Assembly: GCA_963828735.1 (NCBI GenBank)
Contig: CAWHFW010000002.1
Location: 192,001 to 256,000, forward strand
Length of the DNA stretch: 64,000 nucleotides
Direction: 5' to 3'
From: an uncultured Gemmatimonadales bacterium
Lineage (GTDB): Bacteria; Gemmatimonadota; Gemmatimonadetes; Gemmatimonadales; GWC2-71-9
The translations under genes and the position numbers were made by a program. The notes under the pieces were generated by a model. The model did not search any database. It saw nothing but the letters and a program-made list of their open reading frames with translations, and was not told where the DNA came from. Shown here in pieces: positions 1 to 64,000 of the stretch (positions are counted from its first letter, which is position 1; every line of letters begins with the position of its first letter).

Positions 1-965
1 AGGAACGGAAGCGTCCCGTAGCGCGCGCCCAGTCGGAGCGGAACTCGGTTCGGCCGGCGAAGGTCCGACGCGAATTCGGCGCCCAGCGATACCTCCACCG
101 TGTTGTCGGAGCCGACGCCGCCGATCGACTGCAGGTCGCTGTTCGCGCCGGACCAGGTCCGCACCAGCAGTTGGCTCCCGAGCTCGAGTCGAGCCTGCGG
201 GTGCCAGCGGAGGCCCAGCCCGAAGGTATACGGCAGGTCCACGGTGCTGGTGCGGCTCGAATCGAGATCGACATTCGCGTGCCCGTCAGACCGAACCGTG
301 GCCGCGACGCTGAATCCCGGCCCGAAGTTCCGGATCACTCCTACGTCGAACCCGACCCCGGCGTACGACAGCTCAGAGCTCTGGGTGGCGGCCTGGTAGG
401 TCGTATCGGCGAACGCCCGACGAAACCGCAGGCGGTTGGAGCCGGTGATGATGTGGAAGGAGCCACCGAACAGCCAAACGTTTCCGGCGCGGTAGGCGCC
501 CGCGAAGCGCAGGTCGCTCAAGCCGCCCCGCGAGGAGAAGGTGTCCCGCACCGGGACCAGGACGTCGCGCAGAATGATGGTGTCGCTGCTCGCCAGCGTG
601 AAGTCACGGCTGGTATAGCTGCCGAAGCTGATGCCGAGGACGGCCGGAGCCTGTCGAACCGGACCGACGATCGATACGTAGGGAAAGCGGGTCTCGCGCA
701 GCGACGCGGTGCCCGCCGGGTTCTCGACGTGCCGGAAATCCTGGAGCGACGTGAATTGGCCGGTCAGCGCGCCCACGCTGCCCAGGGCGGCCGGATTGAG
801 GCCGGACGCTCCGTCGAACATCCCGAACGCGCCGCCGAGGGAAAAGGTGCGCACGCTGAGCGGCCGCCCCGGCATCCCGAGGCCCCGCACGCCGAACTGC
901 GAGGACTGCGCGACCGCGCCAGCGGGCAGCAGCGCGAGGGCGAGGGCGATCAGAGCTCGGCGCAC
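1..965 (-). CDS. Outer-membrane beta-barrel protein (FadL/PorV-like), 3' end runs off window
   Basis: Not in the ORF track (no stop in window). Hand translation from GTG 965 gives MRRALIALALLLPAGAVAQSSQFGVRGLG...NPAAL..., a signal peptide followed by alternating amphipathic strands. Starts right after the stop of the upstream gene. Confidence 0.65.
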   Translation of the reverse strand, partial: MRRALIALALALLPAGAVAQSSQFGVRGLGMPGRPLSVRTFSLGGAFGMFDGASGLNPAALGSVGALTGQFTSLQDFRHVENPAGTASLRETRFPYVSIVGPVRQAPAVLGISFGSYTSRDFTLASSDTIILRDVLVPVRDTFSSRGGLSDLRFAGAYRAGNVWLFGGSFHIITGSNRLRFRRAFADTTYQAATQSSELSYAGVGFDVGVIRNFGPGFSVAATVRSDGHANVDLDSSRTSTVDLPYTFGLGLRWHPQARLELGSQLLVRTWSGANSDLQSIGGVGSDNTVEVSLGAEFASDLRRPNRVPLRLGARYGTLPF

Positions 966-2216
966 TTACGGGTTCTCGAAGGGGAAGGTGCGCTGGTACG
1001 TGATCCGAAGCCGGGGCGCGACCAGCGCCGAGGGGTCGGGACCATGCGACCGCGTGGAGTAGAAGACGGCGCGGGCGAACGTGGCCGCCTCGGGCAGCAG
1101 CCGGAGAAAGATGCTCTGCGGGCGGTCGCGCGAGGTCTGCCACAGCTGCATGATGCGGGTGACGTCCACCCGCACGGTGTCGGACTGGACGGTCGGGAGC
1201 GTGTCCAGCTTGATGAACGTCGCATCGCCGGTGATGGGCGACTTGGCTCCGATGTCACCCACGACCGCAAGCGCCTGCAGGGCGGACGGATCGTTCGGCA
1301 GCCCGATGATCGGTTGAACCGGGGTCAGCTCCAGGGTCGCGCGGACGACCGTGGCCGAGTCGAGGAACCCGTTGGAGAGCCCGAACCGGATCAGGGCCCG
1401 GTTGGACGGCTCGCTCCCCACCGTGAGCAGCGAATCGACCGGCACGATCGGGTTCTGCGTGACGAAGGTGTTGAACGCCGTGGCGCGGCTCAGAGACTGG
1501 TTGCGGACCGAGCCCGTGTCCGGAATGTCCACGGTCACGAAGGTCGTGAACGTGGCGGCGGTCCCCGAGGCCAGCGAGCCCACCCGGATTCCGGTCCCTA
1601 CCTCGGCCGTCATGCGAAGGCCGATCACGAGCGTACTGTCGGCGCCCGTCAGGGCGATCTGGCTCAGCTCTGCGCCGCTGAGCGGCGCGCCGACCGTTCC
1701 CGTGTTGACGGAGTCGGGCACCGCGATGCTGTCGATCAGATTGGCGGGGCTCAGCAGCGGATCGACATCCGCGAACGTGGCCGTGCTGTCGACCGTGCTC
1801 GGGAGACGGTAGAGGTAGAGCTTGAGGCCGTTCACGAGCGTGTCGCGCGCCACGATCGTGATGTTGATGAGGGCCGAGTCGATGACATAGGTGTGGAACG
1901 TGTCGCGCACGGCGATCTGGTCGCTCCGCGGCACGAAGCGATAGATGGCCCGATCCTCCGACGCGACATACCCGCTCGAGAGCAGCAACGCGCTGCCGCC
2001 CCCCCGCCCGACATAGCCGCCGCTCGCGGCCTCCGCGGCGGTGGGGAAGCTGCTGTCCCGCCCCGCAGCGGCAGACACGATCGTGTCGAACACCCGCGGC
2101 GCGCCGCCCGGACAGAGCGCCGGGCACTCCGCCGGAGAGGTGAGGCGCTCCTGACAGGCGGTGATGATGGTGGCGCCGAGGATGAAGGCGGCGGCCCAGG
2201 CGGCCAGGCGCCTCAC
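966..2216 (-). CDS. Putative lipoprotein, beta-rich
   Basis: GTG 2216 overlaps the cdd stop. N-terminus VRRLAAWAAAFILGATIITAC has a lipobox-like ITAC. T/D/S/V-rich. Confidence 0.65.
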   Translation of the reverse strand: MRRLAAWAAAFILGATIITACQERLTSPAECPALCPGGAPRVFDTIVSAAAGRDSSFPTAAEAASGGYVGRGGGSALLLSSGYVASEDRAIYRFVPRSDQIAVRDTFHTYVIDSALINITIVARDTLVNGLKLYLYRLPSTVDSTATFADVDPLLSPANLIDSIAVPDSVNTGTVGAPLSGAELSQIALTGADSTLVIGLRMTAEVGTGIRVGSLASGTAATFTTFVTVDIPDTGSVRNQSLSRATAFNTFVTQNPIVPVDSLLTVGSEPSNRALIRFGLSNGFLDSATVVRATLELTPVQPIIGLPNDPSALQALAVVGDIGAKSPITGDATFIKLDTLPTVQSDTVRVDVTRIMQLWQTSRDRPQSIFLRLLPEAATFARAVFYSTRSHGPDPSALVAPRLRITYQRTFPFENP

Positions 2217-2599
2217 GCGAGCTGCTCCGGCCCGAACGCCGAAGGCAGGAGCTCCGTCATGGTCCAGCTCACGGTCCCCGCCGAACCCACGCCGTCTACG
2301 CGCAGGTCGCGCCCGAACTCGGAGAGGACCTGGCGGCAAGCGCCGCACGGCGCGGCCGGCGGGTCGGCATCGCTGACGACGACCGCGCGACGGAGTCGCT
2401 GGACCCCTGCCGCCACGGCGGCGCACACCGCCGCCCGCTCCGCGCAGATGGTCAGGCCGTACGAGGCGTTCTCGACGTTGCAGCCGACGAACACGCGGCC
2501 GTCCTCCGCCTCGAGCGCGCAGCCGACCTTGAATCGGGAATAGGGGGCATAGGCGCGACGCTGAACCGCGCGCGCCGCCTCCACCAGAGCATCAGTCAC
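2213..2599 (-). CDS. cdd: Cytidine deaminase
   Basis: AYAPYSRFKVG, GCNVENASYG, CAER and PCGACRQ zinc motifs of homotetrameric Cdd. Confidence 0.95.
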   Translation of the reverse strand: MTDALVEAARAVQRRAYAPYSRFKVGCALEAEDGRVFVGCNVENASYGLTICAERAAVCAAVAAGVQRLRRAVVVSDADPPAAPCGACRQVLSEFGRDLRVDGVGSAGTVSWTMTELLPSAFGPEQLA

Positions 2600-3761
2600 G
2601 CCAGACCTCGGACAGAAATGACGTGCCCGCCGTAAGAGGGGGCACGCCCAGGAAGTCGGCCACCGTCTGGCCGACGTCGGCGAATGTTCGGCGGCGGCCC
2701 AACGCGACCGGCCGCACACGTGGGCCGACCACCAGTACCGGCACCACTTCGCGCGAGTGGTCGGTGGATGGCGTCGTCGGATCGTTGCCGTGATCGGCCG
2801 TAAAGATAACGAGGTCCTCGTCTCGCACCCGCGCGAGTATCCGTGGCAGCGCGCGATCGAGCGCCAGCAGACCGCGGTGAAAGCCGGGCACGTCGTTCCG
2901 GTGCCCCCACGTTTGGTCGAATTCGATCACATTGGCGAGCAACAGGCCGCGATTCATGGACGTCAGCGCACCTTCGATCAGGCTATAGGCTTCGCCGTTG
3001 GTCGCCGTGTGTATGCTGGAGATGCCCCGCCCCGCGAACAGGTCGTCCACCTTGCCGACCCCGACACGGGGGATGTGGTGCTCGACCAGCCGATCGAGCA
3101 GGGTCGCGGCCGGCGGCGGCAGGCTGTAGTCCTTCCGCTCCGGGGTGCGCTCCCAGGCTCCAGGCGACCCCCTGAAAGGTCGTGCGATGACCCGCGAGAC
3201 CGCGTGCCGGCCCTGCAGCAATGCCCTGGCCGCCGCGCAGGCGGCGTACAACTCGGCCAGCGGCACCGTCTGTTCGTGCGCGGCCACCTGGAAGACGCTA
3301 TCGGCGGAGGTGTAGACGATCCAGTTGCCCGTCCGCTGGTGTGCCTCGCCGTACTCCTCGAGGACCTGCGTGCCGGAGGCGGCCTTGTTTCCGAGGACGC
3401 CGCGCCCCGTGAGCCGCGAGAACTCGGCGATCACATCGGCCGGGAACCCGTCCGGGTACGTCGGAAACGGCTGGTCGAGGACCAGCCCGCACAGCTCCCA
3501 GTGTCCCGTGATGCTGTCCTTGCCGGCGCTGATCGGATCGGCGAGGCCGTAGGCCGCGGTCGGCCGCGGCACCGGGGCCAACCCATCGATCGCCGCGCAG
3601 CAGCCGAGGCCGAGCGCCTCGAGGGTGGGCAGCGCGAGGCCACCGACCGCGCGGGCGACGTTCCCCAGGGTGTTGCTACCCGCGTCGCCATACGCGTCGG
3701 TGTCCGCGGTCTCGCCGATACCGAGCCCGTCGAGGACGATGATCGCGGCGCGTCGAGTCAC
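2592..3761 (-). CDS. deoB: Phosphopentomutase
   Basis: IVLDGLGIG, GKDSITGHWE, YTSADSVFQ, GHRND, TADHGNDPT and DHSRE motifs. Confidence 0.95.
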   Translation of the reverse strand: MTRRAAIIVLDGLGIGETADTDAYGDAGSNTLGNVARAVGGLALPTLEALGLGCCAAIDGLAPVPRPTAAYGLADPISAGKDSITGHWELCGLVLDQPFPTYPDGFPADVIAEFSRLTGRGVLGNKAASGTQVLEEYGEAHQRTGNWIVYTSADSVFQVAAHEQTVPLAELYAACAAARALLQGRHAVSRVIARPFRGSPGAWERTPERKDYSLPPPAATLLDRLVEHHIPRVGVGKVDDLFAGRGISSIHTATNGEAYSLIEGALTSMNRGLLLANVIEFDQTWGHRNDVPGFHRGLLALDRALPRILARVRDEDLVIFTADHGNDPTTPSTDHSREVVPVLVVGPRVRPVALGRRRTFADVGQTVADFLGVPPLTAGTSFLSEVWRD

Positions 3762-4006
3762 GGGCGCGTCGCGGTCTTCACGAAACGGAAGCGCAGGGCC
3801 GTAATCGTCTGATCCAGCAGCTGGCGCTCGTCGGGCTCGAGCCGCCCTTCGGTTTTTTCCTGGAGCATACCGAGCGTGTCGATCAGGGTCTGGGCCACGA
3901 GGCGCGGGTTGCCGGCGGCTTCGGCGCCCGGCGGCACGGTGCCGCCGAGCGCCGAGTCGGCCTGGTGGGCCAGGCCCAGGACCAGCGATGCGAAATGGGC
4001 GTTCAT
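3758..4006 (-). CDS. Small DUF1844-like protein
   Basis: MNAHFASLVLGLAHQA...AQTLIDTLGMLQEKTEGRLEPDERQLL. Overlaps alr and deoB by 4 bp each. Confidence 0.75.
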   Translation of the reverse strand: MNAHFASLVLGLAHQADSALGGTVPPGAEAAGNPRLVAQTLIDTLGMLQEKTEGRLEPDERQLLDQTITALRFRFVKTATRP

Positions 4007-5097
4007 CCGTCCCTCCCGTAGCGGCGGGGGACCCGCGCGCCGAGCGCCGTGAGCATTTCGTACGCGATCGTTCCCGCCGCGGCGGCCTGCTGGTCGAGGG
4101 AGAGGCGCCCGCCGTAGACCGTGGCCACATCGCCGATCGTGGGGGCCGCATCGCCGACATCGACCATGGTCATGTCCATCGTCACCCGGCCGACGACCGG
4201 GACCAGGGTGCCGCCCAGCTCGACGACCCGCGGTGGGCGGCTCGCCGCGCACGGGTCTGCCGCCCGAAAGAACCCGTCGGCGTACCCGAGGGTCAGGGTC
4301 GCAACGGTGGTCTCGCAGGGCGCACGCCACGTGGCGCCGTAGCTCACGCTCTCCCCCGCCCCGACGCGGCGGACGCCCGTCACCCGCGTGCGCAATGTCA
4401 CGACCGGTGCGGGCGCCACGCCACCGGCGCCGCCGCCGTACAGGAAGATGCCAGGCCGGATCAGGTCGGCGGCGAATGCTCGGCCGCGAAGGGCGGCGGC
4501 GCTGTTGGCGGCATGCACGAGCTGAGGACGGCGCGGGAGCGAGGCCAGTACGTCCTGAAACCGCTGCCATTGCTGCGTCGCGGACGCCGGATCCGTATCC
4601 GCGCTGTGAAAGTGCGTGAAAACCCCTTCCCAGCCGGGTGCCGCCGCGAGGCGTGAACGCGCGGCGGCCAACGCGAGCCCGTCGTTCCACCGGATCCCCG
4701 CGCGGGCCATGCCGGTGTCGATCTCGACGTGAAAGGGTCGCTCGCCGCGCGCGCACCACGCCTCGAGGGCCGACGGGTCGCCGATGGTGGGACGAAGATC
4801 GTGGGCCAGGTGCGCGTCGACGGCGTCGGGCAGGAGTGGGCTGAAAACGAGGATTGGCCGCGCGATCCCGGCGGCGCGCAGTGCCGCTCCCTCTTCGGCG
4901 GACGCCACCCCGAACCCCCACGGCTCGAGCGGCTCGAGCGCGCGCGCCACGGCGACGGCGCCCAGGCCATAACCGTTAGCTTTGACCATCGGCAACAGGC
5001 GGCTCCCGGACAGGGCCGCGAGGGTGCGCGCGTTGGCCCTGAGCGCGCCCAGATCGACGTCCACCCAGGCGCGGGCCGTGTCGGAGGTAAAGGTCAT
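4003..5097 (-). CDS. alr: Alanine racemase
   Basis: MVKANGYGLG PLP-lysine motif, DTGMARAG, ANSAA, RPGIFLYG, SYG, GYADG, GRVTMD. Confidence 0.95.
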   Translation of the reverse strand: MTFTSDTARAWVDVDLGALRANARTLAALSGSRLLPMVKANGYGLGAVAVARALEPLEPWGFGVASAEEGAALRAAGIARPILVFSPLLPDAVDAHLAHDLRPTIGDPSALEAWCARGERPFHVEIDTGMARAGIRWNDGLALAAARSRLAAAPGWEGVFTHFHSADTDPASATQQWQRFQDVLASLPRRPQLVHAANSAAALRGRAFAADLIRPGIFLYGGGAGGVAPAPVVTLRTRVTGVRRVGAGESVSYGATWRAPCETTVATLTLGYADGFFRAADPCAASRPPRVVELGGTLVPVVGRVTMDMTMVDVGDAAPTIGDVATVYGGRLSLDQQAAAAGTIAYEMLTALGARVPRRYGRDG

Positions 5098-5135
5098 GGC
5101 AAGCCGGCGGGTATCTTATTCCTGACGAGGCATAA

Positions 5136-5945
5136 ATGCAAGAGAATTCAGCGCTTGGACGTGCTCTGGCGATGGTGCGCGATCTCAGGAGTCGCTGCCC
5201 GTGGGATCGGGCACAGACCCGTGAATCGCTGCGCCCCTACCTCGTCGAGGAGGTGCTCGAGCTCGACCATGCGCTGGGGGAGGGCGACGTCCGCCCGATC
5301 CGCGACGAGCTGAGCGATCTGCTGCTCCATTTGGCCTTTCAACTCGTCATCGCGGAGGAGCGTGGCGAGTTCTCGGCCGACGACGTCGCGGCCGGCCTCG
5401 AGGCGAAGATGCGGCGGCGCCACCCGCACCTGTTCGATCTCGGGGAGGCCGAGGCCTGGGAGCGCATCAAGCGGAAGGAGCGCCGCGGGCGCACGCTCGT
5501 CGGCATTGTTCCAACTCTGCCGGCGCTCCTCAAGGCCTATCGGCTGCAGGAGCGCGCGGCCTCGGTGGGGTTCGACTGGCCGGACGCATCCGGTCCCGTG
5601 GCCAAGGTGCGGGAGGAGCTGGCGGAGGTGGAAGCCGAGCTGGTGCACCCCGGCACGATGTCCGCGGGGCCCGGTCCCAGCGACCCGAACACACCAGCGC
5701 CGAAGGCGAGCGATGCAATGGCTCAGGAGATCGGCGACCTGCTGTTCGCCGTCGTGAACCTTGCGCGGAAGGTCGGAGTGGATCCGGGGACGGCCCTCGA
5801 CCGCGCGAATCGCAAGTTCCAGGACCGGTTCGACGCGATCGAGCGGCTGGCCGAGGCTCGCGGGCTAGAGATCGACCGCGCCGGGCTCGACGCCCTGGAT
5901 CGGTTGTGGGACGAGGTCAAGGCGATGGAGGAGGCTCAGGTGTGA
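5136..5945 (+). CDS. mazG: Nucleoside triphosphate pyrophosphohydrolase MazG (tandem domain)
   Basis: CPWDRAQT, EEVLE, ELSDLL, RRHPH, GFDW, EIGDLLFAVVNLAR, NRKF, LWDEVK. Confidence 0.93.
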   Translation: MQENSALGRALAMVRDLRSRCPWDRAQTRESLRPYLVEEVLELDHALGEGDVRPIRDELSDLLLHLAFQLVIAEERGEFSADDVAAGLEAKMRRRHPHLFDLGEAEAWERIKRKERRGRTLVGIVPTLPALLKAYRLQERAASVGFDWPDASGPVAKVREELAEVEAELVHPGTMSAGPGPSDPNTPAPKASDAMAQEIGDLLFAVVNLARKVGVDPGTALDRANRKFQDRFDAIERLAEARGLEIDRAGLDALDRLWDEVKAMEEAQV

Positions 5946-5957
5946 CCCGATCTCCGC

Positions 5958-7253
5958 CTAGGGGTACAGCCTGTGGATCTGCCTCGGAAACGCGATGGCT
6001 TCCCTGATGTGCGGGATGCCCGCCATCCACGCCACGGTCCGCTCGATGCCGAGGCCGAAGCCCGAGTGCACGAACGTCCCGTATTTCCGAAGGTCGAGAT
6101 ACCAGCGGTACGCCTCGGGATCGAGACCCTGCTTCACGATCCGCGCGAGCAGGCGGTCGTAGTCGTCCTCCCGCTGAGAGCCGCCGATGATCTCGCCATA
6201 CCCTTCCGGCGCCAGGCAGTCATTGTTGAGGACGGTGCGCGGATCGTCGGGATTCTCCTTCATGTAGAACGCCTTCACCTCTTTGGGGTAGTTGAAGACG
6301 AACAGCGGCCGATCGTACTCCTTGGCCAGCAGCGTCTCATCGTCTCCGCCGAGGTCGTCGCCCCACTTGATGTCGGAGCCGAGCGCGTTGAGCTTCGTCA
6401 CGGCGTCGCTGTAGCTGATCCGCGGGAACGGCGGCATCACCCGCTCGAGCGGCGTGGTATCGCGCTCGAACTCCTTCAACTCCTCCTTGCGGCGATCGAG
6501 CACGCGTGCCACGATGTAGCTCACGAAGGATTCCTGCAGCCGCATGTTGGCATCGGAGTCGTTGAACGCCACCTCGGGCTCGACCATCCAGAATTCGGTC
6601 AGGTGGCGGCGCGTCTTCGACTTCTCGGCCCGGAAGGTGGGCCCGAAGCAGTACACCTTTCCGAGGGCAGCGGCCGCAGCTTCCACGTACAGCTGGCCGG
6701 TCTGCGCCAGGTAGGCCTTGCCGAGATCGAAGTAGTCCGTGGCGAACAGGTTGCCCGCTTCCTCGCCGATCGCGCCGGTCAGGATCGGGGTATCCACCAG
6801 GGTAAACCCCTCCTGGTAGAAGTAGTCCCGGATCCCCTGTTCCACCTCGTGCCGGAGCCGGGCGAGCGCCACCTGCCGGCGAGTCCTGAGCCACAAGTGT
6901 CTATGCTCAAAGAGGAACGTCGTCCCATGCTCTTTGGGGGAGATCGGGTAGTCGGGACTGGCGCCGATGGGGTCGAGGCCGGTCACTGAGAGCTCGACCC
7001 CACCCGGCGAGCGAGGGTCGTCACGGACCATCCCCGTCATCGCCACACTGGCCTCCTGGGTGAGCGCGCCGAACGCGCCCCAGGTCTGGTCCGACACCTC
7101 CTTCTTGGACAGGACCCCTTGCACGGTGCCCGTGCCGTCCCGCAGGACCACGAACGCGATCTTGCCGCTCGACCGGGTCGTCACGACCCAGCCGCGCACG
7201 GTCACCGTTTCGCCCACGTGTCCACGCAGCTCACCGATCCACACCGACGTCAT
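5958..7253 (-). CDS. asnS: Asparagine--tRNA ligase
   Basis: OB-fold start, [52 protein letters not shown]. Confidence 0.95.
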
Positions 7254-7277
7254 GCCTGTTCCGCTGTGAAATTGGGG

Positions 7278-8360
7278 ATGTCCAAGGGAGCGTTGAGTCT
7301 AGTCCTCCTCGTGTGGACCGTCAACGCGGGCTGCTCGCGGGGACCGCAAGGGTTGGCCGCGGGCGCGCCCGTCGCCGTCGAGCCGGAGCGGTCCAAGGAC
7401 GCTCCCGAGCAGGTCTGGAGCGCCAAGGCCGGGCGGCGGCTGACCGGACAACTCGTGGTCGCCGACGAGACGATCTATGCTGCCGGGGTGGATCGGAAGG
7501 TCTTCGCGGTGGACCTCGCCTCGGGCAAGCCGCTGTGGTCGTCGCGGCTGGGGGGCGTGATCGGGGGTGGCGTCGTCGTGGTGGGCGATACCGTCTTCGC
7601 GGCGACCTCGCGGCCCGAGGGCAAAGTGCACGCGCTCGATGGCCGAACCGGGAAGCGATACTGGCGCACGACCACCGGCGCGGTGAGTGCGCCGCTGGCC
7701 ATGGTGGACAGCATCCTCGTAGCGGAGAGCCAGAAGGGAGACATCGTCGGCCTCGATCCCCGGAGCGGCCAGCTTCGCTGGCATCGGCGACTCGGCGTCG
7801 CCCGGGTGCCCGCCGTCCCGACGAAGGGCGGGACGATGGTGGTGGCGACGGTGGATTCACTGTTCCGGATGCAGGCGCGGGATGGAAAGGTCCTCCGGCG
7901 CGAGTCCTCGCCCGGCACCGTCGTCTCGCCGTGGATCTCACACCATGGCCTGCTCGTCGCCGGCACGACCGACTCGTTGGTCGTGGCCGTGGATCCCGAC
8001 AGCCTGGAGACTCGCTGGCGCGTCCAGCTCGACGCACCCGTCCTTACGTCGCCCGCGTCGTCGGGTGATACGCTGTACGCGGTGAGCCGCCGCGGCAGCT
8101 TCTACCGCATTGTGGGCGACCCGACGCCGAGGGCCGAACGGCTGGCCGACCTCGACTGGCCGGTCACGGCGCCCGTCACGGTGGTCGACGGCCTCATCCT
8201 GCTGGGCGGCGCCGACGGGACGCTCCGGGCGTTCCGCCCGGACGGGAAAGAGGCCTGGCGGCTACAGCTGCGATGGCCGGTCGAGCTCGGCGTGACTCTG
8301 GTAGACGGTGGGATGCTCGCGGTCGGCGGCGACGGCGACGTGCACCGGTACCGCCGATGA
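7278..8360 (+). CDS. PQQ-like beta-propeller lipoprotein (BamB-like)
   Basis: Lipobox-like NAGC and repeated A(L/V)DxxxGxxxW blades. Confidence 0.75.
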
Positions 8361-8821
8361 CCCGCCTCCTCGCGCTGATCCTCGGGTTGGCGCTCGCGGC
8401 GCCGCCGGTCATGGCCCAGGATCAGGGCCCGACCTCCAAGCCGTTGGTCAAGTACGGGAAGTGGCTCTTGGCCGCGGGTGCGGTGGGTATGAACCTTCTC
8501 GCCGCGCAGGCGCACAATCATGCCGACGATCAGTTCAACATGCTCGAACAGCGCTGCTTCGAGAACCAGACGGCCTGCGATCTCGACGCGAGCGGCGCCT
8601 ATGCGGACCCGGTCTCCGAGGCGCTGTACCAGGAGTCGCTGAGCTACGACCGGGAGGCCCGGGCCTGGCTCTTCGGTGGAGAGACCGCCCTCGTCGCCGC
8701 GGGGGCGATGTTCGTGTGGGAGCTGACCCGGCACACTCCGAAGCCGGACAACATCCCCTTCGAGCCGGAAGTGCGGACGCTGCGTCAAGCGACCGGGATC
8801 GGGATCAAGATCGGGTTCTAG
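8357..8821 (+). CDS. Hypothetical exported/membrane protein
   Basis: ATGA overlap with upstream gene, signal peptide [20 protein letters not shown], Cys pair, C-terminal ...GIGIKIGF. Confidence 0.65.
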   Translation: MTRLLALILGLALAAPPVMAQDQGPTSKPLVKYGKWLLAAGAVGMNLLAAQAHNHADDQFNMLEQRCFENQTACDLDASGAYADPVSEALYQESLSYDREARAWLFGGETALVAAGAMFVWELTRHTPKPDNIPFEPEVRTLRQATGIGIKIGF

Positions 8822-8828
8822 CAGGGTC

Positions 8829-10919
8829 TCACCCCACCCTGAACAGCTCCACCGCCCGCGGATATCGCGCCACCGCCCGCTCCCGCAACCGCTGATTCTC
8901 CGCGCGCTGCAACGCCGGGTCCGCACCGATCAAGTCCATCGCGAGCTGGCGCGCCCGACCGAGCAGGTCCGCGTCGTCCGGCAGGCGAGCGTGACGCAGC
9001 TCGAAGCCGCCGCTCTGCCGCGCGCCGATCAGGTCCCCCATGCCGCGCTCCTCCAGGTCCAGCTCCGCGATCTTGAAGCCGTCCTGTGTCGCCGCGAACG
9101 CCTGAAGCCGGTCGCCGGCCGGTCCCTCGGACATCAGGATGCAGAAACTCTCGTCCTGCCCCCGCCCGATGCGACCCCGGAGCTGATGCAGCTGTGCCAG
9201 GCCGAACCGCTCGGGATGCTCGATGACCATGATCGTGGCATTGGGCACGTCGATGCCCACCTCGATCACCGTGGTGGCCACCAGCAGGTGGATGTCCCCG
9301 GCGCGAAACCGCCGCATCACGTCGTCGCGTTCCTCGACCTTGAGCCGTCCATGCACCAGGCCGACCCGGAGCTCGGGCCACCGCGCTGCGAGGCTCTGCG
9401 ACATCGTGGTCGCGGCCCGCAGGTCTGCTCGCTCCGAATCCTCGATCACTGGCAGCACGACGTACGCCTGACGGCCGCTTTCCGCATTGGCACGGACGAA
9501 CTCCAGCACGCGGTCGCGCTGGCCGCCCGTCCGCACGGCCGTGCGGATCGTTCCACGGCCTGGTGGGCGATGCCGGAGCGTGGACACGTCGAGGTCGCCG
9601 TAGAGCGTGAGCGCGAGCGACCGTGGGATGGGCGTCGCGGTGAGCAGCAGGACATCCGGTGCCGCTCCCTTGCCGATGAGCGCGGCTCGCTGCTCGACCC
9701 CGAAGCGGTGCTGCTCGTCGATGACGACGAGGCCGAGTCGCTGAAAGGACACGCTCTCCTGCATGAGCGCGTGCGTGCCGACGACCAGGCGCGCCTGGCC
9801 GGTGGCGAGACGCCCGCGGATCGCCTGCTTCTCGCCGGCGCTCTGGCGGCCGAGCAGCAGCTCCGGCTTGATCGCGAGCGGGGCGAGCAGACGCTCGAGC
9901 GTCGCCGCGTGCTGCTCGGCGAGGAGCTCGGTGGGGGCCATCAGCGCCGCCTGATAGTCGTTCTCCACCGCCAGGAGCATGGCGAACAGCGCGACGACCG
10001 TCTTGCCGGTCCCCACGTCGCCCATGAGCAGCCGATGCATCCGCTCGGGCGCCGTCATGTCCGCGGTGATCTCCCGCAGCGCGCGCTGCTGATCGTCGGT
10101 GAGCTCCCAGGGCAGCGCTTCCCGGAGGCGGGTCGTCAGATCACGCCGGACCGTGAACGCGACCCCGCTCCGGCTGCGCTTGGCCACGGCGCGCGCCCGG
10201 ATCAGCATGAGCTGGAGATCCAGGAGCTCGTCGAATGCCAGTCGCCGGCGCCCCTGTTCCGCTTCGAGCGCGGTCGCGGGACGGTGGACGGCGCGCAGCG
10301 CCTCGGCCAGGGTGGGTAGCGCGAGCGACCGGCGGATCGAATCGGGGAGCACGTCCTGCGAGAGCCCGATGAGCGTGTCGAGATGACGGTCGACGAGCCC
10401 GCGGATGATTTTATGGCTCAGCCCCTCGGTCGCTGGATAGACCGGCAGCACCTTGCCGCCGACGAGCGGCTCGGCGTCGCCGTCGGCCTCGCCCAGGATC
10501 ACGAATTCCCGGGGAGCCATCTGGCGGCCATGGTAGAACCGCACCGGCCCCGAGACGAGGAGCGTTTGCCCGACCGCGATGCTGCGATCGAGAAACGCCT
10601 GTCCGGGCCAGACGCACTCGAGCACTCCGCTGTCGTCGCGCAAGACGGCGTGGAAGATCCGGAGGCCCCGGCGAGTGGGGACGACCCCCTTGGCGACGAC
10701 GCGCCCGATGCAGGCCACTTCCTGCCCCACCTCCGCTTTGACCAGCGGGGTAACGGTGGATGCGTCGATGTAGCGATGGGGGAGGTGCCACAGCAGGTCC
10801 TGCGCCGTGCGGATGCCGAGCCGCTCGAGCTGCTCCGCTCGGCGCTCGCCGATACCCTTCAGGAACTTGACCGGGGTGTCGAGACGAACCGCGGACTTCG
10901 ACGGGCGGGAGGCGGTCAC
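8829..10919 (-). CDS. recG: ATP-dependent DNA helicase RecG
   Basis: LKGIG wedge start, GDVGTGKT, MAPTELLAEQH, DEQHRFG, TATPIPR, QLRGRIGRG. Confidence 0.97.
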   Translation of the reverse strand: MTASRPSKSAVRLDTPVKFLKGIGERRAEQLERLGIRTAQDLLWHLPHRYIDASTVTPLVKAEVGQEVACIGRVVAKGVVPTRRGLRIFHAVLRDDSGVLECVWPGQAFLDRSIAVGQTLLVSGPVRFYHGRQMAPREFVILGEADGDAEPLVGGKVLPVYPATEGLSHKIIRGLVDRHLDTLIGLSQDVLPDSIRRSLALPTLAEALRAVHRPATALEAEQGRRRLAFDELLDLQLMLIRARAVAKRSRSGVAFTVRRDLTTRLREALPWELTDDQQRALREITADMTAPERMHRLLMGDVGTGKTVVALFAMLLAVENDYQAALMAPTELLAEQHAATLERLLAPLAIKPELLLGRQSAGEKQAIRGRLATGQARLVVGTHALMQESVSFQRLGLVVIDEQHRFGVEQRAALIGKGAAPDVLLLTATPIPRSLALTLYGDLDVSTLRHRPPGRGTIRTAVRTGGQRDRVLEFVRANAESGRQAYVVLPVIEDSERADLRAATTMSQSLAARWPELRVGLVHGRLKVEERDDVMRRFRAGDIHLLVATTVIEVGIDVPNATIMVIEHPERFGLAQLHQLRGRIGRGQDESFCILMSEGPAGDRLQAFAATQDGFKIAELDLEERGMGDLIGARQSGGFELRHARLPDDADLLGRARQLAMDLIGADPALQRAENQRLRERAVARYPRAVELFRVG

Positions 10920-10944
10920 GGGAGCTCCCGAGCCTCGGCGTCGG

Positions 10945-11874
10945 TCAGCCTGGGGTTTCGGCCAGCAGATGGGCGGCGAAGCGCTGCGGATCGAACGGCT
11001 GAAGGTCGTCCACGCCTTCGCCGACCCCGAGGAACCGGATGGGCAGGTCGAGCTCGCGGCGAAGGGCGGCCACGGCCCCGCCGCGGGCGCTGCCGTCGAG
11101 CTTGGTGACCACGATACCGGTCGGGCTCACCGCCGCAGCGAAGAGCTTGCCCTGCTGTACCGCGTTCTGGCCCACGGTGCCGTCGAGCACGAGCAAGGTC
11201 TCGTGTGGCGCGCCAGGCAATCGTCGCGCCGAGACGCGGACGACTTTGCGGAGCTCGTCCATCAGTCCCTCCTGCGTGTGCAGGCGCCCCGCGGTGTCGA
11301 CGACGATGGTGTCGAGTCCGCGCGACTGTGCAGCGTCGATGGCGTTGAAGGCAACGGACGCCGGATCGCCGCCGGGCTCGCCGGCGACACACGGGATTCC
11401 CAGGCGGTCGGCCCAGACCTGGAGCTGGGTGATGGCGCCGGCGCGATAGGTGTCGGCGGCGGCGAGCAGCACCTTCCGGCCTTCGCGCTGCAGCCGTCGC
11501 GCGAGCTTGGCGGCGGTGGTGGTCTTGCCCGTGCCGTTGACTCCCACCATGAGCACGACCGTGGGCCCCGATTCGGCCCGCGCGATGACGCCCGGATCGG
11601 CACGGCCGTTGAGCAGCGCGGCCAGCCGGCCCTCCAACGCGCTCCGGAGATCCGCCTCGGTTTTGAGCTTTCCGCGGCGCACCTCGTCCTCGAGGGCCTG
11701 GGTGAGCTCGACCGTGGCGGGCACCCCGAAATCCGCCTCGATCAGGACGCGCTCCAGGCGCTCGAGATCGTCCGCGTTGAGCCCGCGCATCAGGGCGCCG
11801 ACGTCCGTCATGGCGACGCGCTTGATGCGAGTCCAGAGGCTGTCTTTCTTGTCCGTCAGTCTACCGTTGGCCAT
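10945..11874 (-). CDS. ftsY: Signal recognition particle receptor FtsY (NG domain only)
   Basis: GVNGTGKTTT, DTYRAGA, DTAGR, TKLDGSARGG, GVGEG. Confidence 0.95.
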   Translation of the reverse strand: MANGRLTDKKDSLWTRIKRVAMTDVGALMRGLNADDLERLERVLIEADFGVPATVELTQALEDEVRRGKLKTEADLRSALEGRLAALLNGRADPGVIARAESGPTVVLMVGVNGTGKTTTAAKLARRLQREGRKVLLAAADTYRAGAITQLQVWADRLGIPCVAGEPGGDPASVAFNAIDAAQSRGLDTIVVDTAGRLHTQEGLMDELRKVVRVSARRLPGAPHETLLVLDGTVGQNAVQQGKLFAAAVSPTGIVVTKLDGSARGGAVAALRRELDLPIRFLGVGEGVDDLQPFDPQRFAAHLLAETPG

Positions 11875-11893
11875 GCCCCAATCTACACTCGTG

Positions 11894-13693
11894 TTAGCGC
11901 AGCCCCAGCCGCCTTCGCGCGATCCATTCGGCGGCGAGCGCCGCGACGCAGAGCGCGAAGAGCCAGAGCCATTCTCGTGCGGCGCGCCGCGCCGGGGGAA
12001 CGGGCGCACGCGCCTCGTGCGCGCTCAGCACGACCGGCCGGGGCAGCAGCTCGTCCGAATACGCTTCGACCGCCGCGACCCCACCACCGCCGCCAGCCAG
12101 TCGGTACCGATACTCCCCCGGACGGAGCCAGACCTCCGCGTGACCGCTGCCGTCGAAGCGCAACGTGTCCGCCGGCGGCGCCCCTTCGCCGTTCCACGTG
12201 ATGCCGAGCGCGGTCGGAGGCCCCTGGCCCGTCCACTCGAACACCACAGGACGGCCGTTCGCGACCACCGGGCGCACCGTCCGCGCGGACCCGCGACTCG
12301 AGTCGACGCCGCCCAGCAGCCAGCTTGCCGTGGCGGCGACCCATGTACGGTAGGCCTGCTCGCTCGAGCCCCCGCGAAATGCCCAGCGCCACAGTCCGTC
12401 CACCGCCACGACCGACCTCCGCACCCGTCCATCCTCCCGCCCGAACACTGCCGGCCGCGGCGCGCCCCTACGCCCCAGTTGGGCCGTCAGGGCCGTCCAG
12501 TCACCGGGCGCTGGCTGCATCGGTGTGAGTTGGATCGCGGGAGGGAACGAGTCCACGGGCTCGCCCAGAAACGCGCCGGCCACCGGAGACGCCTCGGCGG
12601 CCATCAGATACCAATCCCCTGCCGTCGCGCTCGAGTCGGAGCCCGCGGGCCAGGTCCAGATGCCCCTCGCGGTGGCGCCTTCGGCGAGCGCGCCGACCGG
12701 CCCCATCTCGATCAGCAGATCCGCGCGCCGGGCGGCCTGGCGAACCGTGGCGGTCGAGACCACGGAGAGATCGGCCATCGAGCGCCACCGATCGAGGTCG
12801 ATGCGCGCGAACCCACGCACGGGGAGCTGCGCCACCTCCCGGAGGGTTCGATAGAGGAATCGGCTGTCCCAGTCCGCCGGATCGGCGAGCAGCACGACGC
12901 CGGGCGTCGGGGCGACGGTGACGACGTGAAGCCGCACGTCGGTTCGGGGCTCCGCATCGTCCGCGTCCGCGATCGCCACGTGAAGCACGTGCTCACCGGC
13001 GCTGATGGAGCGGGTCCCGAGCGCCAGCCGTCCGCGGGCACTCCCCCCGCGGAGGTGGAGTGTGCGCGCACCGAGCCGCTTGCCGCCGAGCATCGCCTCG
13101 ACGGTCACGCGTTCCGCGGTCGCCCCGCCCACGGCGTCGACCTCGAAGTCCAGCGGGATCGAGTCGCCCGAGGTGACACGCGCTGGTCCGCTGACGGCCG
13201 TGAGGGCCAGGTCGGGCCTGACGTTCCGGGGAAAGAGCCGGACGCTTGCCCGTGGGAGCAGGTCCGGCGGCAGATCCGGCGCGTCCTCGATCTCACCGTC
13301 GCTCACCACCACGAGCGGGCGGTCCGACGCCGAGGCCGCCACCAGGGCGGGCCCGAGCAACGAGCGCCCTCGGGTGGGAACGGTATCGTCGGAGCCGCGT
13401 TCATCACCGAATCGACGCACCTCTCCCCAGCGCGCGGCGGAGTCGCGGGCTTCGGTCCAACGGCCACCCGGCGCGGACAGGCTGAGTGACGCATCCAGCA
13501 GCACCAACGGGCGCCGCGGCGCGCCCGCGACCGGGCAGCTGACGTTGAGCAGGAGCAGGCCGAGCGAGGCCCACGCGACGGCGCGAAAGGCGAGCGGCAG
13601 CCAGCCACGACGCCCGGTGCCTTCGAGATGGAGGTAGGTGAGGGCCGCGATCCCACCGGCGAGGAGCAGGACGAGAAGGACGCGGAGGATCAT
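11894..13693 (-). CDS. Membrane protein with vWA-like MIDAS segment and Ig-like region
   Basis: Two N-terminal TM helices, LLDASLS (DxSxS), VVSDG, C-terminal TM followed by EWIARRRLGLR. Confidence 0.6.
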   Translation of the reverse strand: MILRVLLVLLLAGGIAALTYLHLEGTGRRGWLPLAFRAVAWASLGLLLLNVSCPVAGAPRRPLVLLDASLSLSAPGGRWTEARDSAARWGEVRRFGDERGSDDTVPTRGRSLLGPALVAASASDRPLVVVSDGEIEDAPDLPPDLLPRASVRLFPRNVRPDLALTAVSGPARVTSGDSIPLDFEVDAVGGATAERVTVEAMLGGKRLGARTLHLRGGSARGRLALGTRSISAGEHVLHVAIADADDAEPRTDVRLHVVTVAPTPGVVLLADPADWDSRFLYRTLREVAQLPVRGFARIDLDRWRSMADLSVVSTATVRQAARRADLLIEMGPVGALAEGATARGIWTWPAGSDSSATAGDWYLMAAEASPVAGAFLGEPVDSFPPAIQLTPMQPAPGDWTALTAQLGRRGAPRPAVFGREDGRVRRSVVAVDGLWRWAFRGGSSEQAYRTWVAATASWLLGGVDSSRGSARTVRPVVANGRPVVFEWTGQGPPTALGITWNGEGAPPADTLRFDGSGHAEVWLRPGEYRYRLAGGGGGVAAVEAYSDELLPRPVVLSAHEARAPVPPARRAAREWLWLFALCVAALAAEWIARRRLGLR

Positions 13694-14421
13694 CTGACGG
13701 GTGGCGTGGCGGCGGCCTCCAGCGCCTGGGCCAGCTCGAATTTCCCTTCGTACAGCGCGCGGCCGACGATCACCCCGGCGAGACCGGCCTCGCGGACCGC
13801 GTGGATGTCGGAGAGCGCGGCGATCCCGCCGCTGGCAATCACGTCCGCGCCGCACGCCCGAAGCCGGCTGGCACCGTCGAGATCGGGACCCGCGAGCATC
13901 CCGTCGCGCGCCACGTCGGTGTAGATGAGGGTTCGCACTCCCTCGTTCGCCACGCGGCTCGCCAGAGTCTCGGCGGTGAGCGCGGAGGTCTCGGTCCAGC
14001 CGCGGATCGCGACGTGTCCCTCCCGCGCGTCGATGCCCACGGCGACCCGGTCTGCTCCTTCCGCCCCGAGGATGTCGGGGATGACGGCGGGATCCACGGC
14101 GGCCGCCGTGCCCACGACGACCCGGCTCACCCCCTGTGCCAGCGCCTCGCGCACGCGCTCGACGCTGCGAAGCCCGCCGCCAAGCTGGATCCTCGCCCGC
14201 GACCCGGCTCGCGTCACGATCCGCCGGACCAGCGCCAGGTTGTCGCCGTCACCGAAAGCGCGATCGAGATCCACGACGTGGATCCACTCCGCACCTTGGT
14301 CCACGAAGCGCTCGGCCACCGCGACCGGATCGTCCCCATAAACGGTTTGCCGCGTCGCCTCGCCCTGGCTCAGGCGAACGACGCGGCCATGTCGAATGTC
14401 GATGGCTGGGAAGAGGTCCAC
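13690..14421 (-). CDS. hisA: ProFAR isomerase HisA
   Basis: FPAIDIRHGRVVRL, HVVDLD, QLGGGLR, YTDVARDG, IASGG, GRALY. Confidence 0.93.
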   Translation of the reverse strand: MDLFPAIDIRHGRVVRLSQGEATRQTVYGDDPVAVAERFVDQGAEWIHVVDLDRAFGDGDNLALVRRIVTRAGSRARIQLGGGLRSVERVREALAQGVSRVVVGTAAAVDPAVIPDILGAEGADRVAVGIDAREGHVAIRGWTETSALTAETLASRVANEGVRTLIYTDVARDGMLAGPDLDGASRLRACGADVIASGGIAALSDIHAVREAGLAGVIVGRALYEGKFELAQALEAAATPPVR

Positions 14422-14431
14422 TACAGGAACG

Positions 14432-15724
14432 CTACGGCAGCCACCGGGCCTGGGTTTCCCGCGGCGGCGAAGGGGCCTGGGCGACAGCGGCGGGGGAATC
14501 GGGGTGCAGCAGCGTGAGCAGGCGGTCGCGCTCGGCCTGGAAATCGGCGCGGAGCTCGTCCCGGATGGGGGCGCCATTCCCGAGCTCGACCCTGCGCGAA
14601 TCCTTGGCGACGCCGTTGACGCGGAACTCGTAGTGCAGGTGCGGCCCGCTGGCCAGGCCGGTGGACCCGACGTATCCGATCGTCTGGCCTTGCTCCACCC
14701 GGGCGCCCGCATGGATGCCTCGCGCGAAGCCGCGCAGGTGGCCGTAGCGCGTGGTGATGCCGTTCCGATGGCGCAGCTCGATCAGGTTGCCGTACCCGCC
14801 TGCCCGGCCCGCCCGCAGCACGACGCCGTCGCCTGCAGCCATGACCGGGGTCCCGGGCGCCGCGGCGTAGTCGGTGCCCTCGTGCCGGCGTGTGATGCCC
14901 AGAATCGGATGGAAACGCGCACGGGCGAACCTCGAGGAGATGCGGCGGAACTGGACTGGCGCCCGGAGGAACGCCCGGCGAAGCGACTTGCCGTCGGCGT
15001 CGTAGAAGGCGGCGTGGCCGTCGCCCTCGAAGCGGAACGCGGTCAGGCTCTTGCCGGACATGGTGAGGTCCGCGGCCATCACGCGACCGAATCGCTTCTC
15101 GCCCTCCTCCGACACGAGCCGCTCGAACACGACCTGAAAGCGGTCCCCGGCCTGGATGTCGCGGGTGAAGTCCACCTGCCAGGCGAAGACGTCGGCCAGA
15201 TCCCAGGCCAGACGTTGCCGGTTGGCTCCGTCGAGCTGATCGTCGCCCACCTGCGCATCGAGCGCCTCGTAGAGCGAATTGTCGATTCCCCCTTCGATCC
15301 GGACCGTCTCGGCGCTCCAGGCGATGGCCTGGACGTTGGTCGTCCACCCGTCGCCGACGCGCCGGAACACGACCCGCTGCTCCGGATCGGTTCGGACGCT
15401 GATCTCCGTGGGCGACGCCGCCGTATCGGGGCGGCGAAACGTGAACACCAGGCCCGAGGGAAGCCGGCGCGGATCGAACGAGGTCGACGGGTCGATGCGG
15501 GAGAGGTCCAGGTCTACGATGCCGTGGCGCGCGAAAAGATCGGAAACCGTCTCCCCGCGGTCGAGCGTGTCGAGGGTCTCGGTGATGGGGTGGGAGACGA
15601 TCGGCCGGGTTACGGCGAGCGGCGCAGGCGCAGACAGCCGGCGCCAGGGCCAGCGTCCCGACGTCGCGAACGCGGCGGCGGCCACCAGTACCACGGCGGC
15701 CGCGCCCACCCTGAGCGGACGCAT
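14432..15724 (-). CDS. M23 family murein endopeptidase (MepM-like)
   Basis: HEGTD (HxxxD), YGHL, GPHLHYE; N-terminal anchor; ATG overlaps the ftsZ stop. Confidence 0.9.
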   Translation of the reverse strand: MRPLRVGAAAVVLVAAAAFATSGRWPWRRLSAPAPLAVTRPIVSHPITETLDTLDRGETVSDLFARHGIVDLDLSRIDPSTSFDPRRLPSGLVFTFRRPDTAASPTEISVRTDPEQRVVFRRVGDGWTTNVQAIAWSAETVRIEGGIDNSLYEALDAQVGDDQLDGANRQRLAWDLADVFAWQVDFTRDIQAGDRFQVVFERLVSEEGEKRFGRVMAADLTMSGKSLTAFRFEGDGHAAFYDADGKSLRRAFLRAPVQFRRISSRFARARFHPILGITRRHEGTDYAAAPGTPVMAAGDGVVLRAGRAGGYGNLIELRHRNGITTRYGHLRGFARGIHAGARVEQGQTIGYVGSTGLASGPHLHYEFRVNGVAKDSRRVELGNGAPIRDELRADFQAERDRLLTLLHPDSPAAVAQAPSPPRETQARWLP

Positions 15725-16899
15725 CAGTCCATCTGCCGCCGGATGAAGGTGGGGATCTCCATCTCCGGCACTTCGGTCGAGCCGGCGGCCGGCGCCTGCG
15801 GCAGCCGCGGGGCGGCACGGGGCGCGGCGGCCGGGGCCTGGGGCGCCGGCATACCGGGAGACGAGGGGCGCGTGCGCTGCGGGAAGTTGAGCACGCCGGC
15901 CGCGCCGGAGGTCCGGGTGAGCGGCTGATCGCCGGTCACGGCGCGGTCGAAGCCGGTCGCGATGACGGTGACCCGCACCTCGCCGCGCATGGCCGGGTCG
16001 TTGCCGGCGCCGAAGATGATCTCGGCGTCGTCGCCGACGGCGTCGTGGATGATGTCGTTGATCTGGGTGGTCTCGCCCAGCGTCAGGTCATCGCCGCCGA
16101 TGATGTTGATCAGCACGCCGGTGGCGCCCGCGATGGAGACGTTGTCGAGCAGCGGGCTGCTGATGGCCTGCTGGGCGGCCTCGAGCGCCCGGTTCTCGCC
16201 GCGGCCGATGCCCGTGCCCATGAGCGCGGCGCCCCCGTTCTGCATGACGGTGCGGACGTCGGCGAAGTCCACGTTGATGATGCCGGTGCTGGTGATGAGA
16301 CTGGCGATGCCCTGCGTCGCGTGGAGCAGGACCTCGTCGGCCTTCTTGAGGGCCTCCTGGAACGGAATCCCCTTGCCGACCACGGCGAGGAGCCGCTCGT
16401 TCGGCACCACGATCATCGTGTCCACGTTCTTCCGCAGCTCGGCGATGCCCTGCTCCGCCTGCTTCATGCGGCGGCGGCCCTCGAACAGGAAGGGCTTGGT
16501 CACGATTCCGACCGTGAGGGCGCCGGTCTCCCGCGCCATCTGCGCCACGACGGGGGCCGCCCCGGTGCCGGTGCCGCCGCCCATGCCGCAGGTGACGAAC
16601 ACCATGTCCGCGCCCTGAACCGATTGGGCGACTTCGTCGCGGTTCTCCTCGATCGCCTGGCGGCCGATCTCCGGCCGGGCCCCGGCGCCGAGTCCGCGGG
16701 TCAGCTTGCGCCCGATCTGGATCTTGATGTCCGACTTGGAAATCGCCAGCGCCTGGGCGTCGGTGTTGACCGAGATGAACTCGACGCCGCCGAGCTGATC
16801 CTCGATCATGCGGTTGACGGCGTTGCCACCGCCGCCGCCGACGCCGATCACCTTCATTCGGGCGGTCTGAACGCCGCTCTCTTCCAGCTCAAATCTCAT
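15724..16899 (-). CDS. ftsZ: Cell division GTPase FtsZ
   Basis: [27 protein letters not shown]-terminal [11 protein letters not shown]. Confidence 0.98.
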
Positions 16900-16921
16900 G
16901 GTGTGTTCCCCTCGGCGCGAC

Positions 16922-18176
16922 TCAGAAGAAGTCCTGGAGCCACCGTTTTACCGGAGCGAGCACCTTCTCGACCGCCGGCGACTTGCGGGCACCGGTCCCG
17001 AAGCCGCCGCTCGTTGCCACCTGCCGGGCACCGTACAGTACCAGTCCCGCGGATACCGCCATTCGCGGTGACTCGACGCTGTCCGCCAACCCCCGGAGCC
17101 GCTGGCCGGGAATGCCGCAGCGGGCCGGCGTGGCGAAGACCTCGCGGGCCAGTTCCACGATGCCCGGGGTCAGGGCCCCGCCGCCCGTGAGGATCACGCC
17201 CGCGGGAAGACGCTGATGATAGCCTGCACGGGTGATCTCGTCGAGCGCATACTCGAGTACTTCCTGCAACCGCATGTGCATGATATGCGCCAGTACGCGA
17301 CGCTGCGCATTCCGGGCGCCCTGACCCGGCGTGCTTGGCAGCTCGAACACGTCGCTCTCCGGCACCAGCGGCTCGAATCCGCCGCCGTAACGCTCCTTCA
17401 GCCGCTCCGCGTCCAGCTGTGTCACCTGCAGTCCGTGAACGATGTCGGCCGTGACGTGTCCGCCGGCGCACAGCAGCGATCGCGGTGTGCCGGATCTTTC
17501 CGTTGTGAAAGATCGACACGTTGGTGGATCCGCCCCCCAGCTCGATGACGGCGCAGCCGAGCTCGATCTCGTCGGGCGTGAGGACCGCCAGCGACGCCGC
17601 CAGCGGCTCCAGGACGAACTCCTGGACGTGATATCCCGCGCGCTCGACGCTCTTCTTCAGGTTCTGCAGGACGCTGGAGAGCACCGTGACGAGGTAGACC
17701 TCGGCCTCCAGCCGCGACCCCGTCATGCCGATCGGCTCGTTGATCCCGCCCTGCTGGTCGATCAGATAGTCCTGCGGAATGGCGTGCAGCAGCTCGTGGT
17801 CCCGCCCGAAGCTGATGTTGCTCGCCATGTCGTTGACCCGCGCCACATCGCTGGTCCGGATCTCGTCGCCCGTGACGCTGACCATGCCGTGCGAGCTGCG
17901 CCCCGCCACGTGCTCGCCCGCGATGCCGCAGTAGGCCGACCCCACTTCGACGCCCGCCATACGCTGGGCGCTCTTCATCGCTTTGTCGATGGCCCGGGTG
18001 GTTTCTTCGATGTCACGGACCACGCCGCGCCGGATCCCGCCGGTCTTCTCCGAGGCCACGCCCAGGATCCGAGCGCCCACGTCGCGCGCATCGCCCGTGA
18101 CCTCCGCGATGGCGGCGACGACCTTGGTCGAGCCGAGGTCGAGCGCCGCCACCAGCCGCTGAGGCTGCGCGCTCAT
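16922..18176 (-). CDS. ftsA: Cell division protein FtsA, one frameshift (extra base ~17480) as sequenced
   Basis: N-part [19 protein letters not shown]...ELGGGST. Removing one base restores [20 protein letters not shown]...AERLK...VILTGGG. Confidence 0.9.
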
Positions 18177-18863
18177 GCGCGCGCCCGGCGGACGATCACC
18201 TGACCGGCGAAGCGTCCATCGAGTTCCTGGTATGACCGCCCGCTCCGGGCGAGCGCCTGCTCCACCGCCATCACCGCTCGAATGTCCTCCGCGGAAACCT
18301 GTGCGCCGAACCAGAGGCGCCGCCCCCCGACCTCGAGTACCACGTCCGGCCCCACCCGCCACGCCGCTCCGATTCGCGCGAACAGGTCGGGATCGAAATC
18401 CCGCACCCGCGCGAGCACGCCCGTCACCACCGCATCGCCGTAGGCCGCGTACGGCAGGTCGGGCGCCGAGCGGAGCGGGTCGTAGGGAAGCACCCGGCCC
18501 CGCGCGTCCAGCAGGACAAGCCCGTCGCCGCGGCTCGCGAGCGCCACCGGGGTGGCTTCGACCAGCTCGACCCGCAGCGTTCCCGGCAGCCGCCGGCCGA
18601 TCTCCGCCGACGTCACGCCCGGCATCGCCGACCAGCCGGCGCACGAGCGGCGCCGGGTCGTCGAACACGCTGGCCGTCGGCGGCAGCTTCAGCGCGCCGA
18701 TCACGCTTCGCCGGATCAAGATACTGCAATCCGGCGATCTCCACCCGCCGACCCGGAAAAAATCGAGACCGCGGAGCGATCTGGGAAGCCCGAACCAGAG
18801 CGCGAGCCCGAGTCCGAGGCCGCCGAGGATCTTCCAGCCGGGCTTCAGGCGGCCCCGAGCCAC
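18173..18863 (-). CDS. ftsQ: FtsQ/DivIB-like POTRA protein, ~3 frameshifts as sequenced
   Basis: Lies between murC and ftsA. TM helix, then FFRV/RRVEIAG, PGVTSAEIGRRLPGTLRVELVE, ELDGRFAGQVIV spread over three frames. Confidence 0.75.
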
Positions 18864-20225
18864 CGCACGAGCTCGGGACCGACCCGGGTGATGTCGCCCG
18901 CGCCGAGGGTGAGGACGACGTCGCCCGGCTCGAGCGCCTCGTAGACGTGGCGCCCCACGTCCGGCCGGCTGGGCTCGAACCGCGCATCGGCGCCCGCCCG
19001 TTGCGCCGCTTCGGCGACCTGGCGGCCGCTCACGCCGTCGATCGGCTGCTCGCGCGCCGCGTAGACCTCGGTCACCACCACGAGATCGGCGGCGGCCAGC
19101 GCCTCGCCCATGGCCGTGCCGTGCGCCGCCGTCCGCGAGTAGAGGTGCGGCTGGAACACGGCCACCAGCCGCCGGCCCGGGATAGGCCTGGCGCGCCGCC
19201 GCGAGCGTGGCCACGAGCTCGGAGGGGTGGTGGGCGTAGTCATCCACCACCGCCACGCCGCCATGCTCGCCCAGCCGCTCGAACCGGCGACCCACGCCCG
19301 CGAACTCGCGCCAGCGCCTCCGCCGCCCGGTCCAGCGCGTCCGCCGATCGCCTCGGTGGCGGCCGAGCGCGGCGACGGCGTTGCGGAGATTGTGGACCCC
19401 GGGCACCCGGAGCCGGAGCCGGAGCGAGCGCCCGTCGCGCCAGCGGACCGTGGCCTCGGTCCGGTCGGCGTGCTGCGCGGTGTCTGAAATTCTGACGTCG
19501 GCGTCGTCGCTGAAACCGAACCGCCGGACCCCGCGGCCGAGCCGGCCGGCGATGAGCCGCGCGCCGGGATCGTCGGCGCTCACGACGGCCGTCTCGGCCC
19601 GCCCGGCGAACTCCACGAAGGCGTCCTCCAGCGCGGCCATCGAGCCGTAGCACTCGAGGTGGTCCGGTTCGACGTTGTTCACGATCGCGACCGTCGGATA
19701 CAGCGTGAGGAACGCCTTGTCGTACTCGTCGGCTTCGACGACGAACAGGTCGTCGCCCGCGACGCGGGCGTTGCCGCCCCAGGCATTCACCCGGCCGCCC
19801 GCGATGCCGGTCGGCGACGAGACCCGCCGCCGTGAGCGCCTCGGTGGTCATCACCGTCGTCGTCGTCTTGCCGTGCGTTCCCGACGACGGCCACCGAGCG
19901 AGCCGACGCCGACCAGCGCCGCCAGCGCTTCCTTGCGCGGCACCACCGGCAGGCCCAGCGCGCGCGCCCGTTCGAGCTCGGGATGATTGGCCGGGATCGC
20001 GGCGCTCACGACCACCGCGCGCGCGCCCTCGAGGTGCGACGGGTCGTGACCCTGCCAGATGCGCGCGCCCATCGCCGCCACGTCGGCCGCGCCCGCCGGA
20101 TCGGTGTCGCACCCGCTCACGACGACCCCGCGCCGGCAGGCGATCAGCGCGAGCGCGCTCATGCCGGCCCCGCCGACTCCGACGAAATGGACCGGTCGCC
20201 TATCCGAGGGGGTGAACAGGTTCAT
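18845..20225 (-). CDS. murC: UDP-N-acetylmuramate--L-alanine ligase, multiple frameshifts as sequenced
   Basis: HFVGVGGAGMSALA, GTHGKTTTT, VEADEYD, GVGRRFE, DDYAHHPSE, FQPHLYSRT and TLGAGDI in order but in different frames. Confidence 0.9.
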
Positions 20226-20237
20226 GATGGATGCGCT

Positions 20238-20243
20238 AATGTA
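20238..20243 (-). promoter_or_regulatory. Candidate -10 element (TACATT) of an internal promoter before murC
   Basis: Sits in an AT-rich ~50 bp gap between murG and murC. No good -35 match. Confidence 0.3.
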
Positions 20244-20274
20244 AGTAATTGCTGCGAGTTCTGAAAGTGCGGGA

Positions 20275-21389
20275 TCAGGCCGTCAGCGTCAATAATTTCG
20301 ACACTATGTCGGCCGCGGCGTGCGGTCGGCCGCGGGCGAGCGCGCGAGACGCCATATCCGTCACGGCGCCGGCGATCGCCGAGCAGGCTCCCGACGGCGG
20401 CCGCCAGCGTGGCGGGGGTCAGTTCGGCCTGGCGGAGCAGCGCGCTGGCGCCCGCCTCCGCCAGCACCCGCGCGTTGTGGGTCTGGTGGTCGGCCGCCGC
20501 CGTCGGAAGCGGGATGAGGACACTCGGGCAAGTCCCCAGGCGCAGAGCTCCGCCACCGTGATCATCCCCGCTCGCGAGACGACGACATCGGCGACGGCAT
20601 AGCCATCCGCCATCGGGTCGAGGAAGTCGATGACCTGGACCGCCGGGAGGCCGATGGCGGGCCGCGAATTCGTCATGGGTTCCGCGACCCGGTCACCCAC
20701 AGCAGATCGGCTTCCGCGGGCCCACCCGCATCGAGCCAGCCCGGCGACCGCCCGGTTGATGGCGAGCGCACCCTGGCTGCCACCGGTCACGAGCACGACC
20801 GGCCGCGTCCCCGTGAGCCCGAACCGCGCGAGCGCCCGCGCCCGTCGCTCCGGCGTCGGGCGGGGCGATGGGATTGCCGGTGTCGAACACCTCGGTCTGG
20901 CGGCCGAAATGGAGCAGCGCACGAGCCTCGGGCAGGCCGAGGTACACGTGGCGAACCCGCCGGCTCAGCAGCCGGGTGGCGAGTCCGGGGTAGGCGTTCT
21001 GTTCCTGGACTGCGGTCGGGGACCCCGTGCCGCGTGCCCCACCAGACGACGGGCGCGGAGGCGTAGCCTCCCGTCCCGAGGACGGCGATCGGCCGCTCCT
21101 CGGCGAACACCCGGCTGACCTCGCGCAGCAGCCGGCCTGCGATGAGCGGCCAGCGCACGTTTCTCCACCAGGTTCGCCGGTAGATCGGCTCGGACGGCAG
21201 CAGGTGGAATCGGAAATCGCGAGTCGGAAGCAGGCGCGCCTCCACGCCGCGCACGGCCCCGACGAGGACGGGCTCGACGTCCGGAACACGCTCGACCAGC
21301 GTCTGCGCGATCGCGAGCGCGGGCATCAGATGGCCTCCGGTTCCGCCGCCGGCGATCAGGATGCGGCGGGATGGCCGAGCGCCGCTCAC
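20275..21389 (-). CDS. murG: MurG glycosyltransferase, multiple frameshifts as sequenced
   Basis: GGGTGGH, GTGGYAS, EQNAYPG, TGNPI, GGSQGA, SRAG and terminal AAADIVSKLLTLTA* spread over frames. Confidence 0.9.
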
Positions 21390-21429
21390 TTCACGCCCGG
21401 CTTCGCCGCCTCCGCGCGCCTCTCGGGTC

Positions 21430-22572
21430 CTATGGTCTCGGCTTGCCTCTCAGCCGCCCGATGTTGATCAGGATGCCGGTGCCCAGGAGAGAGATCACCT
21501 GGCTCGAGCGTCCGTACGACATGAAGGGCAGCGTGAGGCCCGTCGTTGGCATCAATCCGAGCGACACCGCCATGTGCATGAACGCGGTGAGGCCGATCGT
21601 CGCCGTGAGGCCGACCGCGAGATACTGGCCGAAGGGTTCCTGGGCCGTGCGCGCGATCCGGAACCCGAGCCAGCAGAACAGCGCGAACAGGAACACCACG
21701 ACGAACACGCCGGCGAATCCCCATTCCTCGCCGATCGTGCTGAACAGGAAATCGGAGTACGCGTACGGGAGATAGCCGAGCTTCTGCTGTCCCTGGCCGA
21801 AGCCGGTGCCGAACAGGCCGCCCGACCCGATGCCGACGAGCGACTGATAGATCTGGAAGCCGCCCGCGGTCGTCCCCTCGCCAGGATTGAGGAACGTGAG
21901 CACGCGGGCCAGGCGATACTGCGCGTCTCTGATCTGGTGGAAGACGAGGATCATGGCCACCCCGCTGAGCAGGATGAAGTGGCCGATCCGGGCGCCGGAG
22001 GTAAACAGGACGAGCCCGCCGAGGAGCGCCACCAGGGTGGCCATGGATAGGTTGGGCTCCAGCAGGATGAGCAGCGACACGACGCCCAGGACCAGGATGA
22101 ACGGCAGCACGCCCTTCTTGAACTCGCGTACCTGCGCGCCCTTCTTGGACGCGAGCATGGCGCACCAGATCACCACCACGAGGCGAGCGAGCTCGGAGGG
22201 CTGAAAGTTGAGCGGGCCGATGTCCACCCAGCGGCGGGCCCCGTTGAGCGACGGGGCGAGGGCGCGGGTGAACGGCAGCAGCGGGATGAGCAGCAATCCG
22301 ATCGTGATGAGCAGCAGTGGCCAGGCCCAGAGCCGCCACCGGTAGTAATCCTGGCGGGAGGCCCAGAGCAGCAGGATGCCGCCGAGGACCGCGCCGCTCA
22401 GCTGCCGGAGGGCGAAGCCGAGCCCGGCGCTCTCGCCCTTGAGGGTGACGAGACTCGCCGCGCCGTAGGTGGCGGCGACGCCGAAGGCGAGCAGGACCAG
22501 GGTGACCACGCTCAGCAGCCGCGTCTCCCATCGCAGCTCGCCCGGATGCCGGACCGCGCGCGGGCTGGTCAC
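21430..22572 (-). CDS. ftsW: SEDS peptidoglycan polymerase FtsW
   Basis: NGARRW, FQPSE, GSGGLFG, SDFLFSTIGEEWG, PTTGLTLPFMSYG; polytopic membrane protein. Confidence 0.95.
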   Translation of the reverse strand: MTSPRAVRHPGELRWETRLLSVVTLVLLAFGVAATYGAASLVTLKGESAGLGFALRQLSGAVLGGILLLWASRQDYYRWRLWAWPLLLITIGLLLIPLLPFTRALAPSLNGARRWVDIGPLNFQPSELARLVVVIWCAMLASKKGAQVREFKKGVLPFILVLGVVSLLILLEPNLSMATLVALLGGLVLFTSGARIGHFILLSGVAMILVFHQIRDAQYRLARVLTFLNPGEGTTAGGFQIYQSLVGIGSGGLFGTGFGQGQQKLGYLPYAYSDFLFSTIGEEWGFAGVFVVVFLFALFCWLGFRIARTAQEPFGQYLAVGLTATIGLTAFMHMAVSLGLMPTTGLTLPFMSYGRSSQVISLLGTGILINIGRLRGKPRP

Positions 22573-23930
22573 ATCGCCCCGACGGCGGCGCGGAAGGCCG
22601 CGCCACGCTCCTCGTAGTTCTTGAACATGTCGTAGCTCGAGCAGGCGGGCGACAGCAGCACGGCGTCTCCCGCGACCGCGAGACGCCGCGCCGTCGTGAC
22701 GACGCTCGCGAAATCGCCCGCGGGAACCACGCGCACCCGCTCACCGAGATCGCGAACCACCAGCGGGCCGGCCTCACCGTACGCTACCACCGCGCGGCAG
22801 CGGTGCTGGAGCGGCTCGGCCAGTCGGGTGTAGGGCTCGCCCTTGTGCCGGCCGCCCAGCAGGAGCACGAACGGCCGATCCACCGCCGCGATCGCGACCT
22901 CGGTGGACGTAATGTTGGTGGATTTGGAGTCGTTGATCCACAGGACGCCGTCCACCTCCCGGATCGGCTCGACCCGGTGCGGGATGGCACGGAAGCTCCG
23001 AAGTCCCGCGGCTATGCGCGCGGCGTCGCCGCCGGCGCTCGTGGCCACGAGGGCGGCCGCCAGCGCGTTGGCGACGTTGTGGTCGCCCAGCAGCGGCAGC
23101 TCCGCTCGCGGCATGAGCGCCAGGTCCCCCAGCATGAGGCGACCGCCCGTGCGGTCGTACCAGCCGTCGGCTCGACGGTCGAGCGAAAAGCGCAGGTGTC
23201 TTCCCTGCACCGGGCTCACCATCGCCTGAACCGCGGCATCGTCCGCGTTGCTGACCCAGACCGACCTCGCCTCGGCGTTCCGGAACAGCCGGGCCTTGTC
23301 GCCGTAGTACTCCTCGAGCGAGTGGTACCGGTCGAGGTGATTGGGCGCGAGGTTCGTGAGCACGCCGATCGCGGGCCGGAGGTTCGGGGAGTCGTGAAGC
23401 TGAAACGAGCTCAGCTCGAGTGCCAACCAGGTGGGCTGGTGGTCGGAGAGGGCCACGTCGCAGACCGGCCGCCCGATGTTCCCCGCGGTTTCCGTCTCGA
23501 GACCCGCCGCGCCCATCGCCTGCGCGATCAATGACGTCGTCGTCGTCTTTCCGTTGGTGCCGGTGATGCCGACGTACCGGGCGCCGCGGAGCGCCAGGAG
23601 GCCGATGTCCACCTCGGCGTGGATGGCGAGCCCCACCGCGCGGGCCGTGACGAGGGGCGGGACATCCGGCGGAACGCCAGGAGCCACTACCACGGCGGCC
23701 GCTCGCGCGATCCGGTCGAGATCGTGGCCGCCCACCTGGACGGCGGCCCCGAGATCACCGAGCTCCGCGGCCCAGGCGTCGTAGGTCGGGCCGGCGCCGG
23801 TGTCCGAGGCGTACACCGGCAGACCTTGGTGGCGCAGCAGACGAGTCGCGGCCACGCCACTCTTCCCGAGACCGACCACCGCGACTTCGCGTCCGGTCCC
23901 GCGCCAGGTTTCGAATAGCGCGATCGCCAC
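22569..23930 (-). CDS. murD: MurD ligase
   Basis: VVGLGKSG, GTNGKTTT, ELSSFQL, HLDRY, NDSKSTN, LLSPACSSYD. Confidence 0.95.
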   Translation of the reverse strand: MAIALFETWRGTGREVAVVGLGKSGVAATRLLRHQGLPVYASDTGAGPTYDAWAAELGDLGAAVQVGGHDLDRIARAAAVVVAPGVPPDVPPLVTARAVGLAIHAEVDIGLLALRGARYVGITGTNGKTTTTSLIAQAMGAAGLETETAGNIGRPVCDVALSDHQPTWLALELSSFQLHDSPNLRPAIGVLTNLAPNHLDRYHSLEEYYGDKARLFRNAEARSVWVSNADDAAVQAMVSPVQGRHLRFSLDRRADGWYDRTGGRLMLGDLALMPRAELPLLGDHNVANALAAALVATSAGGDAARIAAGLRSFRAIPHRVEPIREVDGVLWINDSKSTNITSTEVAIAAVDRPFVLLLGGRHKGEPYTRLAEPLQHRCRAVVAYGEAGPLVVRDLGERVRVVPAGDFASVVTTARRLAVAGDAVLLSPACSSYDMFKNYEERGAAFRAAVGAM

Positions 23931-23932
23931 GG

Positions 23933-25060
23933 TCAACGCACCTTCAGCGTCGAGAGCGCCACCAGGGCACAGAACAGTCCCAGGATGTAGAACCGGGTCA
24001 CGACGGTGGTCTCCGCCCATCCGAGCTTTTCGAAGTGGTGGTGCAGCGGCGCCATGCGGAAGACGCGATGGCTGTCGGCGTACTCCCTCCCCCGGGTCCG
24101 CTTGAACCACTTGTACACGCTGGTCTGGATGATCACGCTCACCGCCTCGGCCGCGAAGACGCCCCCGATGAGCAACAGCAGGAACTCTGCCTTGAGGAGA
24201 ATGGCCACCGTGCCGAGCGCGCCGCCGATGGCCAGGCTGCCGGTGTCCCCCATGAAGACCTGCGCGGGATGGGCGTTGAACCAGAGAAAGCCGATGGCCG
24301 CGCCCATCAGGGCGGCGCAGAAGACGGCGAGCTCGCCCGCGCCGGGCAAGTAAAAGAGGTTGAGGTACGAGGTGATGTCCACGCGGCCGAAGAGGTACGC
24401 GAAGGTCGCGAAGGCCGCCGCGGAAATCCCGGCGAGCCCGCTCGCGAGCCCGTCCAGGCCGTCCGTCAGGTTTACCGCGTTGCTCGACCCGGTGATGACG
24501 AGGGTCACGAAGACCACGTAGAGCAGCGGCGCGAAGTTCACCACGAGGTACTTGAAGAAGGGCAGCGTCGTGGCAGTGGCAGGGATCGTGTCGCGCGGAA
24601 CCAGCGGGAAATACACCAGGAACAGGCCGAGCAGCAGCCCGAAGCTCACCTGGCCGACCAGCTTCCACTTGGCGACGAGTCCGCGCGACTTCCCCTGCAC
24701 GATCTTGAGGTAGTCGTCGAGGAACCCGATGCACCCCATCCACAGAATGGAAAGCATCGCCACGACGACGAACCGGTTCGTGAGCGGCGCCCAGAGGAGC
24801 GTCGGCACGACCGTGGCCAGGATGATGATGAGGCCGCCCATCGTCGGCGTGCCCCGTTTGCTCTGGTGGCTCGCGGGCCCTTCGGCTCGAATGATCTGGC
24901 CCACCTTGCGCGCGCGCAGCCGCGCGATGACGGGCGGCCCCACGAGGAACGCCAGCAGAAGCGCCGTTACGGTAGCGCCCGCCGCTCGAAAACTGATGTA
25001 GTTGAAAAGGTTGAAGATGATGTACGTCTTGCCGAGCGGCGCGAGCCAGTGATAGAACAT
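23933..25060 (-). CDS. mraY: Phospho-N-acetylmuramoyl-pentapeptide transferase
   Basis: GTPTMGG, GFLDD, NAVNLTDGLDGL, FMGDTGS, MAPLHHHFE. Confidence 0.97.
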   Translation of the reverse strand: MFYHWLAPLGKTYIIFNLFNYISFRAAGATVTALLLAFLVGPPVIARLRARKVGQIIRAEGPASHQSKRGTPTMGGLIIILATVVPTLLWAPLTNRFVVVAMLSILWMGCIGFLDDYLKIVQGKSRGLVAKWKLVGQVSFGLLLGLFLVYFPLVPRDTIPATATTLPFFKYLVVNFAPLLYVVFVTLVITGSSNAVNLTDGLDGLASGLAGISAAAFATFAYLFGRVDITSYLNLFYLPGAGELAVFCAALMGAAIGFLWFNAHPAQVFMGDTGSLAIGGALGTVAILLKAEFLLLLIGGVFAAEAVSVIIQTSVYKWFKRTRGREYADSHRVFRMAPLHHHFEKLGWAETTVVTRFYILGLFCALVALSTLKVR

Positions 25061-25066
25061 CGAGCC

Positions 25067-26422
25067 TCAGCGTGGGGGGGTCGCGCGGACCGTGAGCGCC
25101 GGAAGTATACGTTCGAGGGCTACCCCGCGGGATGCCTTGAGCACGATGATCTCGGTGCCTGTGAGGCGACTCGCAATCAGAGGGCCGAGAGACACGGGGT
25201 CGCCGGACGTGAGAAGCCGGTCGCCGAGCCGCTCGGCATAGGGCGCGAGCGCCGGCACGAATTCCCCCACGGCTCCGAGCAGGTCGGGCTCGAGCTCGAC
25301 CAGCGCCTTCGCGATCGTCGCGTGGAGTGCCGGGGCATCCGGGCCGAGCTCGCGCATCGTCCCCGCGATGAAGACGAGCGGCCTGCCCTTCCGGAGCGCC
25401 TGTGCCGTCGCGATTGCCGCTCGGAAGCTTTGCGGATTGGCGTTGTAGCAGTCGTTGAGAATGGTGAGACCGCCCTGGTTCAGCAGCTCGCCCCGGCCCC
25501 CCGGCATCGCGAACCCCTCGAGCGCGCGGGCCGCCGACTCGCGCGGGAGATCGAGCGCCTCCACGACCGCCCAGACGCGGGTGGCATTGTCCGCCTGATG
25601 GAGCCCGCGCGCGGCGAGCGTGAACCGTGCGTCGCCGAAGGTGAGGATCGGCCGGGCATCGGGGCCGAGGTCGACCCGGTCCGGGGTCAGGTCCGCGCTC
25701 TCGAGGGCCGCGGTCCGGACCGCGCGCGCGAGCCGCCGCGCGCCGGCCGCGAGCGCCGGCGGCTGCGTTCCGACGACGGCGAGGGGAACGTCTCTCGTGA
25801 GGGCGAGCTTTTCCTCGATCACGCCCGCGAGCGAGCCGAAGCCCTCGAGGTGCCCTTCCACCGCGTTGGTGACGACCGTGATCGTCGGCTCGATGATGGA
25901 GCGGTACCGCGCGATCTCGCCGGGCAGGTTGGCGCCGGCCTCGACCACCAGCGCCTCAGTGTCCATCGGCGCCTCCAGGATGGTCATCGGCACGCCAACC
26001 AGATTGTTCAGGTTGGCGCGGGTGGCGTGGACCCGGTGGCGCGTGCCCAGGACCGCGGCGAGCATTTCCTTCGTGCTGGTCTTGCCGTTGGTGCCCGTGA
26101 TCGCGACGACCGGTCCCGGGAGCTCGCGCCGCCTCGCGCGCGCGAGCTGCCCGAACGCCCGGAGGGTATCCGGGACCTCGAACGCGACCAGTCCCGCAGG
26201 GACGCGAGCGCCCTGGCGCACGACCGCTCCCGTGACGCCGGCCGCCGCCGCGGCATCGAGATAGTCGTGCGCGTCGAACCGCTCGCCCGCCAGCGCGACG
26301 AAGAGGGCGCCAGGAATGAGGGCGCGGGAATCGGTCTGTACCGCCGAGAATGGCGCGTTCCCATCCGGACCCGGCGGCAGCTCGAGCGCCGCGCGGACCC
26401 GGCCAGCGGTCCATTCGCTCAC
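25067..26422 (-). CDS. murF: MurF ligase
   Basis: TDSR, GERFDAH, GTNGKTSTKE, NNLVG, DCYNANP, GTMRELG, KASRG. Confidence 0.95.
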   Translation of the reverse strand: MSEWTAGRVRAALELPPGPDGNAPFSAVQTDSRALIPGALFVALAGERFDAHDYLDAAAAAGVTGAVVRQGARVPAGLVAFEVPDTLRAFGQLARARRRELPGPVVAITGTNGKTSTKEMLAAVLGTRHRVHATRANLNNLVGVPMTILEAPMDTEALVVEAGANLPGEIARYRSIIEPTITVVTNAVEGHLEGFGSLAGVIEEKLALTRDVPLAVVGTQPPALAAGARRLARAVRTAALESADLTPDRVDLGPDARPILTFGDARFTLAARGLHQADNATRVWAVVEALDLPRESAARALEGFAMPGGRGELLNQGGLTILNDCYNANPQSFRAAIATAQALRKGRPLVFIAGTMRELGPDAPALHATIAKALVELEPDLLGAVGEFVPALAPYAERLGDRLLTSGDPVSLGPLIASRLTGTEIIVLKASRGVALERILPALTVRATPPR

Positions 26423-27880
26423 GCCGCGTCCCCCGTGGCCGCGCGAACGATCTCGCGCTCGTCGAACGGCACCTTCTCGGTGCCGAGCACCTGATAGGTC
26501 TCGTGACCCTTGCCCGCGAGGAGAATCGTGTCGCCCGGACGTCCTTCCTCCAGCGCCGCGTGGATGGCGGCGAGTCGGTCCACGATCCTCAGGTGGGGAG
26601 CGGCGCCCATGCCCTGCTCGATGTCGTCGATGATCGCGCCGGGATCTTCGGTCCGCGGATTGTCGGACGTGGCGATGGCGAGGTCCGACCCCAGCGCGGC
26701 GATGCGGCCCATGATCGGGCGCTTGCCCTTGTCCCGATCACCGCCGCAGCCGAACACGACGATGACACGGCCTCGCACGAGCGGACGCAGCGTGGCGAGC
26801 GCGCGCTCGAGGGCGTCCGGCGTGTGCGCGTAGTCGCGGAGCACCGTGCACGGCACGTCGCTGATGCGCTCCATCCTCCCCGGGACCTGCGGCGCGGCCG
26901 CGAGACGCGCGACGACCTCGTCCAGGCGCAGCTCGAGCCCGAGGGCGCACGCCGCGGCCGCCAGGGCGTTGCTCACGTTGAAGTCGCCGAGCAGCGGAAG
27001 CGAGGCCTCGATGCTGCCGAACCGCCCCTCGAGCCGGAAGCGGCTGCCGGCGGGGTCCAGCGTCACGCCGGTGGCGCGGAGGTCGGCGGCCGGGTTGACC
27101 CCGAAGGTGACACGCGGCGTCCGCGGCGGCAGTACGCACCAGGCCGGATCGTCGAGATTCACGACCTCGACGCCGCGGAGCTGCAGTAACGTGCTCAGCT
27201 TGAGCTTCGAGGCCAGATAGGCTTCCATCGTGCCGTGGTAGTCGAGATGGTCGCGCGTGAGGTTGGTGTAGACGCCCGCCGCGAAGCTCAGACCGTCGAG
27301 CCGACCCTGATCGAGGCTGTGCGACGAGGCCTCCATCGTCACGGAGGCGCATCCCCGCGACGACCAGCTCGGCGAGCGTGGCCTGGAGGTCGATGGGCCC
27401 CGGCGTGGTGAGTGTGCCCGCCGTGGACTCCACCGTGGCGCCGTGGCCATCGAACGCGCCGAGCGTACCGATGCTGCCGGCGCCGCCGTCCGCGTTCAAG
27501 AGATGGCGGATCAGCCCGGTCGTGGTCGTCTTGCCGTTGGTCCCGGTGACGCCGATGAGCGTGAGCCGCCGGCCCGGATGGTCGTACCAGGCCTGACCGA
27601 GCACGAGCGCGGCGCGGCGGCCGTCGCGAACCACGATCTCCGGCACCGGCGACTGCTGCGGCGATTCCACCACCACCGCGCATGCCCCCCGGCGGACCGC
27701 GTCGCCGATGAAGCGGTGGCCGTCGGCCTGCGACCCGCGCACCGCGACGTACAATGTCCCGGCACCAGCCGCTCGGCTGTCCATGCCCAGGGCGGCGGGC
27801 GCCGGCCCCGTGGCGGGGGCGGTGACCAGCAGGTCCGCGCGGCGAAGCTCGTCGAGCAGATCGCTCCACGTCATGCGCAT
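26419..27880 (-). CDS. murE: MurE ligase (meso-DAP-type motif), one frameshift ~27355 as sequenced
   Basis: GTNGKTTT and LTTP in one frame; MEASSH, DHLDYH, DYAHTPD, DNPR and GKGHE in another. Confidence 0.92.
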
Positions 27881-27917
27881 CGAGTCCACTCCTGGATCGT
27901 TCGCTGAAGCACGGACC

Positions 27918-29873
27918 TCACTGGGCCAGCACCACCACGGCCGTCCCGGGCCGTGCGCTGTCGCCCGCCGCGGGCACCGTCCCGACCACCCGCCCGAGCC
28001 CCCGGAGGTTCACCCGAAAACCGCGGCGGTGAAGCGCGAGCGCGGCCTCGCGGATGGATCGGCCCGCCACGTCCGGCACCGGCCGGGGCGAGCTACCGGG
28101 CTGCGGCGTCCGATACGGGAGTGTCACGACCACCGGCGGCGGCCCCGGCTCTGCTTCCTCCAGCGCCCGCGCCGGGGTGCTGTCCTGCGCCGCGAGGCGC
28201 CCACGATCGATCGCGACCCTGCGGGACGCGAGCGCCTGCTGGAGCATGGTCCGGGTGACCGGCGCGGCCGTGAGACCGCCGTAGTAGTTGCCGCGAGGAT
28301 TGTCGATCTTGACGATCACCACGAGCTGCGGATGATCCGCCGGGAAGATCGCCGCGAAGGACGCCGTGTACTGGCCGCTCACGTAGTGGCCGTCCGTGAA
28401 CCGTTTCGCCGTGCCGGTCTTGCCGAGCACCGAATAGTTGGCCAGCTGCGCGAGCTCGCCGGTTCCCCCGCGGCCCACCGCTTCCCGCAGGAACTCGCGC
28501 AGCTGCGCGGCCACCGCCGAGGTGACGACCCGCCGGACCGGTTCGGGGCGGTGCCGGTAGATGACGTTGCCGCCGGGATCGCGAACCTCGCGCACGAGCG
28601 TCGGAGCGAGCAGGATGCCGTCGTTGGCGATGGCGGCATAGGCCGCCGCCAGCTGCACGGGCGTCACCCCGAGCTCGTATCCCATCGCCAGGCTCGCGCG
28701 CGTGTAGTTCGCCACCCACCGGTCGGGCAGGGCCAGGAGACCGCGCGACTCGGCCGGGAACTCGGCACCGCTCGGGGTCCCGAAGCCGAAGTCGCGGAGC
28801 GTCTCGAATTGCTCCTCGGGCCGGAGCCGCAGCGCGAACTTGGCCATGGCGATGTTGCTCGACACCTGAATCGCGCTCGCGAGCGTGAGCATCCCGGCGT
28901 GCGGATGCGCGTCATTGATCGCACGCGTCTTCCCCGTGGATGTCGTCGGCATCAGCCATCGACCGTTCTCGCCCGAGACGGCATCCGCGGGCTTCACCCG
29001 GTCGCGCATGAGCAAGGCCGCCGCCGTGAAGAGCTTGGCCGTAGATCCCGGCTCGAACGGGTCGGTGAAGGTCGAGGCGCTAGGCGCGCCGCCTGCCGCG
29101 GCCTGTCTGGACGCCAGCGCGAGGAGCTCGCCCGAATTGGGATCGAGAAAGACCACATCGCCGCCTTGGGCCCTCATCTGCGCGATCGCGTCGTCGAGGC
29201 CCCGCTCCGCGATCTCCTGCAGCTCCGCGTCGAGCGTCAGGGCCACGTCGTTCCCGGCCACCGGGTCACGGGTCTTCCGGTTGGGCGAGTCGTAACGGTG
29301 CCCCGCGCGGTCCTTGAGCAGGACGGCCTCGCCCGGGCGGCCGGTGAGCAGCGAGTCGAGCGCCGACTCGAGGCCGGCGACGCCGACGGGGCGGTCGGGC
29401 GAGAGCGAGCCGATGATCGGCCGCGCGAGGTCGCGCGAGGGGTAGAACCGCTGGAACTCTCCCGTGAGATGGATGCCATGCACCGCCCGGAGCGGCTGCA
29501 CCTGCGTCGCGTTGAATGGACCATGCAGGTAGATCCACCGCTTCCGCGCCTGAAACTCCCGATCGAGCGCCGGCGCCGAGACACCGAGGTTCCGCACCAT
29601 GAGGATGAAGGCCGAGCGGACGTCGTCGAGCTCGTTCGGCGCGACGCCGACGTGGTAGAACTCCTGCGTGATCGCGAGCGGGATGCCGTTCCGGTCATAG
29701 ATCGCGCCCCGGCGGGCGGGCAGCACGACCTTCTCGGTGCGCTGGCGGGCGGCCTCCCGCTCCCACCGTTCCGCCTCGACGATCTGCAGCTGCGCCGCGC
29801 GCGTCAGAACCGCGAGGATGCCGATCGCGAAGCCGAACTGGATCGCGCCGATGCGCGCCGAAGGCTTGGCCAT
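27918..29873 (-). CDS. ftsI: Class B penicillin-binding protein FtsI with C-terminal PASTA domain
   Basis: ARRGAIYDRNG, EPGSTAK (SxxK), SSN, KTG, VPDVAGRS. Confidence 0.92.
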   Translation of the reverse strand: MAKPSARIGAIQFGFAIGILAVLTRAAQLQIVEAERWEREAARQRTEKVVLPARRGAIYDRNGIPLAITQEFYHVGVAPNELDDVRSAFILMVRNLGVSAPALDREFQARKRWIYLHGPFNATQVQPLRAVHGIHLTGEFQRFYPSRDLARPIIGSLSPDRPVGVAGLESALDSLLTGRPGEAVLLKDRAGHRYDSPNRKTRDPVAGNDVALTLDAELQEIAERGLDDAIAQMRAQGGDVVFLDPNSGELLALASRQAAAGGAPSASTFTDPFEPGSTAKLFTAAALLMRDRVKPADAVSGENGRWLMPTTSTGKTRAINDAHPHAGMLTLASAIQVSSNIAMAKFALRLRPEEQFETLRDFGFGTPSGAEFPAESRGLLALPDRWVANYTRASLAMGYELGVTPVQLAAAYAAIANDGILLAPTLVREVRDPGGNVIYRHRPEPVRRVVTSAVAAQLREFLREAVGRGGTGELAQLANYSVLGKTGTAKRFTDGHYVSGQYTASFAAIFPADHPQLVVIVKIDNPRGNYYGGLTAAPVTRTMLQQALASRRVAIDRGRLAAQDSTPARALEEAEPGPPPVVVTLPYRTPQPGSSPRPVPDVAGRSIREAALALHRRGFRVNLRGLGRVVGTVPAAGDSARPGTAVVVLAQ

Positions 29874-30169
29874 CAGCGCGCCGGCGGACCCGCGGAGGGA
29901 ACGGCGAAGAGCACGAACTCCGAGTCCGCCGGCTCGTGAAGTCCGAGGGCGCGCTCTACGATCGGCACGAGGACCTGCCGGCTCGAGGCGAGCCGGATCC
30001 GTCGCTCGAGGTCTCCTCGGCGCGCCTCGAGCGCCATGCGCTCCTCGCGCAGCTCGCGCAACCGCCGTGCCGTGCGGAAGCCCTCCGTCTGTCGCGTGGT
30101 GATCGCCACCAGCACGCACAGAAAGAAGAACAGCCACAGCATGAGCCAGTGCCGTCCCTTAAGACGCAT
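29873..30169 (-). CDS. ftsL: FtsL-like division protein
   Basis: Small TM plus coiled-coil protein between rsmH and ftsI. Confidence 0.7.
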   Translation of the reverse strand: MRLKGRHWLMLWLFFFLCVLVAITTRQTEGFRTARRLRELREERMALEARRGDLERRIRLASSRQVLVPIVERALGLHEPADSEFVLFAVPSAGPPAR

Positions 30170-31079
30170 CAGCCGCCTGGAAGATCCTGAGGTGCGCGCT
30201 GCGCGCGCGCGGATTGGCCATCACCTCGTCCGCGTTCGGGACGATCGGTTTTCTCGGCAAGAGCCGCCCGAGGGCACGCCCGCGGCAGGTACACACCGGC
30301 TGGCCGGGCGGACAGATGCACGCGCTCGTCCACTCGCGGAACGTGTGCTTGACCGCGCGGTCCTCACCGGAATGATAGGTGATGACGGCAAGGCGACCGC
30401 CCGGCTCGAGCGCGTCGCGGAACGCCGGAAGCACGCTGTCGAGGCCGACGAGCTCGTCGTTGACCGCGATCCGCACGGCCTGGAACAGTCGCGCGAAGTC
30501 GGGCGGCCCGGCCCTGGGGCCGAGCACGGCGCGTATCGCGTTTACGAGATCGTCACTGATCGCAAACGGCTGCCGCCCGCGGCGGCGCACGATCTCCCGG
30601 GCGAGGCGCCGCGCCTGGCGCTCGTCGCCGTACTCGTGAAAGATCCGGGCGAGCTCGGCTTCCTCGGCCTCGTTGAGCAGCGCGGCAGCCGACGCGTCGT
30701 CCTCGCCCATACGCATGTCGAGCGGAGCACCCGGACGGAAAGTAAATCCGCGTGCAGCCTCATCCAATTGGCGCGACGACACGCCCAGGTCCAGCAGGAT
30801 GAAGTCCGGATGGAAGGCGGCAACCGCGTCCACGGCCTCGGCCGAGGCGTATGGGGCCTGAAGGTACCGGATGCCCGCCTCGCCCAGACGCCGGCGGCTC
30901 GTCGCGATCGCGGCCGGGTCGCGGTCGATGCCCAGGATCTCGGCGCCGGCCCGCCGCAACGCCTCGGCGTGACCTCCGTCGCCCAGTGTGGCATCCACCG
31001 CGCGGCGCGCGCCGGCGGCGGCCGCCAGCACCGGAGCGAGCAGGACGGGAACGTGAACTGGGACGCCGGGATCGGTCAT
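30159..31079 (-). CDS. rsmH: 16S rRNA m4C1402 methyltransferase
   Basis: HVPVLL, DATLGDGGH, DLGVSSRQLD, PLDMRM, FQAVRIAVNDE, NPRARSA. Confidence 0.96.
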   Translation of the reverse strand: MTDPGVPVHVPVLLAPVLAAAAGARRAVDATLGDGGHAEALRRAGAEILGIDRDPAAIATSRRRLGEAGIRYLQAPYASAEAVDAVAAFHPDFILLDLGVSSRQLDEAARGFTFRPGAPLDMRMGEDDASAAALLNEAEEAELARIFHEYGDERQARRLAREIVRRRGRQPFAISDDLVNAIRAVLGPRAGPPDFARLFQAVRIAVNDELVGLDSVLPAFRDALEPGGRLAVITYHSGEDRAVKHTFREWTSACICPPGQPVCTCRGRALGRLLPRKPIVPNADEVMANPRARSAHLRIFQAADAS

Positions 31080-31096
31080 GCGGGTGTTGGCATCGC

Positions 31097-31129
31097 AAAA
31101 GAAAACACCCCGTCCGCGAGGACGGGGTG
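31097..31129 (-). terminator. Rho-independent terminator after tRNA-Asp
   Basis: Perfect 10-bp stem CACCCCGTCC / GGACGGGGTG with a 4-nt loop, followed by TTTTCTTTT on the minus strand. Confidence 0.88.
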
Positions 31130-31148
31130 GCACGTTCGACAGAGGGAA

Positions 31149-31223
31149 CGGGGCTGACGGGGCTCGAACCCGCGACCTCCGCAGTGACAGTGCGGCACTC
31201 TAACCAAGCTGAGCTACAGCCCC
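31149..31223 (-). tRNA. tRNA-Asp(GTC), CCA not encoded
   Basis: GGGGCTG acceptor stem, TAGCTCAG D arm, anticodon loop CTGTCAC, GGTTCGAGCCC T arm. Confidence 0.96.
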
Positions 31224-31238
31224 TGAACGCGAGGGCGG

Positions 31239-31267
31239 AATATAGAAGGTCGGGGGTAGGGCGTCTA
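31239..31267 (-). promoter_or_regulatory. Sigma70-like promoter of tRNA-Asp
   Basis: TAGACG-17 nt-TATATT followed by GC-rich discriminator CCGCCC just upstream of the tRNA. Confidence 0.55.
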
Positions 31268-31347
31268 GTGGAGACAGTCGCGCATCACAGGGCGCACGTC
31301 GTGCACGGACCTGCGCCGCGCACGCCATGCGCCCCACGAGCGTCGAC

Positions 31348-33150
31348 CTACTTACAGTACGCCTTCGTCATCGCCGCGACGCGCGGCTTGTACTGCTTGA
31401 TGATGCCCAGATTCTTGTCCACCGCCTCCGGGTTCGCCGTCCGGCCGGCCGTCAGAGCCGTCTCGGCCTCGCCGAGCAGCGCCCCCTCCTGCTTCGCCAG
31501 GTCGCACGACTTGCCCTTCTCAGCCTGTGGATCGATCTGCGGGACCTGGAACAGCGTGGCGAGACCCAGCAGATAGTTCGCGGCCGGCGCAACCTTCCCC
31601 GCCGGATTCGCGGCGGAGACCGACATCCGGAGCAGCTCCGCCGCACCCTGGAGATCCTGCGGCTGTTGCAGCAGCGGGGCGGCGCCCGTGTAGAGCAGCG
31701 CGGCCGCGTTCTCCTTGGCCTGTGGATCGCCGTGTTTGATTGTGTAGTCGAGGAACGGCACGGCCTCCTTCGGGCGCTTCGCATCGATGAGCGCTTTGGC
31801 CGCATTCAGGGCGGGCACAACCGCCCCGGTGTCCTTGGCCATGAGTCGGTTGGTCACCGCCACCACGCTGTCCGTCTGCCCGGTCATGGTGTACGCCTTG
31901 TTCAGGTAGCCGAGCAGGGTGGGATTGTCAGGATACTTCCGCACGCCCACCTGCGACCACTTGAGCAGGCGCGCCGTATCGGCCACCCCACCTGCCGCGG
32001 CTTCTGCCAAGACTTTTTGCGTATCCGCGCTTGTTCGGGCCGACTTGAGGAGCTTCGCCGTATCAGGAACTGCAGGCTCCGCGGCCGCAGCGTTGATCTT
32101 GGTGAAGAAGAGGGTGTCGGCCTTGGTGCTGTCGGTGGCGTACAGCGTCTCGAGTGCGTCCACTGCGCACTTGAAGTCACCGAGGAAGAGGCAGGCGTTG
32201 CTCTTCAGGTCGTACAGATCAGCATTGTACGGATCCAGCTTGAGGCCTTCATCCGCCACCTGAAGCGCGGTCTCCGGGTGACCCGACTGCAGGAAGTACT
32301 TGAAGAGCTCTTCGCGCAGCTTCTGGTTAGTCGGCGCGACGCGCAGCATCTGCTTGAAGGCTTCGAGCGTCTTGGCGGTGTCGTTGGCCGCCTGGTACTG
32401 AGACGCGAGCGCGGTCCACACGGGCAGGCTCAGCGGATCGCCCTTGGCGGACGCCTGCAGGTGCTTCACCACCTCGTCGCGCGACGCCTTCTTGTCCTGC
32501 GCGAGCAACGACAGGCAATACTCGGCGAGCCCGTTGTTGGGCAGGGTCTTGAGTGCCTTGGCGGCGGCGTCGGCCGCCTTGTCCGGCTTGGCCGTCCGCT
32601 GGTCGATGCACGCCTTCGCGTCGCCCATCGATTTGACCGCCGGCTCGAGCGCCTCCGCTAGCCGCTTGCCGAACGCATCGGGCGCCTCGTTGGCGTTCTG
32701 GCTGAGGGTGACCACGTTCCCGGCGTCGTCGTTCACGCCGACGAGGCGCGCGGTGACCGTGTAGCGCCCGCCTTCCGCCTTGTTGAGCGTGGAGCTGATG
32801 AGAAAACGCGCCTGGATGTTCTTGGCGAGCGTCGTGGCGAGCGCCGGACTCAGGATGGCATCGATCGGATAGCCGTACTGCTTGAGGGCGTCGTTCATTT
32901 GCGACTGCTCGACGACCTGATAGTCCCGCCCCACCATCCCCTTCACCTCTTCACGGAGCCCGGTTCCGATCTTCACTGCGGGCGCCGAATCGGCCGATGC
33001 GAAGGCAAACGGGTTCGCGACCATGAAGCGCGGGGAGGTATTCACGGTCTGCTGCGACGCGCGTGCCCCCCGGGGAATTCCCTGAGCCGCGAGCGGCGAG
33101 AGAACCGCGCTCCCCACGACGGCCAGAGCCACAAGACGGAACAAGAACAT
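31348..33150 (-). CDS. Exported TPR-repeat protein
   Basis: Signal peptide (..SPLAAQ), alpha/beta N-domain, then TPR-like helices (LKLDPYNADLYDLK). Lys/Ala-rich. Confidence 0.8.
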   Translation of the reverse strand: MFLFRLVALAVVGSAVLSPLAAQGIPRGARASQQTVNTSPRFMVANPFAFASADSAPAVKIGTGLREEVKGMVGRDYQVVEQSQMNDALKQYGYPIDAILSPALATTLAKNIQARFLISSTLNKAEGGRYTVTARLVGVNDDAGNVVTLSQNANEAPDAFGKRLAEALEPAVKSMGDAKACIDQRTAKPDKAADAAAKALKTLPNNGLAEYCLSLLAQDKKASRDEVVKHLQASAKGDPLSLPVWTALASQYQAANDTAKTLEAFKQMLRVAPTNQKLREELFKYFLQSGHPETALQVADEGLKLDPYNADLYDLKSNACLFLGDFKCAVDALETLYATDSTKADTLFFTKINAAAAEPAVPDTAKLLKSARTSADTQKVLAEAAAGGVADTARLLKWSQVGVRKYPDNPTLLGYLNKAYTMTGQTDSVVAVTNRLMAKDTGAVVPALNAAKALIDAKRPKEAVPFLDYTIKHGDPQAKENAAALLYTGAAPLLQQPQDLQGAAELLRMSVSAANPAGKVAPAANYLLGLATLFQVPQIDPQAEKGKSCDLAKQEGALLGEAETALTAGRTANPEAVDKNLGIIKQYKPRVAAMTKAYCK

Positions 33151-33216
33151 GCCTCATCCTCCACAGAGTGTCGGACCCGATGGGCTAGCAGCCTCCGCGC
33201 GGGGCGCGGCGACGGA

Positions 33217-33291
33217 TGGGCGAAGAGGGATTCGAACCCCCGACATCCTGCGTGTAAGGCAGGCGCTCTGAACCGGCTGAGCTATTCGCCC
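33217..33291 (-). tRNA. tRNA-Val(TAC), CCA not encoded
   Basis: GGGCGAA acceptor stem, TAGCTCAG, anticodon loop CTTACAC, GGTTCGAATCC T arm. Confidence 0.96.
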
Positions 33292-33368
33292 GGAAGATGC
33301 GCAACCCGTTCCCCAGTCAGGGAGTTTCGCCGCAACGCAGGGAGTGTGCCGTGACGGCCAACACGCGT

Positions 33369-33581
33369 TTAGAGGGCGATTCCCACCGGGAAAAGGATGC
33401 AGTAGCCGACCACGAGGATCACGGCGGCGGCACTCGCGTGCCCCGCGGCCAGCGTGAGATAGCCCGCCACCAGCACCAGGACGGCCGCCGCCAGGATGAC
33501 GAGGTTTCGGCGCGTCAGCAGGAATCGCCGGGTTTGGGCGGTGTTACCTGCCGAGGTCACTGAGGAGCGGGAACTAGGCAT
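33369..33581 (-). CDS. Small two-TM protein (DUF3098-like)
   Basis: RRNLVILAAAVLVLVAGYLTL...ILVVGYCILFPVGIAL. Confidence 0.6.
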   Translation of the reverse strand: MPSSRSSVTSAGNTAQTRRFLLTRRNLVILAAAVLVLVAGYLTLAAGHASAAAVILVVGYCILFPVGIAL

Positions 33582-33595
33582 AAGCTATGAGGCTA

Positions 33596-34441
33596 CTACG
33601 GTTTTGGAGGCGGGTCAAGTTCAGGCCCTTCCTCAGCTTCGGGAGCGTCGGGCTCCACGACCCAGCCGACGTCCAGCGCGGCCCGGCGGACCCGATCGGC
33701 CCGGCGCCGGCGGTGGACGAGCCAGAGCACCACGAGGCCGACCACCGCCCATCCTCCACCGGCGATCAGCCACTGGCCCAGGGTATACCGATGTCGGAGG
33801 GCCCGGCGCCACGCTTCCTCGAAGCGCCCAAGCGTAAGGCCCGTCGTGGCCAGCACCGCGGTCTCGAAGTCCTCGCCCCGCTCGAGACGCCCGAGCAGGG
33901 GCGCGAGAGTGCCCGTGGGGTTGCGGTGCGCGAGCTCGGTGACGGCGGAGGCCGCGAGGGCATAGGCCGCGTCCGCGGTCGAGGCCGAGCCGCGCAGGGC
34001 CCCGTCGAGCTCGGTCAGGGAGGGGATCGCACCGCGAACGACGGCGAGGTTGAGCTCGAGGCCTCCAAACCGCTCCCACTCGCCTGCGGCCCAGGCGGCG
34101 TAGCCCTCGTCGAACCAGAGGGGCACGCGCACCGGGACTGCCTCGTGGAGCGCGAGGTGGGCCAGCTCGTGCCGCAGGGTGCGGAGGAGATCGTCCTGGT
34201 CGGCGCGGAGGAGGATGGTGCGAGCGCCCGGGAGCGCGATGGCCGCGCCCCACGTCGGGGCGCGGCCGGAGGTGAGCGAGTCGAGCGTCCTCCCGTCGGG
34301 GACGACGATGAGGCGAAGGGGCCCGGGATCCCGCACGCCCAAGCCGGGCCACTCGGCCGGCTGGTCCGCGGCTCGGGCGAGCGCCCGGGCAACCTCGCGC
34401 TGCGCGGGCCACGCCACGACCGTCACCCGCCCGACCTGCAT
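33596..34441 (-). CDS. Membrane-anchored zincin (peptidase MA-like); true start probably ~40-60 bp upstream
   Basis: LRHELAH...PLWFDEGYA gluzincin motif and C-terminal TM helix. An in-frame hydrophobic leader lies upstream of the ATG. Confidence 0.8.
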   Translation of the reverse strand: MQVGRVTVVAWPAQREVARALARAADQPAEWPGLGVRDPGPLRLIVVPDGRTLDSLTSGRAPTWGAAIALPGARTILLRADQDDLLRTLRHELAHLALHEAVPVRVPLWFDEGYAAWAAGEWERFGGLELNLAVVRGAIPSLTELDGALRGSASTADAAYALAASAVTELAHRNPTGTLAPLLGRLERGEDFETAVLATTGLTLGRFEEAWRRALRHRYTLGQWLIAGGGWAVVGLVVLWLVHRRRRADRVRRAALDVGWVVEPDAPEAEEGPELDPPPKP

Positions 34442-34476
34442 GGCGGCGGGCGTGCCCTGGAGCAGGAGCGCGAGCG

Positions 34477-35343
34477 CTAGGAGAGCAGGCTGCGCGGGAC
34501 CTCACCCCCAGCGGCCGCCACGTCGAGCATCTCCTTACAACGCTTGGCCCACGGGTTGAACTTGTTGGCCTTGTGCCCTTCTGCCCAGGTCTGCATGGCT
34601 TCGTCGCGCTGCCCGGCGAACCAGAGCGCGCGGCCGAGCTCGAAGTAGGCCTCGATCAGGTTCGGGCCCAGCTTCAGGGTCTTCCGGAAGAAGGTCTGCG
34701 CGTCCTCGTACATCTCGCGCTCCAGGTAGACGAGCCCCAGGTAGTAGTGCGCGTAGAGCGTCGCCTTGCGATCGTTGTCGAGGCGGATGGCCTTGGACAG
34801 GTGCTCGATCGCCTCGCCGAAGATCCGCTTCTTGAGGCAGATGTACCCGACGTTGATCCGCGCGAGCGCGTTCGCCGGCTCCTTCATCAGCACCCGCGAG
34901 AAGGTGCCGAGGGCATCGTCGTAGTCCTCGTGAAGCATCTGGGCCCAGCCCAGGAGCGATTGCGCCTGGATGTCGCCAGGCGCGAGCGCGAGCGCCTTCT
35001 CGAGGGACTGGATCGCGCCGGCGTAGTCACCGAGGGAGATGAGGCTCCACCCCTTCTCGATATACGTGGACGCACCGAGATGGTCCGCGTGGACCGCCGG
35101 GCGCGCACCGGTGAACTGGGGCGCCGTCGCGGCACCGGTGGCGTTCCCCTGCTTGTACCGCTCCACGAGCCCCCGGATGTCTTCCTTCATCTGTCCCAAG
35201 TCGCCGAGCGCGCCGTCCACCCGCTTGAAGAGCGCGATGATGTCCCGCTTGACGGTCTCACGCTCGGCCCCCTGCGCGGCGCCGAGTCGCAATTCGATCT
35301 CCTGGAACTGACCCCGCAGGGTCGCGATCCACTGCTCGCTCAT
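34477..35343 (-). CDS. Coiled-coil plus TPR protein
   Basis: N-terminal helical region followed by ~5 TPRs (YAHYYLGLVYLE, AYFELGRA). Confidence 0.85.
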   Translation of the reverse strand: MSEQWIATLRGQFQEIELRLGAAQGAERETVKRDIIALFKRVDGALGDLGQMKEDIRGLVERYKQGNATGAATAPQFTGARPAVHADHLGASTYIEKGWSLISLGDYAGAIQSLEKALALAPGDIQAQSLLGWAQMLHEDYDDALGTFSRVLMKEPANALARINVGYICLKKRIFGEAIEHLSKAIRLDNDRKATLYAHYYLGLVYLEREMYEDAQTFFRKTLKLGPNLIEAYFELGRALWFAGQRDEAMQTWAEGHKANKFNPWAKRCKEMLDVAAAGGEVPRSLLS

Positions 35344-35810
35344 GAGGGGCTTTCCATGGCGGTCAACGCCATCCGTTCGGTGGACGACAACAGCTTGCGC
35401 GCGTTCAGGATGATGATGGTCCGCTCGGGTCGCGTCACGATGCCCATGATGTACGCGGCGGCGAGCCCGCTCACCATCGGCCCGGGGGCGGTGATGGTCG
35501 TGCTGTCCACCCGCATGACCTCGCGCACCTCGTCGACCAGGACGCCCACGCGCTGCTCGCCCAGGTCTACGACCATGAGCCGGGTCTCTTCCCGGATCGG
35601 CGCCGCCAGCTCGAACCGCTTTCGCAGGTCCACCACGGGCACCGCGCCGCCTTCGTAGGGGACGACCCCTTCGAGGAAGTCCGGCGCCTTGGGCAACCGC
35701 GCCGGCGCGACGTGCCGCAGGATCCGCTCGACCTGCAGGATGTCGAACGCGAACTCCTGGGTGCCGACCCGGAAGGTCACGACCTGAATGTCGTCGCCCG
35801 TATCGCTCAT
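35340..35810 (-). CDS. cheW: Chemotaxis coupling protein CheW
   Basis: QVVTFRVG, FAFDILQVERI, LPKAPDFLEGV, VPVVDLRKRF, GVLVDEV. Confidence 0.9.
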   Translation of the reverse strand: MSDTGDDIQVVTFRVGTQEFAFDILQVERILRHVAPARLPKAPDFLEGVVPYEGGAVPVVDLRKRFELAAPIREETRLMVVDLGEQRVGVLVDEVREVMRVDSTTITAPGPMVSGLAAAYIMGIVTRPERTIIILNARKLLSSTERMALTAMESPS

Positions 35811-36235
35811 GCGGCCGAGGTCTCCATGAAGCGCGCACCAAGCGCGGCCAGGTCGAGCAGTGGAATCAAGCCGTATTCCGTGCGGGCCACCGCCGCGGCC
35901 CACGGAAGCGCGCTCCCTGACGGCACGGGGAGGCCCCGGTCGTACAGCACCGATTCGGCCGCATCGATCTCGAGGCAGAGCCGGCGTCCGCCCACCTCGA
36001 CCAGCACGCCCATCTCGGTTCGCTCGTTCGGGCAGGCCCGTCCCTCGAGGAGGGCGGCGAGATGCACGAGCGGCAGGATGCGGCCGCGAATGACCGACAC
36101 GCCGCGCACCGCCGGCTCGATCGACGGCACGGGAAACGCCGTCCCGGGATCGAGGACCTCGACGACCTGAGCGAGCGGCAGCCCCACCACTCGCTCGCCC
36201 GCGCGCACCAGCAGGTGGCCGACGCCGCCTCTCAT
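35807..36235 (-). CDS. cheW: CheW-like protein (divergent)
   Basis: [39 protein letters not shown]. Confidence 0.8.
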
Positions 36236-37308
36236 TGGCTTGCCATCCGGTCCAGCTCCTCCCCGACACGCGCCGCGATGCGACCGATCGGCAGAACGTG
36301 GTTTACGCCGCCGGCCTGCACGGCCGCGCTGGGCATGCCGTAGATCGTGGCCGTCTCCCGATCCTGCGCGATTCCGACGCCCCCGGCGTCTCGGATCTCG
36401 CGCAGGCCGTCCGCGCCATCCCGACCCAGCCCGGTGAGGACCACCCCCACCGCGCGGGGCCCGAAGATCCGGGCCACGCTCCGGAACAGCGGGTCGGCGG
36501 CGGGGCGCACGCCCCACACCGCGGGCTCCTGGTCGAGCTCGAGCCGCAAGCCCTCGGTCGAGATGGCGACGCGCATATGATAATCCCCGGGTGCCACGTA
36601 GGCGGTGTCCGCCAGGACCGGAGTCCCGTGCTGCGCCTCGACGACGTTGAGCCGGCTCTGCGAGGCGAGCCGCTCCGCGAGGCTGTGCGTGAACTTGGGC
36701 GGCATGTGCTGCACGATCAGGATCGCCGCGTCCTGTCCGGTCGCGAGCTGCGGTACCAGCTCGGCCAGGGCCCGGGGGCCGCCGGTCGAGGCGGCGATCG
36801 CGGCGCAGCGGCGGGCCCGGCCCGGCAGCGCGAACATCGCCTGCATGTGCGCGCTGCGCGCCGGTCGGGCGAGCACCGGCATCCGAAGGATCTCGGCGCT
36901 CCGCACCGCGCGCAGCGTGCCGATGAGGCGCTCGCGGAACCGGGCGATGGCCTGATCGCTCCGATCCTCCTCCTTCGGGACGAGGTCGACGGCCCCCAGC
37001 TCGAGCGCGCGGATCGCCGCGCCCGTGCCCCGCCCCGCGTACGAGCTCACCACCACGATCGGCCGGGGCGACTCCGACATGATGTAGCCGATCGCGCCGA
37101 GGCCATCGAGATCGGGCATCTCCAGGTCCATCAGGACCAGGTCCGGCTCGAGGTCGTGCACTTTCTGCAGGGCCTCGACGCCGTTCCGTGCCGTTGCCAG
37201 GGCGCGGAAGTCGCCGCTCTCGTCCACGCAGTCGGTCAGCAGCCGCCGGAAGAAGGCGCTGTCGTCCACGATCAGGACGCTCCGCGGCTCAGAGGCTCTG
37301 GATGCCAT
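36232..37308 (-). CDS. cheB: Chemotaxis methylesterase CheB (REC + esterase)
   Basis: [42 protein letters not shown]. Confidence 0.95.
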
Positions 37309-37774
37309 GCGACACCGACGAGACCTCGACCCGCCCGTCGGCCACCCAGAGCTTCACGGTGCGGCCGAAGTCGCCGCCGGTCGCCTCGCCCACGAGCGCT
37401 ACGCCGTGCTGGTAGAGCGTCTGCCGACAGGCGACCAGGTTGCGCTCGCCCATCTGGATCGTGCCCGGCGCGGCGAGCGCCGCGAACATGCTCGCGCCGC
37501 CCACCAGCCGGGCCGTGATTCGGCGGCCGCTCGCGCCCTTCTGGGCCATCAACTCGAGGAGGCGCGGGATCGCGGTCTGCGGGAACTTGGCCGGGTTGTC
37601 GTCCTTGCGGCTGAGCGCGGGCGACGGCAGCAGGACATGCGCGAGGCCGCCGACCTTCGCGACCGGATCGTGGAGCACGACGGCGACGCAGCTGCCGAGT
37701 CCGACCGTGACCAGCACGTCCGGCCCCGAGCCGGCCCTGAGGTCGGCGACGCGGACGATGATCGCGCCGTTCAC
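37289..37774 (-). CDS. cheD: Chemoreceptor glutamine deamidase CheD
   Basis: [34 protein letters not shown]. Confidence 0.92.
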
Positions 37775-38589
37775 GCGGGCCGCCGGTACACGCGCTCGCG
37801 GGGGTCCACGAGCGCCAGCCGGTCGCGGGCCGAGCCGAACAGGGTCTCCACCTTGCCGAGGACCAGGAATCCTCCGGGAAGGAGCGCATCGGCGAACGTC
37901 CGGAACAGCCGCTCCTGCATCGGGCGATCGAAATAGATCACGACATTCCGGCACAAAATGAGGTCGTAGTCGGTGCGAAGCGGCGCCTCGCGGCTCAGAT
38001 CGAGGGGCCGTATGTGGACGCGGCGGCGGACGCGATCGCCGACGCGGAGCGTCTCGCCGCTGTCCTCGAAGTAGCGGCTGACCAGGTCGGACGGCATTTC
38101 GGTCAGGCCCTCGCGGCGGTAGACGGCGTCGCGGGCCCGCTCGAGGCTGGCGCGATCGATATCGGTGGCATCGATCGTCAGCCGGGTGAGCTCGCCCCCG
38201 CGGCCCGCCTTGTCGAGGCAGTCCGCGGCGAGCGCGGCCAGGGTATAGGGCTCTTCCCCCGACGCGCAGCCCGCGCTCCACACGCGCACCTCTACGCGCG
38301 GCCGGTCGAACAGTGTCGGGAGCACCGCGCGCCGGAGCAGATTCCAGGTCTCCGCGTTCCGATAGAACCGGGTGACGTTGATCGTGAGCGCGTCCCGCAG
38401 GTGCTCGTACTCGACCGGCGATCGGCTGAGGAGCGCCCGGTAGTCGTCGTACGTGTGGACGCCGCAGGCCCGCATACGCACCGCGATCCGTCGGCGGATG
38501 CACTTGTCCTTGTACGCCCCGACGGTGAAACCGCTCGTCTGGGCGATCTGTCGCGCGAGCGCCGCGAACGCCGCGTCGTCGGCCGTCAT
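37771..38589 (-). CDS. cheR: Chemoreceptor methyltransferase CheR
   Basis: LTINVTRFYR, WSAGCASGEEPY, ATDID, DLILCRNVVIYF, LGKVE. Confidence 0.95.
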   Translation of the reverse strand: MTADDAAFAALARQIAQTSGFTVGAYKDKCIRRRIAVRMRACGVHTYDDYRALLSRSPVEYEHLRDALTINVTRFYRNAETWNLLRRAVLPTLFDRPRVEVRVWSAGCASGEEPYTLAALAADCLDKAGRGGELTRLTIDATDIDRASLERARDAVYRREGLTEMPSDLVSRYFEDSGETLRVGDRVRRRVHIRPLDLSREAPLRTDYDLILCRNVVIYFDRPMQERLFRTFADALLPGGFLVLGKVETLFGSARDRLALVDPRERVYRRPA

Positions 38590-40202
38590 GGCGCCATGTC
38601 CAGCATCTCGAGGTTCGCCCGCGCCAGCTCGTGCCCGGGATTGAGCTCGGTGGCGCGGCTCCAGCTCTCGCGGGCCAGCGGCTTGTCGCGGCGCTTGTAG
38701 GCGATGTTGCCGAGCTTGAAGTAGAGGTCGTCGCCCAAATCGGGCGCGAGCTTGGCAGCGCGCTCGTAGGCCTCGCGCGCCTCCTCGTAGCGGCCGTTGC
38801 GGTACAGGATGTCGGCCAGGTTCTTGGAGACCTGGGGCAGCGAGGCATCCTCCGCCAGCGCCGCGCGAAGCGCCTTCTCGGCGCCCTGCGCGTCACCCGT
38901 GAGCTCGAGCAGCACCGCGAGGTTGTTCTGCAGGACCGCGCTCGAGGGGTAGGTCTCGACACCGTCGCGCGCGGCCCGGACCGCGCCCGGGTTGTCGTCG
39001 AGCCCGGCGCTCGCGAGCGTGGAGGCCCAGTACCAAAGGGCGGGCGCCGGCTTTCCGCCGAGCAGCTCGAGGGTGCGCGCGAGCCGTCCCTGCGCGACCT
39101 GATGCTCCCCCCGCTTCAGGGCCACGACGCTCCAACCCAGCATGATCCGCGCGTCGTCGCGCGCGCGGCCGGCGGCATCGCCGAAGGCGGCCTCGGCCTC
39201 ATCGAGGCGGCCTAGGCGCTCGAGCGCGTACCCCAGGTTGTGGAGTGCGGCCGGCTTGGCGCCCGCCGCGCCGGCGGCCTGCCGGAAGGCGGTGGCCGCC
39301 TCCTCCCAACGCCCTTGTCGCACGGCGATGAGGCCGAGGTAGAACGGCGCGCTCGCGTCCGCGGGCCGCAGCTCGGCGACCCGGCGGAACTCCCGGAGCG
39401 CCTCGTCCAGCATCGCGGCTTTGTAGAAGGCGATGCCCAGGTTGCGATGCTCGTCCACGCGACCGTCGTTCACCTTCGGCGCGGCCGGGGCCGAGGTGCC
39501 CACCCGGTGCGCGAACCCCGCCGTGATGAGTCCGAAGAGCGCCTTCCCCACCTCGAATTCCACCAACCCGGACTCGTCGATCACCGCCTGGACGTCGCGC
39601 GTCCCGTCGAGCAGCCGGATCAGGCGTCGCTGCTCGGCCGACAGTTCCGGCGCCGACTCCCCGAGGTGAGCGGGGTCCACCGAGAAGATGAGGTCGAAGG
39701 ACGGGATCTTCTTCTCGATCAGGCTCCATTCGTCGACCCGCCGGGCGCCCTCGAGCAGCAGGAACTCGGGGTTGATGCGCACGAGGAAATCCTCGCGCTC
39801 CGGATTGACGCCGGCCTCGAAGTTGAACGTCCCCGACGTCCAGGTGAACAGGTAGTAGACAGCCTCCTCGATCTGGAGGCGGATGTGGCTCTCCAGGTCC
39901 TCCCGGCTCACGAAGCCGAGCTCGACCAGGATCTCGCCCAGCTTGTGCTCGCGGTCGCCCTCCTGGCGATCGATCGCCTGCTGGAGCTGCTCGGCGCTGA
40001 TGCGCCCGCCTCGCAGGAGGATGTCGCCGAGCCGATCGCGGCGGTTCACGATCGCCGCGTAGACGATGTGGCCTTCCTCGAAGTAGATCGTGCCGAAGTT
40101 GTGTCGGTCGGCGAGGGCCAGGCACCCGGTCCGCCGCCCGAGGAACAGCAGCTGGATCACGTCGGGAAGACTCGCTTCCTTGAGGCTGCCCTTGATCGCC
40201 AT
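38586..40202 (-). CDS. DUF4388 + MshEN-like + TPR protein
   Basis: KGSLKEASLPDVIQLL...TG...IYFEEG; RLGDILL...Q and KLGEILV...Q; WTSGTFNF; LLLEGARRVDEW; C-terminal TPRs. Confidence 0.85.
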   Translation of the reverse strand: MAIKGSLKEASLPDVIQLLFLGRRTGCLALADRHNFGTIYFEEGHIVYAAIVNRRDRLGDILLRGGRISAEQLQQAIDRQEGDREHKLGEILVELGFVSREDLESHIRLQIEEAVYYLFTWTSGTFNFEAGVNPEREDFLVRINPEFLLLEGARRVDEWSLIEKKIPSFDLIFSVDPAHLGESAPELSAEQRRLIRLLDGTRDVQAVIDESGLVEFEVGKALFGLITAGFAHRVGTSAPAAPKVNDGRVDEHRNLGIAFYKAAMLDEALREFRRVAELRPADASAPFYLGLIAVRQGRWEEAATAFRQAAGAAGAKPAALHNLGYALERLGRLDEAEAAFGDAAGRARDDARIMLGWSVVALKRGEHQVAQGRLARTLELLGGKPAPALWYWASTLASAGLDDNPGAVRAARDGVETYPSSAVLQNNLAVLLELTGDAQGAEKALRAALAEDASLPQVSKNLADILYRNGRYEEAREAYERAAKLAPDLGDDLYFKLGNIAYKRRDKPLARESWSRATELNPGHELARANLEMLDMAP

Positions 40203-42226
40203 CAGCGCCACTCCTCGACGACGCGATCGGCGACCGCGGGCCACTCCCACACCATCTTCTCGCGGCTGCGGGTGGCGCTGGTGCCCGGGGCGACGATGCC
40301 GCTCGAACGGCCGGACGGCTTACGTGGTGCCGGCGCGGTGGCCGCGGGCTCTTCCAGGACCTCGCGCGCGAGCGCCGCGGTGGCCGGCGCGCCGCGCGCT
40401 GCGGCGGCCTCGAGGACGCGCTGCAGGAGGGCCTGTGCGGCGCGGATCGAATCCGCGGGGCGATCGGCGAGATAGGCCGCGAGGTCCGGCTCGGGAGCGC
40501 CGAGCTTGGTCTCGAGGTCGCGCGCCAGTACGCATTGGCGCACCGATGCGTCGGGCTGGGGCAGCTCGACCACCAGCCCGCCTTCGAGGCGCGACCGGAG
40601 GCGGGGCTCGACCCCCGTCAACTCGGCTAACGGGGCCGCGCAGCTGAACACGAGCTGGCGGCCGCCGTCCATGAGCGCGTTGAACAGGACGAAGAGCTCG
40701 TCCTGGGTCCGATCCTTGGCGGCAATGAGGTGGACGTCGTCCAGCAGGAACGCGGCCGCCCGGCGATAGCGCGCCCGCCAGGCCGCCACCCCATCGCGGT
40801 TGATCGCCTCGATCAACTCACCGGTGAACTCGGGCGCGCTGAGGCAGGCGATCGGCTCCCCCTGCTCGGCGAGCGCGTTGCCGATCGCGTGCAGCAGGTG
40901 CGTCTTGCCGACGGCCGGACCGCCCACGAGCACCAGCGGGTTGTAGCGGTCACCCGGATTCGCCGCGACGGCGCGCGCGGCCTCGACCACCACCCGGTTG
41001 GCCGGTGTTTCGACGAAACCCTCCAGCCGCCAGAGCGGTGACGGCGCGGGCGGCGGCGGTCCTTCTTCCCGCGCCTGCCGCAGTGCTTCTTCGGCACCGG
41101 CCAGATTCGCCGGATCGCGGAAGGCGGCCGAGCCGGCGAGCTCGGGCGCGAGCGCCTCCGCCTCCGCCTGCAGCGCCTGCAGGCGCTCCACGTCTTCCTC
41201 GAACTCGCGCAACGCGCGCTCGGGGTCGTTCACCATTTCCTGCTCGAGCAACGCCTCGAGCTGCGCGGTGCGGAAGCCCTCGCCCTGCCAGCGGAGGATT
41301 GCGGCGCTGACCCGGGCTCGCCAGGCGTCCACTTGCTGCGCGACGGTGGCGGCAATCTCGGAGAGGAAATCGTCGAACTCGGACGGGGCGGAGGCGGCGG
41401 CTGTCGCCGGCTGCCGCTCGGCGGCGACGGCCACGAGCTCCGGACGCGCGGACCGCGCGGGCTGCTCGATCTTTTCCGTCTTGTCCCCCGCGTCCGCCGC
41501 CGCCGTCGCCTCTCCGCCCACCAGCATCTGCGCCTGCTGGGCCGTCAATGGCTTCTCGCTCACCGCCTGGAACGCGATGATCCGATTGAGCCCGCCGAGC
41601 AGCTCGCGGACGTTGTCGATGTCCAGCGCCGCGACGGCCTCGAGCACGCCCTCGCCGAACGTGGCGCGGCGCTCGTCCGCCTTCCGGCGGAGGATCGCGA
41701 CCCGCGTCTCGTAATCGGGCGCGGCGACGTCGATGATGAGCCCGCCCGCGAATCGGCGGATCAGCCGATCGTCGAGCGCCTCGATCTCGGCGGGCGGCCG
41801 GTCGCTCGTGAGCACGATCTGGCGGCTCGCCGTCTGGAGTGCGTCGGTGAGCCGAAGCAGCTCGGCCTGCATCTCCCGCCGGTGGGTCAGGAACTGCACA
41901 TCGTCCACCAGCAGCAGGTCCACATCGAGGAAACGCTTGCGGTAGGCTTCCCCATGCCCCGCCGCGATGGCCGCGTGAAAGGCTTCGACGAACTCGTCCA
42001 GCGTGAGATACTCGACGGCGAGACGCGGATTGATGGCGCGGGCCGCGTGGCCGATCGCCATCAGCAAATGCGTCTTTCCCAAGCCTGGCCGGGCGTACAC
42101 GAAGAGCGGGTTGTACACCGTGCCGGGCGACTCCGCGACGGCCTTCGCGGCGGTCACGGCAAGCCGGTTGGCCGCCCCGACCACGAGCGTGTCGAACCGA
42201 TAGAGCGGGTTGAGCGTGACGGTCAC
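40202..42226 (-). CDS. Tandem DnaA/Hda-type AAA+ ATPase lacking DnaA domains I and IV
   Basis: Two copies of the N-R..YNPL..GKTHLL..DDV..R-x-x-R..GGL initiator-clade module. No HTH after either copy. Confidence 0.85.
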   Translation of the reverse strand: MTVTLNPLYRFDTLVVGAANRLAVTAAKAVAESPGTVYNPLFVYARPGLGKTHLLMAIGHAARAINPRLAVEYLTLDEFVEAFHAAIAAGHGEAYRKRFLDVDLLLVDDVQFLTHRREMQAELLRLTDALQTASRQIVLTSDRPPAEIEALDDRLIRRFAGGLIIDVAAPDYETRVAILRRKADERRATFGEGVLEAVAALDIDNVRELLGGLNRIIAFQAVSEKPLTAQQAQMLVGGEATAAADAGDKTEKIEQPARSARPELVAVAAERQPATAAASAPSEFDDFLSEIAATVAQQVDAWRARVSAAILRWQGEGFRTAQLEALLEQEMVNDPERALREFEEDVERLQALQAEAEALAPELAGSAAFRDPANLAGAEEALRQAREEGPPPPAPSPLWRLEGFVETPANRVVVEAARAVAANPGDRYNPLVLVGGPAVGKTHLLHAIGNALAEQGEPIACLSAPEFTGELIEAINRDGVAAWRARYRRAAAFLLDDVHLIAAKDRTQDELFVLFNALMDGGRQLVFSCAAPLAELTGVEPRLRSRLEGGLVVELPQPDASVRQCVLARDLETKLGAPEPDLAAYLADRPADSIRAAQALLQRVLEAAAARGAPATAALAREVLEEPAATAPAPRKPSGRSSGIVAPGTSATRSREKMVWEWPAVADRVVEEWR

Positions 42227-42825
42227 GCGACCGGGCTCCCGACCGCGAGGCGCTTGAGCACGAGCTCCGAAATGCCTCGCAGCGTCTCGAAGACGCCGCT
42301 CCCGTGCAGGGCGTCGGCCCCATAGCTCGGCACCGCGCGGAAGTTGAGCGCGTCGTCCATCTCCTCCTGGGAGAGGATCAGGTCGCCGGGGAGGTCCTGC
42401 TTGTTGTACTGGAACACGACCGGGAGCTGGCGGACGTCGACCCCCTGCGCGAGCAGGTTGTCCTGCAGGTTCTGCAGGCTCTCGAGGTTGTCGTCGAAGC
42501 GGCGCGCCTGGCTGTCACCCACGAACACCACGCCGTCCGCCCCCTGGAGCACGAGCTTCCGGGTCGCGTTGTAGTAGCTCTGACCGGGCACGGTGTACAG
42601 CTGGAACTTGGTCGTGAAGCCGGAGATAGTTCCGAGCTCGAGCGGCAGGAAATCGAAGAACAGCGTGCGATCGGTCTGCGTCGCGAGCGAGACCATCCGT
42701 CCACGACGGCTCTCGGGCACGCGACCGTAGACGTACTGCAGATTGGTCGTCTTCCCGGACCGCCCGGGCCCGTAGTAGACGATCTTGCAGGTGATCTCGC
42801 GTGCCGTAAAGTTGACGAGGGACAT
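42223..42825 (-). CDS. mglA: MglA-family small Ras-like GTPase
   Basis: KIVYYGPGRSGKTTNL, DRTLFFDFLP, LYTVPGQ, GADGVVFV, YNKQDL match the Myxococcus MglA signature. Confidence 0.93.
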   Translation of the reverse strand: MSLVNFTAREITCKIVYYGPGRSGKTTNLQYVYGRVPESRRGRMVSLATQTDRTLFFDFLPLELGTISGFTTKFQLYTVPGQSYYNATRKLVLQGADGVVFVGDSQARRFDDNLESLQNLQDNLLAQGVDVRQLPVVFQYNKQDLPGDLILSQEEMDDALNFRAVPSYGADALHGSGVFETLRGISELVLKRLAVGSPVA

Positions 42826-42830
42826 GCCGG

Positions 42831-43292
42831 TTACCGTCCGAAAAGCGCTTTGAGACTCGCGTTGAGCTCGGTCTCGAAATTTTCCGCCAGCATCGGCGCC
42901 GGCGGTTGTTCCCGCGGCGACGCGGCGGCGAGCTGCCGCACCATCTGATCGAAGAACAGCCGCACGATTCCCACCGAGGTCTCGGGGCCGAAGACCACCA
43001 GGCCGATCCACCGTCCGCGCGGCGTCGTGAACGCGGCGAGCATGCAGCTCTGCCGCTGGCCGTGGTGCACCACGGCCTCGAACCGGGTCGCGCCCATGAG
43101 CCGCGCCAGCTCCTCGGTCGAGGCCACGATGCCCGCGCCCAGGGCGGCCGCGGTCATCACGTCGAGCGACCGCGAGAACCCGTGCTGCGCCACCACCTGG
43201 CCGGAGGATGTCATGAGCAGGGTGAGCCGGGCGGCGCTCTCGGCGAGAAACGTCTCGAGCGGCTCGACCACCCACGGCTCCAGCGCCTTCAT
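42831..43292 (-). CDS. mglB: Roadblock/LC7 protein, MglB-like GAP
   Basis: Directly upstream of mglA. LMTSSGQVVAQHG, AAALGAG..ASTEELARLMG, SVGIVRL. Confidence 0.72.
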   Translation of the reverse strand: MKALEPWVVEPLETFLAESAARLTLLMTSSGQVVAQHGFSRSLDVMTAAALGAGIVASTEELARLMGATRFEAVVHHGQRQSCMLAAFTTPRGRWIGLVVFGPETSVGIVRLFFDQMVRQLAAASPREQPPAPMLAENFETELNASLKALFGR

Positions 43293-43639
43293 CAGCCGAG
43301 CCGGCCGGCGGCGTCGAGCATTTCCAGCCGAGCCAGTCCCAGGTTCGCGTCCGGCCCGACCACGGCGACGAGGACCAGGTCCTCGGGGCCCAGCGCCGCC
43401 AGCACGCTGCCGCCCTCGCCGCGCAGCTGCACGAAGGCCGGCGGGCGGAGTCCGGCGCTCTCCGCGGTGCGCACGAGACGCCCCACAAGGCTCCCGGTGA
43501 GCGCGGCGGCGGCCTGGCCGTCCACCCCCTCCATGAGCTGTTCGGCAACGACCAGCCCGTCACTGGCAGCCACGACGAGCGCGCCGCGCACGCCGCGCAC
43601 GCGGGTGATCCGGTCGAGCGCCGTCTGGGTCGCGGTCAT
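43292..43639 (-). CDS. Roadblock/LC7 protein
   Basis: RGVRGALVVAASDGLVV, AAAL, ANLGLARLEM. Confidence 0.85.
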   Translation of the reverse strand: MTATQTALDRITRVRGVRGALVVAASDGLVVAEQLMEGVDGQAAAALTGSLVGRLVRTAESAGLRPPAFVQLRGEGGSVLAALGPEDLVLVAVVGPDANLGLARLEMLDAAGRLG

Positions 43640-44487
43640 GCCTGCGCCTCGAGCCACGCTCGCGCGGCCCGCGCCGCCCGCTCGGCGAGGAGCGTGACCC
43701 TGCCCATCGGGAGCGCGGCCTCGCGTGCGGCCAGCACGACCGTGTCCGCGCTGGCGTGGGTGAGCACGACGTGGCCGTCCGGGGATTCGACGGCGATCGT
43801 GTGCCAGCTCCCGAGGCCCAGCAGGCGGGTCGCGCGCGCGGCCTCGCGGGACAGACCCGCGAGCTGTGCCGCCACCCGGTCTCCCGCGGGATCGCCGGGG
43901 TCCTCGGCCAGGCGACCACCGAGGCGAAGCCCGTTGGCGTCGACCAGCAGGAGGCCCTCCTCCCCATCGTCCAGGTCCTCGAACGGGCCCGCGACCGTGT
44001 CGTCCACCGGGGCGACGGGCGCGAGGGGCTGTTCCACGACCGGAGCCGGTGTCGCGGCTGGCGCCGGGGCCGTGCGCGCCGCGTCCCGGAGCGCGGGTCC
44101 GAGGCGGGCGATCGCCTGGCGGATCGAGGGGTCGTCCGGGTCCACGTCCAGCGCGCGCTGCAGGTGTTCGAGCGCGGCCGTCGTCTCGCCGGCGCGGAAA
44201 TAGAGGAAGGCGATTCCCTTGAGTGCGCTGGTCCGCATCGGGTCGAGCTGCAGCGCCGATGCCCAGGCGTCGAATGCGCCCGCGAGGTCGCCCTGATCGC
44301 TCAGGATCCGCGCCATCAGGTCGTGAGCGTCGGCCAGCCCCGGGTAACGGGTCAGCCCTCCACGTGCCACCTTGTGCGCCGCGTCGAGCTGGCCGCGGCC
44401 GCGCAGCGCTTCGGCGAGCTCCAGGAACGCGAGGCTCCCCGGCTCTTCCGCGATGCGAGCGGTCAGACGGCGGATGTCGTCAGTCAC
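43636..44487 (-). CDS. TPR-roadblock fusion protein
   Basis: N-terminal TPRs (PGSLAFLELAEALR), Pro/Ala linker, C-terminal roadblock (LLVDANGL...PMGRV). Confidence 0.8.
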   Translation of the reverse strand: MTDDIRRLTARIAEEPGSLAFLELAEALRGRGQLDAAHKVARGGLTRYPGLADAHDLMARILSDQGDLAGAFDAWASALQLDPMRTSALKGIAFLYFRAGETTAALEHLQRALDVDPDDPSIRQAIARLGPALRDAARTAPAPAATPAPVVEQPLAPVAPVDDTVAGPFEDLDDGEEGLLLVDANGLRLGGRLAEDPGDPAGDRVAAQLAGLSREAARATRLLGLGSWHTIAVESPDGHVVLTHASADTVVLAAREAALPMGRVTLLAERAARAARAWLEAQA

Positions 44488-45529
44488 GGAACCGCTCCAG
44501 CTCCCTCATGATCGTCTCCGCCGACTGACACAGCCGTGCGACGCTCGGGCTTTCCGCCTCTTCGCCCGGTGTGCGGTCGCCCAGCCGATTCCAGGACGCC
44601 CACAGCTCGAGCGCCTCGCCGAAGCGCCCGATGGCGGCGTAGCACAACCCCAGCAGGCGGCGCGCCTCGGGCATGAGGGGGTCGCTCCGCAGCACTTCCT
44701 CGAGGGCGCCGGCCGCGAGGTCGTACTGGCCTCCGGCCAGCGCCTCCCGCGCGGGCACCAGGAGCGCGGCCAGATCGCGTCCCGGCTCCGCTTCCTGGCC
44801 GGGGTGCGCGGGATCATCGAGTACCACGATGCCTGCGTTGGTGAGCCCGTATACCGTTCGCGCCACTTCGAACTCCGAGCGGCCCAGCATCTCGGCCAGC
44901 GAGTGCAGATCGCGGGCCCCGTCGACCGCCGCGAGCACTTCCCACTCGAAGGGAACGAGATCGAGCGTCTCGCTGCCCTGGGACTCGGGCGCGGGCAGTC
45001 GCGGGACCAGGCGGAGGTGCGAGACCTTGGATCCGATGCGCGACCACTCGTCGATGCGACGCGCCGCTTCCATCAGCAGCGCCTCGGTCGGGAATCGGAC
45101 CGGCGCCTCGACCGCCGCGTGACACGAGGCGCCCTCCTCGAAGCGGAAGTAGCCCTCCGACCAGCGCAGCAGCTCGAACACCGCTTCCTCGATCTGGGCC
45201 TTGAGCTGGCGGTCGAGCTCGCGACGGGAGATGACACCCAGGCTCACGAGGATGTCGCCGAGGCGGCGGTCGTCGCCGCTCGTCTGCATGCTGCGCGCGC
45301 GATCGAGGTCGGCGCCGGTGAGCTTTCCGGAGCGGACCAGGCGGGCGCCCAGCGGTTGGGGGTCGCTGCCGACGGCCGCGGCGACGACACCGCCTCGGTC
45401 GAAGCACACGGTGCCCGCCGTCTGGCGCAGCTCCGAGGTGACGCGCAGGACCCCGCTCTTCCGGCCGAGGTCGAGGAGCTGGAAGACGTCCTGAATGTGC
45501 AGGTCCTTGAGGGGCCCTTCGAGCGCCAT
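44480..45529 (-). CDS. DUF4388 + MshEN-like protein with C-terminal TPR
   Basis: MALEGPLKDLHIQDVFQLL...KSG, RLGDILVSLG, WSEGYFRF, LLMEAARRIDEW. Paralogue of 38586-40202. Confidence 0.85.
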   Translation of the reverse strand: MALEGPLKDLHIQDVFQLLDLGRKSGVLRVTSELRQTAGTVCFDRGGVVAAAVGSDPQPLGARLVRSGKLTGADLDRARSMQTSGDDRRLGDILVSLGVISRRELDRQLKAQIEEAVFELLRWSEGYFRFEEGASCHAAVEAPVRFPTEALLMEAARRIDEWSRIGSKVSHLRLVPRLPAPESQGSETLDLVPFEWEVLAAVDGARDLHSLAEMLGRSEFEVARTVYGLTNAGIVVLDDPAHPGQEAEPGRDLAALLVPAREALAGGQYDLAAGALEEVLRSDPLMPEARRLLGLCYAAIGRFGEALELWASWNRLGDRTPGEEAESPSVARLCQSAETIMRELERFRD

Positions 45530-45532
45530 CGC

Positions 45533-48220
45533 TCAGCCCACCGACGCGGCGAAGATGTGCTGGAGGTCGCGCGCGGAGCGCGCGCGCGTGCGCGCCTGCG
45601 CGGCGTAGGGGCCGGCGGGATCGAGCTGGACGACGCGCTCCCAGGCCTGAACGGCCTGATCGAACTGTCGCTGCCGCGCGAGCGCGCCGCCCTCGTAGTA
45701 GAGCGCCCCGGCGTGCTCGGGATCGAACCGGAGCACCCGCTCGAAGGCCTCCAGTGCCTGCACCGTGCGACCATCCTCCAGCAGTGCGCGGCCCAGCGCC
45801 GTGAGCGCCTCCAGCTCGTACGGGTCGGCCTCCAGTAGGCGGACCAGCACTCCGATGGCGGCGCGCGGCGTCTCGGTGCGGCGGAGGAGGTCCGCCAGGG
45901 CGATCGCCGCGGCGCTGTAGGTCGGCAGGAGATCGAGCGCCCGCTCGTATGCCGCCCGGGCCGCCGCCCAGTTCCCGCGCTCTTCCTCGATCCCGCCGAG
46001 CTCGAACCACACCCGCACGAGCGACGGATCGAGCTGGAGGGCCGCATTGAAGGCGGCGAGCGCAGCCGAGCGATCGCCCAGGCGGGCGGAGACCTGCGCC
46101 TGGAGGTGAAAGAGATCCGGCCGCCCGGGCTCGAGCGCCTGCGCCTCGCGGATGCAGTCCAGCGCGCCCAGCGCATCGCTCACCGCCAGACGGACGCGGG
46201 CCCGCGCAACCAGCACCTCCACGTCGCCGCGTACGCGGCGGGCCAGCTCGTCCGCCAGGGGCGCCGCGTCGCCGGCCCAGCCGAGGGCCAGGAGCGCGCG
46301 GATCTCACCGAGTGTGGCGTCGGGATCGTCGGGAGTCGCGGTCCGCGCGGCGCGGTAACGCTCGAGCGCCTCGCCGTACAGGCCGCGCTTGGCGAAGATG
46401 TCGCCGAGGAGGACCGCGGTCGCGCCCTGCGGCGCGCCGCGCGCCGCGGCCCGGCTCAGCTCGGCGGACGCGAGGTCGAGGAGTCCCTTGGCGATGTAGT
46501 CGCGCGCGAGGTCGAGCGCGTCTCCCACCGCGCCGTTACCATTGGCCGCGGCCACCGTCGGGGTGAGCTCGGCGAACAGCTGATCAAGCGCCGGCGGGTC
46601 GAACGCGAACTCCCCAGCGAGCTGGTCGCCGCCCACCTCCGCCGTCAGCTCGGGAGCGATCGCGATCGTGGGGTCTTCGTACTGCAGGTCGATGGTGAGC
46701 GAGAACTTCTGCGGCACGTACAGCGGCTCAAGCTCGAGCGCGCGGCGGGTCTCGCGCAGCGCGCCGTCGAAGTCGCCGAGCTGGCTCAGGACGAAGCTCA
46801 GGTTGTAGTGGGCGCCTGCCATCCCGGGGTCGGCGTCCACCGCGCGGCCGAACGCATTCCGTGCGTCCTCGAACCGGCGAAGCTCCATGAGCACGAGCCC
46901 GACGCCGTTCCAGGCGACGGCGCTCGCGCTCTGTTCCGAGAGGGCGCCCTGGTACTCGTCGAGGGCCTGGCGGAGCTGCCGGCGCTGGAGGAACAGGAGC
47001 CCGAGATTGAGCCGCGCGGCCAGCAGCGGCCGCTCGCCATCGAGCGCGCGGCGGAACGCGGCGATCGCGGCGTCGGCCGGCTCGCCCGCGCGCACGACGC
47101 CCAGGTTGTTCCAGGCGAGCTGGTAGCCGGGATCCACGGCCACGGCCCGCTCGTAGGAGGCGATGGCCTCGGCGCGCCGGCCGGCCTGGTGGAGGCAGAC
47201 CCCGCGCTCGTTCCACAGCTTGGGCGAGTCGGCATGCTCGCGGACGAGCGCCTCGTACAGCTCGAGCGCCGCGGGCAGCTCGCGCCGGAGCAGGCGCACC
47301 TCCGCCATCGCCTGCAGGGTCAGGCGGCGGTCTTCTCCCGCCTCGAGGGCTTGCCCGTACTCGCGCAGCGCCTCCTCGTGCAGGCCCTTCTGGCGAAAGG
47401 CGAGTCCGAGGTTGTAGTGGGCCAGCGCGCCGCCTTCGACGATTTGCGGACGCGCTGTCTGCCGGGCCGTCTGTCCCGCCGCCGCGCCCGACGGCCCATA
47501 GCGCTCCAGCGCGAGATTGGCCTGGGCCCGCGCCAGCGTCGGGTTCAGCTTGATGGCGTGCTTGGTCGCCTCGCGGGCCTCCTCGTGGCGGCCGATGTCG
47601 CCGTAGACGAAGGCAAGGAGATAGTGCGCCTCGGCGTAGTCGGGGTTCCGCGCGATGGCCTCGCGCAGGGCCTCGAGCGCCGGCTCGTTCAGGCCGCGGT
47701 TGTAGAGCACCTCGCCGTAGTAGAAGCGGGCCACCGCGCTGGCGGGGTCCTGCGAGCAGGCGCGCGCGAGCCAGTCCGTGGCGGTGTCGAGGTTGCCGCG
47801 GGCCTTCTCGGCCAGGCCGAGCTGCAGCATGGCGGGGACGTCCGAGGGCTGCCAGGCGAGCAGCGCCTGGAACTCCGCGATGGCGTCTGCGTGGCGGCCG
47901 AGGGCGGCGTACGCGCGCCCGAGTTCCCAACGGGCGTCGCGATCCTCGGGGTGCCGGCGGACGCGCTCCCGGAGCTCGGTGATGCGGCGGTCGTAATGGC
48001 CGCTCTCACGGTAGGCGATGTCGAGATTGCTTTGCGCGACCTGCATGCGCGGGTCGAGCTCGAGCGCGCGCACGAACTCGGCGATCGCGTCCTCGATCAG
48101 CCCCTTCTGATAGTAGAGGACGCCCAGGTTGTTGTGGGCGCCCGCGTCGGAGGGATCGATCCGGCGGGCAAAGGAGCGCAGGACGGCGAGATCGCGCTCC
48201 GACAGCACGGGCCCGGGCAT
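45533..48220 (-). CDS. Large multi-TPR scaffold protein
   Basis: Many repeats of the AHNNLG/AHYNLG/AWNNLG type; no signal peptide. Confidence 0.9.
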   Translation of the reverse strand: MPGPVLSERDLAVLRSFARRIDPSDAGAHNNLGVLYYQKGLIEDAIAEFVRALELDPRMQVAQSNLDIAYRESGHYDRRITELRERVRRHPEDRDARWELGRAYAALGRHADAIAEFQALLAWQPSDVPAMLQLGLAEKARGNLDTATDWLARACSQDPASAVARFYYGEVLYNRGLNEPALEALREAIARNPDYAEAHYLLAFVYGDIGRHEEAREATKHAIKLNPTLARAQANLALERYGPSGAAAGQTARQTARPQIVEGGALAHYNLGLAFRQKGLHEEALREYGQALEAGEDRRLTLQAMAEVRLLRRELPAALELYEALVREHADSPKLWNERGVCLHQAGRRAEAIASYERAVAVDPGYQLAWNNLGVVRAGEPADAAIAAFRRALDGERPLLAARLNLGLLFLQRRQLRQALDEYQGALSEQSASAVAWNGVGLVLMELRRFEDARNAFGRAVDADPGMAGAHYNLSFVLSQLGDFDGALRETRRALELEPLYVPQKFSLTIDLQYEDPTIAIAPELTAEVGGDQLAGEFAFDPPALDQLFAELTPTVAAANGNGAVGDALDLARDYIAKGLLDLASAELSRAAARGAPQGATAVLLGDIFAKRGLYGEALERYRAARTATPDDPDATLGEIRALLALGWAGDAAPLADELARRVRGDVEVLVARARVRLAVSDALGALDCIREAQALEPGRPDLFHLQAQVSARLGDRSAALAAFNAALQLDPSLVRVWFELGGIEEERGNWAAARAAYERALDLLPTYSAAAIALADLLRRTETPRAAIGVLVRLLEADPYELEALTALGRALLEDGRTVQALEAFERVLRFDPEHAGALYYEGGALARQRQFDQAVQAWERVVQLDPAGPYAAQARTRARSARDLQHIFAASVG

Positions 48221-48224
48221 CGGA

Positions 48225-48845
48225 TCAGGTCAGGCGGATGGCGTCGAAGATGGCCCGAAGCGACGGCGTGTCGGGCAGGAGCAGGAAATGGCCGCGCCAG
48301 GGCTCGGTCGTGTCCTCCACCCGGAACGAGGTCTCGACGCAGAAGACGAAGTCGCGATCGTGCCCGAAGTTGAGGTACGTCGTCGTGAGCACGGCCGCGC
48401 TCAGGTCGACGACCAGACTGGGCACCGAGGGGACCAGCATCATGCCCATGAAGTCGCTGAGCGCGTTCATGTACGCGCTCGCGAGGATGTTGCCGGCCTC
48501 CTTGAGGCCCGACTGCTCCATGGGGCCGAACTCGCCGGTCGTCCCGGCACTCCGCCTGAACAGTATATCACAGAGCGCTCGGGCCGACCCTTCGGGGAAC
48601 ATCACCAGCGTGCGACCGGTCAGGTCGCCCATCATGTGCATGAGCACGGCCGCGACCACCTCGTCGGGCGAGCCGACCAGGTCGGTGACCTCCTCGAGCG
48701 GCCGCACGTTGACCTCCGGCACGGCGATCATGATCGTGCGGTTGGTCATCTGCGACAACGCGGTCGCGGCGTGTCCGGCGCCGATGTTGGCGACCTCGCG
48801 CAGCGCGTCCAGCTGCAGCTCCTTCAGGCCCCGCACGTCTTCCAT
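48225..48845 (-). CDS. cheC: CheY-P phosphatase CheC
   Basis: DALREVANIGAGHAATALS and SGLKEAGNIL (two E-x-x-N active sites), PSVP. Confidence 0.92.
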   Translation of the reverse strand: MEDVRGLKELQLDALREVANIGAGHAATALSQMTNRTIMIAVPEVNVRPLEEVTDLVGSPDEVVAAVLMHMMGDLTGRTLVMFPEGSARALCDILFRRSAGTTGEFGPMEQSGLKEAGNILASAYMNALSDFMGMMLVPSVPSLVVDLSAAVLTTTYLNFGHDRDFVFCVETSFRVEDTTEPWRGHFLLLPDTPSLRAIFDAIRLT

Positions 48846-48855
48846 GAGTGTCTCC

Positions 48856-50733
48856 CTACAGCAGTGCCGCAGCGTCGAGAACGAGCGCGGGTGCGCCATC
48901 CGCCAGAATCGTCGCCCCACCGACGTACGGCGGCATGCCGCGCGGCGCGTCGAAGGGGGCGACCACGATGTCCTGCTGACCGAGCAGGGCGTCCACCACG
49001 AGCGCCGTGCGCCGCTCGCCGACCTCGAGGATCACCGTCGGCCTGCGTGGCGGCGCGGGCCGCGCGCGACTGGCGACGAGATCCCGCAGGTGCACGGTCG
49101 GAATCACCTGCTCGCGGACGACCAGCGCCTCGCGGCTCCGGAGCGCCGTCACGGCGCGCGGGTCGAACTCCACCGTCTCGGCCACGTAGGCGAGCGGGAC
49201 CGCGTAGCGCTCGCCGCCCGCGTCGGCCAGCAGGGCCCGCACGATCGCCAGCGTGAGCGGCACCCGAATGAGGAAGGTGGTGCCCTTCCCCACCTCGGAC
49301 CGGATCTCGAGCGTGCCGCCGAGCTGGCGGACGCGGGTCATCGCCACGTCGACCCCCACGCCCCGGCCGGAGACGCCACTCACGGCCTGGGCGGTGCTGA
49401 AGCCCGGCCGGGCAATCACGCGGAGCAAGGCATCGTCGGTGAGCCCGTCACCGTCGGCGGCGCTGCCGCCTTCCTCGCGTCGCGCCTTGGCGAGGATGGC
49501 CGCGCGGTCGATGCCGCGGCCGTCGTCGCTGACCCGCAGGACCACGCTGTTCCGCTCGCGCGACGCGGCGAGAAGGATGCGTCCTTCGGCCGGCTTTCCC
49601 GCCTTCGCCCTCGCCTCGGCCGGCTCGATCCCGTGGTCGGCGGCGTTGCGGATCAGGTGCAGCAGCGGATCGCCGATCTCGTCCAGGATCGAGCGGTCGA
49701 GCTCGATCTCCTCGCCCTCGACGTCGAAGCGGATGCGCTTGCCGAGATCGCGCGCCAGGTCGCGCACCAGCCGGGGGAAGCGCTCGAACACCTCGCCCAC
49801 CGGCGTCATTCGCGACGCGATCACCTCGGTCTGCATGCCGGACACGAGACGCGAGATCCGATCGCTGAGCTCGGCCAGCCCCCCGTCGTCGGACTGGGCG
49901 GCCATGACGTTCAGCCGGTTCTTGGCCACGACCAGCTCCCCCACCTGCTTCATCAGGCGATCGAGCCGCCCGAGGTCGACGCGGATCTGACGCTGGCGGC
50001 CCGGGGCGGCGGCGTCGAAGGCAACCGGCTCCTCGAACCGCACCGACTCGACTTCGCCGGCCGTCCGGAGCGCGGCGGCCAGTTCGTCATCGGTCGCGCG
50101 GGACTCGATCCGGAAGGCGAGCCGTCCGTCGAACTCCTCGCGCTCGAGCTGCACCAGCGGGGGGCGCACGGCCGTCACCAGACCCAGAGCCTCGGCCCGC
50201 CGCACCGCGAGCACCGCGCGGGCGCCCCGCATCACCGCATCGGGGCGGATCACCATCTGGACTGAGCGGCCGCGTGGCGCGTCCGTCGCCCGGCGGCGGG
50301 GCGGAGTCGCCGCCTCCGACGCGGGAGTGGCTCCTTCCACCGCCCCGCTCGACGGCTTCCCGCTCGCCATCTCGTCCAGGGCCGCGCAGAGGGCGGGGTC
50401 CGCCACCATCTCGCGACCGGCGGCGGCGCCTTCGACCGCCTCGCCCAGGGCATCGACCGCGCGGAACAACAGCTGAAACGTCGTGGCGTCCGACGTCACC
50501 TGGCCGTGGCGAAGCGCGTCGAGGAGGCTCTCCATGCGGTGAGCCAGCTCCGCCACGCCGGTGAACCCCATGGTGGCGCCCATGCCCTTGATCGTGTGAA
50601 TCGATCGGAAGAGCCCGCCGACGGGGTCCGTGGCGCCGGGGTCGCGCTCCCAGCTGAGCAGCAGCTGATTACAGCTGCTCAGGTGCTCCCGGCTCTCGGC
50701 CAGGAAGAGCGCGGCGTACTTGGAGACATCCAC
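48856..50733 (-). CDS. cheA: Chemotaxis histidine kinase CheA
   Basis: FRSIHTIKGM Hpt, IRVD..RLD, HLIRNAADHG, DDGRG, GFST, SGRGVGVD, PLTLAI CheW domain. Confidence 0.97.
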   Translation of the reverse strand: MDVSKYAALFLAESREHLSSCNQLLLSWERDPGATDPVGGLFRSIHTIKGMGATMGFTGVAELAHRMESLLDALRHGQVTSDATTFQLLFRAVDALGEAVEGAAAGREMVADPALCAALDEMASGKPSSGAVEGATPASEAATPPRRRATDAPRGRSVQMVIRPDAVMRGARAVLAVRRAEALGLVTAVRPPLVQLEREEFDGRLAFRIESRATDDELAAALRTAGEVESVRFEEPVAFDAAAPGRQRQIRVDLGRLDRLMKQVGELVVAKNRLNVMAAQSDDGGLAELSDRISRLVSGMQTEVIASRMTPVGEVFERFPRLVRDLARDLGKRIRFDVEGEEIELDRSILDEIGDPLLHLIRNAADHGIEPAEARAKAGKPAEGRILLAASRERNSVVLRVSDDGRGIDRAAILAKARREEGGSAADGDGLTDDALLRVIARPGFSTAQAVSGVSGRGVGVDVAMTRVRQLGGTLEIRSEVGKGTTFLIRVPLTLAIVRALLADAGGERYAVPLAYVAETVEFDPRAVTALRSREALVVREQVIPTVHLRDLVASRARPAPPRRPTVILEVGERRTALVVDALLGQQDIVVAPFDAPRGMPPYVGGATILADGAPALVLDAAALL

Positions 50734-50736
50734 GCG

Positions 50737-51099
50737 TCAGCCGAGAACGCGCTGGACCGCCTCGAGCACACGCGAGGGCTGAAATGGCTTCACCACGAAG
50801 TCCTTCGCGCCCGCCTGAATCGCCTCCACGACCAGCGCCTGCTGCCCCATCGCGCTGCACATCAGGATCTTGGCCTCGGGATCGGTCTTGCAGATCTCGC
50901 GGACCGCCTCGATGCCGCCCATGTCAGGCATCACGATGTCCATGGTGACGAGGTCCGGCTTGAGCGAGCGGTACTTCTCGACCGCCTGCGAGCCCGATTC
51001 GGCCTCGCCCACGACTTCGAACCCGGCTTGCGTCAGGATGTCGCTGATCATCGTGCGCATGAAGATGGCGTCATCGCAGACGAGCACTGTGTGGCTCAC
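50737..51099 (-). CDS. cheY: Response regulator CheY
   Basis: DDAIFMR, DLVTMDIVMP, CSAMGQ, GAKDFVVKPF (Firmicutes/Thermotoga-type CheY). Confidence 0.93.
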   Translation of the reverse strand: MSHTVLVCDDAIFMRTMISDILTQAGFEVVGEAESGSQAVEKYRSLKPDLVTMDIVMPDMGGIEAVREICKTDPEAKILMCSAMGQQALVVEAIQAGAKDFVVKPFQPSRVLEAVQRVLG

Positions 51100-51123
51100 G
51101 GACGGCCTCCGGATCGAGTCGAA

Positions 51124-51190
51124 TCGTGGGTCTGGGGTCGTGAGTCGTGGCGCTGGTGTGAGTCTCCCGACTCACGACCCGAGCCCACGA
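51124..51190. repeat. Intergenic inverted repeat built from 7-mer units (REP-like hairpin)
   Basis: GGGTCGTGAGTCG (51135-51147) pairs with CGACTCACGACCC (51168-51180). Outer arms TCGTGGG / CCCACGA. Confidence 0.75.
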
Positions 51191-51197
51191 CCGCCTG

Positions 51198-51629
51198 TCA
51201 AATGATCGGCGCGACCAGCGCGTCGATGTCGAGCAGGATGAAGTGCTGGCCGTCCCGGATGCCGACCGCCTTCACCAGCCGGGGATCGATGCCCGGAAGG
51301 TCGGCACGTTCGGCCACCATGTGCGCCGGGACCTCGAGGAAGTCGACCACCTGGCCGACCCCCAACCCGTACCGCCGGCCGCCCACCTCCACGACCACGA
51401 TGGCACCCTCGTCCTCGCTCCGGCGCGACTGCTGGAGGAGAATGTGACCATCGAACACGGTGAGCAGGGTGCCCCGGACGTTGACCAAGCCTTCGATCGC
51501 CTCGGCGACCCCCGGGATCCGGGTGGCCTCCAGGCGCGGCAGGATCTCCCGCACGATCCCTGCCGGGGCCGCGCAAATAAGCGCACCGATGCGAAAAATG
51601 ACGGCGTGGAGCGTCGGGGAGTTAGCCAT
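51198..51629 (-). CDS. cheW: CheW protein
   Basis: VIFRIG, VREIL, TRIPGV..AIEGLVNVRG, ILLDIDAL. Confidence 0.88.
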   Translation of the reverse strand: MANSPTLHAVIFRIGALICAAPAGIVREILPRLEATRIPGVAEAIEGLVNVRGTLLTVFDGHILLQQSRRSEDEGAIVVVEVGGRRYGLGVGQVVDFLEVPAHMVAERADLPGIDPRLVKAVGIRDGQHFILLDIDALVAPII

Positions 51630-52626
51630 CTCTATTGAAGAAAAGAAGATAGCCCAGGGGGTCGGGGCGAGCAACCAAGTCTTCGCCACCCAATGCAAGA
51701 AGTGCCGCGCGCAGATCTCCCGGCCAATCCGAGCGGAATTCAAGTGGCTCGCCCGACGAAGGATGGCGGAATGCCAGAGCAGCCGCGTGCAATGCCTGAC
51801 GGGGCGTGGCCGCCTCGAGCACCTCGGCGGCCCTTCGGGCCACGCCCGAGATGCGCCGGCTCCCCCCGCCCGTATAGACCGAATCGCCGACCACCGGGTG
51901 CCCGATGTGCTCCAGGTGCACCCGGATCTGGTGGGTGCGGCCGGTGTGCAGCTCGAGCCGGAGCAGGTCCGCCACTCCGAACCGGCCGACCACGAAGGCG
52001 TCGGTTCGGGCCTGGCGTCCTTCGGGCGCGATCGTCATGCGTTTTCGGTTGGTCGAATGCCGTGCCACGGGTGCCTCGATCACGGTGGGCGTCGCGTCGA
52101 GGTGGCCCCAGGTGAGCGCGGCGTAGGTGCGGCGTACCCGTCGGGCCGCGATGGCGGCGCCAAGACGTCGATGCGCGAGGTCGGTCTTGGCGACGACCAT
52201 GAGGCCCGAGGTATCCCGATCGAGCCGGTGCACGATGCCCGGCCGTCCCTCGGCCCCGCCCGACAGCGTGGTCCCGCGCGCGACCAGCGCGTTCACCAGG
52301 GTATCGTCCCAGTGACCCGGCGCTGGATGCACGACGAGCCCGGCTGGCTTGTCGATCACGGCAACATGCTCGTCCTCGTACAGGACCGTGAGCGGGATGG
52401 CGGCTGGTCGGAGGGTGCGGGGCGGCTCGTGGTCGGGGAACCGGACGGTGATACGCTCGCCACGCGCGAGGAGGCGGGAGGCGCGCGCCGGCTTGCCCTC
52501 CACGTCCACCGCCTTGTCGGCGACCAGCCGCGCCGCCTGCGTGCGCGAGAGGCCAAGCTGGTCGGCGAGGAATCGGTCGAGGCGCTCGGTGGCCCCGACC
52601 CAGACCGTGAAGCTCAGCTCAGGCAG
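51622..52626 (-). CDS. RluA/RluD-family pseudouridine synthase (probable CTG start)
   Basis: ERLDRFLA S4 domain in frame upstream of the GTG called in the track; DKPAGLVVHP, HRLDRDTSG, TGRTHQIRVH, QALHA. Confidence 0.92.
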   Translation of the reverse strand: MPELSFTVWVGATERLDRFLADQLGLSRTQAARLVADKAVDVEGKPARASRLLARGERITVRFPDHEPPRTLRPAAIPLTVLYEDEHVAVIDKPAGLVVHPAPGHWDDTLVNALVARGTTLSGGAEGRPGIVHRLDRDTSGLMVVAKTDLAHRRLGAAIAARRVRRTYAALTWGHLDATPTVIEAPVARHSTNRKRMTIAPEGRQARTDAFVVGRFGVADLLRLELHTGRTHQIRVHLEHIGHPVVGDSVYTGGGSRRISGVARRAAEVLEAATPRQALHAAALAFRHPSSGEPLEFRSDWPGDLRAALLALGGEDLVARPDPLGYLLFFNRDG

Positions 52627-53149
52627 CCGAGGCGGACTCCGGTTCGGGGCGGCGGGCGTCTTCCCGCCAGAGGGAGATGGCGAGCGCGATGGCGCCGCAG
52701 CTCACGGCGATGTCGGCGACGTTGAAGGTAGGCCACCGGAGGGCGCCGATGCCGACGTCGAGGAAGTCCACGACGCCGCGGCCGCTCCGGATGCGGTCGA
52801 TGAGGTTGCCCGCCGCGCCGCCGGCGACGAGGCCGAGCGCGAGCTGGCGGAATCGGTCGCCGGCGGGGGCGCTCCGGCTCATGCGCGCCAGCACGAACAC
52901 CGCGACCAGCGCGACCGTGAAGAAGATCCAGCGCGAGTACGGCCCCACGTGCAGCCCGAACGCCGCGCCCTGGTTGTAGACCAGGCGGAGCTGGAACCAG
53001 TCGCCCAGGACGGAGATCCCCGGCGTGCGAAGAAGCGTGGCCTCGGCGATGATCTTCGTGATCAGGTCGAGCACCACCGTCACCGCCGCCGCCGTCCAGA
53101 ACACCCGGCGCTCGGCGCCGAGTGACTGAAGGTCAGCGGCGCTTTCCAT
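52619..53149 (-). CDS. lspA: Lipoprotein signal peptidase II
   Basis: DLITK, NQGAAFG, GAAGNLIDR, VVDF, FNVAD. Confidence 0.95.
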   Translation of the reverse strand: MESAADLQSLGAERRVFWTAAAVTVVLDLITKIIAEATLLRTPGISVLGDWFQLRLVYNQGAAFGLHVGPYSRWIFFTVALVAVFVLARMSRSAPAGDRFRQLALGLVAGGAAGNLIDRIRSGRGVVDFLDVGIGALRWPTFNVADIAVSCGAIALAISLWREDARRPEPESASAA

Positions 53150-53516
53150 CTTCTTCTTTCTCCTTGCAGGTGATGCACAGCCGTGCGTGCGGTAGCGCAT
53201 CCAGCCGCTCGAAGTTGATCTCCTGGCCGCACTGATGGCAATGGCCGAACTTGTCGGGGGTGCCATAGAGGCGGCGCAGCGCCTCGTTCACGTGCCAGAG
53301 ATAGCGACCCTCCTGCGACGCGAACAGGAACTGCTTTTCGCGCTCCATGGCGTCGGTGCCCTGATCGGCCATGTGGAAGGAATAGGATGACAGGTCGCCA
53401 TCGGCCGATTGCAGCGTGGCGTTGAACGACTCGTCGTAGTAGCCCAGCTCCTTCATGACGCGGGCCCGTTCCTCCAGGAGACGCTTCTCGAGATGCGTGA
53501 GTTGTTTCTTGTTCAT
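53133..53516 (-). CDS. DksA/TraR C4 zinc-finger protein
   Basis: Coiled coil, HMADQGTD tip, CHQC...ERLDALPHARLCITC. Confidence 0.88.
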   Translation of the reverse strand: MNKKQLTHLEKRLLEERARVMKELGYYDESFNATLQSADGDLSSYSFHMADQGTDAMEREKQFLFASQEGRYLWHVNEALRRLYGTPDKFGHCHQCGQEINFERLDALPHARLCITCKEKEEDGKRR

Positions 53517-56500
53517 GCCCTATCCGTGGGTTGAGGGCCGCTGCCGGCCCGACCGTCCCTGTCGCGCTGCACTCCCAGCACTACGCCGTGTCCTTCGATG
53601 TCCACCTGGTGCTCCAGATCCGGGGCCGGCGCGCGTGCGCCGAGCTCGAGCCGGCGGGCGAGCGTCTCGCCGCGAATGAAGTCGGCGTGTACCCGGGCCG
53701 CCTCGAGCACCGGCGCTCCGCCGTCCATCCACACACCGATCCGATCGGTGTAGACGTACCCGGCTTCTTTCCGGAGGCGCTGAATGCGGTTCACCACCTC
53801 CCGAGCGGTACCTTCGCGACGGAGCTCCTCGTCGAGCCGCGGATCGAGCGCTGCAACGTACGGGCCGTCGCTGGCGACGATCCAGTCGCTCGCGACCTCG
53901 CGCTCGACGACGACGTCCTCCGGCAGATAGGTGACACCCTCCCCGTCGAGCGAGAGGCTGGCTTCCCGTCCCTGCTCCAGCCCGCGGAGCTGGTCCGCCG
54001 TGAGACGGCTCGCGGCCTCGGCGACCTGGGGCGTCCGTTTCCCGTAGCGCTTGCCCAGCGAGCGGAAGTTGGCCCGGCCCCGAAGCCGGACGAGATCCGC
54101 GTCGGAGCTCACCGTTTCGATGGCCTTCACGTTCACCTCGAGCCGGAGCAGTTCGAGCACGCCGTCGAAGGCGGGCCCGCGCACCGCGGCCGGGACCGCG
54201 ATCTGCATGCGGGCCAGCGGCTGACGCACCGGCAGCTTCCGCTCCTGCCGCGCGCCATGTGCCAGGGAGGCCAGCCGGCGCACGGCGTCCATCGCACTCT
54301 CGAGCGAGCCCTCCCGCCGGCCCGCGGTCATCGGAAACCGCGCGAGGTGGACCGAGGTTCCCGTGAGGGCGCGGTGCAGCCAATCGCTGGCGAACGGCGC
54401 CGCCGGCCCGAGCAACCGAGTGACCGTGACCAGGGCCTCATGCAGGGTGGCGAGGGCCGCGGGATCGGCGACGCTGTCCACCGCCCAGAACCGCGCGCGG
54501 TTGGCCCGCACGTACCACTGGCTCACGTCGTCCACCACGAATTCCATCAGGGCCCTGACCCCGGCGGTGGGGTCGTACTGCCCCCACGCGGCGTGCACCG
54601 CCTCGACCGTGGCATCGAGCCGGCTCAGGAGCCAGCGGTCGACCAGCGGACGATCGGCGGGAGCCGGCGAGTCGCCGGGCGTCCATTCACCCGCGTAGCC
54701 CGCGAAGAACGCGTAGCTGTTCCTGAGCGCGTTGAAGAACTTGCCCGCCGCGTCCTTGATCGTGCTCTTGTCGAAGCGCTTCGGCAGCCACACCTGGCTG
54801 GAAGCGAGCAGATACAGGCGGACGGCGTCGGCGCCGAACTCCTCGATCATCTCCCAGGGGTTCACCACATTGCCGCGGCTCTTCGACATCTTCTGGCCCT
54901 CGGCGTCGAGGACCAGCTCGTTCACGATCACGTTCCGGTACGCCGTGCTGTCGAACGCGGTCGTCGCGATCGCGAGCAGCGAATAGAACCAGCCCCGGGT
55001 CTGGTCCACGCCCTCGCAGATGTAGTCGGCCGGGAAATGGGCCTGGAACTCCTCCGCGTGCTCGAACGGGTAGTGCCACTGCGCATACGGCATCGAGCCC
55101 GAGTCGAACCAGGTGTCGATCACCTCGGGCGCGCGATGCTTGAGGCCGCCGCACGCGCACCCCCACGTGTAGGTGTCGATGTGCGGCTTGTGCGGGTCGA
55201 AGTCGGGCGGCAGCGCCTGGCCCCACCGCTCGGCGAGATCCGCGTAGCTCCCGACCACGTCCACGTGCGACGGGTCGCGGTCGCACACCCACACCGGGAG
55301 CGGCGTGCCCCAGTAGCGGTCCCGCGAGAGCGCCCAGTCCACGTTGTTCTCGAGCCACTCGCCGAACCGTCCCGCGCCGACCTCGGGCGGATGCCACGCC
55401 ACCTCGCTGTTGAGCGCCAGCATCCGCTGCTTCGCCGCCGACGTGCGCACGAACCAGCTGTCGCGCGCGTAGTAGATGAGCGGGCTCGAGCAGCGCCAGC
55501 AGTGCGGGTACGTGTGCGTGTGCGACTGCGTCAGATGCCAACGGCCGTCCTGCTTGAGCCGCTGAATGATCAGCTCGTTGGTCTCGCGGGCGGTCACCAG
55601 CCGGCCTTCAATCTCGGGCCAGCTCGTGCCGACCAAGGTGCCGTCTCCCGCGACCGGCCGCACCAGCGCCAGCCCGTGCTCGATGCCGGCCTGAAAGTCG
55701 TCCGCGCCGAACGCCGGCGCCATATGGACGAGCCCCGACCCATCCTCGGCGGTGACGAAGTCCCCCAGGACGACGAGGCGGCTGGCTCGGTCCTCGGGCA
55801 GCGGCACGACCTCGAGGGGCCGACGATACCGCAGCCCGGCCAGCTCGCGGCCCGGGAAGGTGCGCACGGCGCCGAGCTCGGCGAAGGTCGGCGCGCCCTT
55901 GGCGGAGCTGCTCGGCAAGGCCGCGGCGCGGGCCGTGGCGAGGATCAGCCGGCGGTCGCCCACCTGATACTCGCCGTACTCGAGATCGGGATGCGCCGCC
56001 ACCGCGACGTTCGACAGCAAGGTCCACGGAGTCGTGGTCCAGATGAGCAGCTGGCGCGAGGGATCGTCGGCCAGGGGAAAGGTCACGTAAATCGAGTTGG
56101 TGGTGACCTCGTCGTAGCCCAGCGCGAGCTCATGGCTCGAGAGCACTGTTCCGCAGCGCGGGCAATACGGGAGCACCCGGTGGCCACGGTACAGGAAATC
56201 GCGCTCGTGCAGGCGACGCAGCAGCCACCAGACGGTCTCGATGTACTCGTTGCTGCACGTGATATACGGATGCTCGTAGTCGAGCCAGTAGCCGATGCGG
56301 TCCGAGAGCGCTTCCCAGTCCGACTGGTATCTGAACACGCTCTTTCGCGCCCGCGCGTTGAACTCGGCCACCCCGAACTTCTCGATGTCCTTCTTCCCGC
56401 TGAGCTTGAGCTCCTTCTCGACCTCGATCTCCACCGGCAGGCCGTGCGTATCCCATCCCGCGATGCGCGTGACCTCCTTGCCCTGCATCGCGTGATAACG

Positions 56501-56707
56501 GCAGATGAGGTCCTTGATCGTCCGGGAGAAGACGTGATGGATCCCCGGGCGGCCGTTCGCGGTGGGCGGACCCTCGTAGAACACGAATGGCTCCCCGCCG
56601 CGCCCGGCGTCCAGCGTCCGCTGGAACAGGCCCTCGGCCTTCCACTGCTCGAGCATCTGTCGCTCGAGCCGGTCGGCGCCGAGATCGGGCCAGAGGGAAA
56701 ACGCCAT
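53513..56707 (-). CDS. ileS: Isoleucine--tRNA ligase, type 2 with GIHH signature
   Basis: EGPPTANGRPGIHH, GWDTHGLP, WTTTPWT, EGVDQTRGWF, KMSKS, type-2 C-terminus (REVVNRIQRLRK). Confidence 0.96.
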   Translation of the reverse strand: MAFSLWPDLGADRLERQMLEQWKAEGLFQRTLDAGRGGEPFVFYEGPPTANGRPGIHHVFSRTIKDLICRYHAMQGKEVTRIAGWDTHGLPVEIEVEKELKLSGKKDIEKFGVAEFNARARKSVFRYQSDWEALSDRIGYWLDYEHPYITCSNEYIETVWWLLRRLHERDFLYRGHRVLPYCPRCGTVLSSHELALGYDEVTTNSIYVTFPLADDPSRQLLIWTTTPWTLLSNVAVAAHPDLEYGEYQVGDRRLILATARAAALPSSSAKGAPTFAELGAVRTFPGRELAGLRYRRPLEVVPLPEDRASRLVVLGDFVTAEDGSGLVHMAPAFGADDFQAGIEHGLALVRPVAGDGTLVGTSWPEIEGRLVTARETNELIIQRLKQDGRWHLTQSHTHTYPHCWRCSSPLIYYARDSWFVRTSAAKQRMLALNSEVAWHPPEVGAGRFGEWLENNVDWALSRDRYWGTPLPVWVCDRDPSHVDVVGSYADLAERWGQALPPDFDPHKPHIDTYTWGCACGGLKHRAPEVIDTWFDSGSMPYAQWHYPFEHAEEFQAHFPADYICEGVDQTRGWFYSLLAIATTAFDSTAYRNVIVNELVLDAEGQKMSKSRGNVVNPWEMIEEFGADAVRLYLLASSQVWLPKRFDKSTIKDAAGKFFNALRNSYAFFAGYAGEWTPGDSPAPADRPLVDRWLLSRLDATVEAVHAAWGQYDPTAGVRALMEFVVDDVSQWYVRANRARFWAVDSVADPAALATLHEALVTVTRLLGPAAPFASDWLHRALTGTSVHLARFPMTAGRREGSLESAMDAVRRLASLAHGARQERKLPVRQPLARMQIAVPAAVRGPAFDGVLELLRLEVNVKAIETVSSDADLVRLRGRANFRSLGKRYGKRTPQVAEAASRLTADQLRGLEQGREASLSLDGEGVTYLPEDVVVEREVASDWIVASDGPYVAALDPRLDEELRREGTAREVVNRIQRLRKEAGYVYTDRIGVWMDGGAPVLEAARVHADFIRGETLARRLELGARAPAPDLEHQVDIEGHGVVLGVQRDRDGRAGSGPQPTDRA

Positions 56708-57540
56708 CAGGACAGCCGCTCCACCAGTGTGGTGACGAGCCGCGTCAGGCCGGGCTCGGCCCGGTTCGCGGTCGCGATGATCTTGCCGATGTCGGCCGGC
56801 TCCAGGGCATCGGGCAGGCACTGATCAGTGATGATGGAGATGCCGACGGTGCGCATCCCCTGGTGGTTCGCCACGATCACCTCGGGCACCGTGGACATGC
56901 CCACGACGTCGGCGCCCAGGACGCGCAGCATCCGATACTCCGCCCGGGTCTCGAGGTTCGGTCCCGCCACCGCGACGTACACTCCCTCGCGAAGCACGAT
57001 GCCGAGCTCGAGCGCGGCCGCGCGGGCCAGGGCGCGAAGCTCGGGATCGTACGGGGCCGACATGTCGGGGAACCGAGGCCCGAGCCGCTCGTCGTTGGCG
57101 CCCACGAGCGGGTTGTCGCCGAGGAGGTTGATGTGATCGCTGATCAGCACCAGGTCCCCGGGGTTCCACAGCGGGTGCATCCCGCCGCAGGCATTCGACA
57201 CCACCAGCGTGCGCGCCCCGAGCGCGTGCAGCACGCGCACGGGAAAGGTCACCTCCTGGAGGTCGTACCCTTCGTAGCGATGGAACCGGCCCTGCATCGC
57301 CACCACCGGGCGCCCCCCGAGCCGGCCGAGGAGCAGCTTCCCGGCATGGGTCTCGACCGTGGACAGCGGGAAGCCCGGGATGTCGCCGTACGCGATCTCG
57401 GCGTCCACCGCGATTTCACGCGCGAGCCCGCCGAGGCCGGTGCCAAGGATGATCCCTACCTCGGGCGCCACGGCGCTTCGACCCCGTACCGACTCTGCCG
57501 CGGCGTGTACGCGATCGAACAGCGATGTCGCCACCGTCAT
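56707..57540 (-). CDS. punA: Purine nucleoside phosphorylase (trimeric type)
   Basis: [41 protein letters not shown]. Confidence 0.93.
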
Positions 57541-58220
57541 GCGCGGTCTCCGAACAACACCGTCCCCAGCCGAACCATCGTCGCGCCTTCCTCCACTGCC
57601 ACGGGATAGTCGCTCGACATGCCCATCGAGAGCTCCGGCAGCCGATGTCCCCGACGCTCCTCGGCGTCGCGGAGGTCGCGAAGGCGGCGGAATGCCCGGC
57701 GCTGCTCGACCACGTCGTCCGTGAGGGCGCTCATGGTCATGAGCCCCCGGACCTCGAGCCTTCCGAAGCGTGCTAATCCGTCCAGGAGCGCGGGAAGGCC
57801 CGCTGGCTCGACGCCGCCCTTCTGTGGCTCGTCGCTGCAGTTGACCTGAACGAGGATGGCCTGGCGCTGGTCCGCTGCGACCCGCCGATCGAGCTCGGCC
57901 GCGAGGTCCTCCCGATCCAGCGAATGGATCAGGGCGAACCGGCCCGCCGCATGGCGCGCCTTGTTTCGCTGCAACGTACCGATGAGATGCCACGACACGG
58001 CAACATCCCCGAGTGCCGCCTGCTTCTCCTGGGCTTCCTGGACCCGATTCTCTCCCACGTCCGCGAGCCCGGCGGCCAGCGCCGCCCGGATCGCCTCCGG
58101 GCCATGGGTCTTCGTCACGGCCACGATCCGCACCGGATGCGTCCAACCCACGATGGCCTGGTGCCTGGCCACGGTGTCACGTACCCGGGCGAGGCTGCCA
58201 GGGAGGGCCGGGAAGTCCAT
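57537..58220 (-). CDS. yggS: PLP homeostasis protein YggS/PROSC
   Basis: [41 protein letters not shown]. Confidence 0.93.
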
Positions 58221-58249
58221 AGCCTCGGAATTTACTTGAGGTTGGGCGG

Positions 58250-60616
58250 TTATTGCAGGGGCGGGCCAGCCGATTCCGAGGGACCTCCGGTGTCCAGGGT
58301 GACGGAGTCCACGACGGCTTGGAGCGCGGTCCGGAGGTCGCGGCTCCCGGAGAGGTTGGAGGACAGTTCGGCCGCCTCGCGTAGGCGGCTCCGGTCCCGA
58401 CGCCCGGCGTAGGCGTAGACCAGCAGCGCGGGAGGGAGGCCCAGGGTCGCCGCGACGCTGGCGCTGGTGCTTTCGAGCTCCTGGGCGCCCCGGCTCGCCA
58501 GCTTGCCATAGCGATAGGTGGAGAACACCAGCTGCTCGGTGGCCCGGACGTCCAGCGGCACGCCGGTGAGCCGATGAAGGTCGAGGTCGCCGCTGGTGGT
58601 GTCCGGGCGTTCTGGCAGGAGCTCATAGCCCAGCCCACGCTGAACGACGTAGTCGCCGAGCCCGGCAAAGCTACGCCCGGCGGTGGCCCCCCACACGATC
58701 GGTCGTCGGCCGAGGTTCTGCTGGACCAGCGCCAATGTAAGGATGTCGTTGGGGTACAGGAACGTCCCTTTGGGGAGCGTCCGCGTGAGCGGCCCGAGCT
58801 GCACGTCCTGGGGGGCGGCCACGAGATACCCGCGCATGGACGCGTCGATCATCGAGTCCGTCATAGTGTGCGCCGGCATCGTGGGGCGCGGGATGATTCG
58901 GGAACGCCACACGGGAGGCAGCGCGGCCTCGTCGAGCGGCCGTGTCGGCGCGTCGCGAAGCTGGCGCATGTACCAGTCGGTGTTGGCCAGCGCCAGGCAG
59001 ACCACGGTGACATCGCGGCGGATGCCGTCCACCTCCTGGGCCCACCACAACGGAAAGGTGTCGTTGTCGCCGTAGGTGAAGAGGATCGCGTAGGGTGGCG
59101 CGCTGTTGAGCAGGTCGTAGGCGAAGTCGGCGGCGAGGCGGGCGTCCACGCCCTGACGTCGAGAGGCCGCTCTCCAATTGAGTGTGACCGGGAGGAGTGC
59201 CACGAGCAGCACGGCCGGTGCCAGGCGGGCCCACCGCCCGCCACGAACCGCGATCGCCCGGGCGACCTCCGACAGCCCGATCCCGGCCCACAGTCCCCAG
59301 ACGATGAAGCTCACGACGAAGAAGTAGTCGCGCTCGCGCACCTCGTGATCGTTCGGTTCGCGCCAGATATCGAACCACCGCGCGTAGCCGGGCCGGAAGT
59401 TCATGTAGAGAACCAGGCCGACTCCGGTGACCAGCCAGAGCATGAAGAGGAGCCACCAACTCGCTCGATCCTGTCGCCGCTGCGCGAAGAGGCCGCGAAG
59501 CCCGAGCGATGCGAATACGAGAGTCACCAGGGTGCGCACCGGGAGCGGCCCCAGCAGGCCCCCGAGGGAGCGCGCCCACTGCCAATCGAACCAGACGAAG
59601 TAGTCACCGAACTGGACGGCGAGGAGCGAGAGCGAGCGCCCCGGGTTGTTGCTGCCCGACGCCACCGTCGGATCATCGAGTGGCGTTCGCGGTGGATACT
59701 GCGCCCGCCGGATAACGGCGAGCAGCGCGTCGAACGTCGCCGGGGCGGCCTCGTTGATGGGTGGATGCTGCGCGGCGCGGAGGTACAGGTACAGGTACGG
59801 AGTGACGCCGACGGCGGCGATGACGAGACTCGCGGCGGCGAAACGCCCTGCCCCACCGCCCGCCGCGTACCCCGCGGCCACCAGGAAGCACAGCGCGCCC
59901 AGGATGATGAGCGCGGTGCTTCCAAGTCCCGTGCCGATCAAGAGCGCCCAGACACCCGCCACCACGGCGACCTCGCCCCACTCGGCCCGCCGTGCCGCTG
60001 CATCGGGCGCGGGCTCGGCCCGGAGGGTGGCCGCGAGGAAGGCGACGATCGCGGGGCCCGCCAGCAGGGCGAGCAGGTGGTTGCCGATCGAGCTGCCCGC
60101 CAAGTAGACCACGAGCAGCAGCAGTCGCCCCGCCCGAGGTTCTCCCCGGTGCCGCCGCCACAACATCGCCGTCCACGCCATGGCCGCGATCGTGAAGGTC
60201 GCGACGGCGTAGACCTCCGTCTCGTTGGAGTTCTGCCAGTTCGTGAACGTGAAGGCGCCGATGACCGCCGAGGCGGCGGCGGTGAGCAGCCGGCCACGAG
60301 CTTCGAGCTGCCGGAGCGACTCGTGCACTACGAGGAAGAAGCCCGCCGCGCCCGCCGCGCTGAGGAGCGCGCTCAGCAGGTTCGTGCGCGCCGCGTACTC
60401 GCCCACGGGCACCAGCATGCCCCAGACGTGCGCGATCATGACGAAGAGCGGCGTCCCCGGCGGATGCGGTATGCCGAGGACGCGAGCCGACGCGATGAAC
60501 TCGCCGGCGTCCCAGAACGTCACGGTCGGCGCCAGGGTGGCCGCGTAGCCGGCGAGCACGACGAGGGCGACCACCGCGGCCGCGCGCCAGGGAATCCGCG
60601 TCGTGGATGAGGTCAT
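58250..60616 (-). CDS. DUF2723/TMEM260-like GT-C membrane protein
   Basis: APTVTFWDAGEF, LGIPHPPG, ETEVY, HEVRERDYFF, GDNDTFPLW. Confidence 0.85.
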   Translation of the reverse strand: MTSSTTRIPWRAAAVVALVVLAGYAATLAPTVTFWDAGEFIASARVLGIPHPPGTPLFVMIAHVWGMLVPVGEYAARTNLLSALLSAAGAAGFFLVVHESLRQLEARGRLLTAAASAVIGAFTFTNWQNSNETEVYAVATFTIAAMAWTAMLWRRHRGEPRAGRLLLLVVYLAGSSIGNHLLALLAGPAIVAFLAATLRAEPAPDAAARRAEWGEVAVVAGVWALLIGTGLGSTALIILGALCFLVAAGYAAGGGAGRFAAASLVIAAVGVTPYLYLYLRAAQHPPINEAAPATFDALLAVIRRAQYPPRTPLDDPTVASGSNNPGRSLSLLAVQFGDYFVWFDWQWARSLGGLLGPLPVRTLVTLVFASLGLRGLFAQRRQDRASWWLLFMLWLVTGVGLVLYMNFRPGYARWFDIWREPNDHEVRERDYFFVVSFIVWGLWAGIGLSEVARAIAVRGGRWARLAPAVLLVALLPVTLNWRAASRRQGVDARLAADFAYDLLNSAPPYAILFTYGDNDTFPLWWAQEVDGIRRDVTVVCLALANTDWYMRQLRDAPTRPLDEAALPPVWRSRIIPRPTMPAHTMTDSMIDASMRGYLVAAPQDVQLGPLTRTLPKGTFLYPNDILTLALVQQNLGRRPIVWGATAGRSFAGLGDYVVQRGLGYELLPERPDTTSGDLDLHRLTGVPLDVRATEQLVFSTYRYGKLASRGAQELESTSASVAATLGLPPALLVYAYAGRRDRSRLREAAELSSNLSGSRDLRTALQAVVDSVTLDTGGPSESAGPPLQ

Positions 60617-61392
60617 GCGCGCGGCGCGACCACGGCCGCACCGCGTCCGGCGAGGAGGGCCGACACCTGCTCCGTGGTGAGCCCGCGCTGGAGGGAGCCA
60701 CCCTGGGCGAGGGAGACGTTGGCGGTCTCCTCGGAAATGACCAGGACCAGCGCGTCGGTCTCCTCCGAGAGTCCGAGGGCGGCGCGATGTCGTGTGCCGA
60801 GGGAGCGGTCGCTGACCGGGTTCTGCGTCAAGGGCAGGATGCACGCGGCGCCGACGATCTCGTCACCCCGGACGACCACCGCGCCGTCGTGCAGCGGCGA
60901 GTAGGGGCTGAAGATGGTCGCCAGCAGGTCGGCGGACACGGAGGCGCGCATGGGCGTTCCGCTGTCGAGATATTCGTCGAGCCGCACCTCCCGCTCGACC
61001 ACGATGATGGCGCCCGTGGCGCTCCGACTCAGGCGCTCGACCGCCTGGGCGATCTCCTCGGCGGCGCCCGGCCCGGGCCCGCCGCCGAACACGCGGAAGA
61101 CGCGGCTCTGCCCGAGACGCGCCAGCGCCTGGCGCAGCTCGGGCTGGAACACCACCAGCACGGCGAACACGCCGTAGGTGAACACGACGCCGAGCAGGTA
61201 GGTGATCATGCTCAGCTTGAGCAGAAACGCCACGAAGTAGATGACGGCGAGCACCAGGAGGCCGAACACGATCTGGAGGGCGCGCGTGCCCACGAGGAAG
61301 CGGAGCAGCGCATACACGACGTAGGCGACCACGACGATCTCGAGCAGGTCGCGCCAGCCCGGGGTTGGAAACGGCAGCGCTCCGAGCGGCAC
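60613..61392 (-). CDS. cdaA: Diadenylate cyclase CdaA/DacA
   Basis: Three TM helices, FQPELR, SPLHDGA, GTRHRAALG, SEET. Confidence 0.93.
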   Translation of the reverse strand: MPLGALPFPTPGWRDLLEIVVVAYVVYALLRFLVGTRALQIVFGLLVLAVIYFVAFLLKLSMITYLLGVVFTYGVFAVLVVFQPELRQALARLGQSRVFRVFGGGPGPGAAEEIAQAVERLSRSATGAIIVVEREVRLDEYLDSGTPMRASVSADLLATIFSPYSPLHDGAVVVRGDEIVGAACILPLTQNPVSDRSLGTRHRAALGLSEETDALVLVISEETANVSLAQGGSLQRGLTTEQVSALLAGRGAAVVAPRA

Positions 61393-62557
61393 TACGGCCC
61401 GCCTAGCGCGGCAGCGAACGCGAGGGCGTCGCGTGCCGCGGCGACGTCGTGCACCCGGAAGAGACGGGCGCCTCGCTCCCATGCGAGCGTGCACGCGACG
61501 GCGGTCGCGTGGTCGCGTGCCTCCACGGGCTGGGCCGTGACGGCGCCGAGGAACCGCTTGCGGGACGGACCGACCAGCACCGGTCTGCCGAGCGCGTGGA
61601 GCGCCTCGAGCTCATCGAAGAGCACCAGGTTCTGTTCGACGGTCTTCGAGAAGCCGAAGCCGGGGTCCACGACGACGGCGTCGGCCGGGACGCCCGCATC
61701 CCCGGCCCGTCCGACGGCCGAGCGGAGCTCGGCGACAACCTCCGACACCACGTCGGCATACGTGGCGTGCGTGTACGAGGCCAGCTCCAGGATGTCGCCC
61801 CGCGAATGCATGAGTACGAGACCCGCCCCGCCGGTCGCCACGGTCGTCGCCATCGCCGGATCCAGCCGCAGTCCCGACACGTCGTTAATGGCCGCGGCGC
61901 CCGCCTCGAGCACCGCCCGCGCCACGGGTGCCTTCACGGTGTCTACCGTAATCACGAGCGACGGGTGCCGCCGGACGAGCGCTTCCACGACGGGTACCAC
62001 ACGCTCGAGCTCGAGCTCCACCGGGACCACTTCGGTGCGGCCCGGACGGGTCGATTCGCCACCCACGTCCACCACGTGGGCCCCACCCTCGAGCAGCGCG
62101 TCGGCCTGCGCGAGGGCCGAGTCCACACCCGTGAACTGCCCCCCGTCGCTGAAGCTGTCGGGGGTCACGTTGAGGATGCCCATCAACACCGGTCGCTGGA
62201 GCGGAACGTGCCCCCGCGCCGTCTCCCAGACGGCCGCGGCGTCGCCCGGCATCGCGAGGCCCACGTCGACCGCGACCTGCGAAAGCGCTGGAGGGACCAG
62301 CCACGGACGCGCGAACGCGCTCAGCCGCGATCGGCTGCCCGAGAGCAGCGCCCAATCGTCACCGGTGAGCACCTCGAGACCGAGCGCGCCCGAATGCCGG
62401 ACCAGCGCCTCGAGGGCGCCCTGGTCCAGTCCGGTCAGATGGAATGCGAGAGGATGGATGCCGCCAGCGGCAGCGGTGGCCGGGCCGTCGTCCCACCCGT
62501 GCGCGCGGAGCAGATCCCGCACCGCGCGCGCCGAGTGGAGCGCCAGCGGCGTGACGG

Positions 62558-62561
<4 letters not shown>
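61392..62561 (-). CDS. folP: Dihydropteroate synthase with N-terminal extension
   Basis: [45 protein letters not shown]. Confidence 0.95.

Positions 62562-64000
<1,439 letters not shown>

Follow-up and report, generated by a model that had tools for sequence, protein, structure and literature searches.

What does a bacterium do with a set of chemosensory genes that is split in two by genes for a Ras-like polarity switch and a doubled DnaA-type ATPase? The locus that raises this question lies in a 64,000-nucleotide stretch of DNA (the window) from a soil Gemmatimonadales bacterium whose genome is 97.5% complete, between ileS-lspA-rluD and the dcw division cluster. Calling genes by third-position GC content and Pfam gives 19 co-oriented minus-strand genes at 33596-51629 (Table 1): cheW-cheY-cheA-cheC, then genes for TPR, PATAN-TPR, TPR-Roadblock, Roadblock, MglB-like and MglA proteins, a double DnaA-type AAA+ protein (here DnaA2x) and a second PATAN-TPR protein, and finally cheR-cheD-cheB-cheW-cheW-TPR-peptidase. 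An initial annotation had listed about 18 co-oriented genes in this order, with overlapping or abutting start and stop codons at most junctions and a block of about 9.6 kb dividing the che genes; the order holds with Pfam support, the inner block spans 48220-38586 (9.6 kb), and the majority of junctions either overlap or leave at most 10 nt. That annotation knew of no characterisation of the arrangement, and literature searches likewise found none for this Che-Mgl-DnaA2x cluster; a linkage of MglA with PATAN is already in print for Gemmatimonas, in the available part of a study whose supplement lists the neighbourhoods (PMC4316618).

Table 1. Genes of the cluster in order of transcription, with window coordinates and supporting matches (E-values).
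Product	Position	Strand	Evidence
CheW (first coupling protein)	51198..51629	-	Pfam CheW 5.6e-23
CheY, single-domain response regulator	50737..51099	-	Response_reg 9.4e-32
CheA	48856..50733	-	Pfam Hpt, P2, H-kinase_dim, HATPase_c, CheW
CheC-type phosphatase	48225..48845	-	CheC 8.9e-22, CheX 2.8e-07
TPR protein, 895 aa (TPR895)	45533..48220	-	TPR families, e.g. TPR_2 5.9e-72; in 15/15 loci
PATAN (DUF4388)-TPR protein 1 (PATAN1)	44480..45529	-	DUF4388 3.5e-31
TPR-Roadblock fusion protein	43636..44487	-	TPR_14 1.8e-12, Robl_LC7 2.5e-07
Roadblock/LC7 protein	43292..43657	-	Robl_LC7 3.8e-08; PDB 7f8m_A 2e-04
MglB-like Roadblock protein	42831..43292	-	phmmer against PDB: MglB 6h5b_B 2.2e-09, 6izw_B, 1j3w_A
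MglA, Ras-like GTPase	42223..42825	-	full-length match to M. xanthus MglA 5ymx/6h17, 5.5e-73
DnaA2x	40202..42226	-	Bac_DnaA 7.4e-92, two stretches
PATAN (DUF4388)-TPR protein 2 (PATAN2)	38586..40202	-	DUF4388 3.2e-38, plus TPR
CheR methyltransferase	37771..38589	-	CheR 2.7e-48, CheR_N 8.9e-12
CheD	37289..37774	-	CheD 7.8e-25; GTG at 37774, 4-nt overlap with cheR stop
CheB methylesterase with receiver domain	36232..37308	-	CheB_methylest 4.8e-63, Response_reg 7.7e-20
CheW (second)	35807..36235	-	CheW 1.1e-17; in 7/14 complete loci of relatives
CheW (third)	35340..35810	-	CheW 2.6e-32; in 11/14 complete loci of relatives
TPR protein, 288 aa (TPR288)	34477..35343	-	TPR_2 1.1e-26; in 14/14 complete loci
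Peptidase_MA_2 (zincin-like) protein	33596..34441	-	Peptidase_MA_2 1.3e-11

The cluster carries a full Che core (three cheW genes, cheY, cheA, cheC, cheD, cheR and cheB), in which CheY is 84-96% identical among 15 relatives and conservation of CheC begins near residue 26 of the longest open reading frame. Pfam detects no MCP gene among the 19; three orphan MCPs occur in the genome, which has two CheAs in total, one of them in the cluster. To this core are added three TPR proteins, two PATAN-TPR proteins and an Mgl switch with two Roadblock proteins beyond the MglB-like one, which is predicted to be the GAP of the neighbouring MglA. Judged by its sequence, the latter is a bona fide MglA and a cluster-specific paralog; a second mglB-mglA pair, 49% identical, lies elsewhere on the same contig. 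TPR895 is a candidate scaffold or MglA effector. The nearest parallel is the Frz-MglA/MglB system of Myxococcus xanthus (with RomR/RomX, MglC, RomY and the TPR effector SgmX), which, in the available portions of its published descriptions, likewise combines a Che-type pathway with a Ras-like MglA (matched full length by the cluster MglA) and its Roadblock-type GAP, has further regulators of Roadblock type and a large TPR protein, and sets cell polarity in surface motility rather than driving flagella. Here, in another phylum, a single block interleaves che and mgl genes and uses a second MglA paralog, whereas in Myxococcus they form separate loci (PMC4316618, available part); no RomR/FrzZ-like output regulator or receiver protein was found among the cluster genes, which do include those for PATAN-TPR proteins and a double DnaA-type ATPase.

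The PATAN domains suggest both an output and an input. In the cyanobacterial Tax/Pix systems a Che-like pathway acts through PATAN-domain (PatA-type, PATAN-REC) regulators, and the available part of a preprint reports that the PATAN domain binds PilC and the N-terminal part of PilB1 and determines which way the pili move the cell (bioRxiv 10.1101/2021.06.11.447907). In the present cluster, by comparison, PATAN is joined to TPR arrays in place of a receiver, which rules out its direct control by phosphorylation, and MglA/MglB and DnaA2x are added. Both PATAN proteins bear helical inserts which, in their models and motifs, resemble the c-di-GMP-binding MshEN module, a four-helix unit with two 24-residue motifs found in the GSPII-type receptors MshE, PilB and PilF. 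Residues 89-112 of PATAN1 form a strict MshEN-type 24-residue motif (as defined in PMC5013675), which occurs only twice in the 9.56 million six-frame residues of the genome, in PATAN1 and in PilB; among PATAN2 orthologues the strict motif is present in 1 of 16 and a relaxed one in 14 of 16. The PATAN2 insert (residues 57-110) is MshEN_N-like and superposes on MshE (5htl) at 1.0 Å over 56 columns, and nine of the ten top PDB matches of the PATAN2 N-domain model are MshE or PilF GSPII-B c-di-GMP domains (rmsd 1.0-2.1 Å, 33-40% identity, 55-60 columns), with Foldseek E-values that are weak (0.014-0.44) because the matched stretch is short. The Pfam MshEN model (PF05157) has no match to the inserts at E<=1. 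Here the unit sits inside a PATAN domain, whereas in secretion ATPases it is N-terminal. Possible c-di-GMP sensors had been proposed for this locus from the outset; the idea now has motif-level and fold-level backing, with binding itself a prediction.

PATAN2 is also the predicted partner of DnaA2x. Modelled together, the two give a complex score of 0.70 (runs of 0.65, 0.70 and 0.72; best of three controls 0.00), which expresses the model's confidence and is no measurement; of 157 solved complexes 116 attain that mark, as do 2 of 215 mismatched pairs. The runs share at least 65% of contacts, partner pLDDT is at least 83, and the prediction places the C-terminal tail of DnaA2x (residues 651-673) in the TPR groove of PATAN2, the product of the adjoining gene.

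The reading we favour, to which we give about an even chance, is that the Che-type phosphorelay controls a dedicated MglA/MglB switch and the PATAN-TPR adaptors, most likely placing the activity of type IV pili or of another polar machine. Orphan MCPs would feed CheA, and CheY~P would have the Roadblock/MglB-MglA switch as its target, by analogy with Frz in Myxococcus; MglA-GTP and the TPR proteins would then mark a pole. The PATAN domains may touch the pilus motor (PilB/PilC), as in Synechocystis, while their MshEN-like inserts would supply a c-di-GMP input, and DnaA2x, held on PATAN2 by its tail, might use ATP to drive assembly or to act as a switch. The strongest clues from gene context concern type IV pili. 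Besides the published binding of PATAN to PilB, a Fermentibacteria MAG has pilD, four PilB-type MshEN-domain genes and then pilB-pilT-pilC-pilS, and three of the four MshEN genes are fused to Bac_DnaA ATPase domains; TPR-Bac_DnaA fusions exist too, one of them under the source name Sumerlaeota. A tree of 44 domain III segments leaves it unsettled whether these domains share with DnaA2x an origin apart from true DnaA, so the Fermentibacteria pilus context may be a parallel case. Within this genome pilB-pilT-pilC are present on a contig other than that of the cluster, and no result links the two; a PilB-type marker is found in 290 of the 301 phylum genomes at least 90% complete that we profiled, so near-universal a distribution that profiling cannot discriminate a pilus link.

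The same Che-to-MglA circuit might instead drive a non-pilus output, such as exopolysaccharide production, polar adhesion, or a surface machine for gliding or one linked to type IX secretion, an option that we consider doubtful. By composition, the CheW-CheY-CheA-CheC block is that of DifC-DifD-DifE-DifG in the M. xanthus Dif system, which, in the available part of PMC5544727, regulates exopolysaccharide downstream of PilB and has a function bound up with type IV pili and PilB; unlike the present cluster, Dif includes an MCP (DifA) and, as that part describes it, includes no MglA, PATAN or DnaA-type genes. Gliding in Myxococcus is likewise described, in the available accounts, as being under MglA control, and beside pilBTC the present genome encodes an SprA_N protein of 2008 residues and an ABC system resembling GldA/GldF-G. 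Against these outputs stand the direct link of PATAN to PilB and PilC reported in the part of the preprint available and the fusion and context clues, which involve PilB-type domains and a pilus cluster.

DnaA2x itself raises another prospect. It consists of two DnaA domain III modules and has neither a DNA-binding nor an N-terminal domain (no DnaA_N or Bac_DnaA_C in Pfam). AAA+ module 1 (residues 1-238) is joined by a disordered linker (239-280) to a helical domain peculiar to the family (283-387); AAA+ module 2 (395-628) follows, and the disordered tail after it ends in a conserved motif (654-673; W662 in 25/25, K657 in 24/25, P663 in 23/25). Each half is a DnaA-type module with its lid, as in DnaA and Hda. 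The modules are 43% and 34% identical to domain III of the genome's own DnaA, both conserve Walker A/B, the box VII arginine and the sensor II arginine, and the structure model (pLDDT 85) has domain III of Bacillus subtilis DnaA as its top fold match (8bv3_A, TM 0.93, 45% identity), with the ssDNA-bound structure 3r8f also among the matches. Directly downstream of the cluster a TPR gene is followed by rsmH-ftsI-murE-murF-mraY-ftsW, a placement kept in relatives. With DnaA-like ATP-site residues in both modules and the dcw cluster so close, a link to replication or division is possible: DnaA2x could act on DnaA in the manner of Hda, by co-oligomerising through domain III or stimulating ATP hydrolysis, so that chemosensory or polarity signals gate replication initiation or division. 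We judge this improbable. DnaA2x differs from DnaA and Hda in its tandem modules, in lacking domains I/II and IV and in having a helical domain and tail of its own; its conserved neighbours are signalling genes (MglA and PATAN-TPR) and not replication genes, its tail is predicted to lie on a PATAN-TPR protein, similar domains elsewhere are fused to PilB-type N-domains or TPR arrays, and a whole genus (g7) keeps the Che-Mgl core without DnaA2x. Nor did inspection of its N-terminus by eye reveal a clamp-binding type motif.

A joint function for all these genes might itself be doubted: two or three independent units (a Che operon, mgl/Roadblock and DnaA2x-PATAN-peptidase) could do no more than share one stable site. 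The units do come apart. Family f7 has at the same chromosomal site only DnaA2x, PATAN-TPR and the Peptidase_MA_2 gene, without che, mglA or Roadblock genes; genus g7, which belongs to the same taxonomic order, retains Che-Mgl-PATAN but not DnaA2x, cheD, two cheW genes, TPR288 or the peptidase; and genus g55 lacks the Roadblock genes and cheR. Against this stands the splitting of the che genes by the inner block, with the adaptation genes on its far side, and the tight packing at the unit borders, where cheC and TPR895 are 4 nt apart and PATAN2 and cheR overlap by 4 nt. Such 4-nt ATGA/GTGA overlaps occur at six junctions (mglA/DnaA2x, PATAN2/cheR, cheR/cheD, cheB/cheW2, cheW2/cheW3 and cheW3/TPR288); others overlap by 1 nt (two) or 8-22 nt (four), five leave 3-10 nt, and only cheW/cheY (98 nt) and TPR288/peptidase (35 nt) leave more than 10. 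The start of the first cheW was set at the ATG at 51629, which leaves an 8-nt overlap with the rluD stop (a longer open reading frame from 51743 overlaps rluD), and 445 nt lie downstream of the last cluster gene. As weaker evidence, a search of 33000-52800 found neither a sigma-70-like promoter nor a minus-strand terminator-like site, internal ones included, and RNA-library contigs, all short and from soil metatranscriptomes, span cheC/TPR895 and PATAN2/cheR. All 15 relatives' loci compared, from three families, show this gene order, which recurs in a fourth (f4, locus L033), with interleaving that persists down to 35-50% protein identity, so the arrangement is not chance and mere cohabitation has, in our estimate, little likelihood. 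At E<=1e-60, matches to DnaA2x occur in 38 of 41 relatives and in 195 of the 301 phylum genomes (f1 121/125, f2 54/71, f3 3/3, f4 5/6). The initial annotation had spoken of one module: Che, MglA/MglB, PATAN and a DnaA-clade ATPase do form a conserved hybrid, with its inner block linked to che genes in all 15 loci and in f4, but it is not obligate, as g7 and the che-less loci of f7 show. We infer that DnaA2x and PATAN-TPR are an older, separable unit enclosed by Che-Mgl genes, and that DnaA2x may work independently of Che and MglA, since the units occur separately.

That this is an ordinary flagellar chemotaxis cluster carrying passenger genes is highly improbable, for all its full Che core, P2-bearing CheA, CheC and CheD and the flagella of certain relatives: this genome has no FliG_C match, FliG_C occurs in only 25 of 125 f1 genomes while 97 of the 125 have DnaA2x without it, and all nine f10 genomes have FliG_C and none DnaA2x. 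Three flagellum-less relatives without FliG_C (G004, G026 and G033) have the cluster CheA as their only CheA, which makes a flagellar role unlikely, and flagellated ones have additional CheAs (genus g55 has three in all, one at 30-44 kb from fliG), in agreement with the initial suggestion that flagellar taxis may not be the output.

The original interpretation is thus partly supported, and nothing found favours its cell-cycle or asymmetric-division reading. For these Gemmatimonadales we predict instead that the cluster steers type IV pili or a different polar machine, and neither swimming nor DNA replication.

Genes were called in the window by third-position GC, a measure chosen because the stretch is about 70% G+C, and the calls were then checked with Pfam. 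Nineteen genes run head to tail (Table), beginning with a first che block (cheW, cheY, a cheA with the arrangement Hpt-P2-dimerisation-kinase-CheW, and cheC), continuing through an inner block of 9.6 kb and ending with cheR, cheD, cheB, two further cheW genes, a gene for a 288-aa TPR protein (TPR288) and one for a Peptidase_MA_2 protein. The inner block encodes an 895-aa TPR protein (TPR895), PATAN1, a TPR-Roadblock protein, a Roadblock protein, an MglB-like Roadblock protein, MglA, the double DnaA-type protein that we call DnaA2x, and PATAN2. The initial annotation had given this content and order, with the inner block splitting the che genes in two, and every item of that description proved correct. 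Adjacent genes overlap by 4 nt (ATGA/GTGA) at six junctions, by 1 nt at two and by 8-22 nt at four, and they stand 3-10 nt apart at five. Only two spacings are wider, one of 98 nt and one of 35 nt, and beyond the last gene lie 445 nt. Sigma-70 rules find no promoter-like site inside the cluster and intrinsic-terminator rules find no terminator-like site on the minus strand and one on the plus strand against 4.5 expected, although these rules may fail to hold in this phylum and the result is weak evidence.

Upstream of the cluster lie ileS, a dksA-like gene, lspA and rluD, with a further run of housekeeping genes beyond (Table); downstream, a gene for a 600-aa TPR protein is followed by the division and cell-wall cluster rsmH-ftsI-murE-murF-mraY-ftsW. 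With the ATG at 51629 as its start, the first cheW overlaps the stop of the rluD-like gene by 8 nt. The longest cheW open reading frame would overlap it much further (Table), and tblastn alignments of the cheW and rluD-like proteins both reach into this longer overlap, even at 35-40% identity in relatives; either the long overlap is real or the similarity is an off-frame echo. Of the words sampled from the region, 5-10% occur in each of 11 soil RNA runs. Contigs of about 170-510 nt, 95-100% alike, were obtained from four runs; in three of these they touched all of the 30 bins, and in the other 27. A few of these contigs span gene junctions; RNA libraries may contain DNA, and contigs cannot show one transcript, and so they are proof neither of expression of the cluster nor of its co-transcription.

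Locations of the features discussed
Feature	Location	Strand	Content
Cluster	window 33596..51629	-	19 genes
PATAN2	window 38586..40202	-	second PATAN(DUF4388)-TPR protein, directly after DnaA2x
DnaA2x	window 40202..42226	-	674-aa double DnaA-type AAA+ protein
PATAN1	window 44480..45529	-	PATAN(DUF4388)-TPR protein
cheW/rluD-like overlap	window 51622-51743		122-nt overlap of longest cheW open reading frame (start 51743) with rluD-like gene
Upstream housekeeping genes	window 57537-63907	- (as cluster)	YggS-like (Ala_racemase_N), 864-aa TMEM260-like glycosyltransferase, CdaA-type diadenylate cyclase (DAC), folP, ftsH
Second mglB-mglA pair	source genome, contig C2 439835-440949 (outside window)		canonical pair; MglA 49% identical to cluster copy
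Pilus genes and neighbours	source genome, contig C5 ~1149900-1168000 (L019)		pilB (MshEN+T2SSE)-pilT-pilC, adjoining 2008-aa SprA_N (type IX secretion-like) protein and ABC system (ABC_tran, then ABC2_membrane+ABC_transp_aux, then DUF4340)
Second chemosensory cluster	source genome, contig C5 ~1231900-1240200 (L018:3898-12235)		cheY, 154-aa protein without Pfam match, cheA without P2, cheW, MCP with HAMP, 660-aa HEAT-repeat protein, cheR, cheB
Genes about the f7 unit	G271, L031 4485-6464 and 14828-15751		NtrC-like activator after unit; DivIVA and YggS-like genes upstream of ileS
Fermentibacteria pilus cluster	G327, contig JAUXFG010000024.1 (L022, 3397-25730)		MshEN and MshEN-Bac_DnaA genes with pil genes

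The Che proteins make up a full Che core, with a CheA that carries Hpt, dimerisation, kinase and CheW-like domains, a CheW and a CheY receiver (Pfam, all above curated cut-offs), and the adaptation genes cheR, cheB and cheD are also present by Pfam; CheY and CheB have the only receiver domains that Pfam finds in the block. In Frz-type control of MglA polarity, phosphorylated receiver proteins (FrzX/FrzZ, RomR) act at the poles on MglB/MglA. No MCP gene lies in the cluster. The source genome (4.78 Mb in 7 contigs, 97.5% complete) has four MCPsignal matches, one in a second che cluster and three orphans, and the second of its two CheAs belongs to that same second cluster, whose HEAT-repeat partner is reminiscent of the Che7 system of Myxococcus. 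Its pilB-pilT-pilC genes are found elsewhere on the same contig, and the ABC system in their neighbourhood (Table) resembles the gliding genes gldA/gldF/gldG of the Bacteroidota.

Comparison of the proteins establishes, at the level of sequence, the identity of the cluster's MglA and MglB. The 200-aa MglA matches that of M. xanthus (5ymx_A, 6h17) at 5.5e-73 and that of T. thermophilus (3t12_A, aligned over 1-196) at 6.2e-65, both over the full length, and the alignment has the TVPGQ switch II region intact, which places the protein in group 1, a group with known members in Gemmatimonadetes (Wuichet and Sogaard-Andersen 2014, PMC4316618, in part). In MglA switch II, according to an excerpt of PMC3000849, Thr (Thr78) replaces the usual Asp. 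The gene directly upstream of mglA, 5 nt away, matches MglB structures at 2e-09, which gives this MglA a cognate Roadblock-type MglB. For the Roadblock protein next in line, the match to Roadblock structures is at 2e-04. The source genome has a second, canonical mglB-mglA pair (Table), and genomes that lack the cluster (G099, G112, G074) keep only a pair of this canonical type. In the part of PMC4316618 consulted, mglA is not near its partner genes in Myxococcus and Bdellovibrio, and MglA-PATAN neighbourhoods appear occasionally, as in the entry "PATAN>MglA>-PATAN>" for Gemmatimonas aurantiaca GAU_1409.

Both PATAN proteins match DUF4388 (PF14332), PATAN1 at 3.5e-31 and PATAN2 at 3.2e-38, and the initial annotation had called them possible sensors of c-di-GMP. 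The MshEN motif that binds this messenger consists of two copies of RLGxx(L/V/I)(L/V/I)xxG(L/V/I)(L/V/I)xxxxLxxxLxxQ with a 5-residue spacer (PMC5013675, in part). A six-frame translation of the source genome (9.56 million residues) contains the strict motif at two places, PilB and PATAN1 (aa 89-112), and in PATAN1 a degenerate copy precedes it. In PATAN2 the first copy (57-80) departs from the motif at two positions, and the second (87-110), after a 6-residue spacer, conforms to the relaxed motif of the same paper. Among 16 PATAN2 orthologues the key Arg, Gly, Leu and Gln residues hardly vary; 14 have the relaxed motif and 1 the strict one. The modelled N-terminal domain of PATAN2 (pLDDT 77) consists of beta strands with a four-helix insert at 58-119 that has the MshEN_N four-helix fold; its top PDB match is the c-di-GMP-bound MshE 5htl_B (rmsd 1.0 A over 56 columns, 39% identity, E 0.014), and nine of the ten top matches are MshE or PilF GSPII-B c-di-GMP domains. 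Although Pfam MshEN gives no match to the PATAN inserts at E ≤ 1, the MshEN-like motifs and the MshE and PilF fold matches make it plausible that the two proteins are c-di-GMP sensors. The available text of PMC12448109, on ComFB receptors, mentions PATAN fusions and no MshEN-like insert, and that of PMC11580455 names M. xanthus PATAN proteins as uncharacterised candidates.

A connection of such proteins with type IV pili comes from Synechocystis, where the PATAN domain on its own is enough to bind PilC and the N-terminal part of PilB1 and to reverse phototaxis; according to that source, genes for PATAN proteins often have homologues of MglA/MglB nearby (bioRxiv 10.1101/2021.06.11.447907, in part). 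A phylogenetic profile of type IV pili was set aside as a test, since the PilB-type MshEN family occurs in 290 of 301 genomes and so cannot separate those with the cluster from those without it. Against a pilus motor as the output may be set another polar output, such as EPS or gliding. The first che block has the same composition as the Myxococcus Dif pathway (as described in part of PMC5544727), a point in favour of EPS, and we consider an output of this kind unlikely beside the pilus reading, to which the PATAN-PilB1 binding points.

The conservation of the cluster bears on whether its parts belong together. When 15 loci, from as many relatives in three families, were compared by tblastn with the window's proteins, all of them (including one that a contig end truncates) kept the order rluD followed by cheW-cheY-cheA-cheC-TPR-PATAN-TPRRoadblock-...-mglA-DnaA2x-PATAN-TPR-cheR-cheD-cheB-...-TPR288, with identities to the window's proteins of 69-93% for MglA, 84-96% for CheY and 41-70% for DnaA2x. 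Among the 14 complete loci the variable genes are the second cheW (7), the third cheW (11), cheR (13) and the peptidase (8), and tblastn does not detect the small Roadblock genes in one or two of the more distant loci. The full gene set is also found in a fourth family (f4, L033). DnaA2x is present at E ≤ 1e-60 in 38 of 41 relatives and, across the phylum, in 195 of the 301 genomes that are at least 90% complete: 121/125 in family f1, 54/71 in f2, 3/3 in f3, 5/6 in f4, 11/49 in f7 and 0/46 in the other seven families. These phylum tallies take in one genome flagged as unpublished (G181), on which alone no claim is made.

Three lineages differ from this arrangement. At the same site in genus g7 (G031, L029), cheW-cheY-cheA-cheC-TPR-PATAN-Roadblocks-mglA are followed directly by PATAN-TPR-cheR-cheB, and DnaA2x, cheD, the extra cheW genes, TPR288 and the peptidase are missing. 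Genus g55 (G095, a complete 4.64-Mb genome) has a reduced version with no Roadblock genes, no cheR and a shorter DnaA2x, which fits the GAU_1409 entry in the supplement of PMC4316618. In family f7 (G271, G246) only DnaA2x (679 and 667 aa, with two Bac_DnaA stretches), PATAN-TPR and the peptidase lie between ileS-rluD and the downstream genes, with no che, mglA or Roadblock gene at the locus, and the sole MglA is a 54-55% paralog elsewhere in the genome. By Pfam, an NtrC-like sigma-54 activator (REC-AAA-HTH) follows the unit in G271, and tblastn finds a CheY-like receiver stretch at the matching place in G246; DivIVA and YggS-like genes also occur at the G271 locus (Table). From the g7, g55 and f7 loci it follows that DnaA2x and PATAN-TPR are a unit of their own, enclosed by Che-Mgl genes in four families. 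The proposal of one joint module, with the inner block linked to the che genes, agrees with the gene order in the four families that keep the whole block and fails as a general rule, since g7 does without DnaA2x and f7 without Che-Mgl. These two exceptions are what mere co-location of independent units would predict; the order kept at 15 of 15 loci and in f4 speaks for a functional assembly, and we think co-location alone improbable.

In the literature searched, DnaA2x is the undescribed component. Bac_DnaA matches it in two copies (7.4e-92), and its best fold matches are structures of DnaA domain III (8bv3_A at TM 0.93; 8btg, 2z4r, 1l8q, 3r8f and 2hcb). Its halves are 43% and 34% identical to domain III of the source genome's own DnaA, which is encoded by a separate dnaA of 460 aa, and 38% identical to each other. 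Pfam finds neither DnaA_N nor Bac_DnaA_C in DnaA2x, and the true DnaAs P0243 and P0239 carry both. When 25 family members (33-68% identical to the window's protein) are aligned, both modules prove invariant at the Walker A Lys and the first Walker B Asp, and the arginines of box VII and sensor II are mostly retained. The second module has diverged in its sensor I region, and a motif in the tail is highly conserved (W662 in 25/25, K657 in 24/25, E656 and P663 each in 23/25). The AlphaFold model (pLDDT 85, pTM 0.50) has AAA+ modules at 1-238 and 395-628. Between them come a disordered linker (239-280) and a four-helix domain (283-387), modelled with confidence, which is conserved and specific to the family; a second disordered stretch (630-657) precedes a short tail. 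All named members of this tandem family are Gemmatimonadota.

Such a protein might couple the cluster to replication or the cell cycle through DnaA, and the domain III modules lend this some colour. Regulators of the Hda type have a single DnaA-like AAA+ module with an N-terminal clamp-binding motif and act on DnaA-ATP. DnaA2x differs in its tandem modules and its length of 674 aa, and inspection by eye shows nothing of the clamp-binding type at its N-terminus. We give replication or cell-cycle coupling little credence. In a quick maximum-likelihood tree of 44 domain III segments, the N-halves (support 96) and the C-halves of DnaA2x form clades, and a polytomy joins the N-halves, MshEN-fused domains from Fermentibacteria, TPR-fused domains and true DnaA. 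In view of this polytomy, a single non-replicative clade of DnaA-type domains is not claimed.

The pair DnaA2x and PATAN2 was chosen for complex prediction because it persists without Che and Mgl in f7 and because the stop and start codons of the two genes overlap. DnaA2x residues 281-674 were run against the whole of PATAN2, both as alignments, together with three controls. The pair scored 0.70 (runs of 0.65, 0.70 and 0.72) and the best of the controls 0.00; in calibration, 116 of 157 solved complexes and 2 of 215 mismatched pairs came up to the mark for this score. At least 65% of contacts are shared between runs, with partner pLDDT of at least 83. The confident contacts place the DnaA2x tail (651-673) in the groove of the PATAN2 TPR array (residues ~263-493), and one surface of the second AAA+ module lies against the PATAN N-terminus. 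The model supports binding of the tail in the TPR groove as a prediction, not a measurement.

Among the best 150 representatives matching DnaA2x, two proteins (1990 and 1876 aa) combine an N-terminal MshEN domain with two Bac_DnaA domains, and two others, P0270 (1371 aa, Candidatus Sumerlaeota by source name) and P0260 (876 aa), combine long TPR arrays with a C-terminal Bac_DnaA, a fusion that is the counterpart of the predicted tail-TPR contact. The 1990-aa protein is encoded in a Candidatus Fermentibacteria MAG (Table), in the order pilD, MshEN-Bac_DnaA (983 aa), MshEN (436 aa), MshEN-Bac_DnaA (409 aa), the 1993-aa open reading frame for the protein itself, a TonB_C protein, pilB, an unknown gene, pilT, pilC, a PilS-like kinase and pilT. 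Four consecutive genes there thus have PilB-type MshEN domains, three of them fused to DnaA-type AAA+, and the genome as a whole has a true DnaA and 11 further DnaA-type AAA+ matches. MglA has no match at E ≤ 1e-10 in this MAG, whose completeness is not established, and as regards MglA the pilus cluster is on that account no parallel. In more than one setting, nonetheless, a DnaA-type motor that lacks DNA-binding domains stands next to pilus motors or TPR arrays. Because the tree leaves a shared origin apart from true DnaA unsettled, the fused domains and DnaA2x may be parallel cases and not homologous ones. It is possible, and we put it forward tentatively, that the motor domain of the replication initiator was co-opted on more than one occasion to regulate type IV pili: in Gemmatimonadota DnaA2x, clipped by its tail to a c-di-GMP-sensing PATAN-TPR adaptor, would integrate CheY~P, MglA and the second messenger so that the pilus motor is assembled or relocated at one pole, and in Fermentibacteria a like ATPase would be fused to the PilB-type c-di-GMP-binding N-domain.

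Profiling against the flagellar marker FliG_C, the presumed CheY target, bore out the suggestion that the cluster does not serve flagellar taxis. FliG_C occurs in 74 of the 301 genomes (f1 25/125, f2 36/71, f3 0/3, f10 9/9) and has no match in the source genome; a cross-tabulation of the 125 f1 genomes by hand gives 97 with DnaA2x and without FliG_C, 24 with both, one with FliG_C only and three with neither. In G004, G026 and G033 (92-100% complete), where FliG_C is absent, the only CheA is the cluster's own, and in the flagellated genomes of g55 one of the three CheAs lies 30-44 kb from fliG. The cluster is independent of flagella, and flagellar taxis, for all that the Che core is full, can practically be dismissed.

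Gene content, conservation, the independence from flagella, the identity of MglA and MglB and the architecture of DnaA2x are established, and all interactions and the output of the cluster are inferred; the mechanism as a whole seems to us about evenly poised between right and wrong. Signals from the orphan MCPs would pass through the three CheW proteins and CheA to CheY, with CheC, CheD, CheR and CheB tuning the signal, and CheY~P would act on the Roadblock/MglB-MglA switch. MglA-GTP, together with the TPR proteins and the PATAN-TPR adaptors, would set the pole of the active pilus motor, with c-di-GMP as a further input, and DnaA2x, tethered by its tail to the PATAN2 adaptor, would be an ATP-dependent assembly or switch element.

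A literature search, with most subscription journals outside its scope, found no description of the cluster, nor of a DnaA-like ATPase with MglA, PATAN or MshEN; chemosensory control of the MglA polarity module is known, and it is the DnaA2x component that is undescribed. To our knowledge, such control is understood in detail only from Myxococcus, where the parts are reportedly scattered and the Frz-MglA link is said to have had to be found genetically, whereas here, in a different and abundant soil phylum, the whole polarity circuit lies in one operon. For this reason the operon points straight to candidate partners, namely two further Roadblock proteins, TPR scaffolds, a DnaA-derived ATPase and PATAN-TPR adaptors that probably have a c-di-GMP site. 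The case is testable, as cultured Gemmatimonadales carry versions of the cluster (the reduced one of g55; Gemmatimonas aurantiaca GAU_1409, PMC4316618, in part). If it is true, an AAA+ motor of the initiator clade can serve outside replication.

Follow-up and report, generated by a model that had tools for sequence, protein, structure and literature searches.

DnaA-type AAA+ cores have their known roles in starting replication and in controlling that step. In the window, a stretch of 64,000 nucleotides from an uncultured Gemmatimonadales bacterium, a 674-aa protein built from two such cores is encoded within a conserved Gemmatimonadota cluster with the order che-mglB-mglA-gene-PATAN/TPR-cheR/D/B. 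What does a double DnaA module do in this place? Our comparisons suggest that the protein is probably an ATP-gated adaptor, made from DnaA domain III, in the chemosensory/Mgl polarity and type IV pilus pathway, and that its C-terminal tail would be a ligand for the TPR half of the downstream gene product. The genome (97.5% complete) carries PilM and four MCPs, and a search of it for FliG_C gave no match.

A Pfam search of the protein gave five families. Bac_DnaA (PF00308) matched in two stretches (E 7e-92), and DnaA_N and Bac_DnaA_C (PF08299) were absent, in agreement with a sequence-only reading that had described two DnaA-type AAA+ domains without a DNA-binding domain. Immediately behind the mglA stop the protein opens with domain III, and it has no domain I, and the predicted structure ends in a short tail with no domain IV helix-turn-helix. 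The same reading had recognised this start, the Trp-rich tail and the coupling to mglA (a 4-nt overlap), and had put the Walker A lysines near 42075 and 40905; K51 and K441 lie at nucleotides 42076 and 40906. Its acidic helical linker is better described as a disordered stretch followed by a conserved helical domain specific to this family. The two modules share 37% identity over 182 aa. Both contain the initiator-specific two-helix motif (ISM) between Walker A and Walker B (modelled as helices 76-88/92-100 and 464-476/480-488), and some relatives in a second phylum have lost it by deletion, in single-module proteins. The model places no confidence in the inter-module arrangement (pTM 0.54).

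Table 1. Features of the tandem DnaA-type gene and its cluster in the window.
Feature	Position	Strand	Remarks
Tandem DnaA-domain-III protein, 674 aa	40202..42226	-	ORF, GTG start
AAA+ module 1, residues ~5-238	41513..42214	-	Walker A K51, Walker B D108/D109, sensor I D142, finger R158, sensor II R207
Disordered Ala/Pro-rich spacer, residues 246-282	41381..41491	-	pLDDT <50; length varies in alignment
Family-specific all-helical middle domain, residues 283-388	41063..41380	-	pLDDT mostly above 85
Helix motif EFxxFLxD/E, residues ~283-300	41327..41380	-	kept even in ATPase-less mini forms
AAA+ module 2, residues ~396-626	40349..41041	-	Walker A K441, Walker B, box VII/finger and ISM face kept; sensor I lost
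C-terminal tail EKxVWxWP-x4-R-x2-EE	40205..40273	-	proposed TPR ligand
GAGGAG, ribosome-binding-site-like, for downstream gene	40211..40216	-	doubles as tail EE codons; from sequence
Partner gene, 538 aa: PATAN/DUF4388 with MshE-related c-di-GMP motif insert, and TPR half (residues ~250-538)	38586..40202	-	1-nt overlap with 674-aa gene
cheR, cheD, cheB, cheW, cheW	35340..38589	-	
TPR protein and Peptidase_MA_2-like protein	33596..35349	-	cluster end
mglA small GTPase	42223..42828	-	4-nt overlap: mglA stop/674-aa gene start
mglB-like roadblock protein	42831..43292	-	
Second roadblock/LC7 protein	43292..43657	-	
TPR and roadblock fusion	43636..44487	-	
Second PATAN/DUF4388-TPR protein	44480..45529	-	c-di-GMP-type motif
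Large TPR protein, 895 aa	45533..48220	-	
cheW, cheY, cheA, cheC	48225..51743	-	

Full-length homologues and independent contigs rule out an assembly artefact as the source of the fusion. Among the 120 best homologues, 119 align over 100% of the query, with identities of 77-85%. Two other sequencing studies yielded near-identical contigs that together tile most of the gene, the junctions of module 2, linker and module 1 among them. No plasmid match was found. A promoter and terminator scan returned 0 and 1 sites, respectively, at or below the level of shuffles. In RNA runs the gene was present as contigs in short pieces only, at low depth, a pattern from which neither transcription nor an operon structure follows.

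The likeness to DnaA domain III is close. Module 1 aligns without gaps to residues 111-338 of B. subtilis DnaA (E 2e-55), Foldseek gave a TM of 0.93 to B. subtilis 8bv3 (structures compared were 8bv3/8btg, T. maritima 2z4r and A. aeolicus 1l8q/2hcb), and Walker A and B, the finger and sensor II are retained. Unlike DnaA, the protein has two modules per chain, lacks domains I and IV, and has a new helical domain and a Trp tail; the ssDNA-capture residues of its module 1 are changed (B. subtilis N187 to E81 and I190 to H84) and the gene lies away from dnaN. The family also falls outside the canonical DnaA clade in a module tree, a quick version with SH-aLRT support only that covered 119 of 206 module rows. 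In this tree single-module forms arise repeatedly inside the module-1 clade. The branches of Hda and of second-phylum rows are long, and the tree is therefore read neither for the position of Hda nor for the root. A separate canonical dnaA had been anticipated next to dnaN, and one of 460 aa is found on another contig (C5) as the sole PF08299 match of the genome. It is followed by what we take to be a dnaN-like ORF and preceded by a presumed rnpA-like one, both named from their sequences.

Like Hda/HdaA (RIDA), the protein is a DnaA-type AAA+ protein without domain IV and has an arginine finger on module 2. Unlike Hda, which has Arg at this position, it has the Walker A Lys in both modules. 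A clamp-binding motif, which the sequence-only reading had not seen either, was found in 0/45 rows, with E. coli Hda as the positive control. Scores against Hda HMMs stayed below the cut-offs (TIGR03420, 162.6 against 194.8; NF051883, 68 against 300), and a PDB search placed the protein much nearer to DnaA (E 1e-56) than to Hda (E 1e-4).

Residues were counted in 39 rows per module and in 50 DnaAs, with L043, L058, L079 (the canonical dnaA) and L082 (a duplicate) left out of the module counts. The Walker A Lys is kept in 39/39 and 38/39 rows of the two modules. Judged by conservation, module 1 keeps the ATP face and module 2 the arginine-finger face. Sensor I Asp is present in 34/39 rows of module 1 and in just 13/39 of module 2 (lost in 26/39), where the window protein reads SCA, as had been noticed; sensor II Arg is present in 36/39 and 28/39, and the arginine finger in 33/39 and 36/39. 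An Arg equivalent to E. coli R227 occurs in 34/39 rows of module 2 and is outside the commonest residues in module 1. Module 2 also retains the equivalents of R281 (37/39), R285 (36/39), L290 (35/39), R245 (30/39), K243 (21/39) and V211 (as I/V, 30/39), and PMC5742627 describes all of these as DnaA-DnaA and ssDNA residues. At ssDNA/DnaA-trio positions, N187 is E in 30/39 and I190 is H in 24/39 rows of module 1, and module 2 retains I190, R202, K222 and E228 and not N187. This pattern fits the covalent pseudo-dimer proposed earlier. The two modules may be a fixed copy of the DnaA-DnaA interface, in which the finger face of module 2 would reach the ATP bound to module 1, either inside a single chain or between chains arranged head-to-tail. 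The DnaA ssDNA and oligomer residues of module 2 are explained equally well by rival readings.

The middle domain gave nothing at cut-off in Pfam, no usable match in the ESM Atlas and only generic helical bundles in a fold search of 48,161 PDB representatives (best Z 6.4, none at or above 8). The Trp tail is the most constant part of the family within Gemmatimonadota. Just 6/28 complete proteins of the second phylum have the tail Trp, and most retain R-x-x-x-E/D alone. Deep proteins score near zero against the tail and helix profiles (3.1/-0.9 bits in G003, -1.0/5.2 in G151 and -4.8/-2.8 in G152).

The gene directly downstream encodes a PATAN-TPR protein in 42/42 loci with the gene (L035-L074, L080, L081), which were picked for spread and include relatives that are not independent, and in 28/28 complete loci of the second phylum. 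An orthologue of this partner is found in all 100 genomes that have the middle domain (E<1e-58; the tally includes the unpublished G055 and G095). In 38 genomes without any form of the gene, the best match to the partner profile is at most 97 bits, the generic TPR level. In six deep-branching genomes (f11/f12), which keep one module and the tail, the next gene is TPR-only and matches the TPR half of the partner. The f11 partners score 84-104 bits and are not the top match in G003 or G018; their orthology rests on gene order because these scores overlap those of generic TPR proteins. As exceptions, one copy in G151 (L130) has no PATAN/TPR gene downstream, the other G151 copy has a PATAN gene upstream, and a second middle-domain copy in G048 has no PATAN/TPR neighbour. 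The constant partner of the gene is the downstream TPR-bearing gene, which had not been considered before.

Relatives form a natural reduction series. Among 151 genomes surveyed, the 100 with the middle domain carry two modules or one (single-module forms in G047, G104 and G082). G076 has two modules and has lost most of the middle domain, with the helix motif left. Six genomes (G034, G045, G050, G070, G072 and G112) have mini ORFs of 60-73 aa with the helix motif and the Trp tail and no ATPase. When compared with profiles made exclusively from full-length rows, each mini scored 19-27 bits for the helix and 14-31 bits for the tail, and 0/500 shuffles per sequence reached either score. In the ESM Atlas the mini-protein matched unnamed clusters only (0.89-0.90). 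Frameshifts are suspected in two homologues, one split (G125/L043) and one with the tail out of frame (G043/L038). A scan of a genome collection with a single sequence gave two loci only, and the range was mapped within the two phyla sampled.

The loss of one or both modules with retention of the two motifs suggests a polarity or chemosensing adaptor over a replication factor. The indispensable part would be two short motifs, the EFxxFLxD helix and the Trp tail, of which the second most likely fits into the TPR half of the downstream protein. Most genomes retain the ATPases, which therefore matter there; depending on their nucleotide state, the motifs may be displayed differently to the PATAN/TPR partner. 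Cyanobacterial PATAN proteins offer an analogy, by which this partner might act on the motor of type IV pili or on positioning at the pole.

A link to replication is an unlikely alternative. The finger face of module 2 could join or cap the ATP-DnaA oligomer, in an Hda- or DDAH-like inactivation, or the tail and TPR could hold the origin at the pole, and polarity signalling would then be coupled to initiation. In its favour, module 2 keeps its DnaA-DnaA and ssDNA residues, and in deep relatives it retains nearly all DnaA motifs. However, pairing with module 1 also accounts for these residues, module 2 is the module most often lost, and both are gone in the six mini genomes. The clamp motif is absent, the gene is unlinked to dnaA and dnaN, and DnaA boxes number 0 in the 22 kb around the gene (30-52 kb of the window) versus 2 near dnaA. 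Within these lineages, divergence is also far faster for the modules (mean identity 0.47 and 0.43) than for DnaA (0.83), in genome sets that overlap and are not identical. The capping or inactivation of the DnaA filament put forward in the sequence-only reading thus gained no positive support. It is rather improbable that module 2 joins ATP-DnaA oligomers or the unwound origin and that, at the same time, the tail is anchored through PATAN-TPR to an MglA-defined pole; if true, a frozen DnaA dimer would physically link the chemosensory/polarity switch to replication initiation or origin positioning.

Equally doubtful is a direct effector or regulator of MglA, which would bind MglA-GTP and relay to the PATAN-TPR protein. 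The gene order speaks for it: mglA is directly upstream in 41/42 loci, and lies within the 1.5-kb flank in 27/30 loci of the second phylum. However, the gene is retained where adjacent mglA is missing (G114, G050, G070 and G072, and within 1.5 kb also the six f11/f12 genomes). In genus g10 it persists beside a strongly diverged MglA (35-45% identity), with altered P-loop and switch motifs in L041. These cases weaken the earlier suggestion of a repurposed MglA effector.

A role in cis is very improbable, in which translation through the tail would couple downstream expression and the ATPase modules would have an unrelated, dispensable role. The stop and start overlap by 1 nt in 39/48 distinct genes parsed (10 further loci were unparsed), and the tail Glu codon is GAG in 36/37 rows having that Glu. 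Because the tail EE codons are also the ribosome-binding site of the next gene, selection on the RNA may account for part of the tail conservation. However, the helix motif is kept in 6/6 minis although 100 nt to 1.1 kb separate it from the junction downstream, G112 keeps its tail despite a 105-nt gap to the next gene, and tail W, P, R and K and helix E, F, F and V are conserved as amino acids while synonymous codons vary (six Arg codons). Just as remote is a DnaA-like bipartite dinucleotide pocket between the modules that senses an ssDNA end or a cyclic dinucleotide: R202 (36/39) and E228 (38/39) in module 2, D/E at 183 in module 1 (34/39) and c-di-GMP motifs in the neighbours agree with it, but N187 is E in 30/39 rows of module 1, single-module proteins of the second phylum have lost the ISM helix, and the model arranges the modules without confidence. 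In B. subtilis this pocket joins R202/E228 of one protomer to E183/N187 of the next (PMC10721633); from the finger orientation given there, we take the R202/E228 protomer to be the probable finger donor.

The adaptor reading has parallels in known pilus systems. Control of polar pili is where Che, MglA/MglB, TPR and PATAN proteins meet in Myxococcus (MglA-SgmX/FrzS) and in cyanobacterial PatA-type pathways, and Synechocystis PATAN domains bind PilB1 and PilC (10.1101/2021.06.11.447907). Unlike these pathways, all parts share one cluster here, and the literature searched describes no DnaA-type ATPase in either. PATAN genes are reported to adjoin group 1 mglA (Wuichet and Sogaard-Andersen 2014, PMC4316618). 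Its supplement tabulates Gemmatimonas aurantiaca GAU_1409 as 'PATAN>MglA>-PATAN>', which is very probably the same locus, carried by that species; we infer that the dash between MglA and PATAN is an unlabelled gene of the present family. The term 'DnaA' is absent from the main text and from the supplementary files searched. We found no description of the 674-aa protein in the literature searched, with subscription journals outside its coverage.

If the adaptor reading holds, the DnaA AAA+ core has apparently been re-wired into a surface-motility/polarity signalling cluster, both in an abundant phylum of soil bacteria and in the second phylum. The series of two, one and no modules offers ready constructs for what the ATP switch adds to the adaptor, and a 60-aa mini-protein with its 438-aa partner is a small, soluble pair suited to direct testing. 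The TIGR00362 score of the protein (446.7) exceeds the cut-off (343.9) only by summing two stretches, which leads to database names such as 'DnaA' or 'DnaA/Hda family' for these proteins. With such labels the family contaminates DnaA counts.

The 674-aa tandem DnaA-module protein has two matches to PF00308 (Bac_DnaA) and none to DnaA_N or Bac_DnaA_C in Pfam, as the sequence-only reading had claimed, and both predicted Walker A lysines were found (see table). Module 1 and module 2 are 37% identical. In the source genome (97.5% complete), PF00308 matches three times and no more: in module 1, in module 2 and in a canonical dnaA of 460 aa on contig C5, which holds the sole PF08299 match of the genome. 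This is the separate dnaA anticipated beside dnaN; the ORF that follows it looks dnaN-like by its sequence. Among the best 120 homologues, 119 align over the full length of the query with 77-85% identity, and several of them bear the database name 'DnaA/Hda family protein [Gemmatimonadales bacterium]'; contigs from two independent DNA studies cover the junctions between modules and show 0-4 differences. The suspected fusion thus recurs in homologues and in other sequencing data, and is therefore real. An AlphaFold2 model (mean pLDDT 89, pTM 0.54) contains two DnaA folds and a partly ordered tail, with residues 246-282 as a disordered spacer and 283-388 as a helical domain. Foldseek ranks B. 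subtilis DnaA domain III first (TM 0.93); fold and Pfam searches gave no specific match for the helical domain. The protein is real, conserved and undescribed in the searchable literature, where we found no account of it; the locus seems to figure only as 'PATAN>MglA>-PATAN>' in a PMC4316618 supplement.

The gene lies in a single same-strand cluster with the order rluA, cheW, cheY, cheA, cheC, large TPR, PATAN-TPR, TPR-roadblock, roadblock, mglB and mglA upstream, and PATAN-TPR (the partner), cheR, cheD, cheB, two cheW, TPR and a peptidase-like gene downstream. It shares 4 nt with the end of mglA and 1 nt with the start codon (ATG) of the following gene. In 42 loci that we picked for spread, the PATAN-TPR gene comes next in all and mglA is upstream in 41. 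Elsewhere the genome encodes PilM and four MCPs, and FliG_C had no match in this 97.5% complete genome. Two tRNA genes bracket a 600-aa TPR gene that stands between the cluster and the division genes mraW/ftsL/ftsI, and the position beside mraW is kept in many loci.

Features with coordinates in the window and in two loci of other genomes
Feature	Sequence	Position	Strand	Description
Tandem DnaA-module ORF	window	40202-42226	-	674 aa
Walker A lysine, module 1	window	42076
Walker A lysine, module 2	window	40906
Partner (PATAN-TPR)	window	38586-40202	-	c-di-GMP motif insert (MshE-related), NF053729 49.5 bits, over cut-off
Second PATAN protein	window	44480-45529		same MshE-related insert, NF053729 37.3 bits, just under cut-off
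tRNA-Asp and tRNA-Val	window	31149-31223 and 33217-33291		bracket the 600-aa TPR gene
Mini-to-partner gap	locus L096 (G112)	about 9985-10092	+	105 nt, with about six copies of a 15-nt unit
Second helical-domain copy	locus L098 (G048:C50)	about 8600-10360	+	degenerate tail, Cys-containing N-terminal region

We compared 39 Gemmatimonadota rows per module with 50 canonical DnaAs, taking residue roles in E. coli and B. subtilis DnaA from PMC5742627 and PMC10721633. Module 1 retains the Walker A lysine (39/39), Walker B, the sensor I aspartate (34/39), the sensor II arginine (36/39) and the finger arginine (33/39); B. subtilis N187 is replaced by E (30/39) and I190 by H (24/39), and the equivalent of E. 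coli R227 is lost. Module 2 retains the Walker A lysine (38/39), the finger arginine (36/39), R281 (37/39), R227 (34/39), L290 (35/39), R245 (30/39), I or V at 211 (30/39) and B. subtilis E228 (38/39), with the sensor II arginine in 28/39. Its reported loss of the sensor I aspartate is borne out in most rows, D being present in only 13 of 39 versus 34 of 39 for module 1. The simplest reading of these patterns is one composite site, in which the finger face of module 2 would act on the ATP of module 1. In a quick tree of 119 of the 206 rows (SH-aLRT support, no bootstrap), all Gemmatimonadota module-1 and single-module rows form one clade (96) and module-2 rows another (97); neither falls within the canonical DnaAs. 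Forms with one module are nested within module 1 several times, and module 2 has therefore been lost repeatedly.

The protein would work like an initiator-clade AAA+ switch. It departs from DnaA in domain I, domain IV and location, and from Hda in the clamp motif, absent as claimed from all 45 rows inspected, and in HMM cut-offs. A role as a regulator of the DnaA filament or as an origin tether is unlikely.

The helical-domain profile matched 100 of 151 genomes of the phylum, including the unpublished G055 and G095, and all 100 have a partner orthologue. Exceptions to the pattern of a partner gene next downstream are both copies in G151 and the second copy in G048. G047, G104 and G082 have a single module with a full helical domain. 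G076 keeps both modules, the helix motif (EFxxFLxD) and the tail without the rest of the helical domain. Six genomes of three genera (G034, G045, G050, G070, G072 and G112) have a mini of 60-73 aa in the same slot, an ORF without any ATPase in which just the EFxxFLxD helix and Trp tail are left. With profiles built solely from full-length proteins, its helix and tail both scored above all 500 shuffles per sequence. The c-di-GMP motif insert is also gone from 5 of the 6 partners of minis, and in G070 and G072 the cluster lacks the whole mgl block (order cheC, mini, partner, cheR). Six deep-branching genomes (families f11 and f12) have one module and a Trp tail, and there the next gene is TPR-only and matches the TPR half of the partner; the flanks read around these genes gave no mglA match. 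The TPR-only gene reached 149-154 bits against the partner profile in f12, as the top match, and 84-104 bits in f11, so that partner orthology is clear for f12, whereas for f11 gene order is its basis. These queries detected no form of the gene in the other 38 genomes, and the best partner-profile match was at most 97 bits. In genus g10 (L041, L071, L107-L109) the cluster MglA has diverged to 35-45% identity, with the P-loop and switch motifs changed in L041, and cheR/D/B are lost; the tandem ATPase and partner remain at about 50% identity.

Any one of the ATPases, the helical domain, PATAN, the c-di-GMP motif, mglA and cheR/D/B may be missing, but the tail and the TPR half encoded downstream are kept through every reduction, in most cases together with the helix motif. 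Because the tail and TPR half outlast every reduction, we read the protein as an adaptor. Its tail probably docks on the TPR half of the partner, and a DnaA-derived ATP switch would gate this binding in most lineages. The output is likely to be control of the type IV pilus or of polarity, by analogy with PATAN binding to PilB1 in Synechocystis (10.1101/2021.06.11.447907) and with the MglA-TPR regulation of Myxococcus pili. Direct action as an MglA effector, with mglA upstream in nearly all the chosen loci and absent with the mgl block from two clusters with minis, seems quite unlikely. The EE codons of the tail double as the ribosome-binding site of the partner gene, so conservation of that part is ambiguous. 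This would suit a cis-acting remnant, but the ribosome-binding site leaves W, P, R, K and the distant helix motif unexplained, and we give that reading very little credence. A dinucleotide sensor is likewise highly improbable.

Another phylum, of low GC content and centred on G152, has matches in 49 of 101 genomes. The PATAN-TPR gene is next in 28/28 complete loci; erosion of the ATPase motifs has gone further there, and only 6 of the 28 still have the tail Trp.

Several related proteins were also seen. The L098 copy stands apart from the mgl cluster, and its N-terminal region, which had no Pfam match, resembles the iron-hydrogenase-like sensor domain; its helical domain and tail may be a portable docking unit. 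P0223 (738 aa) is a family member in which a C-terminal receiver domain replaces the tail. P0199 and P0215 (1876-1990 aa) consist, in order, of MshEN and two DnaA modules with a long helical repeat region between them; their modules lie apart from the tandem family in the tree, and DnaA domain III has here been put to a signalling-type use separately. In P0261 and P0271 (the latter from a Candidatus Sumerlaeota bacterium), long TPR arrays run straight into a C-terminal DnaA module that lacks domain IV, and this single chain echoes the proposed tail-TPR partnership. P0206 (673 aa) has two DnaA modules and domain IV; both modules group with E. coli DnaA, which points to an independent internal duplication, known from a single short contig. 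A second mglA paralogue with one in-frame TGA, possibly selenocysteine or a shared stop, occurs in G027, G047, G104 and G114 (families f4, f5, f7 and f8).
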